Source: an uncultured Gammaproteobacteria bacterium (GTDB taxonomy: Bacteria; Patescibacteriota; Microgenomatia; UBA12405). Taken from it: a stretch of 64,000 bases of DNA. The DNA is taken from the NCBI GenBank assembly GCA_964544275.1, contig CAZIZX010000005.1:4720-68719 (forward strand), in the 5' to 3' direction. Both the position numbers and the translations under genes were made by a program. Shown piece by piece: positions 1-64,000 of the stretch (its first letter is position 1; the number at the start of each line of letters is the position of its first letter). The notes beneath the pieces are model-generated. The model worked only from the letters and a program-made list of their open reading frames with translations, ran no database searches and was not told the origin of the DNA.

Positions 1-1218
1 ATTAGCGATTTGGGTTCCAGGGAATTTGTGTGCGGCGATTCGGCGAATGGTTTGGTGACATTTACCTACAGCGGAAACCCAATTACTTATGGTTCGATTT
101 TAAGAGAAGACCGGTGCTGGCTAGATAGAAATTTGGGGGCTTCCCGAGTAGCCACCGGGGTTGGGGATAGTCTAGCATATGGCGACTATTTCCAATGGGG
201 GCGGGGTGGTGATGGGCACCAATCAAAAGATAGTGGCACAACTGCCACTGTTTCTGCCGCCGAAAATCCTGGACACAACAAATTCATAACTCCGGCTTCG
301 GCTCCATATAACTGGCATGCTTCAGTAAATAACGACTTTTGGCAGGGGGTCGGTGGAACAAACAATCCCTGTCCGACTGGCTGGCGACTGCCCACAGAGA
401 GTGAGTGGGAGACTGAATTCGAAAGTTGGGAATATGGTTATGGTCCACAAGAAGCTTTCTCTGTTCTCAAGTTGACGCTTAACGGGCGTCGGCGTTACTT
501 TAATGGTTCTTTTGAAGACATAAATCAGTATGGTTTTTATTGGAGCTCAGGAGTAGAGGTCACAATGGGCAGAAACTTACTTGTTCAAGTTCTTCCAAAT
601 GTAATCAATGGCTTCCGTGCCGATGGTCTGGCTGTCCGTTGTATAAAAGATCTACCACCAAACAATCCGCCCAACGCACCTTCTAACTTTGGACCTAGTC
701 ATTCTATTGATGGCTCCTGGACTACCAATGGACAGCCGACACTTACTTTTAACATCAGCGACCCAGACAGCTCTGATCAGGTGCGATACCAGATCCAGAT
801 TGCTTCCAGCGAAGATTTCGAGGTTGATTACACTTCCGGTCTTTTGGACCAAGGAGAAACTTCTTTTACTGTCGGTCAAGAACCTGGAAGCGAAGGAAGT
901 TATGCCCCGGGAAAGGGAGATACGGGCCAGAGTTTGTCAGATGGAGTTTATCACTGGCGGGTGAAAGTAATTGACCAGTATAACGCTGAGTCCGAGTGGG
1001 TATTGGCGCGCGAAGAAGATAGGGCTTTTGGGATATACTCTGTTCCCGACTGGACCGAATGTGGTGATCCGGTAACTTTTATCTACAACGACGAACCTGT
1101 AACCTATGGTTCGGTTAATGGCGCTGATGGGAGGTGCTGGTTGGATAGAAATCTGGGGGCTTCCCGAGTAGCCACCGGGGTTGGGGATAGTCTAGCATAT
1201 GGTGGTCTTTTTCAGTGA
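1..1218 (+). CDS. Large surface protein, N-terminal segment (5' end cut by window edge); FISUMP (Fibrobacter succinogenes major paralogous, TIGR02145-type) domain; ends at in-frame TGA
   Basis: Frame 1 is open from nt 1. Motifs CWLDRNLGASRV...YGDYFQWG and GGTNNPCPTGWRLPTESEWE are typical of the FISUMP domain. A second partial copy of the motif sits at the C-terminus. Confidence 0.6.
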   Translation: MSDLGSREFVCGDSANGLVTFTYSGNPITYGSILREDRCWLDRNLGASRVATGVGDSLAYGDYFQWGRGGDGHQSKDSGTTATVSAAENPGHNKFITPASAPYNWHASVNNDFWQGVGGTNNPCPTGWRLPTESEWETEFESWEYGYGPQEAFSVLKLTLNGRRRYFNGSFEDINQYGFYWSSGVEVTMGRNLLVQVLPNVINGFRADGLAVRCIKDLPPNNPPNAPSNFGPSHSIDGSWTTNGQPTLTFNISDPDSSDQVRYQIQIASSEDFEVDYTSGLLDQGETSFTVGQEPGSEGSYAPGKGDTGQSLSDGVYHWRVKVIDQYNAESEWVLAREEDRAFGIYSVPDWTECGDPVTFIYNDEPVTYGSVNGADGRCWLDRNLGASRVATGVGDSLAYGGLFQ

Positions 1219-1368
1219 GGAAGAGCTGCCGATGGGCACCAGAAAAGAAACAGTGATTCATGGTATGGGCTGGCAGATTCGGATATTCCGGGACATGGCA
1301 ATTTCATTCTTAACAGTAATTTTCCTTTCGACTGGAGCGATCCCCAAAACCCTAACCGTTGACAGGGG

Positions 1369-3228
1369 GTGGGCGGACTCAATAATCCCTGTCCTTTGGA
1401 ATGGAGAATCCCAACCCTTGGAGAGTGGGAGAGAGAAAGAGACAGTTGGGAGCCTAAAAACGCGACAGGGGCTTATGCCGGTATTAAGCTGACCGTCAGT
1501 GGCCGTCGCGACAGCTTTAACGGCGAGATTGAAAATCTTGACCGAGGCTATTACTGGTCAAGCACGCCGGGGACAGATTCGTATTTAAGTAGACTTGTCC
1601 TTTTCACTACTACCGGCGTTGGTTCTGGTTCTTCCACCCGGTCGACGGGACACTCAGTCCGCTGTATTAAACCCGCTCCTGGTTACAGACTGAACAATCT
1701 TCTCAATAATGTGTCTGCCGTATTAACTGGCAATAATCAGGATGTTTCAGACAAAGACATTAATTATCAAAATGGCAGCCAGTCGGTAACATTAAAATTC
1801 AATGGCGCTAATCTGGCTCAGGTAACGGTAAACTTTTCTCAAGATCACAATTGGGAAAATTTTGTCGGGGAGAGTAGCACTGACGTCCGTAAATCTTTTA
1901 TTAACCTCTCCGGCTTAGGAGGTCTTTCTTCCGAAAACACCCACACCCTTTTTGTTCCCGGCACTTCATCTGCCAATAAAGTCAGGATTTGTCCTGAAGC
2001 GGTTGCTCTAAACGAGGTAACAACAACATGTCCCAACGGTTACGAGCTGACGGATAACGAAAGTAACGGAGGAGTTTTGGCCGAGTTTGTAGATAACTTT
2101 TGGGTGGTTTCTGGTCTGACTGGAACCGGAGGGATGGAGATTGCTCCACCAGAACCAATCCCCTCTCAAATGATATCTCCTACTTCAAGTTCGATAAATT
2201 CTTCTGACAATTTAGGCCAAGCCGGAGACTCAAGCCAAAGTAACGCTGTTCCGGTTTGTAATGATGTTTCGCCTGGAGTTAAAGCCCCTTGGCTGTATGG
2301 AGCTCTGGCTCAGGACAATACCGATATCTTGTTGCACTTTACTCCGGCCGATATCCCGGTTGATAAATATGTCCTGGAATATGGTACTGCTTCAGGTAGT
2401 TACCAATATGGCGCTTTGGACCTGGGAGTCAATAGCCGAGAACAAATGACCTATTTGGTTTCTGCCCTGTCCCCCAATACTACTTATTACTTTAGGGTCA
2501 GAGCTGGTAATGGTTGTGCTACAGGAGAGTGGAGTAATGAAATTTCGGCCAAAACTAAAGGGTTTATTTCTTTCAACCAATTGAATATTACCCGTACAGA
2601 ACTTAATTCAATTGAGGAAGAAACACCAACGAATATCTGCCAGACTTACACAGTTAAACTGGGTGATTCTTTTTGGTCGATTGCCCAAAATGTACTGGGT
2701 GATGGCCACAAATTTATAGACCTGATTGAGCAAAACCAGGATAGATATCCGGCGTTAATTAAGTCAACCAATTTGGAAAGCGGTTGGGAGCTAGAGATAA
2801 GTTGTCAGACCCAAACCTCTTCATTTGAACCTAACCAAGAGATTCGAACTGACAGGGAGAGTCAAATAGGTCAAACATATGATTTGACTGTCAAGGTGGT
2901 TGACAAAGAGGATAAGCCTGTCAAAGGGGCCAGGGTTACCATCCATTCTCGAGTTCAGGAAGCAGTAACTGATGAAGACGGTCTGGTCAGATTTAAGGAG
3001 GTGGAAAAAGGAGATCATAAAGTCTTTATTGTTTATCAAAACTATCAAGGTGAAGAGTCGATCAATCTGACCGGTGACAATCAAGAATTCTCCCTTAAAG
3101 TGACGGTGGAGCTCAAACCAGCGCTTATCTCTTCCCAGGCTTGGATTATTATTTTTATCTTACTGACTGCCTTAATTATCTTGGGATTTTTATTAATACG
3201 GTCAAGACGAGTTGAAAAATATTCCTGA
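1369..3228 (+). CDS. Same surface protein, C-terminal segment: second FISUMP-like motif, Fn3-like, LysM-like, carboxypeptidase-regulatory-like beta-sandwich, C-terminal TM anchor
   Basis: Same frame as 1..1218, separated only by TGA at 1216-1218 and 1360-1362. Domain motifs: GGLNNPCPLEWRIPTLGEWE, YYFRVRAGNGCATGEWSNEISAKT (Fn3-like), YTVKLGDSFWSIAQNVLGDGHKFIDLI (LysM-like), YDLTVKVVDKEDKPVKGARVTIH (CarboxypepD_reg-like). Terminal hydrophobic stretch AWIIIFILLTALIILGFLLIRSRR. Confidence 0.55.
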   Translation: MGGLNNPCPLEWRIPTLGEWERERDSWEPKNATGAYAGIKLTVSGRRDSFNGEIENLDRGYYWSSTPGTDSYLSRLVLFTTTGVGSGSSTRSTGHSVRCIKPAPGYRLNNLLNNVSAVLTGNNQDVSDKDINYQNGSQSVTLKFNGANLAQVTVNFSQDHNWENFVGESSTDVRKSFINLSGLGGLSSENTHTLFVPGTSSANKVRICPEAVALNEVTTTCPNGYELTDNESNGGVLAEFVDNFWVVSGLTGTGGMEIAPPEPIPSQMISPTSSSINSSDNLGQAGDSSQSNAVPVCNDVSPGVKAPWLYGALAQDNTDILLHFTPADIPVDKYVLEYGTASGSYQYGALDLGVNSREQMTYLVSALSPNTTYYFRVRAGNGCATGEWSNEISAKTKGFISFNQLNITRTELNSIEEETPTNICQTYTVKLGDSFWSIAQNVLGDGHKFIDLIEQNQDRYPALIKSTNLESGWELEISCQTQTSSFEPNQEIRTDRESQIGQTYDLTVKVVDKEDKPVKGARVTIHSRVQEAVTDEDGLVRFKEVEKGDHKVFIVYQNYQGEESINLTGDNQEFSLKVTVELKPALISSQAWIIIFILLTALIILGFLLIRSRRVEKYS

Positions 3229-3363
3229 CCTTTATTGTTTTTTTCAACGTTCTTGATAATTTAATAAATTTTCGACATATAATTATTAGGAAGGTTCCAG
3301 ATTTACTGGCTTAGCTATATTATTAAGAATTTTAAAATGGCGACGGCAAGGATATAATTTTTT

Positions 3364-4509
3364 ATGGATTATTCACAAACAGCACTTGAAAAGCACAAGC
3401 AACATAAAGGTAAAATTGCTATTCAAAGTAAATTTGGAGAGCTGAAGACTAAAGACGATTTGAGTGTGGCTTATACTCCGGGAGTGGCAGCAGTTTCAGC
3501 GCTTTTAGCAAAGCAGCCTGAATTAGCTTCAGAATATTCAATAAAGGCCAATACTGTAGCGGTGGTGTCGGATGGATCGGCGGTTTTGGGCTTAGGAAAT
3601 ATCGGGCCATACGGAGCTTTGCCAGTAATGGAAGGAAAAGCGTTACTTTTTAAAGAATTTGCTAACGTGGACGCATTTCCGATTGTCTTGGAGACCCAAG
3701 ATCCAGATGAAATAATAAATATCGTTAAAAATATTGCTCCGGGATTTGGAGGAATAAATTTGGAAGATTTTTCAGCACCAAATTGTTTTTATATTGAAAA
3801 TAAGTTAAAAGAAATTTTAAGTATCCCAGTGTTCCATGACGATCAGCATGGAACTGCTATCGTAGTATTGGCGGCATTAATTAATGCCATAAAGTTGGCA
3901 AACAAGAATGTAAAAGAAGCAAACGTAGTGGTTTGTGGAGCCGGAGCAGCAGGAACAGCAGTGGCAAAACTGATTAGTGCTTATGGTTTTGGGTCAATTT
4001 TGGTAGTTGATTCGAAGGGAATAATCAGTAGGGACAGAACAGATTTGAGCAAGGAGAAGGAAGAATTTTTAGAATTTACCAACAAAGAAAATTTAAGTGG
4101 AGATTTGGCAACAGCGATAGCTGGACGAGACGTCTTTGTCGGAGTAAGTGGGCCGAACTTAGTAACAGAAGGAATGGTTAAATCAATGGCGGAAAAAGCA
4201 ATTATTTTTGCTATGGCCAATCCAATACCAGAAATTGATCCGAACTTAGCAAAAACGGCTGGAGCTTTTATCGTGGGTACAGGTAGAAGCGATTATCCAA
4301 ACCAAATTAACAATGTTTCAGCTTTTCCCGGAGTATTTAGAGGAGCTTTGGATAATAAGGTTGGTAAAATAACAGACAATATGAAATTGGCAGCGGCCAG
4401 GGCTTTAGCTGAATATGTTAAAGATAATGAATTAACGGTGGAAAATATCTTGCCGAGCCCTTTGAATCGAGGGGTGGTAAATATAATTGCGAAAGCGATT
4501 ACAGAATAA
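3364..4509 (+). CDS. NAD(P)-dependent malic enzyme, short form
   Basis: 381 aa. The N-terminus (GKIAIQSKF...LSVAYTPGVA) and the Rossmann motif VVCGAGAAGTAVAKL match malic enzyme. No phosphotransacetylase domain. Confidence 0.88.
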   Translation: MDYSQTALEKHKQHKGKIAIQSKFGELKTKDDLSVAYTPGVAAVSALLAKQPELASEYSIKANTVAVVSDGSAVLGLGNIGPYGALPVMEGKALLFKEFANVDAFPIVLETQDPDEIINIVKNIAPGFGGINLEDFSAPNCFYIENKLKEILSIPVFHDDQHGTAIVVLAALINAIKLANKNVKEANVVVCGAGAAGTAVAKLISAYGFGSILVVDSKGIISRDRTDLSKEKEEFLEFTNKENLSGDLATAIAGRDVFVGVSGPNLVTEGMVKSMAEKAIIFAMANPIPEIDPNLAKTAGAFIVGTGRSDYPNQINNVSAFPGVFRGALDNKVGKITDNMKLAAARALAEYVKDNELTVENILPSPLNRGVVNIIAKAITE

Positions 4510-4547
4510 TAAACTTCTTAAAAAATTGCCATGATAGACTAAGTGAA

Positions 4548-5387
4548 ATGTCGAACGTAAGTAGATTATATGATGATTATGGTGAATATAACATCTGGTT
4601 TAATCAACTGAACACGCCATCGCCATCGATAGAATATGCCTGGAGGAGAACGAAATTGCTACTGGAAACGGAAGCCGGTAAAGAAATCAACCGGTTATTA
4701 GCCAGAAAAAAAGAGGTAAGAGTGCTGGATATCGGTTGCGGTAATGGAGCAGTTTTGATCAGACTGGCGCTGAAATTTAAGAAAAATAAAAAGGTAAAAT
4801 TTAAGGGTGTGGATTTGTCGAAAGCATTTGTAGATTACGGTAATATAGCGGCCAAATATAAAGGGCTAGCGGGGACAGTCTCTTTTGAACAGCTGGATAT
4901 AGAAAAAAGTGACTTGAAAGGAAAGTACGACGTAATTTTGAGCTCCGAAGTGCTGGAGCATTTACAGGAAGCAGAGAAGTTTTTGATGAAAGTGGTTAAT
5001 AGTTTGAAAAAAGGCGGAGTATTATTATTGTCCACTCCAAACAGTAATAATTGGGCTAAATATCCGTTAGGATGGATCAAAGGTCTGGTAATAAAAATTA
5101 ATAATAAAGACTGGGAAAAGCAATTGATCAAGAAGGAAGAGAAGTACAAATTATCAGAACAAGAACAACATATTAAGGTTTTTGGACTGGGGGAACTTAA
5201 AAATTTATTGGAGAAAGCCGGATTAAAAGTATACGCTTCTCCTAGAAGTACCAGTTTTTTTGGCGGCAAATTCTTGGATGACGCCCCCTTATTATTGGGC
5301 TTGTCAATGATCGCAGATTCAGTCTTAAATTTATTGCCAATTAATCAGGTGGGTTGGGACTTGATAGTTTTTAGCAGAAAAAGATGA
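4548..5387 (+). CDS. Class I SAM-dependent methyltransferase
   Basis: Motif I VLDIGCGNGAVL and acidic motif II; 279 aa. Confidence 0.7.
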   Translation: MSNVSRLYDDYGEYNIWFNQLNTPSPSIEYAWRRTKLLLETEAGKEINRLLARKKEVRVLDIGCGNGAVLIRLALKFKKNKKVKFKGVDLSKAFVDYGNIAAKYKGLAGTVSFEQLDIEKSDLKGKYDVILSSEVLEHLQEAEKFLMKVVNSLKKGGVLLLSTPNSNNWAKYPLGWIKGLVIKINNKDWEKQLIKKEEKYKLSEQEQHIKVFGLGELKNLLEKAGLKVYASPRSTSFFGGKFLDDAPLLLGLSMIADSVLNLLPINQVGWDLIVFSRKR

Positions 5388-5474
5388 GACGGCAGATGGA
5401 TCTAAAGCATATTTTTCACATGAAAATATACCAATTACTTGATCCTGAGGAAAAAATTAATTTATAATATAGGC

Positions 5475-5906
5475 ATGAAAATGTTGGTCATATATGATTC
5501 GAATTACGGTAATACGAAATTATTAGCGGAAATTATGGCCAAAGAACTGGGTAAGAAGACTAGGGTAGTAAAAGTAGATGAAATGAATAGCAAAGACCTT
5601 GAAGAGCTGGATTTATTGGTGGTGGGGAGTCCAATTATTGGGTGGAGACCAACAGAGAAAATGGGTGGATTTTTGACGGACCTGAAAAGCGGTCAGTTAA
5701 GAGGGGTGAAAGCGGCGGCTTTTGATACCAGAGTTAAGGTGTGGTTTTCGGGGAATGCGGCCAAAAAAATTGCAGCACAATTGGAAAAGGCGGGGGCTAA
5801 ATTAATATCTGATCCGGAAGCATTTTATGTAGCTGGAAGAGAAGGGCCATTGGTGGATGGTGAAGAAAAGAGAGCTTTGGAATGGATAAAAGGAATTAGG
5901 AGATAA
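5475..5906 (+). CDS. Flavodoxin-like protein
   Basis: MKMLVIYDSNYGNTKLLAEIMAKELG is a flavodoxin-type FMN-binding N-terminus. Start chosen at the internal ATG at 5475. Confidence 0.6.
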   Translation: MKMLVIYDSNYGNTKLLAEIMAKELGKKTRVVKVDEMNSKDLEELDLLVVGSPIIGWRPTEKMGGFLTDLKSGQLRGVKAAAFDTRVKVWFSGNAAKKIAAQLEKAGAKLISDPEAFYVAGREGPLVDGEEKRALEWIKGIRR

Positions 5907-5909
5907 AAA

Positions 5910-7313
5910 TTAAAGCGGTTCAAAATAAAGAAACCACTGGTTTTGGTGTTTGTTTAGTATGATGTTGATTAATTGTCCGTTAATATTGATTAAGCTTTGG
6001 GATTGAGTGGCGAACGGCGAATAAGGCGGTGGTTCGAGAACCAGCAATTGGTTTGGGTGGCTTGGATTAATCAGCGGCGCAATTTGATCATAGCCGCCAA
6101 TCGTCATGACTTCAATTTCCTGAATCTGTCCGCGGCTGACATATTCCGACAAGGTTTTGAGGGTGCTGCCTGGATCCGGCCAGTAAGTTGACAGGGAAAG
6201 GGGTAGATAACTGATAAGAATGAGCCAAAGAAATATGGGTTTGCTTTTGAATAAGGTGACGGTGAAAATTACGAAAAGAGGAATGATCGGAATAAAGTAC
6301 CTTGGCCAAAAATCAACCAGAGAACAGGTAATAATATATACTAAAAATACACCTAAAAGGAACAGGAATGATTTGTTTTGTTTTTGACGGTTGAAGATAT
6401 TTTTGACGATTACCAAGGCAGATAATAACCCAGTGGGAAGAAGGAGCGACCACTCTTTAAAGGGAAAGATGCCGTTGTTGTAATGAGTGGTGGAACGAAG
6501 GAGTATTGATTGGATTAAATTAAAAGGAAAATTGGTGCCTTTTTGATTTACCTGAAAGTCAATTACTTTTTGGTGGAGGCGGAGCCAAGGTATGGGGTTG
6601 GGATGCTTTAGAAAATAACAAAAGTAAGCAGACAAGTAGCCTAAGAAAAAGAAACCGGAATATAAAAGTACTTGTTTAATGTTTTTGGTGGTGACGATTA
6701 ACCAGAAAGTAATAAAGAACAACAGGACTAGACTGAAAAGCGGGGGCTTTGTTCCAGCCATTAACCCGAGGAAAAAACCTGATAGCATTAAAACCCGACG
6801 ATCCGATGATTGAAGATAATTGACGAAAAATAAAACTGATATGAGAAAAAATAGAGCCAGGGGCAGGTCGAGCATGGTCTGTTGGAGCTGAAAAATTACC
6901 AGGGGGTTAAGTATAAGTAGTAATAAGGAAATCAATATGAGAGAAGAATTTTTGAAGAGCTGTTTTGAGAGTAAATAAAAAACTAAAATGAATGATAAAT
7001 AAAAGAGCAATGAGGCAAAATATGGATTACCAAAATGAGCGGCAAAAAAACCGTAAATATATTTGCCTAAAGGTGGTACCCAGTAATCAATATTGAACGG
7101 GTTTTCACCATTAACCAAACGAAAACCAACATAACGGTAAACTCCTTCGTCAGATATTATCCGAGGACTGTTGGGGATATTCCACTGGGAGGTGTAATAA
7201 TAATTTTCCCAGTATTGAGGGTTGAATTTAAAACTAAAAATCCAGGAAGATATCCAAAACACGAACGACAGGCTTGACAATAGTAAAACAATTTGTAAAC
7301 TCTTAACTTTCAT
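5910..7313 (-). CDS. Polytopic membrane protein, GT-C (PMT/ArnT-like) glycosyltransferase fold
   Basis: 467 aa, more than 10 predicted TM helices, DE-containing first loop (ISDEGVYRY) as in GT39/GT83 enzymes. Confidence 0.45.
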   Translation of the reverse strand: MKVKSLQIVLLLSSLSFVFWISSWIFSFKFNPQYWENYYYTSQWNIPNSPRIISDEGVYRYVGFRLVNGENPFNIDYWVPPLGKYIYGFFAAHFGNPYFASLLFYLSFILVFYLLSKQLFKNSSLILISLLLLILNPLVIFQLQQTMLDLPLALFFLISVLFFVNYLQSSDRRVLMLSGFFLGLMAGTKPPLFSLVLLFFITFWLIVTTKNIKQVLLYSGFFFLGYLSAYFCYFLKHPNPIPWLRLHQKVIDFQVNQKGTNFPFNLIQSILLRSTTHYNNGIFPFKEWSLLLPTGLLSALVIVKNIFNRQKQNKSFLFLLGVFLVYIITCSLVDFWPRYFIPIIPLFVIFTVTLFKSKPIFLWLILISYLPLSLSTYWPDPGSTLKTLSEYVSRGQIQEIEVMTIGGYDQIAPLINPSHPNQLLVLEPPPYSPFATQSQSLININGQLINIILNKHQNQWFLYFEPL

Positions 7314-7524
7314 AATTACAAGAAAGAACTAGTTTATTTTAATTAGCAAGTTGATAATTCTCCAGAAGATGATGAAAATAGTGATCAATCTTACATATTT
7401 CTTATTGTTTTCTTACATAGTTATTACCTGAAATAAACATAATGAAGCAGAGCGCTTAGTAGGATGTTTGGGTCTGGGTGTTTTTTGGGGGAATTTGTGG
7501 TAATTTATAATCAAATTTAAATTA

Positions 7525-8682
7525 TTGATGTTAGAAGACGTATATAATTCATCATTAAAGTTTCTGTTCCCTTTGAATCTGAAAAGTACGTTCGAAATTG
7601 TGGGGACAGAGGCAATGAAGCTGGTAGGGGCAAAATATAGCTCGGTGTTTATGATGGTTGATGGTCAACTGAAGAGAATGTTTGCCTCCTCCCCTATTTT
7701 GTATGATATAAAAACCCGGAAAAAAGGCGTTACTTATAGGGCTTATAAAAGCGAAAGGGTGGTGCTGCTAAAGAATGAAGAGTTAAAAAAAATTCATCCA
7801 GAATTTAAAAAAATTAAAGTGGGAGAAGATGTGAGCATACCGTTAACTTACAATAAAATCACTTTGGGTGTTTTGTCAATCATATCGGAAGAAGGGAGAG
7901 CTTTTAGTAAGGATGATATTGACAAGTTAAAATTATTTTCACCCCTGGCCATGATGGCATTGAGGAAGGCGTTGTTGTACAACGAGCTCCATCGGGCATT
8001 ACGGGAGAGAGATTTGTTTATATCGATAGCATCGCACGAGCTGAAAACTCCGCTAACATCGATTTTTGCTTATAGTCAGCTGTTGGCAAAAAAAATTAGA
8101 AAAGGAGAATTGCCAAGAAACGAAGACGTGAATAAGCTTTTGGTAGAAGAAGCAAGGTTGAATAAGTTAGTTTCTGATTTTCTGGAGGTAAATAAGATTA
8201 AGACCGGAAGAATTCAATTTGAAATGGAAAAGGTTGACTTGGTGGAAGTGGCGGCGGGAGCAAAAGCAAGCTTTGAGAACGTTGATAAAAGTCATAAAGT
8301 AGTTATCGCCAGAAAGGTTAAAGAATTGTGGGTTTGGGGTGATCAATACAAGATGGTACAAGCGGTTCTTAATATCCTTAATAATGCAAGTAAATATTCG
8401 CAAAAAAACAGTTTGATTAAAATAAGTTTTGTTGAGGATGAGTCTTGTTATGGAATAAGGATTAAAGATGAAGGGGTGGGTATCTCGGAGACAGATCTAC
8501 CGTTTGTTTTTGACAGGTTTTATCGGGCTGAAAATATGAAGGAGTCAGGGATGGGAATTGGTTTGTATTTGGTAAAATATATTATCCTAAAGCATGGGGG
8601 GAAAATTGATATTAAATCGAGGGTTGGTAAAGGAACAACCGTAAGCATACTGTTACCGAAGCTAAATGAACAGAGGACCTGA
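7525..8682 (+). CDS. Cytoplasmic sensor histidine kinase (GAF-like N-terminus, HisKA, HATPase_c)
   Basis: H-box SHELKTPLTSI, N-box LNNASKYS, G-boxes DEGVGI and GMGIGLYLVKYIILKHGG. No TM segments. Confidence 0.85.
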   Translation: MMLEDVYNSSLKFLFPLNLKSTFEIVGTEAMKLVGAKYSSVFMMVDGQLKRMFASSPILYDIKTRKKGVTYRAYKSERVVLLKNEELKKIHPEFKKIKVGEDVSIPLTYNKITLGVLSIISEEGRAFSKDDIDKLKLFSPLAMMALRKALLYNELHRALRERDLFISIASHELKTPLTSIFAYSQLLAKKIRKGELPRNEDVNKLLVEEARLNKLVSDFLEVNKIKTGRIQFEMEKVDLVEVAAGAKASFENVDKSHKVVIARKVKELWVWGDQYKMVQAVLNILNNASKYSQKNSLIKISFVEDESCYGIRIKDEGVGISETDLPFVFDRFYRAENMKESGMGIGLYLVKYIILKHGGKIDIKSRVGKGTTVSILLPKLNEQRT

Positions 8683-9937
8683 AAGAAAAAGGATTGAAGA
8701 TATTACAATCAGCCCAGAAAGGTTAACTTACCTGCGAACAAGACAAAACGAACTGTGGAGAGAGATGGAGGGATTCGAGAGAGTGTATTTTATCCAGGAA
8801 GGGTCAGCAAATTTGACACAGTGCCTGAGACCGTTAATCAGGAAATTCGAAGAGCAGGTAGCACGTCTGGCTGATGGCAATATTCCAGACATGGACAGTT
8901 ATGTGATATTTCTTGAAGGACTACCTGGGTCAGGTAAAACTTACATTGCCGATAAGATTAGAGAGGTAGTGGAAATTACGTCGGAAAGAATGAAGATCTT
9001 GAAAAATACGGAGGTAGATTTTCGTTATGTTCCATGGGAAGAATCAGAAGATGAACTGAGATATAGCGGAGGAATCGCCCGGAGAGGCATGGCGCCGGAC
9101 ACGGTGGAAGACTTGGAAATAGTAGGAGCGTGGATGACAGAAAAGGTAATCCGACCAATCAGGGAAGGCCGAAAAAATTTGATAATACTGGTAGAAAAAC
9201 CGGGGGGAACTTCAGTCAACTTAGAAGACGGGTTGGTGGTGAGCCGTCCATACGCTCCGACGATGAGAAGAGATTTAATAAAAAGAGAAGGGGTTTTTCA
9301 AGGAATACAAGAAGGAAGAATATCGGTTGCCAGTATCGGAGTGGTGGCCGGACCAATGATGGAAATTTTGGGTTATTACCGGACTTATGTCAAAAAACTT
9401 TTTATTGATTTTACTGAAGGCAGGTTTGACGAAGATGGAGCAATTAGGGAGGCTGACCGGATTGGACGATTGTTTGGTATTCCTGAGGCGGATAAGATTG
9501 ATACTTTAGCTGCTATGCGTCGAGTGGGAGAGGGAGGAAGCGTGGAAACAATCAATCGAGCGAGGGTAGCGGCAGATGAGCTAATCAGAAATTTAAGAAA
9601 AAGAAAAGTGTTGACCTATCCTCAATATTTGGACAGGGTACTGAATAACCAAGTTCTGGGGCGAAAGAATTTTTTTGAAGACTTGTTGTCGAGTTTCAGA
9701 TCACTGGCTGAGCAATCAGAACAGGTGGCTGAAATAATGGATATCACGACAGGCAACCCAAAAAGGGATTACTTGGAAATTTTGTGTAAAAATTTGGTGG
9801 CAGCCAGTGTTTTGAACCTAGATTTTAAAGGCTCAGACCGACAGGTTATTTTGCTTAATAATCCTGATATCAGGGTGAAAAGTATTAGAAGCCTGAGATA
9901 TTACCTAGAGCAAAGAGCGAATAGAAGCTGGAGATAA
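8666..9937 (+). CDS. P-loop NTPase / kinase-like hypothetical protein, translationally coupled to the histidine kinase
   Basis: Walker A LEGLPGSGKTY; overlaps the HK stop by 17 nt. Otherwise no recognisable family. Confidence 0.5.
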   Translation: MNRGPERKRIEDITISPERLTYLRTRQNELWREMEGFERVYFIQEGSANLTQCLRPLIRKFEEQVARLADGNIPDMDSYVIFLEGLPGSGKTYIADKIREVVEITSERMKILKNTEVDFRYVPWEESEDELRYSGGIARRGMAPDTVEDLEIVGAWMTEKVIRPIREGRKNLIILVEKPGGTSVNLEDGLVVSRPYAPTMRRDLIKREGVFQGIQEGRISVASIGVVAGPMMEILGYYRTYVKKLFIDFTEGRFDEDGAIREADRIGRLFGIPEADKIDTLAAMRRVGEGGSVETINRARVAADELIRNLRKRKVLTYPQYLDRVLNNQVLGRKNFFEDLLSSFRSLAEQSEQVAEIMDITTGNPKRDYLEILCKNLVAASVLNLDFKGSDRQVILLNNPDIRVKSIRSLRYYLEQRANRSWR

Positions 9938-10016
9938 TATAAAATTCTTACGATATGATCCCTTTTCATATGCTATGATTTAAATCGCTTGATAGAAGTT
10001 AAATTTTAATTAGACG

Positions 10017-10178
10017 ATGTCAAATAAAATTATTCTACCGATTGTTTATATGGGAATTTTTTTAGTATCTATGATTATTGGCAAGAGTTATGCCATAAGA
10101 ATTGAGGATATGGGACAATTTCTGGGATTAGGCGGGGTGGCAGTTGGGTATTTTGTGGGGAAAAAGATTAAGAAATAA
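10017..10178 (+). CDS. Possible small membrane protein (53 aa), below the ORF-track cutoff
   Basis: ATG at 10017, TAA at 10176; encodes MSNKIILPIVYMGIFLVSMIIG...GLGGVAVGYFVGKKIKK with two hydrophobic segments. Lies in an otherwise empty intergenic region. Confidence 0.25.
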   Translation: MSNKIILPIVYMGIFLVSMIIGKSYAIRIEDMGQFLGLGGVAVGYFVGKKIKK

Positions 10179-10214
10179 TTGATTTCGGGTTAGCTTCGGG
10201 TTTATGATAAGAAT

Positions 10215-11375
10215 ATGGATTTATCGGCGGATCAGAAAAAGGCATTGAAAGAACTAGAGGAGTGGTTTGGCAACACAGAGAGAGAACAATATATAACCCT
10301 GGGCGGGTATGCAGGAACCGGAAAGACGACCTTGCTATCGATATTAAGACAAAGGCTTGATAAAAAGAACAAAAAGTTAAAGGTGGCCTTTGCCAGTTAT
10401 ACCGGCAAAGCAGCCAGGGTGTTGAGAGGAAAATTGATGGAGCAAGAAAGTTTATACCTTCAGGATACAGTTGGAACAATACATTCATTAATTTACTCCC
10501 CCGTTGTAGATGGCAAAAAGGAAATTATTGGCTGGAAGAGAAGGGAGAGTATTGAGGCTAACTTGATTATTATTGACGAAGCTTCAATGGTGGATGATAA
10601 TATCTGGCGGGATCTGAGAGCTTATGGCAAACCAATTATTGCGGCAGGCGACCATGGCCAATTGCCGCCAATTAGTGGGTTTTTTAATTTAATGGAAAAC
10701 CCCCTACTTAGGTTAGAAGAGATTCACCGGCAGGCCCGAGAAAACCCAATTATTAAACTTTCGATTTTGGCCAGAGAAAGAGGGATAATCCCAGCGATTA
10801 CTTATGGGGATAATGTTAAAAAAATCCGAAAAGAAAACCCTGACAGTCAATTTGAAGTAGAAGAATGGCTGGCAAACTATAATGCTAATACCCTGGTGCT
10901 ATGCGGGTATAATTCAACCCGGGTACGATTAAATAATTATCTGAGAAAAGCGCTGGAGTTTTCTTCCGAAGAACCGGAGGTAAATGACCGAGTAATATGT
11001 TTGCGTAACAACCATGAAAAAGAGGTATTTAATGGAATGTTGGGGGTGGTGATGGATATTGTGCCAAAAAATGAAGATTGGTATAAGGCTGAGATCTTGA
11101 TGGATGGAGAGGAGAACCTGTACGAAGGATTAATTTATAAAAAACAATTTAACAGCAGGGAGCCGATGAATTTTAGTAATAAGCGGTATTTGACAAAAAT
11201 AGGTGACCTTTTTGATTTCGGGTATGCATTAACAGTCCATAAAGCGCAAGGCAGTCAAGCTAAAAGAGTAATTCTATTTGAAGAGAGGTTTGCCAAAATG
11301 AGTGATGATGAATGGCGAAGGTGGTTATATACGGCGGTTACTCGAGCGGAAGAAGAATTATTAATAATAGGTTAG
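10215..11375 (+). CDS. RecD/Dda-like superfamily 1 DNA helicase (AAA_30 + UvrD_C_2 type), short form
   Basis: Walker A GGYAGTGKTT, Walker B IIDEASMV, GDHGQLPPI, C-terminal YALTVHKAQGSQAKRVIL. Confidence 0.8.
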   Translation: MDLSADQKKALKELEEWFGNTEREQYITLGGYAGTGKTTLLSILRQRLDKKNKKLKVAFASYTGKAARVLRGKLMEQESLYLQDTVGTIHSLIYSPVVDGKKEIIGWKRRESIEANLIIIDEASMVDDNIWRDLRAYGKPIIAAGDHGQLPPISGFFNLMENPLLRLEEIHRQARENPIIKLSILARERGIIPAITYGDNVKKIRKENPDSQFEVEEWLANYNANTLVLCGYNSTRVRLNNYLRKALEFSSEEPEVNDRVICLRNNHEKEVFNGMLGVVMDIVPKNEDWYKAEILMDGEENLYEGLIYKKQFNSREPMNFSNKRYLTKIGDLFDFGYALTVHKAQGSQAKRVILFEERFAKMSDDEWRRWLYTAVTRAEEELLIIG

Positions 11376-11378
11376 ATT

Positions 11379-12524
11379 TTGTATAATTGGCAGATGATTA
11401 AAAAGGCGCTTTTGGTAATTTGCCTGTTTTTGGGTTTGACGGGAGGAGTTTGGGCACAAGAAGAAGACATTCCTTTTCGAATAGAGGAAAGCTTGGAAGC
11501 GAGAGTGGTAGAAATTATCGAAGAAGGTGAGGTGATAATTTTTGACCAGGCCCAGAATTATCAAAAGTTAAGATTAGAGTTTACCAAGGGAACGCTTAAA
11601 GGAGAGAGACGGGAAATCGAGGTGGGGATGACGCCAATGGTGCAAGTGGTGGAATACAAACTGAATGACAAGGTGGCGGTGGTGAGGCAAAAGGATTTGA
11701 ATGGAGAGGAGATGCTGACAATAATTGATTTTGTGAGAAGAGATGCCTTGGCTTTGTTGTTTATTGTTTTTTTGATAATTACACTGCTGGTGGCAAAGAA
11801 AAGAGGGCTTACTTCGGTAATAAGTATGATTATTACATTTGTGGTGATTTTTTTGTTTATCTTGCCCCGGATTTTAAATGGAGGCAACCCGGTTTTGATA
11901 ACAATTATGGGAGCCTTGGGAATTATCCCTTTCAGTTTCTACCTGTCCCACGGAAATAATAAAAAAACAACGGTGGCTATATTGTCAACCATAATATCTT
12001 TTATTATTACAGGGTTGTTGGCTTTAATTTTTGCTCAGTTAACAAGATTGACAGGACTGGCGTCGGAAGAGGCCGGGATGCTTATGTCTATAAAACAGGG
12101 AGAGATTGACATGAAAGGTTTACTGTTGGCTGGTATCCTAATTGGGACTTTGGGTATATTGGATGACATTACTATTTCACAAGCAGCAATTGTGGAACAA
12201 TTAGCGCAGGCTTCCGAAGGGATTAAGTTTAAGGAATTATACACACGAGCGATGAGGGTGGGAGAAGACCATATTGCATCGATGATCAATACTTTGGTGT
12301 TAGTCTATGCGGGAGCGTCATTGCCCCTACTTTTAATCTTTATAAATAACCCACATCCTATATCGGAAGTGATAAGTTATGAATTTATCGCTGAAGAAGT
12401 GGTAAGGACTTTGGTGGGAAGCATCGGACTAATTGCAGCAGTACCGATCAGCACTTTGCTGGCTTGTCTTGTAATACGGAAGCGTGCTTTTGCTAGAATA
12501 GGCAATGAGATCCAAGGTAAATAA
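11379..12524 (+). CDS. Multi-pass membrane protein, YibE/F-like
   Basis: Signal peptide, ~120-aa extracytoplasmic region, then 7-8 TM helices including GILDDITISQA. Confidence 0.4.
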   Translation: MYNWQMIKKALLVICLFLGLTGGVWAQEEDIPFRIEESLEARVVEIIEEGEVIIFDQAQNYQKLRLEFTKGTLKGERREIEVGMTPMVQVVEYKLNDKVAVVRQKDLNGEEMLTIIDFVRRDALALLFIVFLIITLLVAKKRGLTSVISMIITFVVIFLFILPRILNGGNPVLITIMGALGIIPFSFYLSHGNNKKTTVAILSTIISFIITGLLALIFAQLTRLTGLASEEAGMLMSIKQGEIDMKGLLLAGILIGTLGILDDITISQAAIVEQLAQASEGIKFKELYTRAMRVGEDHIASMINTLVLVYAGASLPLLLIFINNPHPISEVISYEFIAEEVVRTLVGSIGLIAAVPISTLLACLVIRKRAFARIGNEIQGK

Positions 12525-13764
12525 TAGAATCTATTATTTGGGTTTATTGATATTAATCGGGGCGTATATTTTGTTGAGGGTGGTTGGTTTTGAAGAGAAA
12601 ATGACATATCAAATGGACCAGGGAATACATCTGATGGAAAGTTATGAGATGGTATTAGAAAAGAAACCCAGGCTGATTGGACCAATGGTTACATCAAGAG
12701 TTGTGAATGGCAAGGGATTTTTTATCGGTCCTTATTATTACTACGCATTGGCAGCGTCGGGTTTGATTACGAGATGGAACCCAGTGGCTATCAGTGTGTT
12801 ATGGCTGGTAGCAGAAGGAGCGGTAGTGTTGATTTTTGTTGGATGGGTCAAGGGAAAATTTGGAAATTTAATATCTTGGGCAATACTTTACATGGTTGCC
12901 ACATCGCATTTTTTTATCGTACACAGTCGATTTTTTTGGAACCCTCATTTTTTGTTACCGTTGGGGTTGCTAGGAATAATTTTGCTGGATAAGTTTACAA
13001 CCAAAAAAAGACGATTGTATTTATATTGTTTTTTTTGGTTGTGGGGATTGGCTTTTAGTTTTCATTATATGGCAGTGTTTTGGGCTTTGCCGTTGGTTTA
13101 TTACTGGTGGAAAAGCAAGTCCCCCGTTAAGCTGACTGATTTATTAATGATGGTAACCATGTTTGTCGGGGGTGATTTGTTGTTTTTTGTTTTTGAAGTA
13201 AGACATGATTTTTATAATCTTACTACCGCCTGGCAATCGCTGGTAAATAATGTTGGAGGCGGCCAAGAACTACATTATTTTATATATCCTCTAGTCGGAC
13301 CAATTCTGGTAGCTGTGGCCGCTATTTTTAGCAAACTAAACAAAAAAAGATTTGGATGGGTAGCAATATTGGGACTGGGTGTTTTGGCTGGAATTGGCCA
13401 AAAAAAATATATTAATCTAGAAGTGCCCTACCGGCATCCGGCCGGATGGAGTTATCCATTAATTACAAGAACGGTTGAGGAAATACTGAAAGAAGGCTGC
13501 CAGGAGAGTTTCAATGTGGCCAGTACAATAAGCGGCGATACCAGGGCTTATGATTTAAGATTTTTGCTAACTAAAAATGGCTGTCGACCAATGGGGGTAG
13601 AGGATTATCCGCTGGCGGAAAAATTGTTTTTGATATCACCCCAAAATAGAAATCCGATGACTGAAAAGATATGGGAGGTGAGAAGTATGGGAAATATTGA
13701 AATAGAAAAGCAGACGGATATAGGTAATATGACGCTTTTTCAATTAAAAAAAGTTATCAATTAA
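12505..13764 (+). CDS. Polytopic membrane protein, putative GT-C-type glycosyltransferase
   Basis: 419 aa, many TM helices, acidic first loop (MDQGIH). Confidence 0.4.
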   Translation: MRSKVNNRIYYLGLLILIGAYILLRVVGFEEKMTYQMDQGIHLMESYEMVLEKKPRLIGPMVTSRVVNGKGFFIGPYYYYALAASGLITRWNPVAISVLWLVAEGAVVLIFVGWVKGKFGNLISWAILYMVATSHFFIVHSRFFWNPHFLLPLGLLGIILLDKFTTKKRRLYLYCFFWLWGLAFSFHYMAVFWALPLVYYWWKSKSPVKLTDLLMMVTMFVGGDLLFFVFEVRHDFYNLTTAWQSLVNNVGGGQELHYFIYPLVGPILVAVAAIFSKLNKKRFGWVAILGLGVLAGIGQKKYINLEVPYRHPAGWSYPLITRTVEEILKEGCQESFNVASTISGDTRAYDLRFLLTKNGCRPMGVEDYPLAEKLFLISPQNRNPMTEKIWEVRSMGNIEIEKQTDIGNMTLFQLKKVIN

Positions 13765-13779
13765 ATGATATGAAAGTAA

Positions 13780-15573
13780 GTGAAACTTAAAATAGTAATT
13801 TTGGCTATTTTGTTTTTTTGTGTTGGTGGCAGGAAAGTGTTAGCAACTGAGTGTGCTGACAGATATGCTACAGTGGTAAACCCGATCCGAGATAGAAAGT
13901 TGTGGATCAGTAATGATTTGGGTTGGCTGGATAAACAGTATCAGCCAATAGCGACAAGGGGGTTGGCGGCAACGTGGTTGGTGCAATATGACGTATTGGA
14001 TGATAAAGATTTGATGGAAGCTGTGCTGAATTTTGACGATAATCAGGAATTGGGACTATTTGTAGAAATGAGTGAAAAATTAGCTAAGGAAGCGGAGGTT
14101 TTTTATACGGTAAACAGACCTTGGTATAGTCCAGAAGTAGTGTTTTTGTCCGGATATCAAAGGGATGAAAGGATTAAATTAATTGATAAAGCATTTAATA
14201 TTTTTAAGGAAAAAGTTGGTAAGTATCCAAAGTCGGTAGGGGCGTGGTGGATAGATTCCTTTTCAATTGGTTACATGAGAGAAAAGTATGGAGTAGAGAG
14301 CGTGATGATCGTAGCGGACCAGAAGACAACAGACGATTATGGAGTGTGGGGACAATGGTGGGGAGTGCCTTATTGGCCAGCAAGATACAATGTATTAAAA
14401 CCGGCGGCCAGCCTGGATGAAAAAGAGGAGGTGGTGGTAATACAATGGGCGTTGAGAGACCCGAATTTGGCCTATGAAGGTGAAGGTCCAGCATACTCAA
14501 ACTATTCACTTCAGGCCAACGACTATTCCGAAAGAGGGCTGGATACAGAGTACTTTAAAAAGTTGGCTTCTGTTTACTGGGATTGCAGGAATAAGATTGG
14601 ACAAATTACTGTTGGCTTAGAAGTCGGGATGGAAGGGGCAAGATATTTTGAGGAATTTGACAAACAAATGGAATATCTGGCTGAAAACAAAAACATTAAG
14701 GTGGTGGGGATGAGTGATTTTGGGCGTGATTACAGAAAGATTTTCCCAGAGTTGAGTGAAACAGCTCAAATTGATGCGTGGAAAATGAACTTAGTGGAAA
14801 GAAAAAATGAAAATCTGAGGGAGAGGATTGAGTATAAAAAAGTGGCGTTTTTAGATTATTTTACTGAAGACGGGAGTAGCTTTTTGGACCGGAAGTTGCC
14901 GCTTGACAATAATGAGACAACATATTTTCCTTACTGGGTAATGGGATGTTTATTTTTTGGATTAGTGGCGCTAAAGATAAGAAGCTACCGGTGGTGGTTT
15001 TCGGGAACGGTTCTATTGTTAGCCGGTTGGGGGTGGTTGCTAAAATCGAAAATTGCCCTGGGTTGGCTGGTTAAATACGGACCGGTTCCGGAAGTCGGAC
15101 TGGCCTGGTGGCAATTGGGGATGGTGATATTGGTGATGGGCGGGACTTATTTAATTAGAAAGAAAAAAAATTTATTGGGATGGTTACCATTGGGGTTTGC
15201 AATACTGCCAGTTATCGGATTGCTAAGAGGGTCGATTATTGAAGGAGAATATTGGTTAGGGATACTGGTCAGGTTTAATAATTTTGTCGGAATTGGATTG
15301 TCAAGAGAAAAAATTATCCGATTAATTGCGACAGATTTACAATCATTTCAAGCGGAGTCGTTACTTAAAATTAATCTGGTGGAGGTTGGATGGCTGGGCG
15401 GGATAGTAATTCCAATGATTTTTGCAGGCTGGGCGGTTTTGATGACCAGGTTGGAGAGCAGGTCTAAAAATAAAAGGTTTCTGAAAAGATTGAAGGTGGT
15501 TTTGGCTTTTTTGTTGCTGTGGCATTTAATTCAAACAGTTTTGGGTGTACCGATAGAAGGAATAGCTTTATAA
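13780..15573 (+). CDS. Membrane protein with large N-terminal extracytoplasmic domain and C-terminal multi-TM region
   Basis: Signal peptide MKLKIVILAILFFCVGG, ~380-aa soluble domain, then at least 7 TM helices. Confidence 0.5.
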   Translation: MKLKIVILAILFFCVGGRKVLATECADRYATVVNPIRDRKLWISNDLGWLDKQYQPIATRGLAATWLVQYDVLDDKDLMEAVLNFDDNQELGLFVEMSEKLAKEAEVFYTVNRPWYSPEVVFLSGYQRDERIKLIDKAFNIFKEKVGKYPKSVGAWWIDSFSIGYMREKYGVESVMIVADQKTTDDYGVWGQWWGVPYWPARYNVLKPAASLDEKEEVVVIQWALRDPNLAYEGEGPAYSNYSLQANDYSERGLDTEYFKKLASVYWDCRNKIGQITVGLEVGMEGARYFEEFDKQMEYLAENKNIKVVGMSDFGRDYRKIFPELSETAQIDAWKMNLVERKNENLRERIEYKKVAFLDYFTEDGSSFLDRKLPLDNNETTYFPYWVMGCLFFGLVALKIRSYRWWFSGTVLLLAGWGWLLKSKIALGWLVKYGPVPEVGLAWWQLGMVILVMGGTYLIRKKKNLLGWLPLGFAILPVIGLLRGSIIEGEYWLGILVRFNNFVGIGLSREKIIRLIATDLQSFQAESLLKINLVEVGWLGGIVIPMIFAGWAVLMTRLESRSKNKRFLKRLKVVLAFLLLWHLIQTVLGVPIEGIAL

Positions 15574-15580
15574 TAAGATA

Positions 15581-16123
15581 ATGAAGGGGAAAATCATTGT
15601 AATTTCGGGACTATCGGGAACAGGAAAAACAACTATCGGCAAATATTTGTCGGAAAAGCTATCGATACCGTTTTTTAATAAAGATAATTTGAAAGAAATT
15701 ATGTTTGATGAAATAGGATGGAAAGATAGGGGCTGGTCACAAAAATTAGGAGCGGCGAGTTATAAAATTTTATATATGGTGGCTGAAGAAATGACAAAAA
15801 ACGGAAAAGAAATTATTTTAGAAAGTAACTTCCGAACTAAGATAGATGGGAAAAAGCTGAAGAAATTGAAGGAAAAGTATAGTTGCGAAATGATAGAAAT
15901 ATTATGTCATGCTTCGGGGAATATATTATTTGAGAGATTTAAAAAAAGGGCGGAGTCGGGTGAGAGACACCCGGGACATGTAGACCACTTGAGCTATAAA
16001 GAGCAGGAGGCAAGGTTGCTGAAAGGAAGGGCAGGGCCGTTGGGAGTAGGAAGGTTGATAGAGATAGACACGAGTGACTGGTCGAAAGTAAATTTGGAGG
16101 AGGTTGTTCTTGGGGTTAAGTAA
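15581..16123 (+). CDS. P-loop nucleotide/nucleoside kinase-like protein (AAA_33 type)
   Basis: IIVISGLSGTGKTTIGKY Walker A; 180 aa. Confidence 0.6.
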   Translation: MKGKIIVISGLSGTGKTTIGKYLSEKLSIPFFNKDNLKEIMFDEIGWKDRGWSQKLGAASYKILYMVAEEMTKNGKEIILESNFRTKIDGKKLKKLKEKYSCEMIEILCHASGNILFERFKKRAESGERHPGHVDHLSYKEQEARLLKGRAGPLGVGRLIEIDTSDWSKVNLEEVVLGVK

Positions 16124-16145
16124 AAGGGAGAGGAAAATCAAGAAG

Positions 16146-16634
16146 ATGATGAGCAACAGGCAGGAGGGAGTGATAGTTTTGGAAGATATTCACGATCCAC
16201 ATAATGCGGCGGCGGTACTGAGAAGTATGGACGCATTCGGTTTTCAAAAAGTGTATTTTATTTTTGATCAAGAGAAGAAATTTAACCCAAGGCAAGTGGG
16301 AAAAATAAGTTCAGGAAGTGCTAACAAATGGTTGGATTTTAGACTTTTTGAATCGACAGATGGGTGTATTGAGAGTTTGAAGAATGAAGGGTTTGAAGTG
16401 ATCGCAACAATAATAGACGGAAAAGCGGAAAGTATTTTTGAAAGTAGGTTAAATAAAGTAAAACCAGCAATTATGTTTGGTAATGAACATCGGGGATTAT
16501 CGGCGACTGCGATTGGCCAAGCTGACAGAAAAATATACATTCCAATGAGAGGGATGGTTCAAAGCCTGAATTTATCGGTAGCGGCGGCAGTAGTAATGTA
16601 TGAGATTACCAGGCAAAAATTATTGAATGGTTAG
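16146..16634 (+). CDS. SpoU/TrmH-family RNA 2'-O-methyltransferase
   Basis: Motifs FGNEHRGLS and IPMRGMVQSLNLSVAAAVVMYE; start at internal ATG 16146. Confidence 0.8.
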   Translation: MMSNRQEGVIVLEDIHDPHNAAAVLRSMDAFGFQKVYFIFDQEKKFNPRQVGKISSGSANKWLDFRLFESTDGCIESLKNEGFEVIATIIDGKAESIFESRLNKVKPAIMFGNEHRGLSATAIGQADRKIYIPMRGMVQSLNLSVAAAVVMYEITRQKLLNG

Positions 16635-16642
16635 GTGTGTTT

Positions 16643-17299
16643 TTATCGATTGAGTAAGTTTTTGACAGGTTTGTAGGAAAAACGGTGAATTTCACATGGT
16701 CCGTGAGTCTTTAGGGCCTGCAAGTGGGTTTTTGTACCATAACCTTTGTGAGAAGAAAAATTATAAGAAGGAAATTGTTGATGATATAAATCCATTTGGG
16801 AATCACGATAGACCTTGGCTAGAATTGAGGCGGCGGCGACAGAAAAACATTGAGAATCGGCCTTGACGCAAGAAATGACTTTAGGACAATTGATGTTGAG
16901 ATTACCGTCAACAATGGCCGTATCGAACAACCCCTGATATTCCAACAAGGCGGTATAAACGAGATTGATGATGACATTGTTTATCCCCTGCTGATCAATA
17001 TCCCGGGAAGAGGCGGAATAGATAGAAAATTTGTGAGAAGCGGAAAGTTTCTGGGAAATTAATTGACGTTTTTGGGGAGAGAGAAGCTTGCTGTCACGAA
17101 CACCGAGGTTGATGAAAGTCTGAGGATTAAAAGATTTCAGGTCAAGCAGAAAAACGGCGATAGTAACTGGGCCGGCAAGAGGGCCCCGGCCAACTTCGTC
17201 GATACCAAGAAGAAAACGAGTGCCTGGGAGTAGAAGGGATTTTTCAAAAGAAAAAGAAGGTGTAGTCATCGGGTGTTTTTTAGAAATTGAGCCAGACAT
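16643..17299 (-). CDS. rnhB: Ribonuclease HII
   Basis: LLGIDEVGRGPLAGPV catalytic motif. Confidence 0.85.
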   Translation of the reverse strand: MSGSISKKHPMTTPSFSFEKSLLLPGTRFLLGIDEVGRGPLAGPVTIAVFLLDLKSFNPQTFINLGVRDSKLLSPQKRQLISQKLSASHKFSIYSASSRDIDQQGINNVIINLVYTALLEYQGLFDTAIVDGNLNINCPKVISCVKADSQCFSVAAASILAKVYRDSQMDLYHQQFPSYNFSSHKGYGTKTHLQALKTHGPCEIHRFSYKPVKNLLNR

Positions 17300-17655
17300 T
17301 TCTTAAATTGAGCCAGTGATTGATAGTGAATGGTAGAGAAACCAAAGTTTTTTGAAGCGGAAATATGAGAAAGAGTGTCGTCAACGAACAAACAATCAGA
17401 GAGTGGGGCCTGGGTAATATCAATAAACTTTTGAAACAAGCGTGGGTCGGGTTTGAGAAGATGGGTTTGATCATAAGAGAGAATCGGATCAAAGATACTC
17501 AAATTAGACAATTCCGATGGAACAGATGAATAGTTAGAAATTATTGCCAGTGAATAATTTTGTTGTTTTAGATCAAGACATATATTAAGCAAAGGTTGAT
17601 TTATCTGTCCGTTGATTAAAAGTACGCCGCCGACATCAAAGATCAGAAATTTCAT
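17266..17655 (-). CDS. HAD-like hydrolase, short/degenerate
   Basis: MKFLIFDVGGVLL motif I-like (second Asp replaced) and LFVDDTLSHI motif IV-like; 129 aa. Confidence 0.45.
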   Translation of the reverse strand: MKFLIFDVGGVLLINGQINQPLLNICLDLKQQNYSLAIISNYSSVPSELSNLSIFDPILSYDQTHLLKPDPRLFQKFIDITQAPLSDCLFVDDTLSHISASKNFGFSTIHYQSLAQFKKCLAQFLKNTR

Positions 17656-18725
17656 CTGAAAGTGAGGCCTCGATTGATATTTTCGAAAGTAATCGAGGGA
17701 GTAACCTGAATAAAGCGAGCTTTCTGGTGAAGCTGCGAAATAGTGAAGGCACCAGAGTAACTAAACCCGGAACGGATACCTTTGTCGAGATTCGAGAGAA
17801 CATCGGAAACTAAGCCTTTGCAATCAGAAAGGGTTTCAATGCCCTCAACATAATTAACATAATCGGGGTGTTTTTGGGACGGATCTTTTTTGAATTGGCG
17901 GATTTTTTCTGTTTTTGAAGTAGAGCCATTGTAAGCTTTGAATTTTTTACCACCCACAACAACTATTCTGCCTGGTGTCTCGAGGGTACCAGAAAGAAGA
18001 AATCCGGTAGAAACGGCGGAGGCGCCAGCAGCCAGAGCTTTGACAATATCACCTGAGTTTTTGAGACCGCCATCAGCAATTACCGGGGTATTGGTTTTTT
18101 TGGCAACGGTAAATACGTCCATGATGGCAGTCAGTTGAGGTATGCCAGAACCGGTCTGGAGGCGGGTAAGGCAAATTGAACCAGGTCCGACACCGACACG
18201 AAGAGAGCTGGCCCCGGCTTTGATCAAATCGGAAGCAGCTTGACTGGTAGCGATAGCACCAGCAATAATTTCAATATCCTTGAATTGTTTTTTGGTTTGG
18301 CTGATAAAATTCAAGACTGATTCCAGGTGACCGTGAGCAACATCGACCAAAAAGGTACGAATGCCGATATTGTAAAGGGATTGGATTCGGGCCAGTTCAC
18401 CACTTTTGATGCCAACTGAGGGGATGGTGTGACCGTTGGCGTCCAAAACTTGTTTAATCTCCTTGACTATTTTGTCGGCGGTGTTAAAGCGAGGATAAAA
18501 ACTGGTAGCACCAAAACGAGACATAGCGATGGCCATATCGACTCCAGTAACGGTGTCCATATTAGTAGCAATGACGGGAAATTTAAGTGTAAGCTTGGGG
18601 GTTATGTGAGTAGAAAGATCAACATTTGCCCGTGAGTTAACGGCCGAACGCTGAGGAAGCAGAAGAACGTCGTTAAAAGTCAGAGCAAGGGGGATATTGT
18701 TGATCATACGAAATAAGTTTATCAC
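17652..18725 (-). CDS. IMP dehydrogenase / GMP reductase family protein (no CBS pair)
   Basis: N-terminal LTFNDVLLLP, catalytic loop GVGPGSICLTR, phosphate-binding GGLKNSGDIVKALAAGASAV. Confidence 0.8.
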   Translation of the reverse strand: MINLFRMINNIPLALTFNDVLLLPQRSAVNSRANVDLSTHITPKLTLKFPVIATNMDTVTGVDMAIAMSRFGATSFYPRFNTADKIVKEIKQVLDANGHTIPSVGIKSGELARIQSLYNIGIRTFLVDVAHGHLESVLNFISQTKKQFKDIEIIAGAIATSQAASDLIKAGASSLRVGVGPGSICLTRLQTGSGIPQLTAIMDVFTVAKKTNTPVIADGGLKNSGDIVKALAAGASAVSTGFLLSGTLETPGRIVVVGGKKFKAYNGSTSKTEKIRQFKKDPSQKHPDYVNYVEGIETLSDCKGLVSDVLSNLDKGIRSGFSYSGAFTISQLHQKARFIQVTPSITFENINRGLTFR

Positions 18726-18742
18726 GCAAGGTAAAATAGGTT

Positions 18743-20509
18743 ATGAAAAATAAATGGAACTTGGATGATATTGTAAGTCTGGAGGCTTACGATGAGCTTT
18801 ATAAAGCAGTCGAAAGAGAGATAGATGAAATTGACAAATGGGTAGAACAACTGGACCCTAGGATGAAGAAGGATGACTTTAAAAATATTATGGAAAAGCG
18901 GGAAAAACTGGAGGCAAAACTGGCCAGATTAGCCTATAGACCCCATTTGATGGAAGCGGTTGATCAGAAAAATCAAAGGGCGAAACAATTAAAAAGCAGG
19001 AGTGATGATTTGAGGATGAAGTGTGCACAAAAAGTGAGACGGATTGACCATTGGATAAAAGGTAAAGAGGTGGAAGGCAAAAGACAACTAGATGAAAAGA
19101 ATGCTAAAAGATTGTTTTCGGCAATAGCTGATTTGAAGTATGAATTGACTTATTCCCGAGGAGCAGCTAAGTATACACTGGAGGAGCGGGAAGAAGATAT
19201 TATCAGTAATAAGGACATTAATGGAGTGAGGGTGTTGACGGATTTGAGAACGATGATCGAGACTGAGTTTGAATATGAAATGAAAGAGGGTGAGGAAAAG
19301 AAAATAATTAAAACTCAGGCTGAGTTGATGGCATATGTTTACTCCCCTATTGCTGATAAACGGGAGGCGGCTTATAGGGCATTACTGGAAAAACACAAAG
19401 AAAACCTGGACAAGTTTTTTATGATTTATCAGGCAGTGGTAAAAAATTGGAGGTATGAGACAAAAATGAGAGGGTTTGAGGAAGCAATTTCGGCCAGAAA
19501 TTTCAACAATAGGGTTCCGGACAGGGCGGTTGAGGTTTTATTGGAAATATGTCGTCAGAATCGCCATATTTTTCAGGAGTTTTTTAAAATGAAGGCAAAG
19601 GATATGGGACTAAAAAAAATGCGAAGATTTGATATATACGCTCCAAGTGAATCAGTAACAAAAAAAATCGACTACAAAGAAGCTGAGAATGTCGTACTAG
19701 AATCATTTGGAAAATTTGGTGAAAGGTTTAGGAATTATGCTTGGCAAATTGTCGAGGAAAAGCATCTGGATTCGCACCCTGGGGCAACAAAAAGGAGTGG
19801 GGCTTTTTGTGCAACAGTGGAACCGTCAATAACGCCGTATGTGTTGATGAACTTTACTGGAAATATAAGGGATATGTCAGTTTTGGCCCACGAATTGGGA
19901 CATGGAGTTCATAGCTTGTATGCCAACAAACATTTTTACAGCACACAGCATGCCAACCTGCCTTTGGCAGAAACAGCTTCAACGCTGGGAGAAATGATCT
20001 TGTTTGAAACATTGTATGAACAAGAAAGAGACAAGGGAATAAAAAAGGCGATGCTGTCGGAAAAAATTGCTGATACTTATGCTTCGATACTAAGGCAAAA
20101 TTACTTCGTAGTTTTTGAAAAAAGGGTTCATGAACAAATAAGTAAAGGGCTGACGGCGGAGGAGGTGAGCGAAATGTGGATGAAAACACTTAGAGAGCAG
20201 TTTGGAGAGAGCGTGGAATTAGATCCGATTTTCAGGTACGAGTGGGCTTATATTCCCCATATAGTGGAAACACCATTTTACTGTTATGCTTATAATTTTG
20301 GCGAACTTTTGAGTTATTCTTTGTATTCGAGATACAAGGAGGAAGGTAAAAGTTTTATACCTAAAATAGAAAAGATTCTGGAAGCAGGCGGAGGGGAAGA
20401 CCCGATTTTAATTTTGGAGGATATTGGGGTAGATGTTAACAAGGCTGAGTTCTGGCAGAAAAGTTTTTCTATTATTAAAGACTGGGTGGAAAAACTAAAA
20501 GTGTTATAA
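18743..20509 (+). CDS. pepF: Oligoendopeptidase F family (M3B) metallopeptidase
   Basis: HELGHGVHSLY zinc motif, 588 aa. Confidence 0.85.
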   Translation: MKNKWNLDDIVSLEAYDELYKAVEREIDEIDKWVEQLDPRMKKDDFKNIMEKREKLEAKLARLAYRPHLMEAVDQKNQRAKQLKSRSDDLRMKCAQKVRRIDHWIKGKEVEGKRQLDEKNAKRLFSAIADLKYELTYSRGAAKYTLEEREEDIISNKDINGVRVLTDLRTMIETEFEYEMKEGEEKKIIKTQAELMAYVYSPIADKREAAYRALLEKHKENLDKFFMIYQAVVKNWRYETKMRGFEEAISARNFNNRVPDRAVEVLLEICRQNRHIFQEFFKMKAKDMGLKKMRRFDIYAPSESVTKKIDYKEAENVVLESFGKFGERFRNYAWQIVEEKHLDSHPGATKRSGAFCATVEPSITPYVLMNFTGNIRDMSVLAHELGHGVHSLYANKHFYSTQHANLPLAETASTLGEMILFETLYEQERDKGIKKAMLSEKIADTYASILRQNYFVVFEKRVHEQISKGLTAEEVSEMWMKTLREQFGESVELDPIFRYEWAYIPHIVETPFYCYAYNFGELLSYSLYSRYKEEGKSFIPKIEKILEAGGGEDPILILEDIGVDVNKAEFWQKSFSIIKDWVEKLKVL

Positions 20510-20535
20510 ACTTTACCACATTCTTACATTAATCT

Positions 20536-20567
20536 AATAATAATTGTGTTCTTTTTGAATTATTATT
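20536..20567. promoter_or_regulatory. Perfect 10-bp A/T inverted repeat AATAATAATT-N12-AATTATTATT between pepF and the Crp/Fnr regulator gene
   Basis: Read directly from the sequence. Candidate operator or weak terminator. Confidence 0.3.
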
Positions 20568-20618
20568 GTGAGGAAATCGTATTTTAGGTCTTTATAAAAG
20601 GAAATAGACGGGGAGATT

Positions 20619-21266
20619 ATGAATGAAGAAAATAAAAATAAGCTGACGGACTTTTTTGGTAAATATCAACTTATCAAATACCGCAAAGGAGAGATAATTT
20701 TGCGGCCTGAAGAAAATTTTCCGGGAATAATTTTTGTTAAAAGCGGATATATAAAAGCCTTTAGAATATCAAAAGATGACCGGGAAATTACGCTGCAATT
20801 GTTTAAACCTATTTTTTATTTTTCACTAATAAATGCAATTACGAATTGTGGCAACAGGCATTATTTTGAAGCTGTGTCACCAGTAGAATTGTGGATTGCC
20901 CCAGTGAAAGAAACTATGGAGTTTATTAAAAACGATGAGGAATTGAGTCGGTCCTTGTTGCAAACGATATTGTGCGAGTTTGTTGACTTAACTAAAAATA
21001 TTGAACTACTAATTTCTGGAGATGCCTACAATAAAGTGGCAGGGTCGATTTATTATCTGGCTAAAAGGTTTGGAGAAGAAAGTGATGATACAACCCAGAT
21101 TAAATTCCGAATAACCCATAGGTTAATTGCCAGTTTGACCGGACTGACTAGAGAAACAGTGACACTACAGATAATTAAACTGGAAAGAGAAGGGTATCTT
21201 CTAAACAAAAATAGGCAAGTATTCATTGAAGATATGGACAAATTGAGAGAAATAGCTGAGATATAG
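20619..21266 (+). CDS. Crp/Fnr-family transcriptional regulator
   Basis: cNMP-binding-like beta-roll followed by HTH IASLTGLTRETVTLQIIKLEREGYL. Confidence 0.8.
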   Translation: MNEENKNKLTDFFGKYQLIKYRKGEIILRPEENFPGIIFVKSGYIKAFRISKDDREITLQLFKPIFYFSLINAITNCGNRHYFEAVSPVELWIAPVKETMEFIKNDEELSRSLLQTILCEFVDLTKNIELLISGDAYNKVAGSIYYLAKRFGEESDDTTQIKFRITHRLIASLTGLTRETVTLQIIKLEREGYLLNKNRQVFIEDMDKLREIAEI

Positions 21267-21282
21267 TGTAAAATAAATTTAT

Positions 21283-21687
21283 ATGGAAAAAAAATTATAT
21301 CGATCTTCAAGTAACAAAATAATATCTGGAGTGGCGGGGGGCTTGGGAGAATATTTTCAAGTTGATCCTTCAGTTGTCAGGTTAATTTTGGTAGTTTTGG
21401 CCTTGACGGGAGGTTTGGGTTTGTGGGTATATTTGATACTGGCTTTATTGCTACCAGTTGACGGAGGAGAAGAAGAAAAATCAGAGGACAAAGTTGAAAA
21501 CAAATTGAGAGTAAAATCAGATACAGATAAACACGAATCGGTGGGTAGAAGAAATATGCTGGGATGGGGAATAGTTTTTTTGGGGGTGGTTGCTTTGTTT
21601 AATCAGATAGTGCCAGGATTTTGGCGATGGGACATTTTCTGGCCGATGATTTTGATAATTGCGGGCGTTTACTTGATCCTGAAATAA
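21283..21687 (+). CDS. PspC-domain membrane protein
   Basis: KIISGVAGGLGEYFQVDPSVVRLILVVLAL matches the PspC domain. Confidence 0.8.
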   Translation: MEKKLYRSSSNKIISGVAGGLGEYFQVDPSVVRLILVVLALTGGLGLWVYLILALLLPVDGGEEEKSEDKVENKLRVKSDTDKHESVGRRNMLGWGIVFLGVVALFNQIVPGFWRWDIFWPMILIIAGVYLILK

Positions 21688-21689
21688 AA

Positions 21690-22622
21690 ATGAAGAACAA
21701 AAGTATCTGGCAAGTGGTAGCCGGAGGGGTGTTGTTGCTGGCTGGTGCGGTGATGGTGATGGGAAGATTGGGGGTAATTAATTTTAAGCTAAACCAATGG
21801 TGGCCAATAATTTGGCCGGTTTTGTTGGTGGTTGCCGGATTTTTAATTTTATTTAGGAGACAAGGAATTGGATGGATATTAGTGGCTTTGGCTTTATTTG
21901 TAGTCGTCAGCGGGTCGACGATTGACGACCAGAGGGGTAGAGAGAGCAGGGGCGTAATTAGACAAATGGAGGATCTAGCGGAAGAAAGAAGAGTAGTGGA
22001 AAACTTTAAAAAAATTAATTTTTTGGGTGGTGGAAGACTGATTATCATTGAAGGTGACGAAGAGTATTTACTGATTGAAGCAAGCAGGAAAGATTTAGAA
22101 AACATAAGAACCGAAGTTGTGGATAATACCTTGGAAATAAGGCAGACCGAATGGTGGTGGGGAAGCGGATGGAATAATCCGAATTATACTCTGGCGGTGA
22201 AAGATATTGATGAAATTAATATTAACGGAGCGGCTGAAGTTAAAAGTGAGGCTTTGCTAGTGGAAAATTTAAGAATCGTTAATAACGGTGCGGCTAAGTT
22301 GGAGGCAAATATTTTAGCAAACGAAGTGGAGGTGATTCTGAATGGGGCCGGACAGATTGTTTTGTCAGGGAAAACGGATAATTTGACTGTTAGAATTGCG
22401 GGTCTGGGGGAATATCAAGGAAGAGATTTGCTGACTAATGAGGCAAGAATAAGTGTTAGTGGGGCTGGAAAAGCAGAAGTGTCGACAAGGGAGGGGTTGG
22501 ATATCAATATCAGTGGAGCCGGAAGTATAGATTATTGGGGTGATCCAAGAATAAGCCAAAATATATCAGGATTGGGAAACGTAAGTAGGAAAGGAGACTT
22601 ATTTGAAGCTGATGAATTATAA
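21690..22622 (+). CDS. DUF2807/DUF4097-type (GIN-domain, putative adhesin head) protein with N-terminal membrane anchor
   Basis: Two N-terminal TM helices, then repeated NGAAEV/NGAGQI/SGAGKA/SGAGSI beta-helix-like repeats. Sits immediately after PspC, a known pairing. Confidence 0.65.
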   Translation: MKNKSIWQVVAGGVLLLAGAVMVMGRLGVINFKLNQWWPIIWPVLLVVAGFLILFRRQGIGWILVALALFVVVSGSTIDDQRGRESRGVIRQMEDLAEERRVVENFKKINFLGGGRLIIIEGDEEYLLIEASRKDLENIRTEVVDNTLEIRQTEWWWGSGWNNPNYTLAVKDIDEININGAAEVKSEALLVENLRIVNNGAAKLEANILANEVEVILNGAGQIVLSGKTDNLTVRIAGLGEYQGRDLLTNEARISVSGAGKAEVSTREGLDINISGAGSIDYWGDPRISQNISGLGNVSRKGDLFEADEL

Positions 22623-22625
22623 AAA

Positions 22626-22982
22626 TTACAGAGTGAGTTTTGATTTTTTGGCAGCAGCCTGGAAGCAGGAAACCGCCAACTGACCGTAGGAGCGAAAAAG
22701 GCGCTGGTATAAATCATTTAAGCAAGCGGTGGCAAAGGTGTTTTTGTCAATCAGGGGTGAATAATAAAAAACACGACCTTTAACTTGGCGTTTGAGTATC
22801 TTTTTGTCTGTCATTCTTTTGAGGACAGTCATAACAGTAGTGTAGGCGTATTTTTGGTTGAGCCTGGAGAGAACCTCTGAGGGCTTGAGGGAATTGGGTG
22901 AGTTCCAGATGACATCCATAATTTTTTGTTCGAGACCACCCAGAAGTTTACATTTGGCAGTGCAATGGCAATCACATTTCAT
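22626..22982 (-). CDS. BlaI/MecI/CopY-family transcriptional repressor
   Basis: LEQKIMDVIWNSPNSLKPSEVLSRL...YTTVMTVLKRMTDKKIL winged-helix pattern; unusual Cys-rich N-terminal 12 residues. Confidence 0.65.
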   Translation of the reverse strand: MKCDCHCTAKCKLLGGLEQKIMDVIWNSPNSLKPSEVLSRLNQKYAYTTVMTVLKRMTDKKILKRQVKGRVFYYSPLIDKNTFATACLNDLYQRLFRSYGQLAVSCFQAAAKKSKLTL

Positions 22983-23043
22983 AAGCAGATATTACTACAA
23001 ATGTAACAGTTTGGATAGAGATGGCAGGGTGTTTTGCTTAAAT

Positions 23044-23901
23044 TTAAATTAATCTTTGGCACGAAGGACAAAAGAACGAAGATCGTCCACCTATTTTTAT
23101 TCTTTCTATGCAGGTAGAACATTGAAGGCAGGGCTCCCCTTCTTTCTGATAAACGCGAAAATGATATTGATGAGAACCAAAAGAGCCGTCGGGATGGATA
23201 TATTTATTATCCTTGGCAGTTGAACCGCCATGACTGATCGATTCACGGGTGATATCGAGTAGGTGGCGGTAAAGCTTGGTGGCTACTTTGGAGGTTAAGG
23301 AATTGGCCGAGGTTTGTGGATGGATACCGGAGAGGAAGAGGGCATCATTGGCATAAATGTTACCAATGCCGGCAAATTTAGTTTGATCAAGTAAGACTAG
23401 CTTGATAGAACGAGAAGATTTCTGAAGTTGTTTTTTGAAGTAATTAGGAGTAAAAGAGGGGTCCAAAAGATCTTTACCTAAAGTTTTTTGATATTCAAGC
23501 AAATCAGCTGGAGTAAGAGCTTTGACCCAGCCAAATTTACGCTGATCATTAAAATAAAGAGTTGACCCATCAGAAAACTTGAAGTTGATTCTGGTGGATT
23601 TATTGGGTAAAGGTTGATTATTTAGAGTGGGAGTAGGGTGGCCTAAAATAGTTTTTTTTCGATGAACACAAACTAATTGGCCGGTCATTTTGAAATGAAA
23701 AAGGAGAGTAATATTGTTCGAAAGATGAAGGGAAAGTTGTTTGCCGTGTCGGGAAAAAGATTCTACTTTTTGATGCTTGATTAGGCTAGGGTCTCCCTGA
23801 AAAGATTTGGGGTTGTGAACAATAACATCAATAATGGTCTTGTGAAGAATCTGGTTGTTTAAAAATTGGCGGATGACTTCGACCTCGGGCAGTTCAGGCA
23901 T
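23044..23901 (-). CDS. mutM: Formamidopyrimidine-DNA glycosylase
   Basis: N-terminal MPELPEVE, H2TH region, C-terminal zinc finger CLQCSTC...CPSCQ. Confidence 0.85.
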   Translation of the reverse strand: MPELPEVEVIRQFLNNQILHKTIIDVIVHNPKSFQGDPSLIKHQKVESFSRHGKQLSLHLSNNITLLFHFKMTGQLVCVHRKKTILGHPTPTLNNQPLPNKSTRINFKFSDGSTLYFNDQRKFGWVKALTPADLLEYQKTLGKDLLDPSFTPNYFKKQLQKSSRSIKLVLLDQTKFAGIGNIYANDALFLSGIHPQTSANSLTSKVATKLYRHLLDITRESISHGGSTAKDNKYIHPDGSFGSHQYHFRVYQKEGEPCLQCSTCIERIKIGGRSSFFCPSCQRLI

Positions 23902-23907
23902 GATTTA

Positions 23908-24870
23908 TTATCTCATGAAGTCATTGAGGCCGACGACCAGAACATATTTGCTTTTGGCCAACCGGGATAGAGCAACCTTGGTGTCGGCCAGGCGATCTTT
24001 GATATTACTGAAATTATTGAGAAAGACTTGGGTAGAGGCGATATAACCCATGATCAAGACCAGATCGGAAATAACTTTTTCTCCTAATTGAACTTGGCGA
24101 ATTAAGTAAAAGAGGATGAGGGTATAAAAAATAACGGCGATATTTTGGAGAGAAAACCATTCAATAAAGCCCCAGCGACAGAGTTTTTTGAAGTGGTCGG
24201 TAAACTGGGCTGATTCTTTTTGGATTTTATTGGAGTCCTGGAATTTGGCATAATAGACTTCGGTGTGTTGATTTTGGATGTCTTTAAGTTTGGAATATTT
24301 ATCGGTGGTATAAACGTCAACAAAGTAATAAGTAATCATATAGGCCAGGTGGAGGATAAAAATTTTGATATCAAGAAAAAAAAGGATGCCGGGAATGGTT
24401 ATCAGGGCAACGATGGCGTCGATACCGGGCTGGCGGATAAGTTCAAGTGAAGTTCTGACAGCTTCGCCAAAATTTCTTATGGCCTGAATAACTTCGTGAC
24501 GAATTTTTTTGTCATAGGTCTTGAGGCCGATTAACATGAACTGATGAATGCCAAACTCGGTTTGGATAATAATACTGTTGAGATTGTGAATAGAAAGAAG
24601 TCGGGTCAGATTGTCCGCAATAAAGACTGAAAGAATCAGTCCAACTAAAAGTAACACTTGATCAAAACTGGCCCCAACTTCGAGAAATTTGATAACACGC
24701 GAGTAAAGATAAATCGAGACCATGGGAAATGCGGCTGAAAGAAAGCGGACAAATACCCAGAAGAAAAAGATATTTTTGTGACAAACTAATTTCAGGATAA
24801 ACTTAAGAATTTCTCTGGTTTCACGAGTCATGTATAGATAAATTGTGTGGAAAGAGATAAATAAAATCAA
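23908..24870 (-). CDS. Membrane protein resembling an ABC-exporter transmembrane domain without an ATPase domain
   Basis: About 6 TM helices with spacing like type-I exporter TMDs; no Walker motifs. Confidence 0.35.
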   Translation of the reverse strand: MILFISFHTIYLYMTRETREILKFILKLVCHKNIFFFWVFVRFLSAAFPMVSIYLYSRVIKFLEVGASFDQVLLLVGLILSVFIADNLTRLLSIHNLNSIIIQTEFGIHQFMLIGLKTYDKKIRHEVIQAIRNFGEAVRTSLELIRQPGIDAIVALITIPGILFFLDIKIFILHLAYMITYYFVDVYTTDKYSKLKDIQNQHTEVYYAKFQDSNKIQKESAQFTDHFKKLCRWGFIEWFSLQNIAVIFYTLILFYLIRQVQLGEKVISDLVLIMGYIASTQVFLNNFSNIKDRLADTKVALSRLAKSKYVLVVGLNDFMR

Positions 24871-24888
24871 GTACGATAAAATAGGTTT

Positions 24889-25842
24889 ATGAAAAATGAA
24901 AGCTTTGACACAATAATCATTGGATCAGGTCCGGCTGGATTAACGGCAGCAATATATAACGCCAGAGCGGCAATAAAAACGATAATAGTGGCCGGAGGTC
25001 AACCGGGGGGTCAATTGACAATTACCACGGTGGTGGAAAATTTTCCTGGCTTTGTTCACGGCATTGGAGGAGTGAAATTAATGATGGACATGCAGGCTCA
25101 AGTAAAAAATTTGGGAGTAGAAATTAGATATGGGCTAGTGGAAAAAATTGAGAAGAAAAAAGAAGGAGGTTTTCGAGTGGTATTACAGGACAAAAATGAT
25201 TTAATAGCCAAAGCAGTAATCGTGGCTACCGGGGCCAGAACCAGGTGGTTGGGATTGGAAAATGAAAAAGAACTGATTGGCAAAGGAGTGAGCGGTTGTG
25301 CCACCTGTGACGGCATGTTTTTTAGAGATAAACGAGTGGTGGTGGTGGGCGGAGGGGATGCGGCGTGTGAAGAAGCTGATTTTTTGAGCCGATTTGCCAG
25401 CAAGGTGTACTTAATTCATCGGAGAGATAGTTTTAGGGCAACAGCAATACAGCAAAAAAAGGTGTTTAGCAATCCAAAAATTGAAATTTGGTGGAATGGT
25501 GAGGTTAAGGAAATTATTGGAGAAGAAAAATTGGAGAAAATAAAGGTTTTTAATAATGTTACTCGGGAAGAGAAAGTGGTGGATATGGACGGGTTGTTTG
25601 TGGCTATAGGACATGATCCAGCAACTGGATTTGTGGCCGATTTGGTCGAACTAAACGAAACCGGCCACATAGTAATTGGTAAAAATAAACACTTTGCAAC
25701 AATGACCAGTCAGGAAGGCATATTTGCTGCCGGAGATTGTTCGGATAGTGTTTACCGCCAAGCAATTGTGGCGGCTGGAGACGGGGCAAGGGCAGCTATT
25801 GATGCAGAAAGGTGGATTGGCGAGCAGTTAATGAAAGACTAG
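24889..25842 (+). CDS. trxB: Thioredoxin-disulfide reductase
   Basis: IIGSGPAGLTAAIY FAD motif, redox-active CATCDG, NADPH motif VVVGGGDAACEEA. Confidence 0.9.
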   Translation: MKNESFDTIIIGSGPAGLTAAIYNARAAIKTIIVAGGQPGGQLTITTVVENFPGFVHGIGGVKLMMDMQAQVKNLGVEIRYGLVEKIEKKKEGGFRVVLQDKNDLIAKAVIVATGARTRWLGLENEKELIGKGVSGCATCDGMFFRDKRVVVVGGGDAACEEADFLSRFASKVYLIHRRDSFRATAIQQKKVFSNPKIEIWWNGEVKEIIGEEKLEKIKVFNNVTREEKVVDMDGLFVAIGHDPATGFVADLVELNETGHIVIGKNKHFATMTSQEGIFAAGDCSDSVYRQAIVAAGDGARAAIDAERWIGEQLMKD

Positions 25843-26448
25843 TTATCTGAAAAGAATCAGAGTAAAGTCAAGTGGGTCGTAGTGTTGCTTAAAAATAATT
25901 TTTGGAGTTAGATTTTGACAAAAGGTTAAGATGTTGAGGGAGTCCACATAATAAATGTTGTGCCTGGGGTGATTAGAAGGTTGAGGGTGATAACCGGCCA
26001 TGTTGAAAGCAAGAGCATAAGAACAGTGGTTAAACAGGATCTGGATGTAGTGTTGGCGATATGAAAGGGTGTTGAGACCCTGATTGAAATTGAGACAACC
26101 TGAAGCGATAACAATATCAAAAATATTTTCCAACGGATAGTCAAGGTAATTGCGCTCAACGAAGCGGTAGCCGGGATGATTTTTCTGAGCTTGGGTAATA
26201 AATTCGGGAACAATATCAACTCCAAGGTAAGAAAAATCCTGAGCTTGACGGCTGATGGAATCGATTAAGTCACCAAAACCAGAGCCGACATCAAGAACGG
26301 ATTTGTGGTTAAAATCGAGCTCTTTCAGGAATTGCTCAAAGCGAATATCAACAGAATGCTGACTAACCCACTGAAGAGAGCGGGGATCATGGCCAAATCG
26401 GCGGAAAGCCCGTTGATAATCTTTTTTTTGGTCATCGAAGGTGGACAT
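25843..26448 (-). CDS. Class I SAM-dependent methyltransferase
   Basis: VLDVGSGFGDLI motif I. Confidence 0.65.
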   Translation of the reverse strand: MSTFDDQKKDYQRAFRRFGHDPRSLQWVSQHSVDIRFEQFLKELDFNHKSVLDVGSGFGDLIDSISRQAQDFSYLGVDIVPEFITQAQKNHPGYRFVERNYLDYPLENIFDIVIASGCLNFNQGLNTLSYRQHYIQILFNHCSYALAFNMAGYHPQPSNHPRHNIYYVDSLNILTFCQNLTPKIIFKQHYDPLDFTLILFR

Positions 26449-26822
26449 AGTTAATTATAATGCTAGAATGGGTAATTTGTCATTTTCGCCTGTGATATGA
26501 TGTTATTATGAGAATGAGGTGTGAGTGGGCAAGCAGAGATGTTTGTGAACTTGACAAGACGAGTATCCGGATTCAAATCCTCGAGAGGAAACCGGCAAGC
26601 GGATTGATTGAAGCTAAGAAATTTGAGGGTGGATGTATTATTGGCAATATTGCGGAAGAAGTCTTGAGAAGATCATGTTCTTCGTTGTACCTTTCCGGCT
26701 ATTGTCCTAAGTGCAATGAGTATGTAAGCTGTTTATTTTCTACCGAGCCCGTTTCGACTAAAGAATGAGGTTTTTTGAGCAAAAGCTGGCAGGGACTAGA
26801 GTATGGGCCGTGAAAAGATTGG

Positions 26823-27959
26823 TTATGGATACACAGAATTAATTAAACTATTTATTTTTTCGATGAATTTGGCTTGATTAAATTCAGAGGCGCGGGTAAG
26901 ACAATCTTTGGGGAATATTTTTGTATCTTCCAGTTTTTTAATGGCCTGGACACAGGAATCGGCGTTTAACTGGTCAAAAAAGACACCCGTTTTGCCATTG
27001 ACAACTGTTTCGGTAACTCCCCCACTGTGGTAGGCAATAACTGGACAACCATAAGCCATGGACTCGACAGGGACAATGCCGAAGTCTTCATTGTCGGAAC
27101 AAAAGATGAAGGCTTTGGCGTTTTGATAAAGTCTGGCTTTGTCAGATTGGCTGACTTCGCCCAGAAACTCAATGGTGGGCCCAGATATCGACTCGAGTTC
27201 GGACTGAAAGTTGGCAAAGTCGCGACCAAATATTTTCAGAGGAACTTTTAGCTGGTTGCAGGCTTGAATAGCAATATCATAACGCTTGGCCCGTGCGAGT
27301 CGACCACCGGTAAGGTAAAAATGCTTGTCTTTTGGCGGGTGGGTTGATTTCTGACTGGTTGCGGGAAGGTCGACGGGAGGGTTGATAATAATTGATGATT
27401 TTCGGTAATATTTCTCGATCCTGGCGGCGGTGGTAACTGAATTGGCGATAAACTGATCAACATTTTGAGAATATTTGAAATCAAAAAGACGGAGAAAGTG
27501 GTTGACCAGGTTCATCAGAAGGGAAATTAATCTATTTTTGGTTAAATTACGAGCGGTGGGTAGGCCATAAAGATAACGAGGAGGGGTGTGGCAATAGCAG
27601 ATTAATTTGGCTTGTTTTTTCCTAAGGGAGTTGGGAAAGTAAGCACCGGTAGCTGAGGTAATAATCAGGTCAAAGTCGGAAAAATCAAAGGATTTGAAAG
27701 CTAAGGGCGAGAGAAGACGGAGAGGGCTGATTAACCGGTGAGAAAAGGGAATGAAGTTAAAAAAACTCTGATGAACGCGGTCGGTCCACTTTTTCTCCAG
27801 GCGAGAGCGGTGGGGGCCAAAAAATTGAGGTGAGTAAAGAGTGGTAAAAATTGGGGCTTGAGGGAAAATATCGGAAAGAGTCTCCAGAACAGACTCAGCT
27901 CCGCCGTATTCTTTGAGATAATCATGAACGAGAGCGATTTTGGGCTGTTTGATTGACAT
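26823..27959 (-). CDS. GT4-family glycosyltransferase (group 1)
   Basis: C-terminal EDFGIVPVESMAYGCPVIAYHSGGVTETV (EX7E region). Confidence 0.8.
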   Translation of the reverse strand: MSIKQPKIALVHDYLKEYGGAESVLETLSDIFPQAPIFTTLYSPQFFGPHRSRLEKKWTDRVHQSFFNFIPFSHRLISPLRLLSPLAFKSFDFSDFDLIITSATGAYFPNSLRKKQAKLICYCHTPPRYLYGLPTARNLTKNRLISLLMNLVNHFLRLFDFKYSQNVDQFIANSVTTAARIEKYYRKSSIIINPPVDLPATSQKSTHPPKDKHFYLTGGRLARAKRYDIAIQACNQLKVPLKIFGRDFANFQSELESISGPTIEFLGEVSQSDKARLYQNAKAFIFCSDNEDFGIVPVESMAYGCPVIAYHSGGVTETVVNGKTGVFFDQLNADSCVQAIKKLEDTKIFPKDCLTRASEFNQAKFIEKINSLINSVYP

Positions 27960-27961
27960 GT

Positions 27962-28876
27962 TTAAAAAAGTGAGTCTTGTTTTAAATTACTGGGTTTTTC
28001 AAAAATCTCAAGATTGGCTTTTTTGAGGCGAGAGAGGAGAGATTTGAAATTGTAGGTCTGAAAAACTTTTTCTAAACCTAAAACTTGATCTGGGGTAAAC
28101 TTGAACTTCTTGAGACTAAAATCCAGAGGAATGTTGTCGATAAGAGTGGCCAGTTTCTGGGAAAGGTAGGCGTCGTTTTTGTTTTTTTCAAGTTTTTCTT
28201 TGATGGAAGGTTTGATTTGGTCAAGATGTTGATAAATATTATCTAAATTAGAATATTGATTGAGCAAATCAGTGGCAACTTTGGGGCCGATACCAGCAAC
28301 GCCGGGATAATTATCAGACATGTCCCCCATCAAGGCTTTAAGGTCGACTACCTGATCAGGGTCAACACCCAATTTTTCCCGGACAACCGAGCGGTCAATA
28401 ATTTGGGTGTGGGACAGACCACGAAGCGGCATAAGCAACTGAGTTTTGTCGTCAACAAGCTGCATTAAATCCTTATCGCCGGTAATAATGGTAATGTTGT
28501 CAATGTTTTTTTTGGAAAGGGATTTGCGATTAATGGTAGCAATTAAATCATCGGCTTCAAATCCGCCAATGGCAAAATTAGAGAGAGACGCATCTTGAAG
28601 AGTAGATTGGAGCAAGGGAAGCTGGGAAACCAGTTCCCGGTCAGGAACTTTTCTTTTGGACCGATAACCAATAAACTCCTGGCTGCGAAAGGTGGGACCG
28701 GGCGAATCCAGACAAACAACAAGATATTTGGGGTTGAGGTTGTCTAGGGCAGAAAGAAGCATGGAATAAAACCCATAAATGGCGTTGACCGGCTGGCCGT
28801 TTGAGGTGAGCGGGGGCATTGAATAATATGCCCGGTGAATAATGGCATGGCCGTCAATGATCAGTAATTTAGACAT
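27962..28876 (-). CDS. Stand-alone 5'-3' exonuclease (Pol I N-terminal/FEN-like)
   Basis: MSKLLIIDGHAIIHRAYY PIN-like N-terminus and H3TH region GIGPKVA. Confidence 0.8.
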   Translation of the reverse strand: MSKLLIIDGHAIIHRAYYSMPPLTSNGQPVNAIYGFYSMLLSALDNLNPKYLVVCLDSPGPTFRSQEFIGYRSKRKVPDRELVSQLPLLQSTLQDASLSNFAIGGFEADDLIATINRKSLSKKNIDNITIITGDKDLMQLVDDKTQLLMPLRGLSHTQIIDRSVVREKLGVDPDQVVDLKALMGDMSDNYPGVAGIGPKVATDLLNQYSNLDNIYQHLDQIKPSIKEKLEKNKNDAYLSQKLATLIDNIPLDFSLKKFKFTPDQVLGLEKVFQTYNFKSLLSRLKKANLEIFEKPSNLKQDSLF

Positions 28877-28938
28877 AGCCTATTATATTAGAAATTTGAC
28901 AGTTAAAAAAACCTTGTTTCTATTGATAAAATTAGTAG

Positions 28939-29847
28939 ATGGAACAACATCCGATACCTCAGCAGATTTCGTCCTACGAATTCAAGCTGGTGGGAGAAAT
29001 GACTTTAAAACAATTTGTGAAAGCGGCAGCAGGAGTGATTATTGCCTTGTTGATAAATGCCAGTGGAATCATCTTTTTTATAAAGTGGCCATTAATGTTA
29101 TTTTTTGGAGGAGGCGGACTATTGTTGGCGTTTGTCCCCTATGAGGATAGACCGCTGGAGACTTGGGTGATGGCGTTTGTCAGGTCGATATACTCACCAA
29201 CAATTTTCGTTTATAGAAAGAAAAAAACGATTAAGATAACCCCAGTTGAAGTCAAGAAGGAAGAGGAAAAGAAGGAGGTGGTTGAAGAAGAGAGCACAAA
29301 AGTTAAAAAGGACGAAAAGAAAGTAAGAGAGTTTATTTCGTCGTTACCTTCGGTAAAAAGAGAAGAAAAGAAAGAGGAAAAGGAAGAGGTGGTACTAATT
29401 AAAAAGGACGTGATTATAAAAGATGTAAATCCCGAAATTCAAGTTGATAAAAAAGCGACAGAGGCAAATGCCAGCAGTAACAAAGAAGAATGGAGAGATC
29501 AAAAAAGTGATTTAAATTTGCAAAGGAGAAGATTAGAAGCTACGGGCGAAACGTCTTTTGGAACTATCCCAATGCCAGACATTCCAGAAGTTGCCAACGT
29601 ATTAGTGGGAATGGCAACCGATGTTGACGGCAAGATAATTGATGGAGCGATAGTCGAAATTCAAGATGATGTGGGCAATCCAAGCCGAGTATTAAAAACG
29701 AATTCTTTGGGGCAATTTAGAACTTCAACTCCAATGGCAAACGGGAAATACTTAATTATAACGGAAAAAGAAGGTTATGATTTTCATCGAATAAGTGTCG
29801 AATTAAAGGGAGAAATAGTTCAACCAATAAAAATTATCAGCAAATAA
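28939..29847 (+). CDS. PrgI-family-like T4SS membrane protein with K/E-rich linker and C-terminal CarboxypepD_reg-like beta-sandwich
   Basis: N-terminal ~100 aa: EFKLVGEMTLKQF then two TM helices (AAAGVIIALLINASGIIFF, LMLFFGGGGLLLAFVPY), as in PrgI proteins that precede VirB4 in Gram-positive T4SS. 302 aa is longer than the typical ~120 aa. Confidence 0.55.
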   Translation: MEQHPIPQQISSYEFKLVGEMTLKQFVKAAAGVIIALLINASGIIFFIKWPLMLFFGGGGLLLAFVPYEDRPLETWVMAFVRSIYSPTIFVYRKKKTIKITPVEVKKEEEKKEVVEEESTKVKKDEKKVREFISSLPSVKREEKKEEKEEVVLIKKDVIIKDVNPEIQVDKKATEANASSNKEEWRDQKSDLNLQRRRLEATGETSFGTIPMPDIPEVANVLVGMATDVDGKIIDGAIVEIQDDVGNPSRVLKTNSLGQFRTSTPMANGKYLIITEKEGYDFHRISVELKGEIVQPIKIISK

Positions 29848-29879
29848 TCTTGGGATAAATTTAGGTTATCATATAACAT

Positions 29880-30587
29880 ATGCCAAGTGATCCTTTAAAA
29901 ATTGCCATAAAAGGAAGTACTCAAGAACATTTGCCAATCGAGGATGTGGTAGATGGTATTGTGGTGCTGAAAGACGGATCGTGCTCGATGGTTTTGCAAT
30001 TGTCGTCGGTGAACTTTGATTTGTTGTCGGAACGGGAACAATCAGCTTTGGTGTTTGCTTATGGCGGTATTTTGAATTCACTCAATTTCATGGTGCAGAT
30101 TATTATTCATTCAAACAGTAAAGATATTAGTGTATATTTAAAAAATTTAGCGGCAGCCCAGGAAAAACAAGAAAATCCGCAGTTAAAGGAACGAGTGGTG
30201 GCGTATCGTAAGTTCGTGGAGGAAACCGTAAAAAGAAACGATGTTCTGTCAAAGTCATTTTATGTGGCGATACCATTTTCTATAATGGAACTGGGAATCA
30301 GCAGCGCTAAAGGTCAAATATTTAATTCCCTACCCTTGCCCGGAAAAAGTAGCGGAGAGTTGCCATTTTCCAAAGAATATATTTTAGAAAAAGCTAAAGC
30401 TAGTTTGGAACCGAAAAAGGATCATTTGGTAAGATTATTTTCACGCTTGGGGCTGGACATAAAACCACTAGGGACAAAGGAGTTGATTGAGCTTTTTTAT
30501 AAAATATACAATGAAAGTACGGCGGTGAATCAAAAAATTCAAACGTTAAATTATAACGCACCAGTGGTAACAAGTACTGAAAAATAA
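29880..30587 (+). CDS. Hypothetical T4SS-associated protein (between PrgI-like and VirB4)
   Basis: Tightly packed in the operon; the N-terminal ~80 aa resemble the N-terminal region of the adjacent VirB4 only loosely. Confidence 0.4.
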   Translation: MPSDPLKIAIKGSTQEHLPIEDVVDGIVVLKDGSCSMVLQLSSVNFDLLSEREQSALVFAYGGILNSLNFMVQIIIHSNSKDISVYLKNLAAAQEKQENPQLKERVVAYRKFVEETVKRNDVLSKSFYVAIPFSIMELGISSAKGQIFNSLPLPGKSSGELPFSKEYILEKAKASLEPKKDHLVRLFSRLGLDIKPLGTKELIELFYKIYNESTAVNQKIQTLNYNAPVVTSTEK

Positions 30588-30590
30588 AAA

Positions 30591-32999
30591 ATGGATTTTT
30601 TAAAAAAAATAATAAAGAAGGAAGAGAAGGCCGATATGCCGAAAGCTAGTGCTTCGGTGACGGCGAATAATAATGGAAGCAAGCCTTTTGAGGAAGGTTT
30701 GGTGTCGACAAAGGATATTATTGCACCATCAGCCATAGAGGTTGATTTTAACCACATAAGGATTGATGATAAATACTATCGGACATTGTTTGTGGCCGGG
30801 TATCCAAGATTTGTGGGAATAAACTGGTTGTCACCGCTAATTAACTTTGATGCTTCACTAAATGTGTCAATGTTTATTTACCCGACGGATGGGAAAGAAA
30901 TTTTGGATGATTTGAGAAGAAAAATTACGGAAATGGAGGCAGAGCTGAGTACAGATATTCAAAGAGGACGGATCGTGAATCCGGCTACTCAGGCTAAATT
31001 AGAAGATGCTTTGTCTTTGCAAGCAGACCTAGTCAAAGGGGAGGAGCGGTTTTTTCAATTCGGACTTTACATCACTATATCGGCGGAATCGGTGGAAGAG
31101 TTAGACCGGATAAATAAAAACATCGAAGCGTCTTTGGGAGCATTATTAATTATCAGCAAGAAAGCAACTCTTCAAATGGAAGATGGATTTATGACCACTC
31201 TACCCATATGCAGCGACAAACTCAGCATCACTAGGAACATGGACACGACCTCACTGGCAACAACCTTCCCATTTGTGTCGTCTGACTTGTCCGATAACAA
31301 AGGGATAATGTACGGAATAAACCAACACAACGGGTCGTTGGTCATTTTCGACCGATTCAGCATGCCGAATTATAATTCGGTAGTATTTGCTACGGCCGGT
31401 GCCGGTAAGTCCTACATGATTAAGCTGGAAGCAATCAGATCATTAATGTTTGATACAGACGTGATCGTGGTCGACCCTGAAAATGAATACAGAAGTTTGT
31501 GTGATGCGGCAGGCGGCCAGTACATTGCTTTTGGCTATAGTGAGAATTCTAAAATCAATCCATTTGATCTATCTTTGACAGTGGAAGAGGAAGGGGAAAA
31601 TTCGTTGAATTCCAAGATACTATCATTACATAAGTTGTTTAAGCTAATGGTGGGAGAAATGACGCCGATTGAGGAGTCAATTTTGGACCGGGCAATAATG
31701 GATGCTTATAAAATGAAGGGGATTACTCCAGATCCAGATACACAAAGTAAGGAATCTCCACTGATTGAGGATTTATATAAGTCGCTTATCGGAACAGAGA
31801 GCAAGGAAGCTCAGAGTTTGGCAGCCAGGTTAGAAAAATATATTAAGGGTTCTTTTGCGGGTATATTTAACCAAAAAACTACTGTAAATTTAAACAACCG
31901 GTTTGTGGTGTTTGGCATTAAAAACTTAGAAGAAAGTCTAAGACCAATTGCCATGCATATAATTCTGGACTACATCTGGACCACGGTTAAAAAAGAGCTT
32001 AAAAAGAGAATTATGATCGTGGATGAGGCCTGGTATTTGATGCAATATCCAGATTCGGCGGCGTTTTTGAGAGGGGTAGTTAAACGAGGTAGAAAATACT
32101 ACTTAGGAGTGACGACTATTACCCAGGATGTGGATGATTTTTTGGAAACACCGTATGGTAAGGAAATTGTGACCAACAGTTCAATACAGATATTGCTAAA
32201 GCAACACAGTGCGGCCATAGATAAAATTGGTGAGGTTTTTTATCTTTCTGAAGGTGAAAAACAATTATTGCTGACGGCGGACAAGGGAGAAGGTATTTTC
32301 TTTGCCGGGCAAAATCATGTGGCTATAAAAGTGATCGCTTCAGAAGATGAACACAAATTAATAACATCGAACCCAGAAGAGATATTGAAGATGAAGGCGG
32401 AGGGAAAGGTAGTAACAATGGAAAATAAAAACTTGCTTATTTCAAATCAAACACTGCCGATCAACCCAAGCAATATTCAAGTAGAAGAAGAGCCGGAGAA
32501 GGTTGTTTCTCCAGTAGTAGAAGTGAAGAATGAAATAAAACAAGCTGAGACAGGAAAAGGTGAGGAAAAGCCAATAGAAACAAAACCATTAATTGATAGT
32601 TCAAGTGCCCGGTTCAGAACAGAGGTGGTCGGAGGGGATGACGAAAATGAAGGATTGCTTCAAAGAAAAATTAATGAAATGGAAAAAGTTGAGCAGGATA
32701 AAATAGATGATTTTATCAGGCAAGAAGTAGAGGCAGTTAAAGATGAAGAAGAGGAAATACCCTTGAGAGAATCACAACCGACACCATCTTTTGAAGCGCC
32801 AAAGGTGGTAAAACTTGGAGGAGGAAATATCGGGAGTAAGCCAATTTTTGTCAGTCAAGAACCGAAAATACAACAACCCCCACAATTGAGTAATAAGCCT
32901 AAGCCGGATTTTGAAGAAAACAACCAAGATAAAAAGATAGATACCAATAAAGATGATAAAAACGATTATGACTCACTTTTCGGTGATGGAATTGTTTAA
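30591..32999 (+). CDS. virB4: VirB4/TraC/PrgJ-family type IV secretion ATPase with ~200-aa low-complexity C-terminal extension
   Basis: Walker A ATAGAGKSY, Walker B IMIVDEAWYLM. Overall 802 aa with CagE/TrbE/VirB4 domain order. E/K/P-rich tail from about aa 600. Confidence 0.85.
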   Translation: MDFLKKIIKKEEKADMPKASASVTANNNGSKPFEEGLVSTKDIIAPSAIEVDFNHIRIDDKYYRTLFVAGYPRFVGINWLSPLINFDASLNVSMFIYPTDGKEILDDLRRKITEMEAELSTDIQRGRIVNPATQAKLEDALSLQADLVKGEERFFQFGLYITISAESVEELDRINKNIEASLGALLIISKKATLQMEDGFMTTLPICSDKLSITRNMDTTSLATTFPFVSSDLSDNKGIMYGINQHNGSLVIFDRFSMPNYNSVVFATAGAGKSYMIKLEAIRSLMFDTDVIVVDPENEYRSLCDAAGGQYIAFGYSENSKINPFDLSLTVEEEGENSLNSKILSLHKLFKLMVGEMTPIEESILDRAIMDAYKMKGITPDPDTQSKESPLIEDLYKSLIGTESKEAQSLAARLEKYIKGSFAGIFNQKTTVNLNNRFVVFGIKNLEESLRPIAMHIILDYIWTTVKKELKKRIMIVDEAWYLMQYPDSAAFLRGVVKRGRKYYLGVTTITQDVDDFLETPYGKEIVTNSSIQILLKQHSAAIDKIGEVFYLSEGEKQLLLTADKGEGIFFAGQNHVAIKVIASEDEHKLITSNPEEILKMKAEGKVVTMENKNLLISNQTLPINPSNIQVEEEPEKVVSPVVEVKNEIKQAETGKGEEKPIETKPLIDSSSARFRTEVVGGDDENEGLLQRKINEMEKVEQDKIDDFIRQEVEAVKDEEEEIPLRESQPTPSFEAPKVVKLGGGNIGSKPIFVSQEPKIQQPPQLSNKPKPDFEENNQDKKIDTNKDDKNDYDSLFGDGIV

Positions 33000-33022
33000 A
33001 ACAAGGTAAGGGTTGCTATAAT

Positions 33023-35833
33023 TTGGTATCGATGAGCGGATTTAATGTTGCCAACATATCTTCTGTGGAAAATTGCCAATCACTGGCTCTGTGTTTAAGG
33101 GAACTAGATAAAACTTCTAATGTTAGACAAAATCTATATCTAGAAAATATTTTAGAAAGGGTATTTAGGGCTGGAGGATTTAGAGTAGATGTAAGAAAAG
33201 AATCGCTGACGGGAGTGGCCAAGGCTTTGGAGAGTCTGAGTCCGGATCAGGTCGAGAGGGTCAACAGGGTGCTTTTGGAAGAAATGGGGGCGATTGACGA
33301 AGCAACCGAAAAGGATTTGCAAAATGCAGTGGTACCAACCGCCCAACTGGAACAATTACTGAAAGAATATGAAGAACACCTGAAAAATGGTATGAGTCCA
33401 GGTGAAGCATTGGAGAAAATCACCGAAGCAAACAAGGGTATTGTGGCCAGATCTCAAATAGAGGATTTAATTAGAAGACAAAGCGAAGCTTATCAAAAAA
33501 TTGTTGATGATCTGAGGGAAGTTTCAGCAGAAAGCTTGGGAGAGGAAACCATAAAAGAATTAGCTAAAAAGACGGCAACAGAGGTGGCAGTGAGTAGTAA
33601 AGAGCTGGAGATCGAAATTAAGGCTGCCGGGCAGAGTGTTCCGTCGATAGTGGTTGAAAAATTAGCAGAGGAATTAAAAGAGGTGGGTGTACAGAGAATA
33701 CTGGAAAACAATATTTCGCGAGACGGTTTTGACAAAAAGGTGGAGAAGGCAGTTGAGGAAGTGAGTCAGGACTTAACCAAGCAAATAATAAAGCAATATG
33801 CAGAAGGAGCAAAAACAAGAATTGAGCTTCAGGTGGATATAAGAAAAAGAGCTTTTGAGATAACTGATAATTTATTGGCTGAGCTTCAATCTAGTGATCC
33901 GATACTGGCTGGGTTGGTGGAGAAAGCCGGGGTTGGTGTCAGGATGGAACTGGCCGACAGGATAAATCAGGAAATTATTCTGGGGCTAAGTGTTCCCGGA
34001 CAATTAGAGGAGAGGGTTGTATCTGAGATAAGCAGAGGCACTCCGTCCTTGGGAGAAGAACAGGTCGAAAGAGTTGAAATGGCAGTAAAGTCGATAAGAG
34101 TACAGGTAACAAGCTGGACTGAAAACAATAAAATTGAATTAACTAAACCACAGGGAGATTGGTTTGAAAGAAATATCGTTGATTCGTTTGTGGGAGAAAA
34201 TGGTCAGTTGCAAATAAACGAGTGGCGGGACGTAAGGCAATACGCAAAATTGGTAAGACAGATATATTACCCTTCGGACGGAAACCAGGTAGATGCATAC
34301 AAAAATGAGTCAATGGAACTTGCCAGAAGCAGGAATCAAAGTCCAGGAAAAATAGATAATGCATGGAACGATTTGAGAGGATTAACGGCGATGTTGCGGA
34401 TGAAACCGGCAGAACTAAATAATTTTATTAATAATTACAGGAATGCTCAGGAAAAATTGAAAGGTTTGAACCTACCGTTCAAAGTAGGTGAGTGCCGGGC
34501 CTTGGACGGTTTAATTAAAGCCATTGAAAGCAGTCCACAAACAAGAAATTTTTTGATTTATGCTCAGAAATACATTGCTCTGAACAATTCAATAAACAAG
34601 ATTGGAGCGACGATACTAACAAAAATTGGAGCTAAAGAAGTAGCGTTAAAAATGGTAGGGAAGCTGGGCGGGCAAGCGATGGTGGAATTTACCAAAAATG
34701 CTTTGGTGGTGTTTGCTGAACACGGGACAACAACTGGATTGAAGTTGATATTAAAAGGAATTGTGACAGGAGGAGTGAAGGCGGGGGCAGCAGGAGCCGG
34801 GGCTGGAGCGGGAGCAAGTGGAGGTGTGGCGGCAGCAGTAGCAGCTTTCCAAGCATTACCGGTGGTGGGACAAGTAATATTGTTGGTGGTTGGGGCAGTT
34901 GTTTTGATTAAGTCAGTGGTGGCTCCGTTGGTAAAAAAGATTAAGAAGGTGTTGGGATCGTTGAACTTGGAGTTGGGAATGACTAAATTTTTCAAGGAGA
35001 ATTTTGGTAATTTTGTAGGCGGAATATTAAATGGAGCCGTAAAAGTGGGAATGGTAGTGGTTGGCATGCCTGCTTTGATAATAGGCACAACGATGACTGC
35101 TTTTTTAACTCCAGTTTTAATAATTTTTTTTGCAGTATTCGTATTATATCAGTTCATTTTTTTGCCTAATTTGATTTCGAGTATAGTTCCACCAAGGTAC
35201 GCCGGGTCGGGGGCAGGGGAAGAAATCGGTGATGGTGGTTTTACCCCTTCTGAACCAATATATTCTGAGGATTGTGATAGTAGTCCGGCTTGCGCAATTA
35301 TTGAACATATACTGCATGATTTGGGTTACCAAAGAGCTGTTGGGCGAGATACAAGAGAACACAAGAAAAATGTTGATGAGATTGCAAGTAAGTTAAGAAA
35401 TTGGGACAGGACTTTTCCTGATTTTCCCAGTTTTAATTTGAATAGGTTTGTTGAAATTATGATAAGTAATTCAACGAATAACACCAGTGGTAGACCTTAT
35501 TTTCAATGTTTAGGGTTTTCTCTGGCGGCGGACTTAAATTTACCAAGAGGCAGGGAAATTAGTCATTATATGGCAGGTAATCATCCTGGTTGTATTTCAG
35601 TTGACCCAAAAAATGCTGGGGTTGGTGATCATATAATGTATATGGGACCTCATATTATGATCTTGTCAGTACTAAATAGTCCTGATGAATACGGAAAAAA
35701 AAGTGGTGTAATATCGGATGTAAACTATGATTACGAAGGAGCATTTAGGAATCGTTATTTTCCAGACTTCGATGAGTTTTTTAATAGTTTAAAAAGTAAT
35801 AAAGGGGCAGTTAAGATATTAAGATGCAAATAA
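33023..35833 (+). CDS. Large membrane protein: coiled-coil N-terminal half, Gly/Ala-rich TM cluster, C-terminal CHAP/NlpC-P60-like cysteine peptidase (cell-wall hydrolase) domain
   Basis: GAAGAGAGAGASGGVAAAVAAF and several TM helices (aa ~520-720). C-terminal YFQCLGFS (Cys) ... GDHIMYMGPHIMIL (His) is a papain-fold amidase pattern. Position after VirB4 resembles the PrgK/VirB1 role. Confidence 0.5.
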   Translation: MVSMSGFNVANISSVENCQSLALCLRELDKTSNVRQNLYLENILERVFRAGGFRVDVRKESLTGVAKALESLSPDQVERVNRVLLEEMGAIDEATEKDLQNAVVPTAQLEQLLKEYEEHLKNGMSPGEALEKITEANKGIVARSQIEDLIRRQSEAYQKIVDDLREVSAESLGEETIKELAKKTATEVAVSSKELEIEIKAAGQSVPSIVVEKLAEELKEVGVQRILENNISRDGFDKKVEKAVEEVSQDLTKQIIKQYAEGAKTRIELQVDIRKRAFEITDNLLAELQSSDPILAGLVEKAGVGVRMELADRINQEIILGLSVPGQLEERVVSEISRGTPSLGEEQVERVEMAVKSIRVQVTSWTENNKIELTKPQGDWFERNIVDSFVGENGQLQINEWRDVRQYAKLVRQIYYPSDGNQVDAYKNESMELARSRNQSPGKIDNAWNDLRGLTAMLRMKPAELNNFINNYRNAQEKLKGLNLPFKVGECRALDGLIKAIESSPQTRNFLIYAQKYIALNNSINKIGATILTKIGAKEVALKMVGKLGGQAMVEFTKNALVVFAEHGTTTGLKLILKGIVTGGVKAGAAGAGAGAGASGGVAAAVAAFQALPVVGQVILLVVGAVVLIKSVVAPLVKKIKKVLGSLNLELGMTKFFKENFGNFVGGILNGAVKVGMVVVGMPALIIGTTMTAFLTPVLIIFFAVFVLYQFIFLPNLISSIVPPRYAGSGAGEEIGDGGFTPSEPIYSEDCDSSPACAIIEHILHDLGYQRAVGRDTREHKKNVDEIASKLRNWDRTFPDFPSFNLNRFVEIMISNSTNNTSGRPYFQCLGFSLAADLNLPRGREISHYMAGNHPGCISVDPKNAGVGDHIMYMGPHIMILSVLNSPDEYGKKSGVISDVNYDYEGAFRNRYFPDFDEFFNSLKSNKGAVKILRCK

Positions 35834-36228
35834 GATTAATTAATAAAAAAATCTTATATATCGGGTTAGCTTTAGTATTCTTGCTAATCCTTCCTTGGGG
35901 AGGAGGCGGAAGTAAAGTAGAAAAAGACGAGACGGAATTGGGAGGTGGAGAGGTAATAATTGATCCAAATGATTATTCTGGATTCGGACCAACAGAAGAA
36001 GAGGCCTTAGAATTAATTGATGAATTCGAGTCGAACAAAAATGATTATCCTCTGTGGAATAAACTACCTTATGAAGGAAGAGGGTATAAAATAAGCAAAT
36101 ATTCAAAACCGCTGACGGTGGTGGTTTATCCGATAGGGTTAGATAAAGAAGTGGTAGAGAGGGAGGTAAGGCAATGGATTAAAGATAATGGCGGGGATGA
36201 GGTAAGGCATCAAATAGAATGGCGGTAA
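35824..36228 (+). CDS. Small secreted/membrane-anchored protein, paralog A
   Basis: N-terminal TM/signal; shares DYPLW..LPY.G.GY...Y...L.VV....DKE.VE..V..WIK.NG.D...H.IEW with the next gene. Confidence 0.5.
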   Translation: MQIRLINKKILYIGLALVFLLILPWGGGGSKVEKDETELGGGEVIIDPNDYSGFGPTEEEALELIDEFESNKNDYPLWNKLPYEGRGYKISKYSKPLTVVVYPIGLDKEVVEREVRQWIKDNGGDEVRHQIEWR

Positions 36229-36272
36229 TATATTTAATTTGAATTTTTAAATTAAATCCCTAGAATTAGATA

Positions 36273-36680
36273 ATGAATGGGAGTTTTATGAAAAGGTACT
36301 TTTTGATAATAGTGTTGACCTTTGTAGCTACTGGAATGGTGGTGACTAGACTTAAATACCAAGAAGATGGTTTTGAAAGAGAAGTTATTGAGACTAAAAA
36401 CTTAAATACAGAAATTGAGAGTGAACCAGACTTGATAATTACTCCGACTGAGGCGGTTGAGTCGGAAGACGAAGTGTTTGAACTTGACCCCGATTATCCT
36501 TTATGGAGATCTTTGCCTTATTACGGTAAAGGTTATATTGTAGATAGATATGTTGAAAGTTTAAAATTGGTAGTAAAAATTAAAGGTATTGATAAAGAAA
36601 TAGTGGAAGAGGACGTTTATGAATGGATTAAAGAAAATGGAGTTGATCCAGAGAGTCACACAATCGAATGGGAGGATTAA
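36273..36680 (+). CDS. Small secreted/membrane-anchored protein, paralog B
   Basis: Same conserved C-terminal motif as paralog A. Its stop overlaps the dnaN stop on the opposite strand. Confidence 0.5.
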   Translation: MNGSFMKRYFLIIVLTFVATGMVVTRLKYQEDGFEREVIETKNLNTEIESEPDLIITPTEAVESEDEVFELDPDYPLWRSLPYYGKGYIVDRYVESLKLVVKIKGIDKEIVEEDVYEWIKENGVDPESHTIEWED

Positions 36681-37795
36681 TCCTGAAGACGGACCGGCAT
36701 GATGATATGGGTAAATTGAGGGTCGGACTGATCACGGAAGAGAGCTGGGGAAAGAGATTCATTCAGTTCAATGACAAGTTCATCACCTTTGCAGACAGAA
36801 AGGAAGTCGGAAACAAATTTGTAGTTGAAAGCAATGTCTAAATTACCACCTTCAACCTTAGCTTCGACAGTGGTTTTGTTTTGACCAATTTGAGGGGCAT
36901 TGGCTGAAACTTCAACGTGAGAACCGGAAACGCCAAAGCGAATGATATTGGCAGACTCGCGAGCAAAAACGGAGGCAATTCTGACAGCTTGAGATAATTC
37001 TTCTTTGTTTAAGGTGAGTCTGGTATTAAAGGAGGAAGGTATTATTCGCTGATAATCAGGAAACTCACCTTCCACCAGACGAGAGGCAAGCTCTAGGCCG
37101 TCTAGGACGAAAATTAATTGATGTTCGTCTACTGATAGACCTAAAGTAAGCTTTTTGTCGTTTCTGGAGAGTTTAGTGATTTCAGAGAGGCTTTTGCCGG
37201 GGATCAAAAGGGTGAGATTGTCGGAGGGTAGAGAAATTGGATTAACTAATTTTATTTCTTTGAGAGAAAGTCGAAAGCCATCAGTAGCAGCTAAAGTCAG
37301 CTGATTGCTGGTAAAACGACAAAGAACAGCGGTTAAGACAGGGCGAGTATCATCGGTGGCGGCAGAAAAAACGATTTGACTGACTGACTCCCGAAGTATT
37401 GACATATCCAGATCGATGGACTGGTTAGCATCAAGAGAAGGGGTTAGTGGAAAATCACCGGGAGGAGTAATGGTAAAAGTGGATTGAGCTTTGGGAGAAG
37501 AGACAGTTAACAGATTACTGGTGTTAACTTCGAGATCAAGACGGCCGGGTGGTAGGTAAGAGACAAACTCGGTAATTTCTTTGGCCGGAATAGTCAAACT
37601 TCCCTCAGAATCAATCTTGGCACCAATCCAACAGCTGATACCTAATTCCAAGTTGGTAGCCGATAATTTTAGTTGGCCGTTGTTGGTAGAAAGAAAAATA
37701 TTACTCAAAATTGGAAGTTGGGATCGGGTTGAAACAAAGCGAGAAACATTACTTAAAGCAGTGGAAAAGTTTTCCTGTAGAAGGGAGAGTTTCAT
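36677..37795 (-). CDS. dnaN: DNA polymerase III beta sliding clamp
   Basis: MKLSLLQENFSTALSNVSRFVS..., 372 aa, three-domain clamp pattern. Confidence 0.9.
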   Translation of the reverse strand: MKLSLLQENFSTALSNVSRFVSTRSQLPILSNIFLSTNNGQLKLSATNLELGISCWIGAKIDSEGSLTIPAKEITEFVSYLPPGRLDLEVNTSNLLTVSSPKAQSTFTITPPGDFPLTPSLDANQSIDLDMSILRESVSQIVFSAATDDTRPVLTAVLCRFTSNQLTLAATDGFRLSLKEIKLVNPISLPSDNLTLLIPGKSLSEITKLSRNDKKLTLGLSVDEHQLIFVLDGLELASRLVEGEFPDYQRIIPSSFNTRLTLNKEELSQAVRIASVFARESANIIRFGVSGSHVEVSANAPQIGQNKTTVEAKVEGGNLDIAFNYKFVSDFLSVCKGDELVIELNESLSPALFRDQSDPQFTHIIMPVRLQD

Positions 37796-38117
37796 TGTCT
37801 TATATTAACAAAAAGAAGGTGTTCAGTAAATAATAAAACCGGGTTAGTTAAATATGATAAATAATAAATAACTAGTAGCAGTAGTATTAGGTGGAGTGTA
37901 TAAGTGCAGAGATGGAAACAATTTCCTAAAATATCGAGGTAGATGTAAAAATTAGGGTGTGGATTAGATTGATTTAAAGTTGGTTTTCCATAAAAAACGG
38001 AGAAAGTGGCTTATAAGCTTGCTTGTTGTTTGGGTAAGGTTCGGGGGAAAAAGAGAAAATTAATTGTGGACAAGTCGGTGGATAAATAAAGGAAATTTGT
38101 GGATAAAAATTTTTCTT
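37796..38117. promoter_or_regulatory. Candidate oriC: AT-rich dnaN-dnaA spacer with DnaA-box cluster
   Basis: TGTGGATAA (38098-38106, perfect reverse complement of TTATCCACA), GGTGGATAA (38077-38085), TGTGGACAA (38065-38073), TGTGGATTA (37958-37966); 322 bp with AT-rich stretches. Confidence 0.5.
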
Positions 38118-39464
38118 TTAAAATTTAGACTTGATTTGGTTAATAAGTGTACGGGTTTGTGGGTTTGTGGAAAAGGAGGTATGGATTTTGTCTCGGGCGT
38201 GCATAATACTGGTGTGATCACGTCCACCCAAAAGTTGACCAACTTCATCGAGAGCCAGATTGATGTGGGTGAGAAGTAAATAGGCGGTGATATGGCGGGC
38301 AAAGACAAGATCTTTTTTTCGACTTTTACCACAAAGCTCACCGGTTTTTAGATTAAAATGTTTGGCACAAATTGAGATGAGGTGGCGAGGGTTGGTATTA
38401 AGGGAAGAAGTGGAGGTTGAAGAGGTAGATGAGGGGTTAAAGAGGTTTTGGATAAACTGAAGATCAATCTCCCCCACCCTTTGGGTTTGAGATTGAACAG
38501 AAATTTCTTGCAACTTACCTTCGATGTCTCTAATATTGGAGTCTAAATTTTCGGCCAAAAAAGAGACGGCGTCTGGAGTGATGTTAATTCCCTTGTCTTG
38601 AGCCTTCTGGTTAATAATGGCGGTTCTCATTTCAAAGTCAGGCAGTTGAATGTCAACAGTTAATCCGCCCATAAAACGGGAGACAAGTCGGTCTTCGAGA
38701 TCTTTGATTTCGCTGGGTTTGCGGTCGGAAGTAAGAATTACCTGTTTGCCGGACATGTGGAGGGCATTAAAGGTGTGAAAAAATTCTTCCTGAATGTACT
38801 CTTTGCCGGCAATGAATTGAATATCATCAACTAAGATACAGTCGAGGTGGCGGTATTTTTCTTTGAACTGGTTAATATTTTTGGAACGGAGGGCGAAGAT
38901 GAGTTCATTACCAAAGGTTTCGGCGGGGAAATAACGAACTTTAAACGAGGGGTTGTTTTTGAGTAATTCATGGCCAATGGCTTGCATGAGATGGGTTTTA
39001 CCGACCCCTACTCCGCCCCAGATGAAGAAGGGGTTGTAGGTGGCGCCGGGATTTTTGACAATACCCTGGGCGGCAGCGAAGGCAAAATTATTACTATTGC
39101 CGACAATTAAATTATCGAAGGTGTATTTGGGGTGAAGGTTGGCTGATGGAGCTGGAGTGAGTAGAGGTTGGTTATAAGAAAAGAGAGGGGCGGGAGTGGT
39201 GTTATTGTCAGTTTTTATCGGTTCCTGGACAATAAAGGCGAGGGAGTTGTCGGTTTTGGTTTGGTTGTCGAGAGCACTTTTGAAAAGATCGTAGTAGCGT
39301 TTTTTATTGATATCAACCAGGTAGGAATTGGAACAAGAAATAGTAGCAGTACTGTTTTTGTAGGCAATTAACTGAGTGTTGGCAACAAAAGTTTGGAAGA
39401 CAGCAGGAGCCAGGACGACTTTTAATTCTTCCTGAGTATTTTTCCAAATACGATCAATGTCCAT
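38118..39464 (-). CDS. dnaA: Chromosomal replication initiator protein DnaA
   Basis: AAA+ Walker A GGVGVGKTHLMQAIGHE, C-terminal DnaA-box-binding domain. Start placed at MDIDRIWKNTQEELK (39464) rather than the ORF-track start 39551. Confidence 0.9.
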   Translation of the reverse strand: MDIDRIWKNTQEELKVVLAPAVFQTFVANTQLIAYKNSTATISCSNSYLVDINKKRYYDLFKSALDNQTKTDNSLAFIVQEPIKTDNNTTPAPLFSYNQPLLTPAPSANLHPKYTFDNLIVGNSNNFAFAAAQGIVKNPGATYNPFFIWGGVGVGKTHLMQAIGHELLKNNPSFKVRYFPAETFGNELIFALRSKNINQFKEKYRHLDCILVDDIQFIAGKEYIQEEFFHTFNALHMSGKQVILTSDRKPSEIKDLEDRLVSRFMGGLTVDIQLPDFEMRTAIINQKAQDKGINITPDAVSFLAENLDSNIRDIEGKLQEISVQSQTQRVGEIDLQFIQNLFNPSSTSSTSTSSLNTNPRHLISICAKHFNLKTGELCGKSRKKDLVFARHITAYLLLTHINLALDEVGQLLGGRDHTSIMHARDKIHTSFSTNPQTRTLINQIKSKF

Positions 39465-39519
39465 AATATTGGTTGTAAGACAGGCAGATTTGAGGCTGTC
39501 AGAGGCAGGAAAAATTAAC

Positions 39520-39528
39520 TTATCCACA
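39520..39528. promoter_or_regulatory. Consensus DnaA box TTATCCACA upstream of dnaA (a second box TGTGGATAT lies at 39608-39616 upstream of rpmH)
   Basis: Exact 9-mer match in the divergent dnaA/rpmH promoter region. Confidence 0.5.
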
Positions 39529-39631
39529 TTGATGATATAAGAGTTTTCCACAAAAGAAAAGATATCAAAGAAGAGTTGGTTTGGAAATTTGCAAATATAA
39601 TCTAAGGTGTGGATATGTTAAAATAACCGCT

Positions 39632-39769
39632 ATGGTAAAAAGAACATATCAACCTAAAAAAGGCAAAAGAGCCAGAGTTCATGGATTTTTGAAAAGAATG
39701 ACGACTCAAGTGGGTAGAAGAGTGTTGAAAAGAAGAAGGATTAAGGGTAGGAAAAAATTAACAGTGTAA
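39632..39769 (+). CDS. rpmH: 50S ribosomal protein L34
   Basis: [23 protein letters not shown]..., 45 aa. Confidence 0.85.
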
Positions 39770-39782
39770 AGAAGTCAGATAA

Positions 39783-40112
39783 GTGCTTAAAAAAATAAAC
39801 AGAATTGATAAGAAGAAAGATTTTGGGGAAGTAATGGAAAAAGGGAGGCTGTGGCAGTCCCCTTTTTTTGGTTTAAAGGTATTGAAAGGTGGAGATGGGG
39901 TTAAGTTTGGTTTTGTAATATCAAGAAAAATATCCAAAAAGGCGGTAGACAGAAACAAGATCAAACGGGTATTGGCTGAAGTGGTAAGAAAGAAAATGGA
40001 AAGTGAAAAGGTGGAAGGCAGGATGATTTTTTTGATTAAAAAGAAAGCTTTGGGAGTAAAGTATAAGGATTTTGAGGTGGAAATTGATCGTTTATGGAAG
40101 GATTTGGGGTGA
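39783..40112 (+). CDS. rnpA: Ribonuclease P protein component
   Basis: Position after rpmH; basic protein with [21 protein letters not shown]. Confidence 0.8.
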
Positions 40113-40312
40113 AGAGGTTTCTATTAAAATTAATTTTATTTTATAAAGAAAATATCAGTTGGGGTTGGAATTGCCGGTTTGTGCCGACTTGTAGCCAATA
40201 TGCTTATGAAGCGGTGGATAAGTATGGATCAATTAGAGGTTTGTACTTGGCAGTTAAAAGAATTTTGAGGTGTAATCCTTTTAATAAAGGTGGCGTTGAT
40301 CTGTTAGAATAG
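40094..40312 (+). CDS. yidD: Membrane protein insertion efficiency factor YidD
   Basis: [25 protein letters not shown]...[12 protein letters not shown]. Confidence 0.75.
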
Positions 40313-40317
40313 CTTTT

Positions 40318-41094
40318 ATGAATATTTTTATTTCGCCGTTTGTTAATGCGCTTTTTGGAATTTATTACCTCTTGGGAAATTTGGGTTGGGCGGTAGTGGT
40401 AGTGACGGTGATGATTAGATTATTATTGTTACCTTTGGTGTTGCCTAGCTTGAAGTCGGCTAAAAAAATGAGGGATTTGCAACCTAAGTTAAAGAAAATT
40501 CAAGAAAAACATAAAGGAGATAAGCAAAAGTTGGCTCAGGCCCAAATGGAGTTGTATAAACAGGAAGGAGTAAATCCCCTATCCGGGTGTATGCCGCAGT
40601 TGCTTCAAATAGCGGTGCTGTTGTTGTTTTTTTCGGCGTTTAATGTGGTGACAGGTTTGGCCGAGGGGCGATTGGGGGTGGAAGTGGTGAATCAACACCT
40701 GATTAGTAATTTTAAAATCGATGAGAATTTTCAGTTTAATAAAACGTTTTTCGGGGCAGATATTACTCAAACTCCATCAAGGATTATTAGCGGAGATTTG
40801 GGAATTCAGGTAGTCTTGCCTTTGGTTTTGTTGTTGGGTTCGGGGGCATTGCAATTTTTGGTATCAAAGTTGATGGCGCCAAATCCCAAAACCAGCGAAC
40901 AAATCGCTAAGAAAACGGAAGATAAGGAAGATGATATGATGGCGGCAATGAGGACGCAGACGACTTATTTTATGCCGATCATGACTATTGTTATTGGCTG
41001 GAATTTTACAATAGGAATATTGGTTTACTGGTTTGTGAACTCTTTGGTAATGCTAATACAGCAATTAGTGGCTGATAGATTAGCTAAAACCTAG
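40318..41094 (+). CDS. yidC: Membrane protein insertase YidC (short Gram-positive/Oxa1-type)
   Basis: VVTVMIRLLLLPL TM1, QELYKQEGVNPLSGCMPQLLQ, 258 aa. Confidence 0.85.
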   Translation: MNIFISPFVNALFGIYYLLGNLGWAVVVVTVMIRLLLLPLVLPSLKSAKKMRDLQPKLKKIQEKHKGDKQKLAQAQMELYKQEGVNPLSGCMPQLLQIAVLLLFFSAFNVVTGLAEGRLGVEVVNQHLISNFKIDENFQFNKTFFGADITQTPSRIISGDLGIQVVLPLVLLLGSGALQFLVSKLMAPNPKTSEQIAKKTEDKEDDMMAAMRTQTTYFMPIMTIVIGWNFTIGILVYWFVNSLVMLIQQLVADRLAKT

Positions 41095-41118
41095 AAGAAA
41101 CATGCTAGAATAGCGACT

Positions 41119-41607
41119 ATGGTAAGCAATAAAGAAAGAAATGAAATAATTCTTCAGCTAACTTGTGAGTTTTTGGAGAAAATGAATTTTGAGTTGGAAA
41201 ATGCGTTTGTGGAAGATGTGGTAGGAGAAGAGGGTGAGGAGGATCAAGTGTTGGTAGGGGTAAAAGTAAACAATCCGGCGAGTTTAATCGGGTATAGGGG
41301 TAGGAATTTGGCGGCGATTCAACTAATTTTGTCTTTGATGGTGAAGAACAAACTGGAAAAGTGGGTGAGGGTGCTTCTGGATGTAAATAACTATCGGGAG
41401 GAGCAAAAGGAAAGATTGGAAAATATGGCAAGGAACTTGGCCGAGAAAGTACTAGAGACGGGAAAGGCGGTGTCGATGGCTAATATGAGTTCGTATGAAA
41501 GAAGGATTTGTCATATGGTGGTGGCTGGAATTGAAGGAGTGGTGAGTGAGTCAGAAGGCGAAGGTGAAGATCGGCATGTGGTGATAAGGCTGGTAGGTAA
41601 AGAATGA
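41119..41607 (+). CDS. Jag/KhpB-like RNA-binding protein (KH + R3H)
   Basis: Position after yidC; C-terminal R3H-like YERRICHMVVAGIEGVVSESEGEGEDRHVVIRLV. Confidence 0.7.
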   Translation: MVSNKERNEIILQLTCEFLEKMNFELENAFVEDVVGEEGEEDQVLVGVKVNNPASLIGYRGRNLAAIQLILSLMVKNKLEKWVRVLLDVNNYREEQKERLENMARNLAEKVLETGKAVSMANMSSYERRICHMVVAGIEGVVSESEGEGEDRHVVIRLVGKE

Positions 41608-41620
41608 TAAGATAAGGCTG

Positions 41621-42805
41621 GTGGAGAAAACCCTTTTTTTTATATTTTTGCTTCTGGTTCCGACACAATTGGGCAGACATTTTTGGCCGGAATGGAGTTA
41701 CGTGGCGGGAATAAGAGTGGATTACCTATCCCCGACTCTGTATCTGATTGATTTGGTGTTTTTGGGATTGTGGGTGGTGAAAACAAAGAAAGAAAGAAGA
41801 TTTGATGTTAAAAAATGGTGCTGGCTATTAGTTTTGCTAATAAGCGGGTGGGTGGTAGCAGAAAGTAAATGGCTTTTGATCTATAGTTTGATTAGAATAT
41901 GGCAGGTAGCTTGGTTGGTAACTTATGTTCGAAATAACAGGATACAAGCAAGGAAAAGTTTGGTTAAGACAATCCCCTGGTGGATAGGAGGACAAAGTAT
42001 TTTGGGTTTGGCTCAGGTGATGAAGGGAGGGAGTATTCAAGGGTTGTTTTATTGGCTGGGAGAGAGGAGGTTTAATTACACCACAATCGGGACGGCTTTG
42101 TTTTCGTTGGATGGCCAGGGTCTGGTCAGGGGTTACGGGACTTTTTCGCATCCGAATAGTTTAGCCGGATTTTTACTGGTGGCGATGGTATTGTGGGTAT
42201 CTTGGAAGAAAGAAGTAAAAGCAGTCGGATGGTGGATAGTTTGGTGGATGGGTACGGTGGGTGTATTAATTGCGGCCAGTCGGATGATTTGGGTACTGAC
42301 GATATTTTTTGGTGGTTGGGGTTTAGTGAAATTGATAAAAGGAAAAAAAGATCGGTGGTTGTTTGGAGTTTTGAGTTTGGTGTTGGTGGTTGGGGTGATT
42401 TTTCAAATTAATAACAATTATGTTAAAGAAAGTTGGTTGGGAGGCTGGGACAAGGATAGCTTGAGTAAGAGGGTCGAATTGAATAAATCGGCGTGGAAAA
42501 TGATTGGTGATAATCCTTTGGCAGGAGTAGGACTGGGGAATTTTTTGGTGGAATTACCTAAATATCAGGAGAAATTGTGGTTGCAACCGGTACATAATTT
42601 GGGATTATTGGCCTTGAGCCAAACGGGAGTGGTGGGGGTATTGTTGAGTGTCTGGGGATGGTGGAATATAAGGACGAAAAAGAAAAGGATGACCGTCCAA
42701 ATGGTGGCTTTGGGGGTAATTGGGGTGAGTGGGATGGTGGATCACTATTGGTTGACGTTACCTCAGAATTACTGGCTTTTGGGAATAGTGCTGGGTTTGG
42801 TTTAG
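41621..42805 (+). CDS. O-antigen ligase/polymerase (Wzy_C)-like polytopic membrane protein
   Basis: At least 10 TM helices with a large extracytoplasmic loop near the C-terminal third. Confidence 0.5.
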   Translation: MEKTLFFIFLLLVPTQLGRHFWPEWSYVAGIRVDYLSPTLYLIDLVFLGLWVVKTKKERRFDVKKWCWLLVLLISGWVVAESKWLLIYSLIRIWQVAWLVTYVRNNRIQARKSLVKTIPWWIGGQSILGLAQVMKGGSIQGLFYWLGERRFNYTTIGTALFSLDGQGLVRGYGTFSHPNSLAGFLLVAMVLWVSWKKEVKAVGWWIVWWMGTVGVLIAASRMIWVLTIFFGGWGLVKLIKGKKDRWLFGVLSLVLVVGVIFQINNNYVKESWLGGWDKDSLSKRVELNKSAWKMIGDNPLAGVGLGNFLVELPKYQEKLWLQPVHNLGLLALSQTGVVGVLLSVWGWWNIRTKKKRMTVQMVALGVIGVSGMVDHYWLTLPQNYWLLGIVLGLV

Positions 42806-42813
42806 AATAAGTA

Positions 42814-44028
42814 ATGTTTAAAAGACCGATGGTTAATACGTTGGTTCAAGTGGTGGGTAAAGCGGTGGCAGTTGGTGTCGGATTGATAACAACCGGGATG
42901 TTGACAAGACGGTTGGGGGCAGATATTTACGGTGGATTTATTCTGATCAGTTCGTTATTTGTGTTTTTGGACTCAATGGCGGACTTTGGGACGAAAATTA
43001 TCGGAGTAAGAGAAGCCAGTGGAGTTGAGGGCTGGGAAAGAGAAAGTAAGTGGGTTCAAGTTGGCTGGTTGAGGTTGTTTTTGAGTGGAGTGTCGTTTTT
43101 GTTAGGGTTGGTGGTAGTAAACAGTTGGGGTGGATTTGCTTTGATGAGAAAAGAAGCAATTTTGGGATTAACCATGATATTTTTTACATCGATTGCCGGG
43201 AGCATTGAAATTATCTGGCAGACAAAGATGAGGATGGAGTTAAAGGTAATAATTGAAAGCAGCTTTCCCCTACTGTTTTTGATGTTGCTGTGGTTTGGGG
43301 ATGGGAGAGTGACTTTGTGGTTAGTGTTTGTTTTTCTTTTGGTGGCCAGAGTGGTAAGTTTAGGACTTGGTTTGTTGGCAATAAAGCTTTTGGGTGTAAT
43401 TAAAACGATAGGTAAAATTGATAAAACAGAGGTAAGACGACTATTAAAAGAATCATGGCCGATGGGAGTCTACCTGCTGGTTTTTGCTTCATATGACCGG
43501 GCGGTAGATTCGTTAATGATTGAACGATTGGCGGGTATAAGAGAGGTGGCCTGGTATGGATTGGCATATAAAATTTACGCTACCTTACTCCAGCCGGTTT
43601 ATTTTTATGTAAGCAGCATTTTCCCATTAATGTCGTCGAAATTAACCGATAAAAAAAAGTTAATGAGTTATTCAAAATTAATTATCGGCGGCTCGCTTTT
43701 GGTGGGATTACCGTTGGCCTACTGGCTGTCGCCATGGGTGGTTGAGGTCTTGGCTGGGAGCGAGTTTTTGCCTTCGGTGGCAATTTTCAGAATTTTATTA
43801 TTAGCCATGTCTTTTTCCTACTTAAATCATCTTTGGGGTTTTAATCTGATTGCCAAAAAGGGCCAGAGCCAAATGCTTCAGGTCGGACTGATAGCCTTGG
43901 TGACTAATGTCGGCTTAAATTTAATTATTATCCCAAGATTTGGGATAATCGGTGCGGCTTGGGTAACAGTGGCAACCGAGGCGATTTCGTTTTTGGGAGT
44001 AAGATGGTTTTTGGCTAGAGTAGCTTAG
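42814..44028 (+). CDS. Polysaccharide biosynthesis protein / Wzx-like flippase (MOP superfamily)
   Basis: 404 aa, ~12 TM helices, N-terminal VGKAVAVGVGLITTGMLTRRLGADIYGGF. Confidence 0.7.
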   Translation: MFKRPMVNTLVQVVGKAVAVGVGLITTGMLTRRLGADIYGGFILISSLFVFLDSMADFGTKIIGVREASGVEGWERESKWVQVGWLRLFLSGVSFLLGLVVVNSWGGFALMRKEAILGLTMIFFTSIAGSIEIIWQTKMRMELKVIIESSFPLLFLMLLWFGDGRVTLWLVFVFLLVARVVSLGLGLLAIKLLGVIKTIGKIDKTEVRRLLKESWPMGVYLLVFASYDRAVDSLMIERLAGIREVAWYGLAYKIYATLLQPVYFYVSSIFPLMSSKLTDKKKLMSYSKLIIGGSLLVGLPLAYWLSPWVVEVLAGSEFLPSVAIFRILLLAMSFSYLNHLWGFNLIAKKGQSQMLQVGLIALVTNVGLNLIIIPRFGIIGAAWVTVATEAISFLGVRWFLARVA

Positions 44029-44312
44029 GTTTGATATATTTCCCTATTTAATATACTGACAGTTTTTCTGGGTCTAAAAACGGCCTAAATGGAGTGTTCG
44101 AACGGTTTTTGGAATTAAATTAGCTTTAACTGCAGCCACAGAAAAGTCCAATTATCAGTACAAATTATTAATAAACAAACCATTGTCGTTATGACAATTT
44201 TTCACGTTACTAACCACCCACCCAAGTTTACCCAAAGGAAAAAGTAATGAAATAACCGCAGAATAACCGATATATTACCGCAAGCTAGTTTGAAAGTGAA
44301 AATTAGATTAAA

Positions 44313-47252
44313 ATGATTAATATGAATAAGGCTTTGCCGACAGCAATTATTGTCGGAATCGAGCATTTTGTGGCTCAGCGATTAGCGGCAATATTGTTGT
44401 CCAGGGATATTAATGTAATTGGGGTGGGAGAGTATGCGGGAGGGTTTCAGGAAGAAAAGAACTATGAATATCGGGTATCTTTGGATGAGGTTGAGGAAAA
44501 GGTAAATTATGTATTTGATTTTGTGGGCGAGGTAGAGAGTTGGGAGTTAGCGGTAAAAGGCCAGGCAAAGCTGACAGTGGTGTCAGTTAACAAAAAAAAT
44601 ATTGGCAGAGAGGTAGTGGCGGAATTGGCGAAAAGTAACTTTAACTGGAGAGTGGTGGAGACTTTTGGAGTTTATGGTGTTGGAATGGAGGAGGATGGTT
44701 TTTTGGCGGAAGCGATCAGGCAGGCGGTGAGAAATGAAAACTTGAGATTGCCGCGAGTGGGAAAGATTTACAGACTTTTGAGCGTCGAGGATGCGGTGGA
44801 AGTGATTTTGAGGGCAAGTTTTCTGTCGGGGACGGAGGGGGAGGTTTATAAAATTTGGGGAATGGAGACAAACACAGCAGAGGTGGCCGAAGTGTTGATA
44901 GATGAGGCCAAGATGACAAAAATGAAGGTGATGCAGGAAGAAATTGATTTGGAAGAGGAGGATGAGGCTGAAATGCTGGAAAGCAGGAGAAAACTAAGAT
45001 GGCAACCGGAGGTGGGCTTTTCGGAGGGAATAAAGGAGACGTTACAATATTTTTTTTCCAAGGTGGACGAGGAAAACCGGAGAAGAAAGAATGAAAAGCG
45101 AAATATAACAAGAGAGGTAGTGGAAGAAATAGTGGAAAAGCCGAGGTTGATGGAGGTGATGGTGGAGGAGGAAGATGAGGTGGTGAGGGAAGTAGAGCCA
45201 GAACCGGAATTGGAATTAGTAGTGGAGGAGGAAGATGAGGAAGAAGAGATTCAACCTTTGGAACTGAAAAATTCAAATATGAGGCCGATAGCTGAGGAGG
45301 TAGATGAAGAAGTGGAGGAGAGAGTGGTTGAGTCGAAAATGGAAAAAGAGGAAGAGAGAGAGAAAAAAGCGGAGCTGTCGGAAGAAATTATGATCCCAAG
45401 AAGAAAAGCCAATCCTTGGAAATATTGGTATGTTGGGGTAATTTTGAGTTTGTTTTTGGTTCTGGTAATACCGGTGTGGTTGGGAGTGGTAGGGGTAGGC
45501 ACTTATAGAGGTGTAGTTAAAAGTCTGGAGTTAATAGAGGAGAGAAAGTTGGATGAGGCTGAAGAATTAATTGATAAAAGTTTAGAGCGGGTGAAAAGAA
45601 CGGATAAAAGGATTGATGAATTAGGGCTAAATAGTCTGAGCTGGTTGAGAAATTATCAGAAATTATTAAAAGTGTCTGAAGGGGTGATGGTGACTGGTTT
45701 GAGTGGGATGGAACTTTTGAAAAGCGGCGATGCGATGAGTGAGGCTGTTTTGGGTGAGAAAGAAATAGACTGGGACAATCAGGTTGGCTTGGTGAGGTTG
45801 AATATTAACGATCTTTTTGAAGAAAGTGGGGTGTTGCAGGCGAGGTTGGGTGGGGATTGGACATGGTTGCCATCAAGGTGGCGGGCTTGGCCACAGAAAG
45901 GAGCGAGGCAAATTGATGAGTTGAGGAAGGATTTGGAGCTGGGAGATCAAATACTTGAAGTAATGCCGGAGATTTTGGGATTGGATGGTAAAAAAAAGGA
46001 ATATATGGTTTTGCTGCAAAACGAAACGGAATTGAGGCCAGGAGGAGGGTTTATCGGATCGGTGGCATTTTTGAGTTTTTTGGAGGGTAGGTTAACTGGG
46101 TTTGAGGTTAAAGATGTTTATGAAATAGACGGTCAGTTGAAGGGGCACGTGGAGCCGCCGGTGGAAATAAGAGACTATTTGGGTGAGGCTGGTTGGTTTA
46201 TGAGGGATGCTAATTGGAATCCAAACTTTATGGTTTCGAGCGCTCAAATACAATGGTTTTTGGAGAAGTCAGTGGGGAAGAAGGTGGATGGAGTAATCGG
46301 GATGAATTTGGCGGTGGCTAAAGAGCTGCTGGGGGTGGTGGGGGAAGTGACAGTAGCGGATTTTCGGGAAAAGGTTAATAAAGACAATTTATATGAGCAA
46401 GCACAGTTTTATGCCGAGACAAAATTTTTCCCCGGATCAATTCAGAAAGCCAGTTTTTTGGGAGGAGTGAGTAAGCAACTATTTGAGGAAATTAAATTAA
46501 TGGATAGTAATAAGAAGTTGAGATTGGGAAAAGTGCTGTTGACTATGCTGGAAAGCAATGATTTGCAAATGGCGTTTAACGATAAAAAGGTTTCCAGTAA
46601 AATGGCGGAAATGAGTTGGGACGGGGCGATGTATGTGGGAAAGTGCAGGAACGAGGATTGTGTGAGTGATTATTTGTATGTAGTTGAAGCCAATGTGGGA
46701 GTGAACAAGGCTAATTATTTTTTGTACAGGAATATTGAGCAGTTGGTGGATATTGGTCAGCGATCGGTGAGTAGGATCGTTAAAGTTAATTACGAAAATA
46801 CGGCCAAGAATAGTAATTGGCCGGGAGGGGATTACAAAAATTATTTAAGGGTATATCTGCCAAACAATATCAACGTAGCTCAGGTGAGTATAAGTGACAG
46901 TGACAAACCGGAATCTTTGAAAATATATAGTCGAGACGAATTAAAAATCGGACAGTTTGGGCAAAAGACAGAATTGGGGTTCCTGGTGACAGTGCCAGTA
47001 AGTAGCAAGAGAACAGTAGAGATAAGATATTCGAGTGAGATGAGCTTGAGCGACAAGGACAAGTATTCTTATATTCATTACATTCAAAGACAGCCGGGCT
47101 ATGGTGACACGGCGGCGGTGGTATTGGTATCGATGCCAAGTTCGTGGCAAGCTTTGCAGGTACAACCATCGGCGAGCCTGGTGGGGGGAAAGTTGTTATT
47201 TAACCAAAAGTTGGACAGGGATATTAAAATGGGGGTGGAGCTGGCAAGATAG
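44313..47252 (+). CDS. Giant membrane-anchored protein: N-terminal Rossmann-like domain, Glu-rich low-complexity linker, single TM helix, large C-terminal DUF4012-like extracytoplasmic domain
   Basis: E-rich tract around nt 45060-45380, TM helix WKYWYVGVILSLFLVLVIPVWLGVVGVG, C-terminal GGGFIGSVAFL...RDANWNPNF. Confidence 0.5.
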   Translation: MINMNKALPTAIIVGIEHFVAQRLAAILLSRDINVIGVGEYAGGFQEEKNYEYRVSLDEVEEKVNYVFDFVGEVESWELAVKGQAKLTVVSVNKKNIGREVVAELAKSNFNWRVVETFGVYGVGMEEDGFLAEAIRQAVRNENLRLPRVGKIYRLLSVEDAVEVILRASFLSGTEGEVYKIWGMETNTAEVAEVLIDEAKMTKMKVMQEEIDLEEEDEAEMLESRRKLRWQPEVGFSEGIKETLQYFFSKVDEENRRRKNEKRNITREVVEEIVEKPRLMEVMVEEEDEVVREVEPEPELELVVEEEDEEEEIQPLELKNSNMRPIAEEVDEEVEERVVESKMEKEEEREKKAELSEEIMIPRRKANPWKYWYVGVILSLFLVLVIPVWLGVVGVGTYRGVVKSLELIEERKLDEAEELIDKSLERVKRTDKRIDELGLNSLSWLRNYQKLLKVSEGVMVTGLSGMELLKSGDAMSEAVLGEKEIDWDNQVGLVRLNINDLFEESGVLQARLGGDWTWLPSRWRAWPQKGARQIDELRKDLELGDQILEVMPEILGLDGKKKEYMVLLQNETELRPGGGFIGSVAFLSFLEGRLTGFEVKDVYEIDGQLKGHVEPPVEIRDYLGEAGWFMRDANWNPNFMVSSAQIQWFLEKSVGKKVDGVIGMNLAVAKELLGVVGEVTVADFREKVNKDNLYEQAQFYAETKFFPGSIQKASFLGGVSKQLFEEIKLMDSNKKLRLGKVLLTMLESNDLQMAFNDKKVSSKMAEMSWDGAMYVGKCRNEDCVSDYLYVVEANVGVNKANYFLYRNIEQLVDIGQRSVSRIVKVNYENTAKNSNWPGGDYKNYLRVYLPNNINVAQVSISDSDKPESLKIYSRDELKIGQFGQKTELGFLVTVPVSSKRTVEIRYSSEMSLSDKDKYSYIHYIQRQPGYGDTAAVVLVSMPSSWQALQVQPSASLVGGKLLFNQKLDRDIKMGVELAR

Positions 47253-47254
47253 AG

Positions 47255-47572
47255 ATGAAAAATTTTATCAGAAAGAAAGAGAATTTCTGGTGCAATAACT
47301 GTGGGGTTGAGGTGGTGGGGGATGGTTACACAGACCACTGCCCCAATTGTTTATGGGGAAAGCATGTTGACGATAAAATTCCGGGAGACAGAGGAAATAA
47401 GTGCCGAGGGGCAATGAGACCGGTGGGGGTAGTTTATGAAAAAGAGGGTTTTAGAATTTACTATGAGTGCCAAAGGTGCGGGCATAAATTTCGGGTAAGG
47501 GAGGGGGTTGGGGACAATAGGGAGGAGTTGATCAAATTGGCAAGCGGAGAAATATCGGAAAAAATGCGGTGA
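47255..47572 (+). CDS. RNHCP-like zinc-ribbon protein
   Basis: FWCNNCGVEVVGDGYTDHCPNCLWGKH...YECQRCGHKF. Starts 3 nt after the previous stop. Confidence 0.5.
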   Translation: MKNFIRKKENFWCNNCGVEVVGDGYTDHCPNCLWGKHVDDKIPGDRGNKCRGAMRPVGVVYEKEGFRIYYECQRCGHKFRVREGVGDNREELIKLASGEISEKMR

Positions 47573-47634
47573 AAAGTTTAGCCTAGCTTGGGAAAGAAAG
47601 CATTTTAGCTTGGAATAGGTGATATAATAATCCG

Positions 47635-49617
47635 ATGAAGAAAAGAAATAGTTGGCAGGAGAAGATACAAAAGTTTTTTTTGGGTGAGGTTGATAATAAG
47701 AAAAAAGAGCCAAAAAAAAATGACGATTTGGGTTTGCCCAAGGAAATAATGGATAGGTTACCCAAAGGGACAAAGATCAAGAAAGTTAAGGTTGGTCCGG
47801 CTCAAATTTTGAGGTTTTTGGTGTATTTGGTTTTGGGGTTTTGGTTACTGTCGAGCTTGAGACAGATGTTTGTATCAGAGGAAATGGTGCAGGTGCCTTT
47901 GTCGAGAGTGATTGAAACCATAAAAAACGAGGAGGCTAGTAAGGTGACGGTAATGGATGATGAAATTTTGGTGGAATTGAAGGAAGGGGGGACGGTGCTG
48001 ATGGCTTCAAAGGAACCAGGTTCATCAATGACGGAGATCCTGCAAAGAGAAAATATAGATATTTCAAATATTGAGTTTGAAATTGAAAACAGGCGGGGCT
48101 GGAAGCTGATAGGAGATATTTTTAGCTTATTGTTGACAGTGGGATTACCTTTGTTGTTCATTATCTGGTTTCTGGGCAGACAGACAGGTGGGTCGGGTGG
48201 CGGGATGTTTGGTTTTGGTAAATCGACGGCTAAGTTATTTGTGAAGGGTAAGCAGAACTTAAGCTTTAAAGATGTGGCCGGGGTGACTGAAGCAAAAAAT
48301 GATTTGGAGGAAATTGTTGATTTTTTGAAACATCCGGAAAAGTATAAAAAAGTGGGAGCAAGGGCTCCTAAAGGAGTGCTTTTGGTGGGCCCAGCGGGGG
48401 TAGGAAAGACGCTTTTGGCCAAAGCGGTGGCAGGGGAGGCAGATGTGCCGTTTTATTCAATGGCGGGCTCTGAGTTCATGGAGATGTTGGTGGGAGTAGG
48501 GGCGAGTAGAGTAAGGGATTTATTCGGGACGGCCAAAAAAGCAGGGAAGGCAATTATTTTTATTGATGAGATTGATGCTATCGGTAGAATGAGAGGAGGG
48601 CTAGATGGAGGTCACGGTGAAAGAGAGCAGACTTTGAACCAAATATTGGTAGAGATGGATGGTTTTGAGGCTAATACAGCAGTGGTGGTGTTGGCGGCTA
48701 CTAACAGAGGTGATTTGTTAGATCCAGCTTTGTTGAGGCCAGGCAGATTTGATCGAAGAGTAATTTTGGAAATGCCGGATATTGAAGCTCGGAAGGAGAT
48801 TATTAAAATTCATGCTAAAGGTAAGCCTTTTGATGAGACAGTAAATTGGGAGGCAGTGGCCAGGAGAACGGTGGGGTTTTCGGGAGCAGATCTGGAAAAT
48901 ATGTTGAATGAAGCGGCAATATCGGCGGCCAGGCAAAATAATACCAAGATATTTATGGCGGATATTGAAGATGCGGCTTTGAAGGTAAAATTGGGAGCAG
49001 AAAAGAGAAGGCAACAGAGCGAGGAGGACAGGTTGATGACGGCTTATCATGAAGCAGGGCATGCAATGGTAAATTATGTTGAAGATTTGGATCCGGTACA
49101 CCGAATTTCAATAGTATCTCGAGGAATGGCATTGGGCTATACACTAATACCGCCAAAGAAAGACAGGGTACATGAGACCAAACAGAGACTGATAAAGCAA
49201 ATGGCGATGGCGATGGGAGGAAGGGCGGCCGAGGAACTGGTATTTGGAGACATTACTACCGGAGCGGCTTCGGATATATCGCATGCAACCAAAATTGCCA
49301 GAGATATGGTAGTGGAGTGGGGAATGTCGGACTTGGGGCCAGTAAATTATGGGCCGCAGGTTGACGTGAATGATTTTGGTAAGGCATATCTGGAACCGTC
49401 AAAAATTTCCGACATGATGATGTCGAGAGTGGACGAAGAAATTAAAAAATTAGTGGGAACCGCTTTGGATGAGGCAAGGAGAGTGTTGAAAGAAAACCGA
49501 GCCAGTTTGGATGAAATTGCCAAAGTGCTGGTGGAGAAAGAGAGCCTGGATGAAGAGGAGTTTGAAGCTTTGGTAAAAAAGGGAAAGAAGAAGGGCGGCA
49601 AAGACTTACAGGCTTGA
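47635..49617 (+). CDS. ftsH: ATP-dependent zinc metalloprotease FtsH
   Basis: Walker A GPAGVGKT, second region of homology, HEAGHAM zinc motif, two N-terminal TM helices. Confidence 0.9.
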   Translation: MKKRNSWQEKIQKFFLGEVDNKKKEPKKNDDLGLPKEIMDRLPKGTKIKKVKVGPAQILRFLVYLVLGFWLLSSLRQMFVSEEMVQVPLSRVIETIKNEEASKVTVMDDEILVELKEGGTVLMASKEPGSSMTEILQRENIDISNIEFEIENRRGWKLIGDIFSLLLTVGLPLLFIIWFLGRQTGGSGGGMFGFGKSTAKLFVKGKQNLSFKDVAGVTEAKNDLEEIVDFLKHPEKYKKVGARAPKGVLLVGPAGVGKTLLAKAVAGEADVPFYSMAGSEFMEMLVGVGASRVRDLFGTAKKAGKAIIFIDEIDAIGRMRGGLDGGHGEREQTLNQILVEMDGFEANTAVVVLAATNRGDLLDPALLRPGRFDRRVILEMPDIEARKEIIKIHAKGKPFDETVNWEAVARRTVGFSGADLENMLNEAAISAARQNNTKIFMADIEDAALKVKLGAEKRRQQSEEDRLMTAYHEAGHAMVNYVEDLDPVHRISIVSRGMALGYTLIPPKKDRVHETKQRLIKQMAMAMGGRAAEELVFGDITTGAASDISHATKIARDMVVEWGMSDLGPVNYGPQVDVNDFGKAYLEPSKISDMMMSRVDEEIKKLVGTALDEARRVLKENRASLDEIAKVLVEKESLDEEEFEALVKKGKKKGGKDLQA

Positions 49618-51309
49618 TTCTTCCAAGTTAATAATGCGCTGAAGAATAGCTAGGGAGGCCAAATAGACGGGTTCAACGCCGTTGAGTGAAAGGCTGTGAG
49701 AACCGAGATTTTTAGCTTTGGAGTAGGGGGTGTCGGAAGTATAGTTGAGGATACCGATATCAAAGGGAGCACTGTTGAGGTCGACAACGGTATCTTTGGG
49801 GGTTTGTTGGTCATAGGTGGCTTCGGTGACGGCGCTAAGAAAAGGGCCGGATTCCATCTCGATAACGGTGAGGTTATTTTCAGAATATTTTTGGAGAAGG
49901 GCTTCATTTTCTAGAAAAGTACCCAGGACCGAGACGGCTTTTTGGTGAGTAAGGATGGAACCCTGGTGGTTGGAAAAAGGAAAGAAAGAATTAAAACAAT
50001 TATTGAACATGTAGGTGTTTTGGGTGTGTTCGTCAAAAACAACGCGAGGGATTTGGATGTCACCAATTTCACTGTTGAGAACAGCGGCTTTGCCTAAAAT
50101 GTAAACGCCTTTGATTTGGTGAACGTTTTCAAGAATTTCATTTAAAATGTGGTAAGCCGAGAAGCCCAGCGGGTAGTTGATGTTGAAAATAAGAGCGTTT
50201 GAACGTTGGAGTGTTTGTCTTTTGGTAATTTTGAGGCGGGAGTCAAGGTGACGGGATTGAGCCAGATTTTTCAGCGGGAAAATTTGGGTATTAATATCTA
50301 AATAATGAGCACTGGGGATGGAGAGTGACTTTAGCTGGGATTGGAGTTTTTGGAATAAAATTTGGTTGGAGGTGGACTGGAGATAGAACTTGGAAGCGTA
50401 ATAAAGGAAGTCATTGGGATGGAGAAAATTTTCGCGGGCTTGAATTTGCTGCCAGGTTTGATATAAGTCGGGATGGTTTGGTCGGATGAGTTTGATAATG
50501 TCTTTTTGGTTTTGGATGGCGAAACCAGTGATTAAGTTAAGCAGGCTATGGGAGTTGCTGGAAACAAAATAAATTTTTTGGCGGGATATATGAAAAGTGT
50601 TGGAGGTGGTGGCGGCAATATTTTTCCACCAGCGCTGGGTAGCTTTGGTATAGTCAATCCAGGAACCGGCGAGAAGCTGAAGGCGAAGATTGGCTTTACG
50701 GTTATAAATGCGCTTGAGACGGATTTTCCAGTTGGTTCCCAGGGCGGTAATCAGGCGTTGCCAGTCATCGGCAGAAATGTTTAAGGAGAGGTGGAGGGTT
50801 TGGTTTTTGAGGGCGGTGGCTACTTTGTCGTAGGTTTTGAATTTAGAGGTGATCAGCTGGTGAAATTTGTTCCATTCATGTTGGTAGGCGATAAGTAAAT
50901 TGACAAGGTCGTCAACGTCGGAAATGGAGCTGGCAAAACAGGCGAGAACACCAGAAGTTTGGTTGAAATGCATGGAGCGGCGGCGGGCAGGTGAGATGAC
51001 ACGGAGCCAGGAAGTAACGTTAGGGTAGCCGGCTTTGGTAAAAACTTCGGGAGTTTGGCCGATAATTAATTTTTGGGTCAGGTCGATAACCAGAGGCAGA
51101 CGAAAAACGGAATAAATAAGAGCGGAGGTGTCGATAATATTGGGATCGGAGCCGTAGGGATGAAGGATGGGTTCCATCTTGAGGTGAGTGTTGGTGAGGG
51201 AGTTGACGGTGAGTTCAAGAGTGCTTTGGAGAGCGGAGCGATAGGTGCGTAAATGGAGATCAATAGATTCGATGGTCGGAGGCATGTAAAAATTATAGCG
51301 TAAAGTCAA
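49606..51309 (-). CDS. Hypothetical protein with C-terminal PNP_UDP_1 (nucleoside phosphorylase/nucleosidase) fold; AMP-nucleosidase-like architecture
   Basis: C-terminal GVYILGKAAVLNS...TVIEMESGPFLSAV resembles the EMES region of the PNP/UDP family. N-terminal ~300 aa unrecognised. Confidence 0.4.
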   Translation of the reverse strand: MTLRYNFYMPPTIESIDLHLRTYRSALQSTLELTVNSLTNTHLKMEPILHPYGSDPNIIDTSALIYSVFRLPLVIDLTQKLIIGQTPEVFTKAGYPNVTSWLRVISPARRRSMHFNQTSGVLACFASSISDVDDLVNLLIAYQHEWNKFHQLITSKFKTYDKVATALKNQTLHLSLNISADDWQRLITALGTNWKIRLKRIYNRKANLRLQLLAGSWIDYTKATQRWWKNIAATTSNTFHISRQKIYFVSSNSHSLLNLITGFAIQNQKDIIKLIRPNHPDLYQTWQQIQARENFLHPNDFLYYASKFYLQSTSNQILFQKLQSQLKSLSIPSAHYLDINTQIFPLKNLAQSRHLDSRLKITKRQTLQRSNALIFNINYPLGFSAYHILNEILENVHQIKGVYILGKAAVLNSEIGDIQIPRVVFDEHTQNTYMFNNCFNSFFPFSNHQGSILTHQKAVSVLGTFLENEALLQKYSENNLTVIEMESGPFLSAVTEATYDQQTPKDTVVDLNSAPFDIGILNYTSDTPYSKAKNLGSHSLSLNGVEPVYLASLAILQRIINLEESSL

Positions 51310-51353
51310 GGTATTGCTAAATATAGGATAGAAAATGTTATAATACGGGCTAT

Positions 51354-53603
51354 ATGACAGAAAGAAGCGGGGCGATACCCAGTTCCTATTTGAGCGAAGT
51401 GAGAAGGGGAGGAATGGGAGAAGCGGATACGCGATGGGTAGAGGGAACGGCTTCTTTGGTTAAAGACCATATTTTTTATCCAGATCGAAGTAGAGTAGGA
51501 GGGGTGGGCGATACGGCGAAATCATTGGTGGAAGCTGTGAGCCAGGGGTTACCGAAGAGGTATCAGCGGGTGGCCGAGTTAAACAGGGATTACAACATGG
51601 CCCAAAGTCAGGGTGATAATGATTTGGCGGAACAATTGGATAGAAGATTAAATTTGTTGACACAGGTATCACTTGAAGCAATTACCAGTGGGAGTCCAAG
51701 GCCGGGAGCGAATACGCCTGATTATGCGGCGATAGCCGGGGCAGGGAGTACTTTGGATGTTAACCGGGCTTTGCCGCGGGAGTTGGTGGGTTTGGGTGAA
51801 AGGATAAGAAATCACTTGATAAGTAATCAGGAGGTGCAGGGTGTACTGAATTCACTGGATCGGGTGAGGCAAGATAAAGGTTGGGACAGAAGACCTCCGC
51901 GGGCAGAGAAAGTGCTGGAGGAGTATGAGAGTCATTATGAAAGATTGGCGGCTTTGAGGAGAACTATTGGTGAAAATCATCAAGACAGAGGGCAGTTGGA
52001 TATGGCAATGGCATATTTGGAAGATAAAATGCAGCAGGAAGAGATGAGGATCGGGGCGGGAGGACAACAGCAAGGACGTGACAGTGTGGAGGGTGGACGA
52101 CAAATGCCAAGTGAGGTTTCTACTGACATTGAAATTCCGACCAGTCCAGAGTCTCAGTTAAGATATGTGAGGACAATATTGGATACTTTAGAAGCAACCA
52201 ATAGGGATACCGGGGATTATGCCATAGCTACCAGAGTACATTACTTGGAATCAATTGCAGACAGGTTAAGTCCTGAGGTTGCGAGAGAAGTAAAAGCAAG
52301 AATTGCATTGGTAGATTGCTACGCCTTAATGAGAAAAGCAAACGGTTGGATTGAGCAACCACCTTCCGGGGGGATGACTATGGGTGGGGCAGCGCAGATT
52401 GCTTATGAGAGAAATCATGATTTATCAAGGGAAGTAATGGAGTTTTTCTTTGCTAGAGACAGCCGAAGCATGGTGGCTAACGGATTGCCAATTGATAGAG
52501 CATGGGATTTATTGCAGGAAGCTAACTTTAAATATGAAGAGATGATTGATAAGGTTGCAGCACATTTTGGTAGAGATCCTAATCGTATGAAAAGGGATTT
52601 TACCGTAAGTTTTGATGATGATCCTTCTTTAGGTAGGGTGGAAACAAATTTTTATGTTGACGGCAATGATGAGAGGAAAAATTTAGTTAGAGAGTATATA
52701 GTGGAGAGATTGGGTGGGGGATACCAAGCTAGAAAGGCATTGCAGCTAGCAGAAAGACTTATTTATGCAACGGCAGAAGCATCGGTAATTAACAGAGGAT
52801 CCCAGACGGGCAATGATCAGTTAGCAGAGGCAATCGGTTTGCATGCTTATCGCAGGAGTAGAGCACATACTGGAAGAAACAGAGGGCCGGAGCTTCATAT
52901 CGACGAAATACCTGGTTTTGGCATATCTTGGATTAGACAGTTTTCTCGGGTTACAAACGTAAATTCTCCTTTGTTTTCGAAAGACATTTTACCAGGTAGA
53001 ATCGAAGAAGGAAATTATCTGTATTATTATAGTGTTTGGGTCTCTGCAAAAATTCATCCATTGAGGGAAGAGGTATTGAATATTGCGCCTGATCCTAAGA
53101 AAATGTTATCTAGAGGTTTTTTTCAGAGGGCTGTTGATTATTTTAATAAAGCGGACCCTCCCTATGATGTAGTACGTGTTCCTGATAGGAATGTGTTGCC
53201 GCATGAAGTGCTTTTGGATAACAATGGAGATAAATATATAAAATATAAGGGAAGAAGAGTTGTCGGTGTAAAGCGAGGGGATGAACTGGTTTTTGATTTT
53301 GGTGGAGGAGTGAGAGTGGTAGCGGAGAAGACAAAGGAAGGAAAGAAGAGATTGCGATCATGGTATATTGCAGGAGTTGTTCAAATGGCCTCAACTGAAG
53401 GTTCTTTGGGTTGGACATTGGATGATGTTCAAGATTTGGGGAATCTTGTTAGCAGGGAAAGGTATGCTGAATTATCGGAAGAAGCAGGTACGTTTATTTC
53501 AAGAGAATCTTGGAATTGGATAATGAAGATTAATGACGCTCCAAGTGAAATGAGGAAAATGGAAGCTAGAAGACGAAGTAGAAGGAGGGCAGGTAGAGGA
53601 TAA
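51354..53603 (+). CDS. Large hypothetical soluble protein with Arg-rich C-terminal tail
   Basis: 749 aa, no TM, no Walker motifs, ends RKMEARRRSRRRAGRG. True start may be an internal Met. Confidence 0.4.
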   Translation: MTERSGAIPSSYLSEVRRGGMGEADTRWVEGTASLVKDHIFYPDRSRVGGVGDTAKSLVEAVSQGLPKRYQRVAELNRDYNMAQSQGDNDLAEQLDRRLNLLTQVSLEAITSGSPRPGANTPDYAAIAGAGSTLDVNRALPRELVGLGERIRNHLISNQEVQGVLNSLDRVRQDKGWDRRPPRAEKVLEEYESHYERLAALRRTIGENHQDRGQLDMAMAYLEDKMQQEEMRIGAGGQQQGRDSVEGGRQMPSEVSTDIEIPTSPESQLRYVRTILDTLEATNRDTGDYAIATRVHYLESIADRLSPEVAREVKARIALVDCYALMRKANGWIEQPPSGGMTMGGAAQIAYERNHDLSREVMEFFFARDSRSMVANGLPIDRAWDLLQEANFKYEEMIDKVAAHFGRDPNRMKRDFTVSFDDDPSLGRVETNFYVDGNDERKNLVREYIVERLGGGYQARKALQLAERLIYATAEASVINRGSQTGNDQLAEAIGLHAYRRSRAHTGRNRGPELHIDEIPGFGISWIRQFSRVTNVNSPLFSKDILPGRIEEGNYLYYYSVWVSAKIHPLREEVLNIAPDPKKMLSRGFFQRAVDYFNKADPPYDVVRVPDRNVLPHEVLLDNNGDKYIKYKGRRVVGVKRGDELVFDFGGGVRVVAEKTKEGKKRLRSWYIAGVVQMASTEGSLGWTLDDVQDLGNLVSRERYAELSEEAGTFISRESWNWIMKINDAPSEMRKMEARRRSRRRAGRG

Positions 53604-53728
53604 GATAATCGTTGGTTACGATTGCTTTACTGATTGACGTGGCGGAGAGGGGTTGGTTTTGAATTTTTTTGCAAGTTCTTTTGCTGTTAATTGTTTTTTT
53701 TGGTCTTTCATGGATAAAAGTTGAATAA

Positions 53729-55345
53729 TTATGAGCCTGAGGTGGATTGAGATGGGGGTTCTCTAGTGGTACTATTCCGAGAAGCTTGGTCTTCTGCGGT
53801 GGTTTGTTGGGTTCTCCTTTTGGCAAACCAATTCGTTGCTTGAGAAATTCGTTCTTCGGCTTGCTTCCCAACTTCTTCTTGAGCATATCTTTCAAGTCCG
53901 CCTCGGATGTTCTTGGTGATAGGTGCAATAATTGGCATATTACCAAGTCCTTCTCCGACAGCACTACCCCAAGGAGACGGTTTGAGTTGGAAGATGGCTT
54001 GAGGGATAAGCTCTGGGAGTTTGGAAACCATAAGTAGTCCTCCCATGCCGATAAAAAAGGGAACGAGGCCTGCACCTGCGGATAAAATTTGAGGGGTCCA
54101 AATTGTAGCTCCAGAATACTTTATTGATTCGACGATGACATTTAGTATGATCAGGAAAATTAAGGATATAGGAAAGACGGAAAGATTGGCAACTAAATCG
54201 ATAATCCAGGAGGAAAAGCCCATTTTGGAGTTGGGAAAAGCTCCAAGACCAATTTCGAGAGGGGCTAAAATAATTTTGACAATAGCTGCGACATAGCATT
54301 TTATGAGTCCGAAAAAAAATTTGAAAAGAAAAAAGACGATGATAATTGAGAATATCAGGGTAACTATTCCGGCTCCAATAGCTGCACCTTTCAATCCGAC
54401 GAGAACAGTACCAATACCCGGTAGGGCAGATCCTGTGATAGCGCCGACAACTCCTCCGATGACAGCACCAATCAGAGCGAGATATTCAACGCCTGAATTT
54501 CTGATCATAAGGTAGAAGGAGGATACAAGATCAAAATTGTTAAGAGACCTATAGTTACTGGAAGCGATACCAATGTTTTGGAGGGCACCGGAAAATAAAT
54601 TTTCGTTCAAATTTGTGATCCCGCGGGCTTGAAAGATGGCAGCAATAGCTATAGCTTGGATCAGGTTTAGCAAGTCAATAACCAGACCGGCAATGGCGTA
54701 AGAGAAGGTGACTAGAATGAGGGTCATGAAAAGGCGAGGAAGAGCATTTTGTATGGTAATTGTGGCTTGAGGGCTAATCTTGATGCGAAGAATGATCATG
54801 AAACCAATGGCGATGAGTATTAAGGAAGAAAAGATGTAAACAATATTACGGAAGGTTCGCCAAATATCAAGTAGTGGTTGGAGGCCAACAAAACCAACAC
54901 CTTGTTGGGCATAGGCGGGTTTACCGAGAAAACTATTTTTCATTTGAGCTATATATTCGACCCCGGAAGCCGGAGGACTAAAGGTGGCAGCAATCAGATT
55001 GTTGACAGAACCGACAACGCCACCTGGTATCCAAACAATAGGTTGGCCGTTTTGGTCATACACTTGGCCTTCGAGAAACTCATCGGGAGCGGTTTCAAAT
55101 TCAATCAGGGCGTTGAGAGTGCCCATGACATTAGATTTAATTGCTTCTTTACCTAGCCAGGTTTCCATATTGGTACCTTTTGACCAAGCTTCTTTGGTAT
55201 CAAGAAAAATGTTGTTTTCTTGGGCAGAGACTGAGGATGTAAATATCGAGGAAAAAGCAAGAGCAAAAAGCAGAAAGACCAGAAATCCGGTATTTGAAAA
55301 AATTCTTGTAAGCAGGCGGTCTTTGACCATATGAAATTTTATCAT
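53729..55345 (-). CDS. VirB6/TrbL-like polytopic membrane protein with ~170-aa N-terminal extracytoplasmic domain
   Basis: Signal peptide then soluble domain, then at least 8 TM helices. Last gene of the pilin/transglycosylase operon. Confidence 0.45.
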   Translation of the reverse strand: MIKFHMVKDRLLTRIFSNTGFLVFLLFALAFSSIFTSSVSAQENNIFLDTKEAWSKGTNMETWLGKEAIKSNVMGTLNALIEFETAPDEFLEGQVYDQNGQPIVWIPGGVVGSVNNLIAATFSPPASGVEYIAQMKNSFLGKPAYAQQGVGFVGLQPLLDIWRTFRNIVYIFSSLILIAIGFMIILRIKISPQATITIQNALPRLFMTLILVTFSYAIAGLVIDLLNLIQAIAIAAIFQARGITNLNENLFSGALQNIGIASSNYRSLNNFDLVSSFYLMIRNSGVEYLALIGAVIGGVVGAITGSALPGIGTVLVGLKGAAIGAGIVTLIFSIIIVFFLFKFFFGLIKCYVAAIVKIILAPLEIGLGAFPNSKMGFSSWIIDLVANLSVFPISLIFLIILNVIVESIKYSGATIWTPQILSAGAGLVPFFIGMGGLLMVSKLPELIPQAIFQLKPSPWGSAVGEGLGNMPIIAPITKNIRGGLERYAQEEVGKQAEERISQATNWFAKRRTQQTTAEDQASRNSTTREPPSQSTSGS

Positions 55346-55366
55346 AGAGATGGTTGCTTGGCTAAG

Positions 55367-57940
55367 TTAATTGTTGTGACAGGCAGTAGGATTACTGGCT
55401 TGAATGCCAAGGACTGTTTTGTAATAGGTAGGATGATAGGCAGGACCGTAACGGTAGACTCCAAGTTCGATACTGCCCCAGCGGCTTATGAGTCCGGCCA
55501 AAAGAGAAGTGCCGTATTTGATGTTGAATTCGGGATGGAGAAGTTGGGCGGTGGTGGGGCGATCGGTAAAAAAGTGATCGAATTGATTGGTTTTGGTGTT
55601 ATCTTTGGGCATGATCTGCATCAATCCGACAGCTCCCTGAAAAGATATGGCATCAGGTTTGCCGCCGCTTTCGACGGTAATTAGAGCGGCAATGAGAGCA
55701 GGGTCAAGATTGTTTTCGAGAGAATATTTTCGAATCAAAGGGCACCATTGTTGGACGTTTTCGGCTACAGTGCCGGGAATGAATTCATAATCGCCGGGAA
55801 GATCCGGTCGTTGGAAGGAATCAATTGTACCAAGTTTTTCATGCCAGGATTCGGGATAGAGATAGGAGGTAAAGGCGTCGCGAAGTTTTTCGTTGCGGTT
55901 GCCTAAGTGGACAGTATCGTTTTTGTTGGTGGTGGATGAAAAAGGTTGATCTTTTATGTACTTGCCAGTATCTTCGGGGATAAAATATGAAAGAGCGGTG
56001 TCGTCTTTCTGGACGCCTTGGGCATACTGGGTGTCAAAGTATATTCTTTTGGTTAGATCAGCCCTTTCAGAGCGACTGAAGACGAGTCCTGTCCGGACTT
56101 CTTCGACAAAGATGTCCCAAATTTTGTCAACATTTTTAACTATTTTGCCGAATTGTAAAGGATTGGGTCGGTCACGGGCTGAATCCTGAGCAAGGGTGTT
56201 ACAGATATTTGACTCTAGAAGTTCTTGGGTGTCGGGCAGGAGGTTGTTGACGGCATTATTGTTGGGATAGACAGCAGCTAGAGGAATGGCTTGTTTTTGA
56301 GTGCTGTTGGGGTTGTCGGTGTTGTCATTTAGGATAATGTGCTTGGTGTCATATGAGCCGGTATCAACAATTTTTAGGGCTTCGAAGATTTTTTGGTAAC
56401 AATTATCATCTAATTGGGTGAATGTCTGGTTTTTCTTTGAAGTATAGGTTGAGCTGTATTGAGAGATAAAGCCCTGCTGAAAAGCGTGGATTTCACTTAA
56501 GAAGACAGGTCGACAAGTTAGGCCTTCAGGTTTCTGACAGTTGACACTAAAACATTGGGAGCCACAGCCCCAGGCAACTTGTTCGTCAATGGTGGTTCCG
56601 TGGTACTTGTTTTCTTCCGTTAAGGAACGGTAGGCTTCGGAAAGACGCTGTTCCTTTATTTTAATTTGGCTTTGGTAGGAGGTGCTTTTGAGAGCGGCAC
56701 CAACTCCGTCGGAATCATAGGATTTGAAAGAGGTATTTTTTACTTCTGAAGGGGCATTTATTTCAACGGGAAACTCTTTGGTCCAGTGGATTTGGGCTTT
56801 GCGGGTGGAATGATTGGTTAGATATTCGGAAGATAATACTTCCTGCTCAACCCGGTTGATAAATCTTTTGATAGTTTGGCCAATATCGGAAAGTAGGGGG
56901 ATGTAAGTGAAAGTTTCTTCGATGGAGATAGTTTTCTCGCAATAGGTATTGTCACTGATGTCAATATTGTTAGGAATGTTGTCCGGGTGTTTATTTTCGA
57001 TATTTTGGGCATTAGAGATGGGGGGGGAGAGATTGTTGGTGGTGACAATGACGGGAGGAAAGTCATGAATGGTGGATAAGTTACAGACAGCAGATTCACA
57101 AGTGACATTGGTGCAATCGTTTTTAAGGGCTCGAGCAACCTGGTGGTTGCTAAATTTCCAGGAGCCGCCATCGGGTTCGACGGTAAACATGAAATAGGCA
57201 ATAATGTTGCTGTCTTGTTGCCAGGTTTGAGTAATTTTTTGGTCACAAAAAAATTGAATAAATTTACAATCATCGTAAACCGGAGTTCCGGAATCACCGT
57301 TAGCAAGAACGCCAACCTCGGTGAGGATAAACTTTTTGCCGGGAAAAAGGGAAGAATATTGCCGAGCTTTGGCTGGGCCATAGGCGTGATAAGAAATAAT
57401 ATCAAAGTTGCCAAAGGCAGCTTGAGTGGCAGGGAAATTGTGGTGGTGAGGGTCAAGACCGGGGGAGATAACGGTAAAGTTTTTGTCGGGACAGGATTGG
57501 AGGTAGTTAATAAAGTTTTGAGCCCGATCAATAGCCTCATTGAGGGAAAGATTTAACCTTTCCCGTTCATGTTCGAGTTCATTGAAGGGTTCGACGTAAA
57601 CGGTTTTGCCGGTAGAAAATGACTTGATGGAATTGCACCAGCGAGTGGCAATTTCCTGTTGTTGGGCAGGAGTGCCTAACATTTTGGGGGCAACAGCATT
57701 TTCCCAGTGGGAGTGAAGACGTAAAACGACGTTGGATGCTGAGATGTTAGAAATATTTTCAGGAGAAGGCGGAGCATAAAAAAGCCAATTTTTGAGGCTG
57801 GGGTCGGTGACGATATTAATATTTCCAGGTTGGTTGATAAGATTAATACCAGGTGAGGCTGAAAAAACAGGGGAAATAGCAGAGAAAAGGTAAAACAAGG
57901 TGGTGAAGAATAAAATAGGTCTGAAACAATGTTGAACCAC
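55367..57940 (-). CDS. Large secreted protein with C-terminal lytic transglycosylase (SLT) domain, VirB1-like
   Basis: Signal peptide; C-terminal ALIAALITVESGGKPDAISFQGAVGLMQIMP is the SLT ES...GLMQ signature. Confidence 0.65.
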   Translation of the reverse strand: MVQHCFRPILFFTTLFYLFSAISPVFSASPGINLINQPGNINIVTDPSLKNWLFYAPPSPENISNISASNVVLRLHSHWENAVAPKMLGTPAQQQEIATRWCNSIKSFSTGKTVYVEPFNELEHERERLNLSLNEAIDRAQNFINYLQSCPDKNFTVISPGLDPHHHNFPATQAAFGNFDIISYHAYGPAKARQYSSLFPGKKFILTEVGVLANGDSGTPVYDDCKFIQFFCDQKITQTWQQDSNIIAYFMFTVEPDGGSWKFSNHQVARALKNDCTNVTCESAVCNLSTIHDFPPVIVTTNNLSPPISNAQNIENKHPDNIPNNIDISDNTYCEKTISIEETFTYIPLLSDIGQTIKRFINRVEQEVLSSEYLTNHSTRKAQIHWTKEFPVEINAPSEVKNTSFKSYDSDGVGAALKSTSYQSQIKIKEQRLSEAYRSLTEENKYHGTTIDEQVAWGCGSQCFSVNCQKPEGLTCRPVFLSEIHAFQQGFISQYSSTYTSKKNQTFTQLDDNCYQKIFEALKIVDTGSYDTKHIILNDNTDNPNSTQKQAIPLAAVYPNNNAVNNLLPDTQELLESNICNTLAQDSARDRPNPLQFGKIVKNVDKIWDIFVEEVRTGLVFSRSERADLTKRIYFDTQYAQGVQKDDTALSYFIPEDTGKYIKDQPFSSTTNKNDTVHLGNRNEKLRDAFTSYLYPESWHEKLGTIDSFQRPDLPGDYEFIPGTVAENVQQWCPLIRKYSLENNLDPALIAALITVESGGKPDAISFQGAVGLMQIMPKDNTKTNQFDHFFTDRPTTAQLLHPEFNIKYGTSLLAGLISRWGSIELGVYRYGPAYHPTYYKTVLGIQASNPTACHNN

Positions 57941-57978
57941 AAATTATTATAGCAAGACGCAAGCAAGGGAATGGTATT

Positions 57979-58365
57979 TTAGCCGGGGATTCTGAACTGA
58001 AGTATGGATAAATCCAGCCCGGTGAAATTGGCGATAAGTCTGAGGATGAGCCAGGAAATGATAATACCAGCCACGCCAAGTATGGCCATGGTAAGGCTGG
58101 ATGAGACTTGGGCGGTTTTTTTTGGGTCGCCGCTGGAAGTAAGATATTGGAAGCCATTAGTTATCAGAACCACAAAAAAAACTAGGCCAACCAGAAAGAC
58201 GATAGCTTGAAGAATATTAAAGAATAAACATTCAAGTCCTTGGATGGTAGCGACACCATCAACAACACAACGATTATCGATTTGGTTCCAGTCTTGTTGA
58301 GCAAAAGCAGCAGGAGGATTAAATAGGGTAATAAAAAATGGCAGTGCCAAGGCCTTCTTGAGCAT
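57979..58365 (-). CDS. VirB2/TrbC-like pilin paralog 1
   Basis: Start set at internal ATG (MLKKALALPFF...); leader ending AAFAQQ; hydrophobic-TSSGDPKK-hydrophobic core. Confidence 0.55.
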   Translation of the reverse strand: MLKKALALPFFITLFNPPAAFAQQDWNQIDNRCVVDGVATIQGLECLFFNILQAIVFLVGLVFFVVLITNGFQYLTSSGDPKKTAQVSSSLTMAILGVAGIIISWLILRLIANFTGLDLSILQFRIPG

Positions 58366-58391
58366 AAATGGATTATACAATAATTTAAAGC

Positions 58392-58416
58392 AAAACCCCG
58401 ACTTTAGTCGGGGTTT
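58392..58416 (-). terminator. Intrinsic-terminator-like hairpin between pilin paralogs 2 and 1
   Basis: Minus-strand transcript reads AACCCCGAC-UAAAG-UCGGGGUU followed by UUUUGC: 9-bp GC-rich stem plus U tract, 22 nt after the paralog 2 stop. Confidence 0.45.
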
Positions 58417-58438
58417 AAGGTTTACGATAGAAGTGAAA

Positions 58439-58819
58439 TTATGGTTGAAGGGTTGGTATTTCGAGAGTGAGGATGTTGATGCCGAAGATGACATTGATAA
58501 GCTGGACGATGGCCCAAGCGGCAAAAATAATAGCCAGACCGATAAGAGCACTGGTAATTTGGGCGCGGGCCGAAGCGACTTTCTTTTCGTCACCTTCGGA
58601 AGTAACCCACTTAATGCCGCCCCAGATAAGCATGAAGAAAAAGAGCAGGGCAGCGACCAGCATGATCAAGCTGATCAGTCCGGAAACTAAGCTGGCGGGG
58701 GTGATATTTCGAAGGACATTAAAGGTGCTGCTATCTTTGGGTCTGAGATCTATTTGCTGGGCGTAGGCGGGAGCGACCAGAGAGAAATATTTGACTTTAT
58801 TTGTTATTTGTTTGATCAT
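58439..58819 (-). CDS. VirB2/TrbC-like pilin paralog 2
   Basis: PAYAQQ leader end; core WVTSEGDEKKVASARAQITSALIGLAIIF. Confidence 0.55.
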   Translation of the reverse strand: MIKQITNKVKYFSLVAPAYAQQIDLRPKDSSTFNVLRNITPASLVSGLISLIMLVAALLFFFMLIWGGIKWVTSEGDEKKVASARAQITSALIGLAIIFAAWAIVQLINVIFGINILTLEIPTLQP

Positions 58820-58899
58820 TTTGTTGATTTAATGGTTAATTTGTAAGTAATTAGTTTATTTTAGCAGTTAGTTTTTTAAAATGGAAGGATTGCTTGTTT

Positions 58900-59259
58900 T
58901 TAGAGAGTGGGCCAGGGAATTGACAGGGCTTCCAGGCCTTGGATACCAGTAATTGTACCGATTAATTTGAGGATGACAAAAATAGAAAAGATTAAGATTA
59001 AGCCGACAAAAGCATAAGTGATAGAAGTGCGTCCGGATTCTATCTTTTTGGGATCACCCTCAGAGGTAATGAAGTGGAAAGCTCCAAGTGAAAAGAAGAT
59101 GATAAACATGAGGACGGCAATTATGAAGAGTATGGAAAAACCAGTCTGGAGCAGGTTGTTGAAATATCCTTGTGGATTAGTTACTTGGTTAGCAGCGCTG
59201 CAGTTTGGATTGAGGGCGGGGTTACAGATTTGGGCGAGAGCGGGTTTGACGATTGACAT
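58900..59259 (-). CDS. VirB2/TrbC-like pilin paralog 3
   Basis: PALAQ near the N-terminus; core FITSEGDPKKIESGRTSITYAFVGLILIF. Confidence 0.55.
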   Translation of the reverse strand: MSIVKPALAQICNPALNPNCSAANQVTNPQGYFNNLLQTGFSILFIIAVLMFIIFFSLGAFHFITSEGDPKKIESGRTSITYAFVGLILIFSIFVILKLIGTITGIQGLEALSIPWPTL

Positions 59260-59260
59260 G

Positions 59261-59602
59261 TTATTTAAATAGAGGTGAACTGGTAAGATTGAGGATGCCG
59301 GGCATACCTAAGATAGTAGCAATAAGCGAGGCCAGGGCGACGGCGACGACAACGATAATGAGCCCCATGATGCCGTAAGTGAGAGATTTTCTGGCGGAAT
59401 CGACTTTGGCCTTGTCGCCTTCGGAAGAAATAAAATTATAGCCGGCAATAATGATTTGAAAGATAAAGTAGATGACGGCAGCTACAGTGAGTAAGCCAAT
59501 AACCGTGCTGATTAGGTTTTGGAGAGTGGTGACAGAGTCAGCACCGGGCTGGAGGCCAAAGGGATTTTTCAATGTTTGAGCGTAAGCTGGTTTGATAATC
59601 AT
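59261..59602 (-). CDS. VirB2/TrbC-like pilin paralog 4
   Basis: PAYAQ near the N-terminus; core FISSEGDKAKVDSARKSLTYGIMGLIIVV. Confidence 0.55.
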   Translation of the reverse strand: MIIKPAYAQTLKNPFGLQPGADSVTTLQNLISTVIGLLTVAAVIYFIFQIIIAGYNFISSEGDKAKVDSARKSLTYGIMGLIIVVVAVALASLIATILGMPGILNLTSSPLFK

Positions 59603-59922
59603 TATTGTGGTCCCAAAATTCTGGGATTAAGGATGTCAATATTTAATATGCGGCCAACGACGGAAGCGATAAGGAAAGCAGAAGCGATAATTCCGAGACC
59701 GATAATGCTTTGGATGAGTCGGGAGGTAGCCTGTTCAACTTTTTTGGGGTCGCCGCTGGCTGAAAGAAGAGAGAAGCCGGACATGATAATCTGGAAAACA
59801 AAAAAGATAGCAGCGACAGTGGTAATGAGAATAAAAAAACGGTTGAGTAGGGTAAAAAGAGGAGAATCGCCGGTTGTTTCTATTTGGACCGGTGGTTTGA
59901 TTTGGCCGATAATGTCGCCCAT
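59602..59922 (-). CDS. VirB2/TrbC-like pilin paralog 5
   Basis: Core LLSASGDPKKVEQATSRLIQSIIGLGIIA. Confidence 0.55.
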   Translation of the reverse strand: MGDIIGQIKPPVQIETTGDSPLFTLLNRFFILITTVAAIFFVFQIIMSGFSLLSASGDPKKVEQATSRLIQSIIGLGIIASAFLIASVVGRILNIDILNPRILGPQ

Positions 59923-59925
59923 GGT

Positions 59926-60246
59926 TTAGTTGGTATTATTGAAAATTGTAACTCCGGTGACCATTTCGATAACTTGAACGATAAAAAAGGCAGAAACAAC
60001 GATCACTAGCCCGATAACGGCATTGGTAACAGCTTGTTTGCCGGTTTCAGTCTTTTTGGCATCATTACTGCCTGCGCCAATTATAAGCTGAAGACCGCCA
60101 AAAATCAAAAGACCAAGGAAAATTATGCCAGCCAGAGAAATAATATTTTTTAAGAGAACATTGACAAGAACGCCAAGATTAGGGAAGGTGTTTTCAAGAG
60201 TACGGCCGGAACCTAGAGGTAATTGCCCAATATTAACTTGAATCAT
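59926..60246 (-). CDS. VirB2/TrbC-like pilin paralog 6 (first gene of operon)
   Basis: Start set at internal ATG (MIQVNIGQLPLGS); core LIIGAGSNDAKKTETGKQAVTNAVIGLVIVV. Confidence 0.5.
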   Translation of the reverse strand: MIQVNIGQLPLGSGRTLENTFPNLGVLVNVLLKNIISLAGIIFLGLLIFGGLQLIIGAGSNDAKKTETGKQAVTNAVIGLVIVVSAFFIVQVIEMVTGVTIFNNTN

Positions 60247-60398
60247 TTTAATGGAAATTATACTATGTATATATAGGAATTTGTAGGAGCGCTTGGTAGA
60301 AAATTGACAAATAGATTTATTTGGCTGAAGATTCCGTATATATGATGATATAATACGCCACAAAGAAAAGGTTAATAATTAATATAAATCCCAAAAGA

Positions 60399-61310
60399 AT
60401 GAGAAAAAATATAATTATTACAATATGGGTGATGGCGGGAATGGTCTGGCTGTCGGGTTTGGGCAGTAAGGTGTTGGCGGTGACTGAGGTACCGGAGGCA
60501 AGTGTGAGCGCTGAGACGGAAGAAGCCAGTGTGAGCGCGACCCCAATTCCAACTGAGGTTAAACCAAAAGAGAACATAACCGAACCAAGTAGTCCGGAAG
60601 TTAAGTATCGATTAGAGTCGGTACTAGAGCGGCAGGAGGTTGATGGTTGGAATGGAATAAATAGCTTGAGAAAGGTGGTGAGAGTGGCTATCGACAGGGG
60701 TGTTTCGGCTAATACGATAGTTTTGCTGTTGTTATTGCCATTGGTGGCAACATTGGTATCGGTGCTACATTACGTGTTTGGCTTATCCGGTTACGGGATA
60801 TTTACGCCAACGATGTTGGCGGTGACGTTTCTGGCAACGGGAATTTTGGGAGGTTTGCTGTTATTTGCTTTGATTTTGGCGATATCATTGGTGGGCAATA
60901 TGATACTTAAAAAGTTAAGGTTGCACTTTTGGCCGTCGAGGTCGATTAATTTGGCATTTATTGCTTTTGGGACTTTTGGGTTGATGTTTGTGTCGTCTTT
61001 TATGCCGTTTGTAGACATCAGCAATATATCCATATTCCCAATATTGTTTATGATATTGCTGGCGGAAGAATTTGTGAGAACACAATTGGTCAAGAGCCGG
61101 GACGAGGCGATGAAATTGACTTTGGGGACGCTGGTGCTGGCGATTGGCGGAGCAGTAACCATGAGTTTCCGATGGGCGCAGGAGATGGTGTTGTTGAACC
61201 CAGAAATTACAATACTTCTGGTAATAGTGATTAACCTTTTGGTGGGGAGTTACACCGGAATCAGACTGTTGGAAATAAGTAGATTTAAAAAAGCGATTAG
61301 AGAAAAGTAA
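60399..61310 (+). CDS. Seven-TM membrane protein with ~100-aa N-terminal extracytoplasmic region (7TM partner of ATP-grasp amidoligase systems)
   Basis: Signal peptide, acidic/Pro-rich stretch, then 7 hydrophobic helices. Immediately upstream of two ATP-grasp genes. Confidence 0.5.
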   Translation: MRKNIIITIWVMAGMVWLSGLGSKVLAVTEVPEASVSAETEEASVSATPIPTEVKPKENITEPSSPEVKYRLESVLERQEVDGWNGINSLRKVVRVAIDRGVSANTIVLLLLLPLVATLVSVLHYVFGLSGYGIFTPTMLAVTFLATGILGGLLLFALILAISLVGNMILKKLRLHFWPSRSINLAFIAFGTFGLMFVSSFMPFVDISNISIFPILFMILLAEEFVRTQLVKSRDEAMKLTLGTLVLAIGGAVTMSFRWAQEMVLLNPEITILLVIVINLLVGSYTGIRLLEISRFKKAIREK

Positions 61311-61325
61311 ATTTTTGATAAATTT

Positions 61326-62648
61326 ATGATTAAATTAGGCGCTTATAAACAATTTCTGACCAAAAACGACAGGAATAAGGTGTATTTGCGGAAGAACGGA
61401 GTGAGTGGCAGGGCTATTGCCGACAGCAAGTATAAGACCAAAAGCAGGTTGGCCAGGGCGGGGGTGATGGTACCAAAATTGATTGCCAGATTTAGAGATG
61501 AGGAAGAGTTGAACAATTTCCGATGGGAGGATTTAGAGGGTAATTTTGTGATAAAACCGGTGTCGGGTTATGGAGGGGAAGGAATTATTATTATCCGAAG
61601 AAGGGGCAAATGGGCAGGTGAGTGGCAGAAGATGAACGGTGAGGTTATTAGCACGCAGGAGATTAATCTTCATTGTCGGGAAATATTGGCGGGACGTTAC
61701 AGTCTGCATGGGATACCGGATAACGTGCTGGTGGAAGAGAGAATCAAGATTCATCCAAAGTTTTTGTCTTTGACCAAATCGGGAACACCGGATATCAGAG
61801 TAATTGTGTACAATAAAATCCCGGTAATGGCGATGTTTAGGATACCAACAGAGAAGAGCGGAGGAAAGGCAAATTTGCAACAGGGAGCGATGGGGCTGGG
61901 GATTGACTTGGCGACGGGAATTACAACTTACGGAGTGGAAGGGAAGGGAGATTTGGTGACCAGGATTTATGACTACAAGAAGAAAAAAAGGATAAAGGTA
62001 AACGGGATAAAAATCCCCTGGTGGAAAGAAATATTGGAAACAGCGGTAAATTGTCAGAAGGCGATTCCGTCTTTGGGATTCTTGGGGGTGGATATTGTTC
62101 TGGATAAAGAAAAAGGGCCGGTGGTGCTGGAAGTGAATGCCAGACCGGGCCTGTCGATTCAAATCTGCAACAAGGCGGGCCTGAAAAACAGAATGGACAA
62201 GGTGGAAGGGTTGGAAGTGAGGAGTATTAACCACGCTACGACTTTGGCCAAATATTTGTTTGGGGAAAGTTTTTTTGAGAAGGTGGAGGAAAAGGAAAAA
62301 GACAAAATAAGGACAGTTAAGCCATTGGAAACGGTGAAGGTGAAAATCGGCAAAGGGAAGAAGAACGTAGTTGAAGTATTGGCTAAAATTGATACAGGAG
62401 CTTTTCGAAGTTCGATTGACAGGAGCTTGGCATTGAAGCATGGGTTGCTGGGTGAAGATAAGGTTTTATATTATCGGCACTACAGGAACAGTATGGGATC
62501 AGGAGTGAGGAGGCCGGTGGTGGAATTGACTTTTTGGTTGCAAGGTAAAAGAATTACGTCGGCCATTAATGTGGCGGATAGGAAGAAATTAAGAGCAAAA
62601 TTCTTGATTGGAAGGAGAGATTTACAGGATTTTGTGGTAAAAACTTGA
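61326..62648 (+). CDS. ATP-grasp ligase (alpha-L-glutamate-ligase-related / ATPgrasp_ST type) fused to C-terminal retropepsin-like aspartic peptidase domain
   Basis: FVIKPVSGYGGEGIIII, DIRVIVYNKIPVMAMFRIP and GVDIVLDKEKGPVVLEVNARPGLS form the ATP-grasp. The C-terminus carries VKIGKGKKNVVEVLAKIDTGAFRSSID (D-T-G-A), as in the Zn_protease/PF05618-type proteins found next to RimK. Confidence 0.6.
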   Translation: MIKLGAYKQFLTKNDRNKVYLRKNGVSGRAIADSKYKTKSRLARAGVMVPKLIARFRDEEELNNFRWEDLEGNFVIKPVSGYGGEGIIIIRRRGKWAGEWQKMNGEVISTQEINLHCREILAGRYSLHGIPDNVLVEERIKIHPKFLSLTKSGTPDIRVIVYNKIPVMAMFRIPTEKSGGKANLQQGAMGLGIDLATGITTYGVEGKGDLVTRIYDYKKKKRIKVNGIKIPWWKEILETAVNCQKAIPSLGFLGVDIVLDKEKGPVVLEVNARPGLSIQICNKAGLKNRMDKVEGLEVRSINHATTLAKYLFGESFFEKVEEKEKDKIRTVKPLETVKVKIGKGKKNVVEVLAKIDTGAFRSSIDRSLALKHGLLGEDKVLYYRHYRNSMGSGVRRPVVELTFWLQGKRITSAINVADRKKLRAKFLIGRRDLQDFVVKT

Positions 62649-62649
62649 T

Positions 62650-63537
62650 ATGAAAAAGATCGGAGTGTTTTTTGGCGGAAAGTTAAATTCAAAAGTAGAA
62701 GCACTTAAACTGGCGGCGGAGAGGCAGGGGGTGAGCTTAGATTTAATTAATTACAAACAGGTTGGCTATAGAGTTTCGGGGGATAGAGTGAAGATTGAGC
62801 TGGGGAAGGGAAGGAAGCTGGCTGACTATGGAGTGATATTTTTCCGGACAGCGAAAAATCATTGGGAAAAAATTGGAGTGATTGTTGACGCTATTGACGA
62901 CAAGACAGTAGTGGTGGACCCGATTGTAAAAACGGGAAGGCCAACAGATATCTGCAAGGTGTATCAAGTGAAAACTTTGGCGAAAAACGGGCTGTCAGTA
63001 CCCAAAACTGTAATGGGAGATTTGCATTGGCTTCGGTTAAGAGCGGACAAATTGTTTAAATATCCAATGATCCTGAAGGGAAGTCAGGGAGACAGGAGGT
63101 CGCAGGTGTTTAAATTTTATAGTAATGCCGATTGGGATAAGCGATGGGAAAATTGTGTTTTAAGGGTAAAAAATGAAGGACAGATATATATGTTGCAAGA
63201 ATACGTGGAAAATATTGAAGATTATCGAGTAATGGTAGTAGGGAAGAAGGTTTTGGGAGTGATGAAGAGGGCGGTTGGAGAAAATAGCCAACTTAAGAAT
63301 GTGTTTACGAAGACAGAGTTACCTGAAAAAGATTTAGAGTTGGCGGCGAGGGCGGCGAGGGCCTGTGGAATTGAAATAGCCGGGGTGGACATGGTTTATA
63401 GGAAGGAAAGCGAAACACCTATGTTCTGGGAAGTAAACAAAACGCCAAATTATTCCCGGTTTATGGAAGTAACCGGGATAGATGTGCCAGGGGAAATAGT
63501 TTCACATTTAGCGGCATATTTGAAAAAGAACAAATAG
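62650..63537 (+). CDS. rimK: RimK-family ATP-grasp alpha-L-glutamate ligase
   Basis: 295 aa; MILKGSQGDRRSQV, YMLQEYVENIEDYRVMVVGKKVLG, EIAGVDMVYRKESETPMFWEVN. Start is 2 nt after the previous stop. Confidence 0.7.
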   Translation: MKKIGVFFGGKLNSKVEALKLAAERQGVSLDLINYKQVGYRVSGDRVKIELGKGRKLADYGVIFFRTAKNHWEKIGVIVDAIDDKTVVVDPIVKTGRPTDICKVYQVKTLAKNGLSVPKTVMGDLHWLRLRADKLFKYPMILKGSQGDRRSQVFKFYSNADWDKRWENCVLRVKNEGQIYMLQEYVENIEDYRVMVVGKKVLGVMKRAVGENSQLKNVFTKTELPEKDLELAARAARACGIEIAGVDMVYRKESETPMFWEVNKTPNYSRFMEVTGIDVPGEIVSHLAAYLKKNK

Positions 63538-63583
63538 GATTTTGTGGCCAATCCTGTTATAATAATTCGTCTTTGTCAGTTTT

Positions 63584-63657
63584 GGGCAATTAGCTCAGTT
63601 GGTTAGAGCACCGTCCTGATAAGACGGGGGTCGGAGATTCGAGTTCTCCATTGCCCA
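63584..63657 (+). tRNA. tRNA-Ile (anticodon GAT)
   Basis: 74-nt cloverleaf: acceptor GGGCAAT/ATTGCCC, D-arm GCTCAGTTGGTTAGAGC, anticodon stem CCGTC/GACGG with loop CTGATAA, T-arm GGAGATTCGAGTTCTCC, discriminator A. Confidence 0.85.
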
Positions 63658-63825
63658 CACTCGAGTTGTAATCTAGAATTAATCAATAAATGAAATGAAA
63701 AAATGGAATTTTTTTCGAGTGGTGGGTTTGACAGCTGCCTTGGCACTGATTGTGTTTGGGAGTGTGGATAATGTATGGAGGACGATCAAGTTGGGTTTAA
63801 GAAGTTTAAGGAATATCTAGGTTGT

Positions 63826-64000
63826 TAATAAGGAAAGTTATTCTGGCGGCGGCGGTGTTGGTGGGGTTGGGATATTGGAGATTTGGGGGTAAGATGGACT
63901 TGTTGAGTCCTTTGGTGTTGGGTGACAGGCAGAATAAATTTGAAAGAGATTATAAAGTAGTGGGTTTTTTGCCGACCTGGATGGTAGGAAAGACGCTGCA
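63826..64000 (+). CDS. 5' fragment of a gene (runs off window); possible GH18-like/peptidoglycan-hydrolase N-terminus with a non-ATG start
   Basis: Open frame to the window end. Signal-like LAAAVLVGLGYW, then YKVVGFLPTWMVGKT resembling GH18 N-termini. Confidence 0.25.

Follow-up and report, generated by a model that had tools for sequence, protein, structure and literature searches.

A long frame that is interrupted by nothing other than two TGA codons may belong to a gene in the course of being lost, or to one that is still translated to its end by reading UGA as tryptophan. We addressed this question for a surface-protein gene at the edge of a 64-kb stretch of DNA from an uncultivated bacterium of the candidate phyla radiation (CPR), the whole of which is called the window here.

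The interrupted gene and the ancestry of its stops

The gene occupies nucleotides 1–3228, with its 5' end cut off by the window; it and all features described below lie on the forward strand. Frame 1 is open from nucleotide 1 to the terminal TGA at 3226–3228, except at TGA1 (1216–1218, codon 406) and TGA2 (1360–1362, codon 454). These are the two interruptions described in an earlier note on this DNA, and re-examination placed them at the same coordinates. The frame of about 1,076 codons given in that note holds for the portion within the window and not for the full gene. In the public record, the upstream ORF P0002 (658 aa) contributes 252 additional N-terminal residues (signal/TM segment plus LamG domain), and the intact frame would thus span approximately 1,327 codons. 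The would-be intact product is arranged as signal/TM, LamG, FISUMP-1, Ig-like, FISUMP-2, spacer, fn3, LysM, CarboxypepD_reg, and C-terminal TM anchor. The public gene calls present this gene in two pieces, P0002, which stops at TGA1, and P0001, which runs from a GTG at 1369 to 3228.

FISUMP copy 1 (31–645, window-frame residues 11–215) is intact, while copy 2 (1060–1668, residues 354–556) holds both stops; the two are separated by an Ig-like domain (727–1002; PF25788, 27.5 bits against a cut-off of 27.4). The C-terminal anchoring module (2311–3198) is composed of four parts, namely fn3 (2311–2550), a LysM-like domain (2647–2796), CarboxypepD_reg (2884–3084), and a TM helix (approximately 3139–3198). 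Profile matches above the cut-offs were obtained for CarboxypepD_reg, fn3, and FISUMP (PF09603, 45.8 bits, cut-off 33.9; TIGR02145, 49.9 bits, cut-off 41.65), and 700 homologues were found at E <= 1e-5. The domains named previously were therefore recovered for FISUMP and fn3, and for the TM helix as read from the sequence, with the LysM match lying just under its cut-off. The C-terminal module shares 47% identity with the C-terminus of an intact 1100-aa Patescibacteria protein with an unrelated N-terminus, and the terminal stop coincides with the C-terminal end of this homologue. Since such a module normally closes a long exported protein, P0001 is not a stand-alone gene.

Both stops derive from invariant TGG codons. 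A gap-free alignment of the two FISUMP copies paired TGA1 and TGA2 with copy-1 TGG codons at 196–198 and 340–342, respectively, each exactly 1020 nt upstream. The second pairing agrees with the tryptophan position proposed earlier, and the first supplies the TGG partner that the earlier note could not assign with confidence. Across 344 homologous FISUMP domains of 122 proteins, Trp was present in 335 of 339 residues in the TGA1 column (the invariant Trp of the Q-W-G-R motif) and in all 343 residues in the TGA2 column (that of the W-Q-G motif). Besides the stops, copy 2 keeps 36 of the 40 family columns with at least 95% conservation, and copy 1 keeps 38. The frame contains 30 Trp codons in 1075, and only two of these 30 are TGA; if UGA were read as Trp, the sites would yield Trp-containing peptides such as VATGVGDSLAYGGLFQWGR and WQGVGGLNNPCPLEWR. 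Two observations stand as counterpoints to ordinary gene decay: both lesions are of the sole nonsense type that near-cognate tRNA-Trp readthrough can repair exactly, and frameshifts, TAA, and TAG are all absent from the interrupted frame.

The 49-nt repeat and independent assemblies

A perfect direct repeat of 49 nt, which encodes LGASRVATGVGDSLAYG, has one arm in copy 1 (134–182) and the other in copy 2 (1154–1202), adjoining TGA1. A perfect repeat beside the stop had been reported before and does exist, with a length of 49 rather than 48 nt; the accompanying description of nucleotides 133–196 as almost identical between the copies was overstated, given that past 182/1202 the identity falls to the usual inter-copy level (approximately 59% overall). 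Within the repeat, 15 codons in a row are the same in both arms, while elsewhere an identical residue uses the same codon in only 43% of cases (34 of 79; P ~ 3e-6), and the repeat was present in 0 of 100 shuffles. The repeat is thus a real short gene-conversion tract between the domain copies and not a product of chance. The tract would be a feature separate from the stops, situated in the block where FISUMP conservation is highest, and it adjoins TGA1 because the Trp of TGA1 lies in that same block. As it ends 14 nt before TGA1, it is, as far as visible, neither the cause nor the repair of the nonsense codon. A template/variable repeat pair of a diversity-generating retroelement (DGR) was also considered and rejected, with the 49-nt core being perfect and the flanking mismatches involving all bases; no reverse transcriptase domain was detected among the 41 window proteins scanned.

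We compared the window with two independent Logan assemblies, SRR8925753 and SRR27370451 (a literature search on these accessions returned no match). The SRR8925753 contig is identical to the window across 12,056 nt, and the SRR27370451 strain, which is 99.9% identical to the window, carries TGA1 but has TGG at site 2. These contigs bear on whether the TGA codons are errors of a metagenome-assembled genome, or whether a chimeric join was made over the repeat. The consensus of such genomes can contain errors, de Bruijn graphs break at a repeat of 49 nt, and both Logan contigs begin within its copy-2 arm; moreover, the 100% identity between SRR8925753 and the window means that TGA2 is probably backed by a single read set. 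On the other hand, TGA1 was recovered from two independently assembled sequencing runs and TGA2 from two different assemblies. A wrong path through the repeat could not create the stops because both lie downstream, on DNA that in both Logan contigs continues without a break into the C-terminal module and the adjacent genes. Both TGA codons are therefore real; we reject assembly error on the strength of the Logan contigs, and an artefactual origin is very improbable. The same comparison indicates that a perfect 49-nt intragenic repeat suffices to fragment k-mer assemblies at that site.

The TGG/TGA heterogeneity that had been put forward as a check exists at site 2, and TGA2 is a segregating single-base variant because a strain of 99.9% identity has TGG there. 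Over 16.5 kb, the window and the SRR27370451 strain differ by 15 SNPs, all of them transitions, with the window carrying A/T at 12. Eight are synonymous, four non-synonymous, two intergenic, and one nonsense, and this sole nonsense SNP falls in the gene that already carries an upstream stop. Downstream of TGA1, only two SNPs separate the strains, one nonsense and one synonymous; among the possible GC>AT transitions in this region, approximately 7% would be nonsense. At position 4465, a third run shares the SRR27370451 allele, which leaves the window as the exception. Judged from mutation bias rather than from an outgroup, the change at site 2 was probably TGG>TGA and not TGA>TGG. Under a transition-dominated spectrum and with 30 Trp codons in the 1075, the expected share of TGG>TGA among nonsense mutations is approximately 27%, giving P ~ 0.07 for two of two. 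Where the spectrum favours transitions less, two TGG>TGA changes have a probability of 0.4–5%, and this value falls further when frameshifts are counted as lesions. The double TGG>TGA is thus mildly improbable (approximately 0.4–7% depending on the spectrum), which is within chance for a large scan.

TGA as a terminator and alternative readings of UGA

TGA functions as a terminator in this genome. Four conserved genes, encoding FtsH, IMPDH, a histidine kinase, and KhpB/Jag, end at TGA, with their Pfam profiles matched to within one to four positions of the end, in line with the earlier statement that ftsH and the histidine kinase gene end normally at this codon. The surface-protein gene itself also terminates at TGA, where the C-terminus of its homologue ends. 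Stop usage in the window amounts to 34 TAA, 10 TAG, and 8 TGA, the last count taking in the two internal stops and the terminator of the surface-protein gene. No mid-gene TGA was found in any other real gene of the 64 kb, so tolerance of TGA would be particular to this gene and not genome-wide. A genome-wide reassignment of TGA was rejected on the same two observations, the termination of conserved genes at TGA and the absence of other mid-gene TGA codons.

UGA is also the selenocysteine codon, and some CPR lineages read it as glycine. Insertion of either residue (glycine as in code 25) at the two UGAs would keep the frame open; however, both positions are invariant Trp in the family and never Cys, Sec, or Gly. 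A search for a SECIS element after TGA1 and TGA2 returned neither an Rfam match nor a stable hairpin. With TGA also terminating conserved genes, this reading is effectively refuted.

The earlier alternative of a regulated or programmed event likewise gained no positive support. Fold z-scores 3' of the stops were −0.51 and +1.08, showing no unusual structure, and the stop contexts (TGA-G and TGA-C) are indistinguishable from those of genuine terminators; neither a stimulatory context nor a stimulatory structure was found 3' of either stop. The conservation of the stop that is expected for programmed readthrough fails at site 2, where strains of 99.9% identity differ. No suppressor tRNA was detected in the window, whose sole tRNA is Ile-GAT.

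The possibility that leaky readthrough keeps the gene alive deserves separate consideration. Here, near-cognate tRNA-Trp(CCA), possibly in a form inclined to readthrough (e.g., with a 4-bp anticodon stem), would insert Trp at both UGAs and yield a little full-length, correctly folded, and anchored protein, with the stops damping the expression of a surface protein that is costly or dangerous. Only with UGA at a Trp codon does readthrough give back the wild-type sequence; both stops are of this kind, at invariant Trp codons, and the remaining frame is intact. TGA is a minority stop in the window, and in-frame stops in bacteria have been reported as widespread, short-lived, and possibly down-regulatory. 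However, with two leaky stops in series, a small readthrough rate is roughly squared, leaving an output of approximately 0.4% even at 6%, which is near null. A well-tolerated UGA would moreover turn up at Trp positions in many genes, whereas both are in one gene. The lack of stimulatory structure, the difference between strains at TGA2, and the use of TGA as terminator by conserved genes also count against readthrough, and we consider it unlikely. A stronger version, in which UGA is decoded to an appreciable extent as Trp in this Microgenomates lineage (e.g., through a readthrough-prone tRNA-Trp(CCA)) and TGG>TGA changes are near-neutral hypomorphs, is decidedly improbable. If it were true, UGA would act as an expression dial for the surface protein or mark an early stage of ambiguous decoding on the way to UGA=Trp reassignment. 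Readthrough would then make the gene a natural double-UGA reporter in an uncultivated CPR bacterium, with a bearing on how reassignments start.

Probable origin and decay, and comparison with known systems

The surface-protein gene is foreign in composition to the DNA around it (GC3 skew approximately −0.07, AT3 skew approximately −0.25), being without the extreme strand skew common to the other 42 window genes (GC3 skew +0.27 to +0.70). Among 5.8 billion proteins, no homologue above approximately 50% identity was found, the next best protein lying at 40–54%, and GTDB species representatives matched the C-terminal module only (34–48%). Exact-pattern scans of JGI metagenomes for close orthologues returned nothing, the contig index held no record of P0002 as an exact product, and a PDB sequence search with FISUMP copy 1 gave no match. 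In three relatives, no FISUMP gene stands beside malic enzyme, and other genes occupy the upstream position; this is weak evidence because synteny with these relatives is generally poor. The gene is probably a fairly recent acquisition of horizontal origin.

A foreign origin raises the further possibility that the TGAs are original sense codons from a code-4 donor, either cell or phage, and that the TGG of the other strain is a repair made in the host. UGA-to-Trp reassignment has been newly described within Patescibacteriota, in the family JAKLIH01 (PMC13092985), and the site-2 SNP may conceivably have run from TGA to TGG. However, the gene's own terminator is a TGA at the C-terminal end of the homologue, which would not occur in a gene from a code-4 donor, TGA makes up just two of 30 Trp codons, and the SNP bias (A/T in the window at 12 of 15) favours TGG>TGA. 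The host also belongs to the Microgenomates/Shapirobacteria group and not to Minisyncoccia. Such a donor is therefore extremely unlikely.

In our assessment, this is most probably an accessory surface-protein gene of a Microgenomates/Shapirobacteria-like CPR bacterium that was inactivated by two successive nonsense mutations, ordinary in kind and very recent. As in a recent nonsense pseudogene, the stops stand at sense codons of the homologues, TGA is a functional terminator, and site 2 is polymorphic. One of the two readings offered in the earlier note, gene conversion within the gene together with recent nonsense decay, fits all the tests, from the repeat and the Trp ancestry to the TGA2 polymorphism and the TGA terminators. 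We infer the order and direction of the mutations and the loss of function as follows. Two successive G-to-A transitions would each have turned the TGG of an invariant Trp in FISUMP-2 into TGA. TGA1, common to the two sampled populations, would have arisen first, and TGA2 later, within a frame already interrupted, where it is still polymorphic. The result would be a knock-out, or at least a 658-residue N-terminal fragment without LysM and the TM anchor. As TGA terminates normally in the host, the downstream 620 codons would be an untranslated remnant, which seems intact only for want of time since these very recent events. The N-terminal product left by the truncation may retain a function, and 'pseudogene' is perhaps too strong a word for the 5' half.

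As it stands, the finding is of limited consequence. The locus offers a clean, well-dated case of a surface-protein gene being lost, with one nonsense mutation common to two sampled populations and a second segregating. It also indicates that two neighbouring 'genes' of a metagenome-assembled genome, as with P0002 and P0001, may be the halves of one recently broken gene.

Compared with known systems, the protein resembles the TIGR02145/PF09603 surface proteins with paralogous domains in being a multidomain exported protein with two FISUMP domains and the invariant motifs of the family. It differs in its fn3-LysM-CarboxypepD_reg-TM anchor of the Patescibacteria type, which is absent from other FISUMP matches, and its best FISUMP homologues are only 35–54% identical. 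The 49-nt tract, free of synonymous differences between copies of approximately 59% identity and in register (1020 nt = 340 codons), is like the intragenic conversion tracts known between tandem domain repeats; relative to other short intragenic tracts, it is very short, and either copy may have been the donor. With genetic code 4 (Mycoplasmatales, Zinderia, Hodgkinia, and JAKLIH01), the locus shares TGA at conserved Trp positions and, for JAKLIH01, the phylum Patescibacteriota. In contrast to code 4, one gene is affected here, TGA ends FtsH, IMPDH, the histidine kinase, KhpB, and the gene itself, and the class is Microgenomatia-like, whereas the code-4 class of JAKLIH01 is Minisyncoccia. Low-level UGA readthrough by near-cognate tRNA-Trp, known from E. 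coli, Salmonella, and B. subtilis and for tRNA-Trp with a 4-bp anticodon stem (PMC13092985), acts on the same substrate, a UGA at a Trp codon; unlike in those systems, the stops here are in tandem, TGA terminates conserved genes, and there is no sign of raised readthrough. The nonsense-split genes and in-frame stop polymorphisms described by Belinky et al. (2021, PMC7918605) are likewise derived from sense codons, young (of SNP-like age), and lineage-specific, with a frame that is otherwise intact and that gene finders call as two ORFs. Unlike in ordinary split genes, both changes here are TGG>TGA at invariant Trp codons of one domain.

Frame, domains and ancestral codons of the interrupted gene

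Translation of nt 1-3300 revealed that the surface-protein gene at window positions 1-3228 (+) is a single continuous frame (frame 1), as the earlier note had described, ending at TGA 3226-3228 and interrupted only by TGA 1216-1218 (codon 406; TGA1) and TGA 1360-1362 (codon 454; TGA2). The 5' end of this frame extends beyond the window start, and two public gene calls from one 85,785-bp NCBI contig divide the gene: P0002 (658 aa) ends at TGA1 and extends the frame N-terminally by 252 residues, which include a basic-hydrophobic signal/TM segment and a LamG-type domain, while P0001 (619 aa) runs from GTG 1369 to 3228. Profile searches of the window part, with both stops read as W, detected FISUMP (PF09603, 45.8 bits, cut-off 33.9; TIGR02145, 49.9 bits, cut-off 41.65) at 31-645, an Ig-like domain, a second FISUMP copy (1060-1668), fn3, CarboxypepD_reg and a LysM-like stretch slightly below its cut-off (18.3 bits); a hydrophobic helix at the C-terminus, with basic residues after it, was read from the sequence. 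The terminal TGA lies where the best C-terminal homologue stops (alignment to 1075/1075 vs 1097/1100).

The fn3-LysM-CarboxypepD_reg-TM module (2311-3198) also occurs at 9947-10969 of L003, with 47% identity behind wholly different N-terminal 750 residues, and is apparently a portable cassette for C-terminal anchoring of surface proteins in Patescibacteria. Separately, FISUMP copy 1 contains an 11-bp hairpin (AGAUAGUGGCA-caac-UGCCACUGUUU, 228-253) about 30 nt past its Trp codon; the surrounding 70-nt segment folds with z = -4.2 (0 of 200 shuffles equal), and nothing like it is present in copy 2.

We further compared the two FISUMP copies by protein-guided codon alignment and found both TGAs exactly 1020 nt 3' of TGG codons in copy 1 (196-198 and 340-342), with no gaps between the two sites. 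The first stop had earlier been judged impossible to align confidently to a copy 1 TGG; it aligns as cleanly as the second. Among 344 homologous FISUMP domain instances from 122 proteins, collected by homology search, W occupies the site 1 column in 335 of 339 and the site 2 column in 343 of 343. Only four invariant Trp columns occur among the 40 columns conserved at ≥95%, and two of them are the TGA sites. These frequencies argue for TGG as the ancestral codon at both stop sites, as securely as such an inference can be made. Copy 2 still matches 36 of the 40 near-invariant columns (copy 1, 38 of 40), consistent with very recent inactivation.

Strain variation and the 49-nt repeat

P0001 is encoded by two Logan contigs, each from its own sequencing run. 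The first (L001, SRR8925753) matches window 1173-13228 without a difference over 12,056 nt; the second (L002, SRR27370451) shows three differences from window 1177-4501, including G for A at 1362, which restores TGG (Trp) at site 2. Both contigs carry TGA1, so assembly error was rejected as the source of the stops. The TGG/TGA heterogeneity that the earlier note had proposed to look for exists at site 2, as judged from assembled contigs. We conclude from these independent assemblies that TGA1 arose before the two populations separated. TGA2 is most probably a young variant, derived by TGG>TGA in the window's lineage, its polarity being taken from mutation bias rather than from an outgroup.

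A second SRR27370451 contig differs from window 34313-47478 at 12 positions, giving 15 differing sites in 16.5 kb between the two strains (1177-4501 and 34313-47478). Every one of the 15 is a transition, with A or T as the window base at 12; by effect they comprise 8 synonymous, 4 non-synonymous, 2 intergenic and 1 nonsense change (TGA2). A contig from a third run (SRR27197518) shows one difference over window 2606-4992; at site 4465 this run agrees with SRR27370451, and the window allele is thus the minority one. These data suggest that recent mutations in the window lineage are transitions only, with a strong GC>AT bias.

The reconstructed frame contains 30 Trp, 44 Gln and 9 CGA codons in 1075. 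TGG>TGA makes up 6.5% of nonsense changes with no mutation bias, 22% under strong transition and GC>AT bias, and ~27% with transitions only (as per the 15 SNPs); the corresponding chances that both changes are TGG>TGA are ~0.4%, ~5% and ~7%. Two such changes are mildly unusual and within reach of a large scan. Because ~7% of the possible GC>AT transitions 3' of TGA1 yield a stop codon, finding that one of the two SNPs there is a nonsense change is unremarkable without selection and unexpected under selection.

A perfect 49-nt direct repeat (134-182 = 1154-1202, 1020 nt apart) has no further occurrence in the window and was present in 0 of 100 shuffles. It contains 15 consecutive identical codons; outside it, identical residues of the two copies share their codon in 34 of 79 cases (43%), which puts the chance of such a run at ~3e-6. 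Overall nucleotide identity between the copies is 59%, to which it returns directly after nt 182/1202. We attribute this pattern to a short gene-conversion tract within the domain's most conserved block (CWLDRNLGA...AYG..FQWGR). The tract ends 14 nt 5' of TGA1, a proximity explained by both lying within the same conserved block, and we saw no sign of the tract causing or repairing TGA1.

The exact repeat core had no match in JGI metagenome contigs. L001 and L002 start within the repeat (1173 and 1177), 30 and 26 nt before its end, as expected of k-mer graph branching at repeats. These start points confirm the repeat in the reads themselves and show that an intragenic repeat of this size suffices to fragment k-mer assemblies. 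Such breaks conceal the gene's upstream half from contig-based look-ups; P0002 is absent from the contig index.

Composition and genomic surroundings

The + strand GC3 skew of the other genes ranges from +0.27 to +0.70 (42 of 42 examined, regardless of orientation) and their AT3 skew is mostly positive, whereas the interrupted gene has a GC3 skew of ~-0.07, an AT3 skew of ~-0.25 and a GC content of 45-49% (vs ~40%). Every 450-nt bin of the gene has skews under the other genes' range, with bin GC of 43-50%. The same gene-neighbour junction occurs in the independent Logan contig, indicating no obvious chimera. No protein >50% identical to the FISUMP part was found among 5.8 billion sequences, and the C-terminal module shares 47% identity with the last part of an intact 1100-aa protein, unrelated at its N-terminus, and 44% with a Levybacteria protein. 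By the named homologues of its FtsH and malic enzyme, the host falls among Microgenomates, near Shapirobacteria; upstream of malic enzyme (79-84% identical), three relatives have unrelated genes. The interrupted gene is probably an accessory gene, acquired or reshuffled recently, and accessory genes are the class most often lost.

Strand asymmetry is extreme over 3300-64000, with a purine-rich + strand and GC skew of 0.2-0.5 in 2-kb windows, and is missing from 1-3228 alone; relatives show weaker absolute values (~0.1-0.26), near zero in a Levybacteria locus (L004). A classical origin neighbourhood spans 36677-41607 (dnaN and dnaA (-), then rnpA, yidD, yidC and jag/khpB (+)), and eight DnaA-box-like sites flank dnaA, with clusters at 37958-38174 and 39520-39616. 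GC skew keeps its sign across this neighbourhood, with a step of only ~+0.3 to ~+0.5; either the origin lies at another place or this genome replicates or mutates in an unusual way. The type IV secretion-like components at 30591-32999, 55367-57940 and 57979-58593 are a P-loop ATPase of VirB4/TraG type, a protein of 857 aa with an SLT lytic transglycosylase domain and a T4SS pilin-like protein; they adjoin several large proteins (33023-35833, 51354-53603 and 53729-55345) for which Pfam gave no match. At 49606-51309 (-), the gene for a 567-aa protein with an end-to-end DUF6909 match (E = 1e-166) shares 12 nt of its 3' end with the end of ftsH.

TGA decoding and the fate of the gene

TGA is a stop codon in the host. 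Stop usage in a greedy set of 52 long ORFs is TAA 34, TAG 10 and TGA 8, the last count taking in TGA1, TGA2 and the interrupted gene's own terminator. The normal ends at TGA that the earlier note had reported for ftsH, the histidine kinase and other conserved genes are borne out by their last Pfam domains, which reach within 1-4 positions of the profile end: HATPase_c 109/111 in the histidine kinase, 341/345 in IMPDH/GMP reductase, R3H 59/60 in KhpB/Jag (a second stop directly after) and M41 190/191 in FtsH. Readthrough of these TGAs would add 0-19 codons, or 84 for the histidine kinase, running into the next gene. A scan of frames bounded only by TAA/TAG found no internal TGA in other real coding frames of the window, the remaining ones all lying at gene ends or in non-coding frames. 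The window encodes a single tRNA, Ile-GAT.

Translation would thus end at UGA 1216. The resulting 658-residue fragment would be exported and comprise LamG, FISUMP and Ig plus 66 residues of domain 2 as a stump, but not the LysM and TM anchor by which the full-length protein is tethered. The 2 kb 3' of TGA1 are most likely silent, since they contain no in-frame start until GTG 1369 and no signal peptide.

Functional readthrough of UGA as Trp, which would keep the gene alive, is unlikely: at known readthrough rates the yield past two serial stops would be well below 1%, TGA2 is not conserved between strains, TGA tolerance is limited to one gene, and the host uses UGA as a terminator. A permissive Rfam search of nt 1-3600 found no SECIS element and only two chance-level lncRNA matches, folding of the 70 nt after TGA1 and TGA2 was no better than in shuffled controls (z = -0.51 and +1.08), and the stop contexts, TGA-G and TGA-C, are the same as at genuine TGA terminators. 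Of the alternatives raised earlier, a regulated or programmed event loses ground for want of SECIS or structure, while gene conversion with recent nonsense decay is upheld by the tract, the Trp ancestry and the site 2 polymorphism. The finding is best read as an ordinary, well-dated gene inactivation. Full reassignment of UGA to Trp has lately been reported within Patescibacteriota in the family JAKLIH01 (class Minisyncoccia), which is without RF2 and UGA terminators (PMC13092985); in contrast, the present host belongs to another class and uses UGA terminators.

Follow-up and report, generated by a model that had tools for sequence, protein, structure and literature searches.

A chromosomal patescibacterial type IV secretion system on both sides of dnaA in a Microgenomatia bacterium

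Introduction

Chromosomal type IV secretion systems (T4SSs) that lack a relaxase and lie near dnaA and dnaN have been described in Patescibacteria (Quinonero-Coronel et al., 2025, Microb Genom, PMC12102498). According to the same paper, virB4 of Microgenomatia rarely has a VirB3 close by, few VirB6 proteins occur in this class, and linkage of VirB1 is uncommon. Few machines have been shown to be indispensable to cultivated Patescibacteria in their epibiotic life, and the T4SS is one of them: it is essential in the Saccharibacterium Southlakia epibionticum strain ML1 (Wang et al., 2023; summary in PMC12857230). We found no experimentally studied member of the Microgenomatia in the literature.

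Patescibacteria T4SSs derive from the MPF_FATA conjugation machinery of monoderms. In the Firmicutes plasmids pGO1/pSK41 (trs) and pIP501 (tra), a small membrane protein is followed by TrsD/TraD and TrsE/TraE (VirB4), and a membrane-anchored CHAP hydrolase (TrsG/TraG) carries an N-terminal transmembrane (TM) segment and then SLT and CHAP domains. pCF10 of Enterococcus faecalis has the order PrgI (VirB3-like), PrgJ (VirB4) and PrgK, a multidomain wall hydrolase with LytM, SLT and CHAP domains after one TM segment. The Mycoplasma ICE, a mobile element, encodes the VirB4 Mbov_0397 and the pilin-like protein Mbov_0395.

Here we analysed a 64-kb stretch of DNA (the window) in which a first-pass annotation had noted a four-gene, T4SS-like module. 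The annotation was largely right, but it took the module for something that might be new, whereas PMC12102498 had already reported such a system, with no relaxase and with a location near dnaA/dnaN. The window holds one copy of the known non-conjugative T4SS of the ultrasmall Patescibacteria (CPR), reported in 2023-2025, and adds nothing new in principle. It is, however, a clean Microgenomatia example, with candidate genes for VirB3 next to VirB4, for VirB1 and for VirB6, roles reported as missing or unlinked.

Results and discussion

The four genes of the module are present on one strand and close-packed as described (32, 3 and 23 bp separate them), and they are not chance ORFs (Table 1). The operon, however, comprises six genes, as two small membrane-anchored paralogs had been missed. 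The first of them starts inside the 936-aa gene, with which it shares 10 bp. The distance from that gene to dnaN, put at 850 bp, measures 844 bp, but it is no empty gap: both small genes lie inside it, and the last one, convergent with dnaN, overlaps the dnaN stop by 4 bp with its own. The 134-aa protein has no match in Pfam or NCBIfam, and its family is kept at the same operon position across Microgenomatia.

Table 1. Coordinates of the T4SS genes and of neighbouring features in the window
Feature	Position	Strand	Basis
VirB3/PrgI-like membrane protein	28939..29847	+	Pfam PrgI, CarboxypepD_reg, TM prediction, orthologs
TrsD/TraC-like protein, 235 aa	29880..30587	+	NCBIfam TrsD NF041427, VirB4 models, ortholog PF26593
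VirB4 ATPase, MPF_FATA/CD1110 type	30591..32999	+	NF045971, P-loop_TraG, PDB 4AG5
936-aa membrane protein	33023..35833	+	TM prediction, homology of body to relatives
CHAP-like putative catalytic domain, residues 745-936 of the 936-aa protein	35255..35830	+	
Small bitopic protein, 134 aa (N-terminal TM, then ~65-aa conserved C-terminal domain)	35824..36228	+	ORF call, TM prediction
Second small bitopic protein, 135 aa, paralog of the 134-aa protein	36273..36680	+	ORF call, TM prediction, relatives
dnaN	36677-37795	-	Pfam
Four-DnaA-box cluster in dnaA-dnaN spacer	37958-38106		DnaA-box search
dnaA	38118-39551	-	Pfam
Three further DnaA boxes	39520-39616		DnaA-box search
538-aa polytopic membrane protein, VirB6-like channel candidate	53729..55345	-	TM prediction, AF2 model, Foldseek
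857-aa protein, secreted or anchored, SLT lytic transglycosylase domain at the C terminus	55367..57940	-	Pfam SLT
Six tandem VirB2-like T4SS pilin genes	57979..60363	-	Pfam T4SS_pilin PF18895, NCBIfam NF045849
Individual pilin genes	59926-60363, 59602-59922, 59261-59602, 58900-59259, 58439-58819, 57979-58593	-	

The first gene had been given a PrgI-family layout, and both profiles and relatives bear this out. In its product, a hairpin of two TM helices (residues ~25-66) is followed by a K/E-rich linker and then by a beta-sandwich of CarboxypepD_reg type (residues ~222-287; Pfam, E 3.1e-5). Pfam PrgI (91 positions) matched residues 5-90 with its positions 1-89 at an E value of 1.5e-5; the 25.9 bits fall just short of the gathering score, which is 27. 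PrgI was also matched by every one of the 31 orthologs taken from related loci (E <= 0.01, best E 4.4e-11), and 17 of the 31 matched CarboxypepD_reg. The segment before the helices, EFKLVGEMTLKQF, is conserved as had been noted, with F15, L17, T22 and F26 invariant.

The 235-aa protein had been left as unknown. Our analysis revealed a match to NCBIfam TrsD/TraD NF041427 (E 1e-7; 32 bits against a curated cut-off of 200), and the protein also matched the N-terminal parts of two VirB4 models (VirB4_plasma 104-232 and conju_CD1110 3-117). Its ortholog in locus L032 carries Pfam TraC-like PF26593, and the protein is 66-88% identical in Shapirobacteria-like relatives. By these profile matches it is a TrsD/TraC-like, free-standing homolog of the VirB4 N-terminal domain. 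Its gene ends 3 bp before virB4. The operon encodes VirB4 in two parts, this TrsD-like protein as the N-domain and the ATPase itself.

The ATPase had been recognised correctly. It scored 400 bits against NF045971 conju_CD1110 (curated cut-off 325) and 1.2e-31 against Pfam P-loop_TraG, its closest solved structure is PDB 4AG5 (E 6e-49), and both Walker A (GAGKS) and Walker B (IVDEAW) can be recognised in its sequence. The conserved core spans residues ~38-580, and the low-complexity, K/E/P-rich tail (~580-802) varies between relatives. Among 7,967 homologs, the best 120 were Patescibacteria wherever the source was named. Profile and structure matches place the protein in the MPF_FATA type. For both this VirB4 (288 bits) and the TrsD-like protein the second-best NCBIfam model is that of Mycoplasma ICE Mbov_0397, and for the window pilins the best is Mbov_0395 (38.6 bits), although all these scores lie below the curated equivalog cut-offs.

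Nearest named families of VirB4, TrsD, PrgI and the pilins are those of conjugative elements of Firmicutes and Mycoplasma, as would be expected if the operon were an integrated conjugative element, or its decayed remnant, near dnaN by chance. Several observations make this extremely improbable. In a synteny comparison, ~20 of 31 Microgenomatia loci had the gene order PrgI, TrsD, VirB4, large membrane protein and small proteins, running towards dnaN-dnaA in convergent orientation; with Shapiro-, Woese-, Gottesman- and Daviesbacteria among them and DnaA identity as low as 35%, the order is kept across class-level divergence. Both T4SS loci flank dnaA alike on a 1.117-Mb contig. GC content and skew of the operon equal those of the flanks, and all ORFs and the Walker motifs are intact. 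Profile scans, which took in nearly every non-overlapping ORF of at least 110 aa in the window, gave no match to relaxase, coupling protein (T4CP/VirD4), VirB11 or integrase/recombinase families. The sole tRNA of the window lies at 63584, and none flanks the operon. The first-pass statements that VirD4, relaxase and VirB11 are absent from the window, that this is not a typical conjugation system and that the operon is core rather than mobile therefore hold, the last because of the synteny across Microgenomatia and the lack of relaxase, coupling protein and integrase in 64 kb. We also found no VirB8-like component in the window.

The description of the operon as lying directly beside oriC holds in part: DnaA-box clusters flank dnaA, but the GC skew keeps its sign there. 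Beyond dnaA, rpmH, rnpA, yidD, yidC and jag follow on the plus strand. Across the whole window the GC skew is extreme and of a single sign.

The module is only half of the system. A second T4SS locus (53729-60363, minus strand), which the first-pass annotation had missed, lies ~18 kb from the operon, on the other side of dnaA. It contains six tandem pilin genes, whose PF18895 scores of 29.3-50.3 bits all exceed the gathering score of 26.6; two of the six also matched NCBIfam Mbov_0395 pilin-like NF045849. Directly downstream, in an arrangement repeated in locus L034, is the gene of the 857-aa protein, which has an N-terminal hydrophobic segment, a Pfam SLT domain at residues 735-827 (7.3e-18) and NCBIfam matches of EmtA/MltC type; a VirB1-like function is predicted from these matches.

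The 538-aa protein adjoins the SLT protein and the pilin array, in locus L034 as well. It has at least six TM segments and no Pfam, NCBIfam or PDB sequence match, and none of its 616 homologs carries a Pfam domain. When its AF2 model (pLDDT 78) was compared by Foldseek with 350,542 PDB chains, the best six matches all belonged to the R388 T4SS stalk complex, and five of the six chains are as long as TrwI/VirB6 (8rtd_L, prob 1.00, E 0.016; 8rt9_F, prob 0.99). These matches are weak (E 0.016-0.6, TM-score 0.33-0.42). On the strength of the model, the protein is a candidate for the VirB6 called missing in Microgenomatia, which is possibly an incremental novelty.

With both loci in hand, the window could be compared with the described systems. 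Like the Patescibacteria-clade T4SSs, it has an MPF_FATA-type VirB4, TrsD immediately upstream, a PrgI/VirB3-like protein, a divergent array of VirB2-like pilins and wall hydrolases beside virB4; there is no relaxase in the 64 kb, and the position is near dnaA/dnaN, as in Microgenomatia. In contrast to the Microgenomatia of PMC12102498, there are candidates for all three roles: the PrgI-like protein (VirB3) two genes upstream of virB4, the CHAP-fold hydrolase (VirB1) directly downstream, and the VirB6-like fold beside the pilins. These VirB3, VirB1 and VirB6 candidates escape standard HMMs. The gene order of pGO1/pSK41 and pIP501 recurs in the window, as does a membrane-anchored putative hydrolase, here with a CHAP-like domain, but those systems are plasmid-borne, have a relaxase and coupling protein, and are without VirB2-like pilins. 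pCF10 likewise shares the order but lacks TrsD, and is conjugative and pheromone-regulated rather than chromosomal core.

A VirB4-based system without a relaxase or T4CP nearby could also be a machine for DNA uptake or release that supplies nucleotides or genes, like Helicobacter ComB or archaeal Ced, and in the ABY1 class T4SS genes adjoin comF, recG and radA (PMC12102498). However, no competence gene adjoins either locus in the window. According to the summary in PMC12857230, Southlakia epibionticum loses competence but stays viable when comEC is deleted, whereas its T4SS is essential, so that the essential role of the T4SS there is not ComEC-dependent DNA uptake. We regard a DNA-transport machine as very unlikely.

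The window comes from a Shapirobacteria-like member of the Microgenomatia. We consider it probable that the operon is the membrane-energising half of the phylum-typical, vertically inherited chromosomal T4SS, with pilins, SLT and VirB6-like proteins in the second locus, and that it serves contact and exchange with a host rather than conjugation. The functions of all its parts are predicted by homology. The PrgI-like protein would tether TrsD and VirB4 at the membrane, where VirB4 may power the assembly of a VirB6-based channel and of a pilus of variable VirB2-like subunits. For the apparatus to cross a cell wall, peptidoglycan would be cut by the CHAP-like and SLT enzymes. By analogy, because the T4SS is essential in the cultivated Southlakia epibionticum, the machine would serve contact with a host bacterium and the exchange of macromolecules with it.

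The 936-aa protein (933 aa if started at ATG 33032) deserves separate treatment. Residues 1-596 are helical and soluble, and no TM segment was predicted in them. As the first-pass annotation had it, they are followed by a Gly/Ala-rich TM cluster (~597-723; 3-5 predicted passes) and by a C-terminal domain with a papain-like fold. The protein itself has no Pfam or NCBIfam match, CHAP and NLPC_P60 included. Pfam CHAP matched 5 of 17 members of the domain family, the window protein not among them (best E 1.7e-6). In domain numbering, C85, H133 and N157 are invariant in the family and Q84 nearly so; the candidate catalytic residues are Gln828-Cys829, His877 and Asn901. In the domain model a helix (85-92) begins at the Cys and a strand (133-140) at the His, and the Asn follows a strand (151-156), which would put the Cys-His-polar residues in canonical positions. 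The domain is a divergent CHAP/NlpC-P60 fold (clan CA), which we assume to sit extracytoplasmically. It is only 9-15% identical to CHAP endolysins (Ly7917, LysGH15, PcsB) and NlpC/P60 endopeptidases (MepS, CwlO); four additional conserved cysteines and a helical subdomain of ~75 residues, added at its N terminus, also set it apart from them. Unlike the pGO1/pIP501 hydrolases, the window protein combines this single domain with a TM cluster and a helical region of 590 aa that looks cytoplasmic, and SLT is on a separate protein in the second locus.

The C-terminal domain changes between relatives. Among close ones (VirB4 76-84% identical) it is CHAP-like, M23 or NlpC/P60, and the body stays homologous, including that of versions bearing M23 or NlpC/P60. 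More widely, positional equivalents carry M23, VanY, Amidase_2, Amidase_3, C39_2, CHAP, NlpC/P60 or weak SLT domains, and hence the wall-cutting role is conserved while the domain is not. A gene after virB4 whose helical and TM body is kept while its C-terminal wall hydrolase is repeatedly swapped is possibly an incremental novelty.

Such swaps might mean that the 936-aa protein and its positional equivalents are host-directed lytic "warheads", their domains matched to host wall chemistry, which breach the host envelope at the contact site, rather than housekeeping counterparts of VirB1 that make openings in the wall of their own cell. Consistent with this, divergence is much more rapid in the 936-aa and small bitopic proteins (27-58% identity) than in TrsD and VirB4 (70-88%), a search of 1.84 billion cluster representatives gave no more than 14 relatives of the CHAP-like family, and the separate SLT enzyme could take the self-wall role. 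However, varied hydrolase domains are usual in Gram-positive conjugation too (PrgK, pIP501 TraG, CwlT; PMC12102498), and the 936-aa protein is predicted to be membrane-embedded and not secreted, which puts its reach to the host wall in doubt. On balance we think the host-directed reading unlikely.

A related proposal, which we hold to be decidedly unlikely, is that the post-virB4 gene is a lineage-specific "carrier", with a 590-aa helical region and TM cluster that have no known relative, and that its lytic domain (CHAP-like, NlpC/P60, M23, VanY, amidases, C39-like) is exchanged on short timescales because it acts on the wall of the host and not on that of the symbiont. In that case, the host range of uncultivated CPR bacteria would be readable in their genomes from the type of domain present. 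The rapidly swapped wall-hydrolase module is a possible determinant of host specificity, and as such would aid host prediction for uncultivated lineages.

Results

The genes next to dnaA and dnaN encode, with high confidence, a type IV secretion system (T4SS) of the Patescibacteria type (Table). The first-pass annotation had recognized a core T4SS module, which stands, and had placed it beside oriC, which stands in part; its count of four genes and its "unknown" ORF2 do not. The four ORFs it listed are all real, with the coordinates as claimed, and two more genes in the same direction bring the operon to six. Gaps of 32, 3 and 23 bp separate the first four genes, genes 4 and 5 overlap by 10 bp, a 44-bp gap precedes gene 6, and the stop of gene 6 overlaps by 4 bp with that of dnaN. 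Over 28700-37900, a scan for promoters and terminators counted as many as expected from shuffled sequence.

Features of the window discussed in the text
Feature	Position	Strand	Remark
Two surface-protein genes	1-3228		Fib_succ_major; fn3 + CarboxypepD_reg
T4SS operon	28939-36680	+	six genes
ORF1, PrgI/VirB3-like	28939-29847	+	302 aa
ORF2, TrsD/TraC-like	29880-30587	+	235 aa
ORF3, VirB4	30591-32999	+	802 aa
VirB4 C-terminal tail	32330-32999	+	residues ~580-802
Gene 4	33023-35833	+	936 aa
Gene 5, small protein	35824-36228	+	
Gene 6, small protein	36273-36680	+	
dnaN	36677-37795		convergent to operon; Pfam
dnaA	38118-39551		after dnaN; Pfam
rpmH, rnpA, yidD, yidC, jag	past dnaA	+	
DUF4012 protein	44313-47252	+	979 aa
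DUF6909 protein	49606-51309	-	E 1e-166
749-aa protein	51354-53603	+	Arg-rich C-terminus
Second T4SS locus	53729-60363	-	
Pilin array	60363 to 57979	-	six tandem small genes
Pilin-like, NF045849 matches	58439-58819; 59602-59922	-	38.6 bits, cut-off 40
tRNA	63584		sole tRNA

ORF1 covers nearly the full Pfam PrgI model (E 1.5e-5), its 25.9 bits lying slightly under the gathering score of 27. Because all 31 orthologs from related loci also match PrgI (best 4.4e-11), the PrgI-like call proposed earlier is, as a sequence assignment judged at the family level, firm. Its two hydrophobic helices occupy about residues 25-66, and the basic stretch RKKKTIK on their C-terminal side suggests, by the positive-inside rule, that the linker and beta-sandwich are cytoplasmic. 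Pfam further placed CarboxypepD_reg at residues 222-287, a match found in 17 of the 31 orthologs.

ORF2 matched NCBIfam TrsD/TraD (E 1e-7) and also aligned with N-terminal segments of VirB4 models (conju_CD1110 3-117, VirB4_plasma 104-232). Pfam TraC-like PF26593 was found in its ortholog on the 1.117-Mb contig of a relative, and a search of the PDB with ORF2 gave no match. The VirB4 call for ORF3 was borne out by 400 bits against conju_CD1110 positions 185-734 (cut-off 325), by a closest solved structure that is the C-terminal domain of Thermoanaerobacter VirB4 (4AG5, E 6e-49), and by intact Walker A (GAGKS) and Walker B (IVDEAW) motifs. Since ORF2 matches N-terminal segments of VirB4 models and ORF3 positions 185-734 of conju_CD1110, the two amount to one VirB4 with a separately encoded N-domain; in the pGO1/pIP501 subclass this domain is likewise a separate protein.

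The last ~220 residues of the VirB4 in the window form a K/E/P/Q-rich tail of low complexity, which is missing or different in most relatives, alignments ending near residue 600. At one related locus (L027, 7127-11137) VirB4 measures 1,336 aa and carries a ~650-aa insertion immediately past the GAGK of Walker A. The insertion begins with Ser, ends with His-Asn and has Ser as the next residue, junctions that a putative intein in the P-loop would have.

The 936-aa protein had no match in Pfam or NCBIfam, and a word-indexed homolog search returned 4 proteins only. Residues 1-596 contain no hydrophobic segment; a TM cluster rich in Gly and Ala lies at about 597-723. For the last 192 residues, only 14 relatives were found in 1.84 billion cluster representatives. 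In the domain alignment Cys85, His133 and Asn157 (Cys829, His877 and Asn901 of the whole protein) are invariant and Gln84 nearly so. A confident AlphaFold2 model from the family alignment (pLDDT 89.5, pTM 0.87) shows a helix that opens with the Cys and a strand that opens with the His, and the next strand is followed by the Asn. Foldseek matches in the PDB were weak, papain-fold enzymes making up three of the best five, and Pfam CHAP was matched directly by 5 of 17 domain-family members (best E 1.7e-6). As fold, motif and transitive sequence evidence agree, the papain-fold/CHAP assignment made in the first pass is supported. The domain would be a hydrolase lying outside the membrane. DesD, which came up in a PDB sequence search with this domain, was discarded as chance matches only.

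We also considered the body of the 936-aa protein as a VirB6 analog. This reading was dropped because support was lacking: hhalign against a VirB6-like family gave 20% probability over 55 TM columns, and a PDB profile search returned designed helical bundles only, with no detectable relative.

Downstream of virB4 there is always a large membrane protein, and the type of its C-terminal domain differs between loci. Among related loci, designated by L or P numbers, the domain is Peptidase_M23 (L004, L007, L008, P0124), VanY (L010), Amidase_3 with Peptidase_C39_2 (L014), Amidase_2 (L015), Peptidase_C39_2 (L018), CHAP (L029), NLPC_P60 (L032) or a weak SLT (L031). In the 936-aa protein, the N-terminal helical region and the TM cluster are homologous to the M23- and NlpC/P60-bearing versions (profile matches of 1e-8 to 4.5e-32; E 3e-45 against L032), and the C-terminal domains gave no alignment between them. 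Such swaps were seen among genomes with VirB4 76-84% identical. TrsD and VirB4 diverge far more slowly than the 936-aa body (27-58% identity) or the small proteins.

Related loci that keep the gene order have one to three small proteins each, anchored at the N-terminus. The two in the window matched nothing in Pfam or NCBIfam, and because neither is long enough to hold a VirB8/NTF2 domain, they were left unassigned.

Scanning a single genome for each species yielded 31 related loci, and in about 20 the synteny comparison proposed in the first pass showed the order PrgI, TrsD, VirB4, large membrane protein and small proteins, followed by convergent dnaN-dnaA and then yidC-jag. These syntenic loci, where DnaA identity falls as low as 35%, belong to Shapiro-, Woese-, Gottesman- and Daviesbacteria. 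The operon has the same GC content and skew as its flanks. Neither a relaxase nor a coupling protein, a VirB11 or a recombinase turned up in the 64-kb window in Pfam and NCBIfam scans that took in nearly all non-overlapping ORFs of at least 110 aa, in line with the earlier statement on VirD4, relaxase and VirB11. On these grounds, and with the only tRNA at 63584, we regard the module as core and vertically inherited, as had been claimed; an integrated conjugative element (ICE) or a decayed remnant was rejected.

Four DnaA boxes (at most 1 mismatch) lie inside 150 bp of the dnaA-dnaN spacer and three more directly upstream of dnaA; across the window there are 38 matches against 20.8 expected. 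These clusters and this excess fit an origin at dnaA. GC skew is strongly positive over all 64 kb (G 17,514, C 8,862 on the + strand; +0.33 overall, up to +0.5), and at third codon positions it is +0.3 to +0.8, independent of coding strand. In the dnaA region (~38-39.6 kb) it steps from about +0.25 to about +0.45. The operon thus lies beside dnaA and dnaN by its coordinates, and likely beside oriC by the DnaA boxes, yet the skew has no sign change. Six Shapirobacteria-like relatives with loci reaching dnaA (L001, L002, L004, L005, L007, L008) share the one-signed skew; Daviesbacteria-type relatives have a normal sign change, and L027 has an offset of opposite sign (-0.35 and -0.20). Unidirectional replication, or an origin elsewhere, is possibly behind the one-signed skew, and such patterns are mentioned in PMC7111523.

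Leftwards, the matching public contigs end at the same place. The two surface-protein genes in the first 3,228 nt have a higher GC than the rest of the window (0.44-0.50) and almost no skew, and a public contig with the neighbouring genes stops inside this stretch, which may have been acquired recently or may be a variable region.

A second T4SS locus had gone unnoticed in the first pass. All six genes of its pilin array score above the Pfam T4SS_pilin gathering score; next comes a protein of 857 aa whose SLT domain is C-terminal, and then a 538-aa polytopic protein with 616 homologs, none carrying a Pfam domain. The best six Foldseek matches of its AlphaFold2 model (pLDDT 78) in the whole PDB all belong to the R388 T4SS stalk complex, and five of these chains are of TrwI/VirB6 length; probability goes up to 1.00, but E is 0.016-0.6. 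The 538-aa protein is treated as a VirB6-like candidate, and hhalign found no relationship between it and the 936-aa body.

The two-locus layout around dnaA recurs on the 1.117-Mb contig (loci L032 and L034; VirB4 identity 63%). In both genomes the loci read towards dnaA from opposite sides, and they would be head-on to replication if it is bidirectional from dnaA.

Next to the VirB6-like gene lies the 749-aa protein, with no family match and no TM segment, which could be a further T4SS component or a substrate; at L034 an unannotated 762-aa protein adjoins this gene in the opposite relative strand. The DUF4012 and DUF6909 proteins, encoded on the stretch that leads from the origin region to the second locus, are large and conserved. 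At L034, DUF6909 likewise adjoins the second locus.

Discussion

Quinonero-Coronel et al. (2025) surveyed 3,035 Patescibacteria genomes and described a monophyletic VirB4 clade inside MPF_FATA, with TrsD as the commonest partner, PrgI/VirB3-like proteins, VirB2-like pilin arrays above all in Microgenomatia and Saccharimonadia, relaxases nearly absent, and abundant dnaA and dnaN near virB4 in Microgenomatia and Paceibacteria (PMC12102498). In Southlakia epibionticum, Tn-seq found the T4SS, pilin array and hydrolases 3' of virB4 to be essential when the cells grow on their host, and this need does not depend on ComEC (PMC12857230; PMC12102498). The system in the window is thus a correct rediscovery of one already known. 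A non-conjugative role in host interaction is suggested with moderate confidence, by analogy with Saccharibacteria genetics and from the missing relaxase. According to a 2026 preprint, T4SS pili may occur where parasite and host meet, and the parasite may feed on host RNA. The swapped hydrolase may act on the wall of the cell itself or on that of its host.

For Microgenomatia, the survey seldom found VirB3 close to virB4, described VirB6 as scarce and saw VirB1 linked only rarely (PMC12102498). In the lineage of the window, PrgI is encoded two genes before virB4, the gene 3' of virB4 always codes for a wall hydrolase of variable type, and a VirB6-like fold adjoins the pilins. These three points may go past the survey; all three proteins were missed by standard HMM thresholds.

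MPF_FATA is stated to lack VirB2-like pilins (PMC12102498). Two pilin-like proteins of the second locus match NF045849, the "Mbov_0395 family pilin-like conjugal transfer protein" of Mycoplasma ICEs, and pilin-like proteins may for this reason exist within MPF_FATA.

Follow-up and report, generated by a model that had tools for sequence, protein, structure and literature searches.

Patescibacteria, which live attached to host cells, make up a considerable part of bacterial diversity. To our knowledge, no T4SS before the one of this group had been shown to be essential to the organism that carries it. The closest described systems are the cluster SEML1_0006-0019 of Southlakia epibionticum (Wang et al. 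2023) and the T4SS of a recent survey (Quinonero-Coronel et al. 2025). They share with the window, i.e. the whole 64,000-nucleotide stretch analysed here, a VirB4 of the Patescibacteria clade beside TrsD and PrgI/VirB3, cell-wall hydrolases after virB4, an array of six divergent VirB2-like pilins plus VirB6, and a chromosomal location by dnaA/dnaN/rnpA/rpmH without relaxase or T4CP. The Patescibacteria VirB4 clade is monophyletic and nested in MPF-FATA, and is characterized by pilin arrays, proximity to dnaA and the lack of a relaxase (PMC12102498). The T4SS and its pilins are essential in Southlakia (PMC10633639; PMC12857230), the only organism for which a requirement of the T4SS for epibiotic growth is known (PMC10633639).

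More distant systems show parts of the same layout. Monoderm conjugative MPF-FATA T4SS (CTn2/CD1110 and pGO1 TrsD types, such as that of Bacillus cereus pJ62_2) possess a VirB4 of the same family, with 31–38% identity, and resemble the window in the VirB3-like gene upstream, the peptidoglycan hydrolase directly downstream of virB4 and the absence of outer-membrane components. The pJ62_2-type plasmid also carries a VirD4-like CD1115, TrbL/VirB6, a replication initiator, an integrase and a transposase, whereas the window is free of mobility and coupling genes. On the 898-kb replicon of Pontibacillus sp. ALD_SL1 and in the Mycoplasma ICE (Mbov_0395-0397), genes for a pilin-like protein, a polytopic protein, a PrgI-like protein, TrsD, VirB4 and a big hydrolase are colinear with those of the window. 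The Pontibacillus cluster differs in being contiguous, in having two pilins rather than six and in its VirB4, which is only 38% identical; its polytopic protein has no sequence similarity to the VirB6-like protein of the window. Helicobacter pylori ComB likewise lacks a relaxase and a coupling protein and has VirB2, VirB3, VirB4 and VirB6 homologues, but it belongs to a diderm, includes VirB7-10 and a VirB4 of another clade, and has a documented role in transformation.

The locus is no new kind of system: it is a well-confirmed, for the most part known feature that corresponds to the T4SS described for Patescibacteria (Wang 2023; Quinonero-Coronel 2025), and it sharpens the picture for the Microgenomatia. 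Unlike the Southlakia and survey T4SS, it is divided into two operons located 17 kb apart on opposite strands, a layout conserved in Shapirobacteria/Woesebacteria. The sequence-only reading had described two modules with named components, and every one of these was confirmed at the position given there. In the list below, TM stands for transmembrane. Module 1 extends from 28939 to 36680 (+ strand) and module 2 from 53729 to 60363 (− strand):

28939..29847, + strand: PrgI/VirB3-like membrane protein with two TM helices (PF12666, PF13620, TM prediction)
29880..30587, + strand: TrsD-like protein, 235-aa ORF (NCBIfam TrsD, 1e-7)
30591..32999, + strand: VirB4-family ATPase (P-loop_TraG 1e-31, CagE_TrbE_VirB, NCBIfam conju_CD1110)
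33023..35833, + strand: probable large membrane-anchored cell-wall hydrolase, 936 aa (TM prediction, orthologs, CHAP-like family alignment)
35824..36228, + strand: small N-terminally anchored protein, paralog 1 (TM at residue 3, no family match)
36273..36680, + strand: small protein, paralog 2 (N-terminal membrane anchor, no family match)
51354..53603, + strand: candidate accessory protein, 749 aa, fast-evolving and soluble, convergent with the VirB6-like gene
53729..55345, − strand: VirB6-like polytopic membrane protein with about 8–10 TM segments (predicted model matches VirB6 best)
55367..57940, − strand: signal-anchored 857-aa SLT lytic transglycosylase protein (PF01464 7e-18, NCBIfam EmtA/MltC-like)
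57979..58365, − strand: VirB2-like pilin 1 (PF18895 34.8 bits; NF045849 Mbov_0395 pilin-like 1.4e-5)
58439..58819, − strand: VirB2-like pilin 2 (PF18895 42.7 bits; NF045849 8e-6)
58900..59259, − strand: VirB2-like pilin 3 (PF18895 36.6 bits; NF045849 5e-7)
59261..59602, − strand: VirB2-like pilin 4 (PF18895 29.3 bits; NF045849 1.7e-8)
59602..59922, − strand: VirB2-like pilin 5 (PF18895 50.3 bits; NF045849 38.6 bits, cut-off 40)
59926..60246, − strand: VirB2-like pilin 6 (PF18895 32.5 bits; NF045849 3.6e-6)

In module 1, the PrgI-like protein consisted of TM helices (predicted at residues 21 and 44), a Lys/Glu-rich linker and a C-terminal CarboxypepD_reg beta-sandwich domain (PF13620). Its PF12666 score of 25.9 bits was just under the gathering score of 27. 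PrgI was also flagged, weakly, in its orthologs, and blastp (2e-8) related it to a 116-aa Pontibacillus protein sitting directly 5' of TrsD/VirB4. The TrsD-like ORF aligned to the N-terminal positions 3–117 of the CD1110 VirB4 model and corresponds to a detached VirB4 N-terminal domain. The TraC-like family PF26593 was present in its orthologs, with identities of 60–88% in Shapirobacteria/Woesebacteria loci and 30–44% in more distant relatives. VirB4 showed a Walker A motif at residue 267 and a variable, low-complexity C-terminal tail. It scored 400 bits with conju_CD1110 (cut-off 325, model positions 185–734 covered) and 119 bits with VirB4_CagE (cut-off 643). The nearest relatives were from Patescibacteria (55–85% identity) and the nearest plasmid relatives from Bacillota/Actinomycetota (31–38%). 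In a search of 5.8 billion proteins, the best 120 listed VirB4 relatives were all at least 62% identical, and those with a named source were all Patescibacteria (Shapiro-/Woesebacteria), with the exception of one "bioreactor metagenome". A VirB4 scan of viral contigs found no relatives. The clade placement of VirB4 was taken from PMC12102498.

The 936-aa protein was predicted to comprise a cytoplasmic region of about 600 aa, five TM segments and an extracellular CHAP-like Cys-His-Asn domain (residues ~741–936). It had no direct profile match in Pfam or NCBIfam, and its C-terminal domain alone gave only noise against the PDB; the CHAP-like assignment required the family alignment of this domain. 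Cys, His and Asn were invariant in the family, and 5 of its 14 members matched Pfam CHAP (best 1.6e-6). The best PDB profile match, weak (E 0.012) and spanning the His-Asn region, was the Staphylococcus aureus amidase-domain protein SAOUHSC_02979 (5t1q). The N-terminal and TM parts were homologous to those of the positional orthologs, in which the C-terminal domain is NlpC/P60, M23 or Amidase_3+C39_2. As to the two small paralogs, their position before dnaN was kept in Shapirobacteria, and the positional analogs of the second in Daviesbacteria carried a Big_5 Ig-like domain. No profile match to a VirB8-like (PrgL/TraM) component was obtained. The paralogs probably do not adopt the VirB8 fold, because their C-terminal domain is only about 65 aa long and that fold is much larger. 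A promoter/terminator consensus scan of module 1 remained at shuffle level. In module 2, 28 promoter-like sites were counted against 12.4 ± 3.4 in its own shuffles, none placeable at an operon start, which leaves both scans uninformative.

All six pilins of module 2 exceeded the gathering score of PF18895 (T4SS_pilin). The listed ORFs of pilins 1 and 6 reach 58593 (overlapping pilin 2) and 60363, respectively; the likely starts are the ATG at 58365, from the alignment, and the ATG at 60246, the orthologs of pilin 6 being about 110 aa long. The leaders of pilins 3–6 measured only about 6–10 residues. The order 6-5-4-3-2-1 was preserved in 37 loci, and median identities were 44–56% between orthologs and 26–39% between paralogs, which shows a fixed, orthologous set. 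For the window pilins, E values of 1e-5 to 6e-10 were obtained with the Mbov_0395 pilin-like family and of 9.5e-19 (HMM) with the Pontibacillus pilin, and the claim of homology is restricted to this family. A B. cereus plasmid gene annotated "pilin" was rejected as a relative, relatedness being undetectable. The SLT domain of the 857-aa protein was C-terminal (residues 735–827), with a TM segment at residue 8.

The VirB6-like protein provides the polytopic channel-type component of Patescibacteria-clade T4SS. Its assignment to VirB6 has structural support from the predicted model; its sequence profile gave only noise against PDB sequences and no match to the Pontibacillus 779-aa protein or the B. 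cereus TrbL protein. VirB6 was scarce in Microgenomatia according to the survey, and the gene, recognisable by structure only, constitutes a concrete VirB6 candidate for this group. When the survey's criterion of ±20 CDS was applied to the window, the VirB6-like gene (+18) was included and five pilins out of six were missed: the range of ±20 genes that is usually searched does not cover the whole system.

We infer that the convergent 749-aa protein is part of the T4SS. It had no Pfam or NCBIfam match, no Walker A motif and no TM segment, and only three matches among the 5.8 billion proteins. Its N-terminal block was homologous to the positional partner in locus L004 (9e-8), and the pair formed by the VirB6-like and ~750-aa genes was duplicated as a unit in L003. 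No similarity to the 878-aa positional analog of Daviesbacteria was seen. An AlphaFold model intended for a fold search was dropped (pLDDT 50 with a 3-sequence alignment), and the Arg-rich C-terminal tail was discarded as a T4SS secretion signal, the tail not being conserved in the distant partners L003 and L004.

The segment between the modules contains dnaN, dnaA, rpmH, rnpA, yidD, yidC, jag, Wzy_C, Polysacc_synt, DUF4012, RNHCP and ftsH. The same split was observed in JGI Ga0395526_000001 (1.117 Mb; VirB4 867194-869962, VirB6-like 897276-898868) and in GCA_041659325.1 (VirB4 at 144623, VirB6-like at 170616). Both modules kept the same housekeeping neighbours in relatives with VirB4 only 60–85% identical. 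The PrgI-TrsD-VirB4 succession was present in 30 of 31 species-level loci, the exception being the Parcubacteria locus L033 (TrsD-VirB4 only), and dnaN/dnaA were located 2–7 kb downstream of module 1 in Shapiro-, Woese-, Gottesman- and Daviesbacteria. The order of module 2 was the same in all 28 metagenome loci of at least 12 kb: RimK, ATP-grasp and 7TM_transglut; pilins, (SLT) and VirB6-like; ~750-aa protein, DUF6909, ftsH, RNHCP and DUF4012. DUF6909 itself had no match among PDB sequences.

It had been proposed that one module borders the replication origin. DnaA boxes cluster around dnaA, with 8 of the window's 38 matches within 1.7 kb. No sign change of the GC skew was seen at dnaA, so that in this lineage proximity to the origin is backed by DnaA boxes only and is questionable. 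The absent inversion also calls for caution with the argument, as applied to this lineage, that a position near the origin means high dosage. The third-position GC skew of the T4SS genes showed the same extreme strand-specific pattern as that of neighbouring housekeeping genes; the T4SS genes are thus fully ameliorated.

We consider it highly probable that the modules are two operons of a single apparatus, the Shapirobacteria/Woesebacteria form of the Patescibacteria-clade T4SS, which would derive from monoderm (MPF-FATA, CD1110-type) conjugation machinery, be vertically inherited and reside off mobile elements. It could be argued that a VirB4-based machine is linked by chance to an unrelated set of small secreted membrane proteins accompanied by a wall hydrolase, since the modules are oppositely oriented and separated by 17 kb with housekeeping genes, and since the neighbours of module 2 in this clade are always ATP-grasp/7TM genes and never VirB4 (none within 10 kb in the 28 loci). 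We know of no function of VirB6 and VirB2 without VirB4, which speaks against such independence, and the distribution in relatives makes it very improbable. In three Daviesbacteria loci (L019, L021 and L030) the VirB6-like gene, accompanied in L030 by a pilin gene, precedes PrgI by 6–8 kb in the same orientation, the modules being co-directional and within about 6 kb, and a weak VirB6-like match (E 4e-4) lies directly upstream in the Parcubacteria locus L033. The Pontibacillus cluster presents the same gene order as a single block (pilin, pilin, 779-aa polytopic protein, PrgI-like, TrsD, VirB4, M23 hydrolase), and homology to window proteins is detectable for each of its pilins, PrgI, TrsD and VirB4. 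Eight identical longest-contig sizes were common to the VirB4 and VirB6-like match lists, consistent with shared contigs. Because the modules lie near each other in some Daviesbacteria and the Bacillota cluster is colinear, they would be one system that was split secondarily. The split, together with a set that is incomplete relative to plasmid systems, might also suggest that an integrated conjugative element was broken up by rearrangement and is decaying. The conservation data effectively refute this reading: every gene is intact, VirB4 is 60–85% identical across genera, gene order is kept in dozens of genomes, composition is fully ameliorated, and integrase and att sites are absent. The repertoire had been called incomplete; in this clade, such a gene set is the normal one.

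The remaining alternatives concern DNA. A still conjugative system would export DNA with the chromosomal mating-pair-formation genes and a coupling protein and relaxase encoded elsewhere, and according to the survey most Patescibacteria genomes carry VirD4 homologues, as a rule at a distance from virB4 (PMC12102498). Relaxases were however found in only 103 of 3,035 genomes, the distal T4CP is dispensable in Southlakia, unlike the T4SS, and the VirB4 tree mirrors taxonomy, transfer between classes being almost absent (PMC12102498). In the 64-kb window no integrase, transposase, relaxase or VirD4 was encountered among the ~60 ORFs scanned, and there were no flanking tRNA or att-like repeats. 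A relaxase/oriT or an integration/replication module was equally absent from the 64 kb and from ±10 kb in two relatives. A tblastn search with the B. cereus CD1115 VirD4 against the window and 116 related loci (1.6 Mb) revealed no VirD4-like gene within 10 kb of either module in the 116 loci (best E 2.3), as opposed to 9e-82 for the VirB4 of the same plasmid. We therefore regard continued conjugation as very unlikely. The view of a domesticated, chromosomally fixed, non-mobile system, its modules flanked by no integrase, transposase or relaxase, is supported by the conserved synteny, the ameliorated skew, the lack of mobility genes, att sites and viral relatives, the absence of VirD4 in the 116 loci and the literature (PMC12102498, PMC10633639). 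DNA might instead be imported by a monoderm counterpart of Helicobacter ComB, a T4SS subset without T4CP or relaxase taking up environmental or host DNA, which ComEC would then pass across the membrane. The gene set (VirB2, B3, B4, B6, hydrolases; T4CP/relaxase absent nearby) resembles ComB minus its outer-membrane parts, and T4SS loci of the ABY1 class adjoin comF, recG and radA (PMC12102498). Against this, VirB4 is of the CD1110/MPF-FATA and not the ComB/MPF-T type, and the window contains neither competence genes nor VirB7-10. In Southlakia, deletion of comEC ends transformation and leaves viability intact, whereas the T4SS is essential (PMC12857230). DNA acquisition, advanced earlier as a plausible role, is accordingly less favoured, and we judge a ComB-like machine improbable.

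We propose the following organization for the two-operon apparatus. The PrgI/VirB3-like, TrsD-like and VirB4 proteins would form an ATP-driven membrane platform, and the VirB6-like protein a membrane channel or a base for pilin extraction. Local opening of the peptidoglycan would fall to the CHAP-like amidase, anchored in the membrane, and to the SLT transglycosylase. From six non-redundant VirB2-like pilins, a pilus or conduit, probably heteromeric, would be built that crosses the wall and S-layer and reaches the host cell. A secondary rearrangement would have placed the pilin-SLT-VirB6 block 20–27 kb away, across dnaA and inverted. By extrapolation from Southlakia, a member of a different class (Saccharimonadia), epibiotic growth in this lineage is expected to depend on the system. 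With regard to cargo, export of effectors or proteins to the host has a little under an even chance; uptake or exchange of host material is a more tentative proposal, and transport of DNA is unlikely, as is a function in attachment only. It is conceivable, if rather doubtful, that the apparatus is a pilus-bearing conduit for feeding or exchange that operates independently of a coupling protein. Under this model, a monoderm T4SS with a fixed heteromeric filament of six ancient, non-redundant pilins would run inward and bring host macromolecules to the epibiont, and the VirB6-like channel would cooperate with the fast-evolving ~750-aa cytoplasmic protein of the convergent neighbouring gene.

The pilin array is informative in two further respects. 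The six pilins are a fixed, orthologous set, which argues for a heteromeric pilus and against antigenic variation. Pilin-like genes already accompany related monoderm systems, and this argues against a separate capture of the pilins from diderm systems.

The T4SS genes of the window form two operons on opposite strands, 17 kb apart. ORF listing and profile scans agreed with the sequence-only reading, which had described two internally compact modules parted by housekeeping genes.

T4SS modules of the window and the genes between them
28939-36680, + strand: module 1, a compact operon
Module 1, + strand: PrgI (VirB3-like) protein, 302 aa, with two N-terminal TM helices and a C-terminal CarboxypepD_reg domain
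Module 1, directly after the PrgI-like gene: TrsD-like protein, 235 aa (TrsD match 1e-7, NCBIfam)
Module 1, + strand: VirB4 ATPase, 802 aa (P-loop_TraG 1e-31, CagE_TrbE_VirB)
Module 1, after VirB4: large hydrolase, 936 aa
End of module 1, + strand: two paralogs of about 135 aa each, both with an N-terminal anchor
Between the modules: dnaN, dnaA, rpmH, rnpA, yidD, yidC, jag/KhpB, Wzy_C ligase, Polysacc_synt flippase, DUF4012 protein, RNHCP protein, ftsH, DUF6909 protein, unassigned 749-aa protein
About 60246 to 53729, - strand: module 2, an operon
Module 2, - strand: six PF18895 T4SS_pilin proteins, every one above the gathering score
Module 2, - strand: 857-aa protein with a C-terminal SLT domain
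Module 2, - strand: polytopic protein, 538 aa, VirB6-like by predicted structure

In module 1, the 302-aa protein scored 25.9 bits against the PrgI profile, slightly below the Pfam gathering score of 27. VirB4 belongs to the CD1110 VirB4 family of NCBIfam (400 bits for a cut-off of 325), with only model positions 185-734 covered. The 235-aa protein, being TrsD-like and also aligning to positions 3-117 of the same model, looks like the N-terminal VirB4 domain, now detached.

Two labels of the sequence-only reading had no direct profile match, the "CHAP hydrolase" (936 aa) and the "VirB6-like" protein (538 aa); both were accepted, the former as CHAP-like. The first 735 residues or so of the hydrolase comprise a long cytoplasmic region and five TM segments, a part homologous to its positional counterparts in relatives. 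What varies among these is the catalytic end outside the cell: NlpC/P60 in L001, Peptidase_M23 in L005, Amidase_3 plus Peptidase_C39_2 in L019 (Daviesbacteria). The scaffold is kept and the catalytic domain swapped between lineages (window 33023-35833, L001 12874-15858, L005 12544-15972, L019 11761-16500). The end domain of the window protein is rare, with 16 matches in 1.84 billion representatives, nearly all C-terminal in similarly large proteins. In the alignment the Cys (F-Q-C motif), His and Asn are all invariant, Pfam CHAP matched 5 of 14 family members (best 1.6e-6), and the best PDB profile match, to the S. aureus amidase-domain protein 5t1q, was weak (E 0.012) and covered the His-Asn region. 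The 538-aa protein was modelled with AlphaFold from 40 homologues, with a mean pLDDT of 75 that exceeded 90 across much of the membrane core. A Foldseek search of 350,542 chains independently put six VirB6 chains at the top of its list (best E 0.045, probability 0.99), and we accept the predicted VirB6 likeness because these scores, if moderate, are specific.

The order of the pilins, numbered from the SLT gene outwards, was recovered as 6-5-4-3-2-1 in 37 related loci by best-hit assignment, and arrays truncated at contig ends agreed with it. Orthologs had median identities of 44-56% to the window pilins, compared with 26-39% between paralogs. By conserved order and by ortholog identity above paralog identity, the six-pilin set is old and fixed in the clade. 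Specialised subunits, in a heteromeric pilus or as major and minor pilins, fit this better than recent amplification or antigenic variation. Every pilin is a two-helix hairpin with a conserved S-x-G-D-P-K-K loop. The leaders of pilins 3-6 are short, only about 6-10 residues; those of pilins 3 and 4 (58900-59602) have 9-10 residues, M-x-I-x-K-P-A-x-A-Q, before the conserved A-x-A-Q site, and those of pilins 1 and 2 are longer and signal-peptide-like. All six matched the Mycoplasma-ICE pilin-like family NF045849 slightly below its cut-off (E 1e-5 to 6e-10).

The arrangement of relatives indicates how the two modules are related. In three Daviesbacteria loci (L019, L021, L030) PrgI and a VirB6-like gene share a strand, the VirB6-like gene being 6-8 kb upstream and, in L030, having a pilin gene before it. 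The interval holds just two genes, on the opposite strand. PrgI, TrsD, VirB4, a big hydrolase, small proteins, dnaN and dnaA follow. In a Parcubacteria locus, a weak VirB6-like match (E 4e-4) is directly upstream of TrsD-VirB4. The closest relative of VirB4 in the plasmid collection (38% identity) is on a non-mobilizable 898-kb Pontibacillus replicon, in the order pilin-like (annotated Mbov_0395 family), pilin-like, 779-aa polytopic, 116-aa and 274-aa proteins, VirB4 and M23 hydrolase. The window pilins matched their Pontibacillus counterpart at 9.5e-19 (HMM), and blastp gave 2e-8 for the PrgI-like, 1e-27 for the TrsD-like and 3e-145 for the VirB4 protein. Since the modules are close together or in one block in such relatives, both derive from one contiguous monoderm T4SS operon, and the split is secondary. 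The Pontibacillus cluster (sp. ALD_SL1, NZ_CP062975.1, 351362-361354) is possibly a further case of a domesticated, pilin-carrying monoderm T4SS; flagellar genes form a cluster a few genes downstream of it.

The split system had been read as domesticated, chromosomally fixed and non-mobile, and conserved synteny, lack of mobility genes and shared strand skew bore this out. VirB4 homologues are abundant at 62-85% identity, those with a named source being nearly all Shapirobacteria or Woesebacteria. A 1.117-Mb contig, with a VirB4 63% identical, shares the window order: fpg, GT4, 5'-3' exonuclease, PrgI, TrsD, VirB4, hydrolase, two small genes, dnaN, dnaA, rnpA, yidD, yidC, jag and Wzy, with the VirB6-like/pilin block 27 kb farther along in the same context. 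A Shapirobacteria MAG has the same layout, with 23.5 kb between modules. PrgI-TrsD-VirB4 is kept in 30 of 31 species-representative loci (the Parcubacteria locus L033 has TrsD-VirB4 only), and all Shapiro- and Woesebacteria loci with sufficient flank carry the window's housekeeping genes upstream. A VirB6-like profile scan of metagenomes gave 28 loci that were 12 kb or longer; the module-2 context of the window recurred in every one, and none had VirB4 within 10 kb.

No integrase, transposase, relaxase or coupling protein was found in the 64-kb window, so that the claimed absence of the first two and of relaxase from the module flanks holds across it. The window has no att-like repeats, and tRNA is only distant; VirB4 had no relatives among viral contigs. 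A related Bacillus cereus plasmid system carries a VirD4-like CD1115 protein, a TrbL protein, a replication initiator, an integrase and a transposase. Its VirD4 matched nothing in the window and 116 related loci (best E 2.3), compared with 9e-82 for the VirB4 of the same plasmid. The T4SS genes have the host's extreme strand-specific third-position skew (VirB4 +0.31, VirB6-like -0.51 and SLT -0.70, next to ftsH +0.64 and dnaA -0.65 among the housekeeping genes), a sign that they have long been in place in the orientations they now have.

The proposal that one module borders the replication origin found support in DnaA boxes but not in GC skew. DnaA boxes are enriched near dnaA: of 38 window-wide, eight fall within 1.7 kb, five of them in the dnaN-dnaA region and the other three where dnaA meets rpmH. 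GC skew, however, was +0.29 on the left side of dnaN and +0.39 on the right side of dnaA, and it kept its sign throughout the 64 kb; the region 36677-39634 is of note for this unflipped skew despite its DnaA-box cluster. Overall skew was +0.33, and at third codon positions +0.3 to +0.65 in + genes and -0.35 to -0.70 in - genes. Related high-skew loci, those of Shapirobacteria among them, were alike (+0.23 to +0.36 left; +0.34 to +0.47 right where the right flank sufficed), L032 was negative on both sides, and Daviesbacteria loci with the same gene order showed the expected flip (-0.03 to -0.10 left, +0.02 to +0.16 right). Module-2 loci in window orientation gave +0.21 to +0.42 in 28 of 28; the skew tracks the DNA strand rather than gene orientation. 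Possible explanations are an active origin more than 37 kb to the left, replication that is not bidirectional from dnaA, or another strand-asymmetric process. Three long - strand ORFs rich in Pro/Ser/Leu/Thr (34564-35088, 44716-45276, 56818-57540; 174-240 aa) are probably not genes but a side effect of the strong G>C strand bias; two are antisense to + genes, and the third shares the strand of the SLT gene in another reading frame.

The system is the Patescibacteria T4SS, and the agreement with published work makes the interpretation of the sequence-only reading right but already known. Southlakia has an unusual T4SS with essential pilins, without recognisable coupling protein or relaxase, for which protein export or another role was proposed (Wang et al. 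2023, PMC10633639). A survey of 3,035 genomes placed the Patescibacteria VirB4 as a monophyletic clade nested in MPF-FATA, and reported TrsD, PrgI and VirB2 arrays of 2-11 genes, especially in Microgenomatia, relaxases in just 103 genomes, and T4SS near dnaA, dnaN, rnpA and rpmH in Paceibacteria and Microgenomatia (Quinonero-Coronel et al. 2025, PMC12102498). A 2025 review considered these systems unique among monoderms and speculated on an uptake conduit (PMC12857230). What is new here is small. The survey searched ±20 CDS and found VirB6 scarce in Microgenomatia (PMC12102498), whereas by our own gene count the VirB6-like gene of the window, at +18, falls inside that range and all but one of the six pilins lie beyond +20. 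The survey also considers the pilins possibly co-opted from diderm systems (PMC12102498); their homology to the Pontibacillus/Mbov_0395 pilins suggests rather that they arrived with the monoderm ancestor.

We propose as the best-supported model an apparatus of four parts. The VirB3-like, TrsD and VirB4 proteins would form a membrane ATPase platform, the VirB6-like protein a channel or base for pilin extraction, the CHAP-like and SLT enzymes would breach the wall, and the six pilins would build a pilus to the host. The soluble, fast-evolving 749-aa protein is a candidate partner: its gene and the VirB6-like gene converge, no more than three homologues of it were detected, and in the 1.117-Mb relative (JGI Ga0395526_000001, 9986-18035) the convergent pair of VirB6-like and ~750-aa genes has been duplicated together. 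A large convergent gene also occupies this position in Daviesbacteria, that of L019 having no sequence similarity to the 749-aa protein. Seven pilins, plus a separate SpoIID-domain protein, are encoded in the relative with the duplication.

Several neighbouring genes deserve mention. Divergent from the pilin array, 60399-63537 encodes a 7TM_transglut protein, an ATPgrasp_ST ligase with a RimB-like protease domain and a RimK-like ligase. The whole trio was detected in 25 of the 28 related loci that are 12 kb or longer, and in the other three the array is at or near a contig end; the association could reflect synteny alone or a system that modifies pilins. The DUF6909 protein (49606-51309, 567 aa, Pfam 1e-166), between ftsH and the 749-aa gene, has a homologue at the same position in most related loci and no relative among PDB sequences; on visual inspection, motifs like those of nucleoside phosphorylases seem to occur in its C-terminal part. 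A RecD-like AAA_30/UvrD_C_2 helicase and, next to it, an unassigned P-loop protein with Walker A at residue 85 are encoded at 8666-11375, 18 kb upstream of module 1; no relaxase domain was detected. The first two genes of the window (1-3228) encode surface-type proteins (Fib_succ_major; fn3 and CarboxypepD_reg), and their atypical composition (GC 0.46-0.48 compared with about 0.40, GC skew near 0.1 compared with about 0.3) suggests more recent acquisition.
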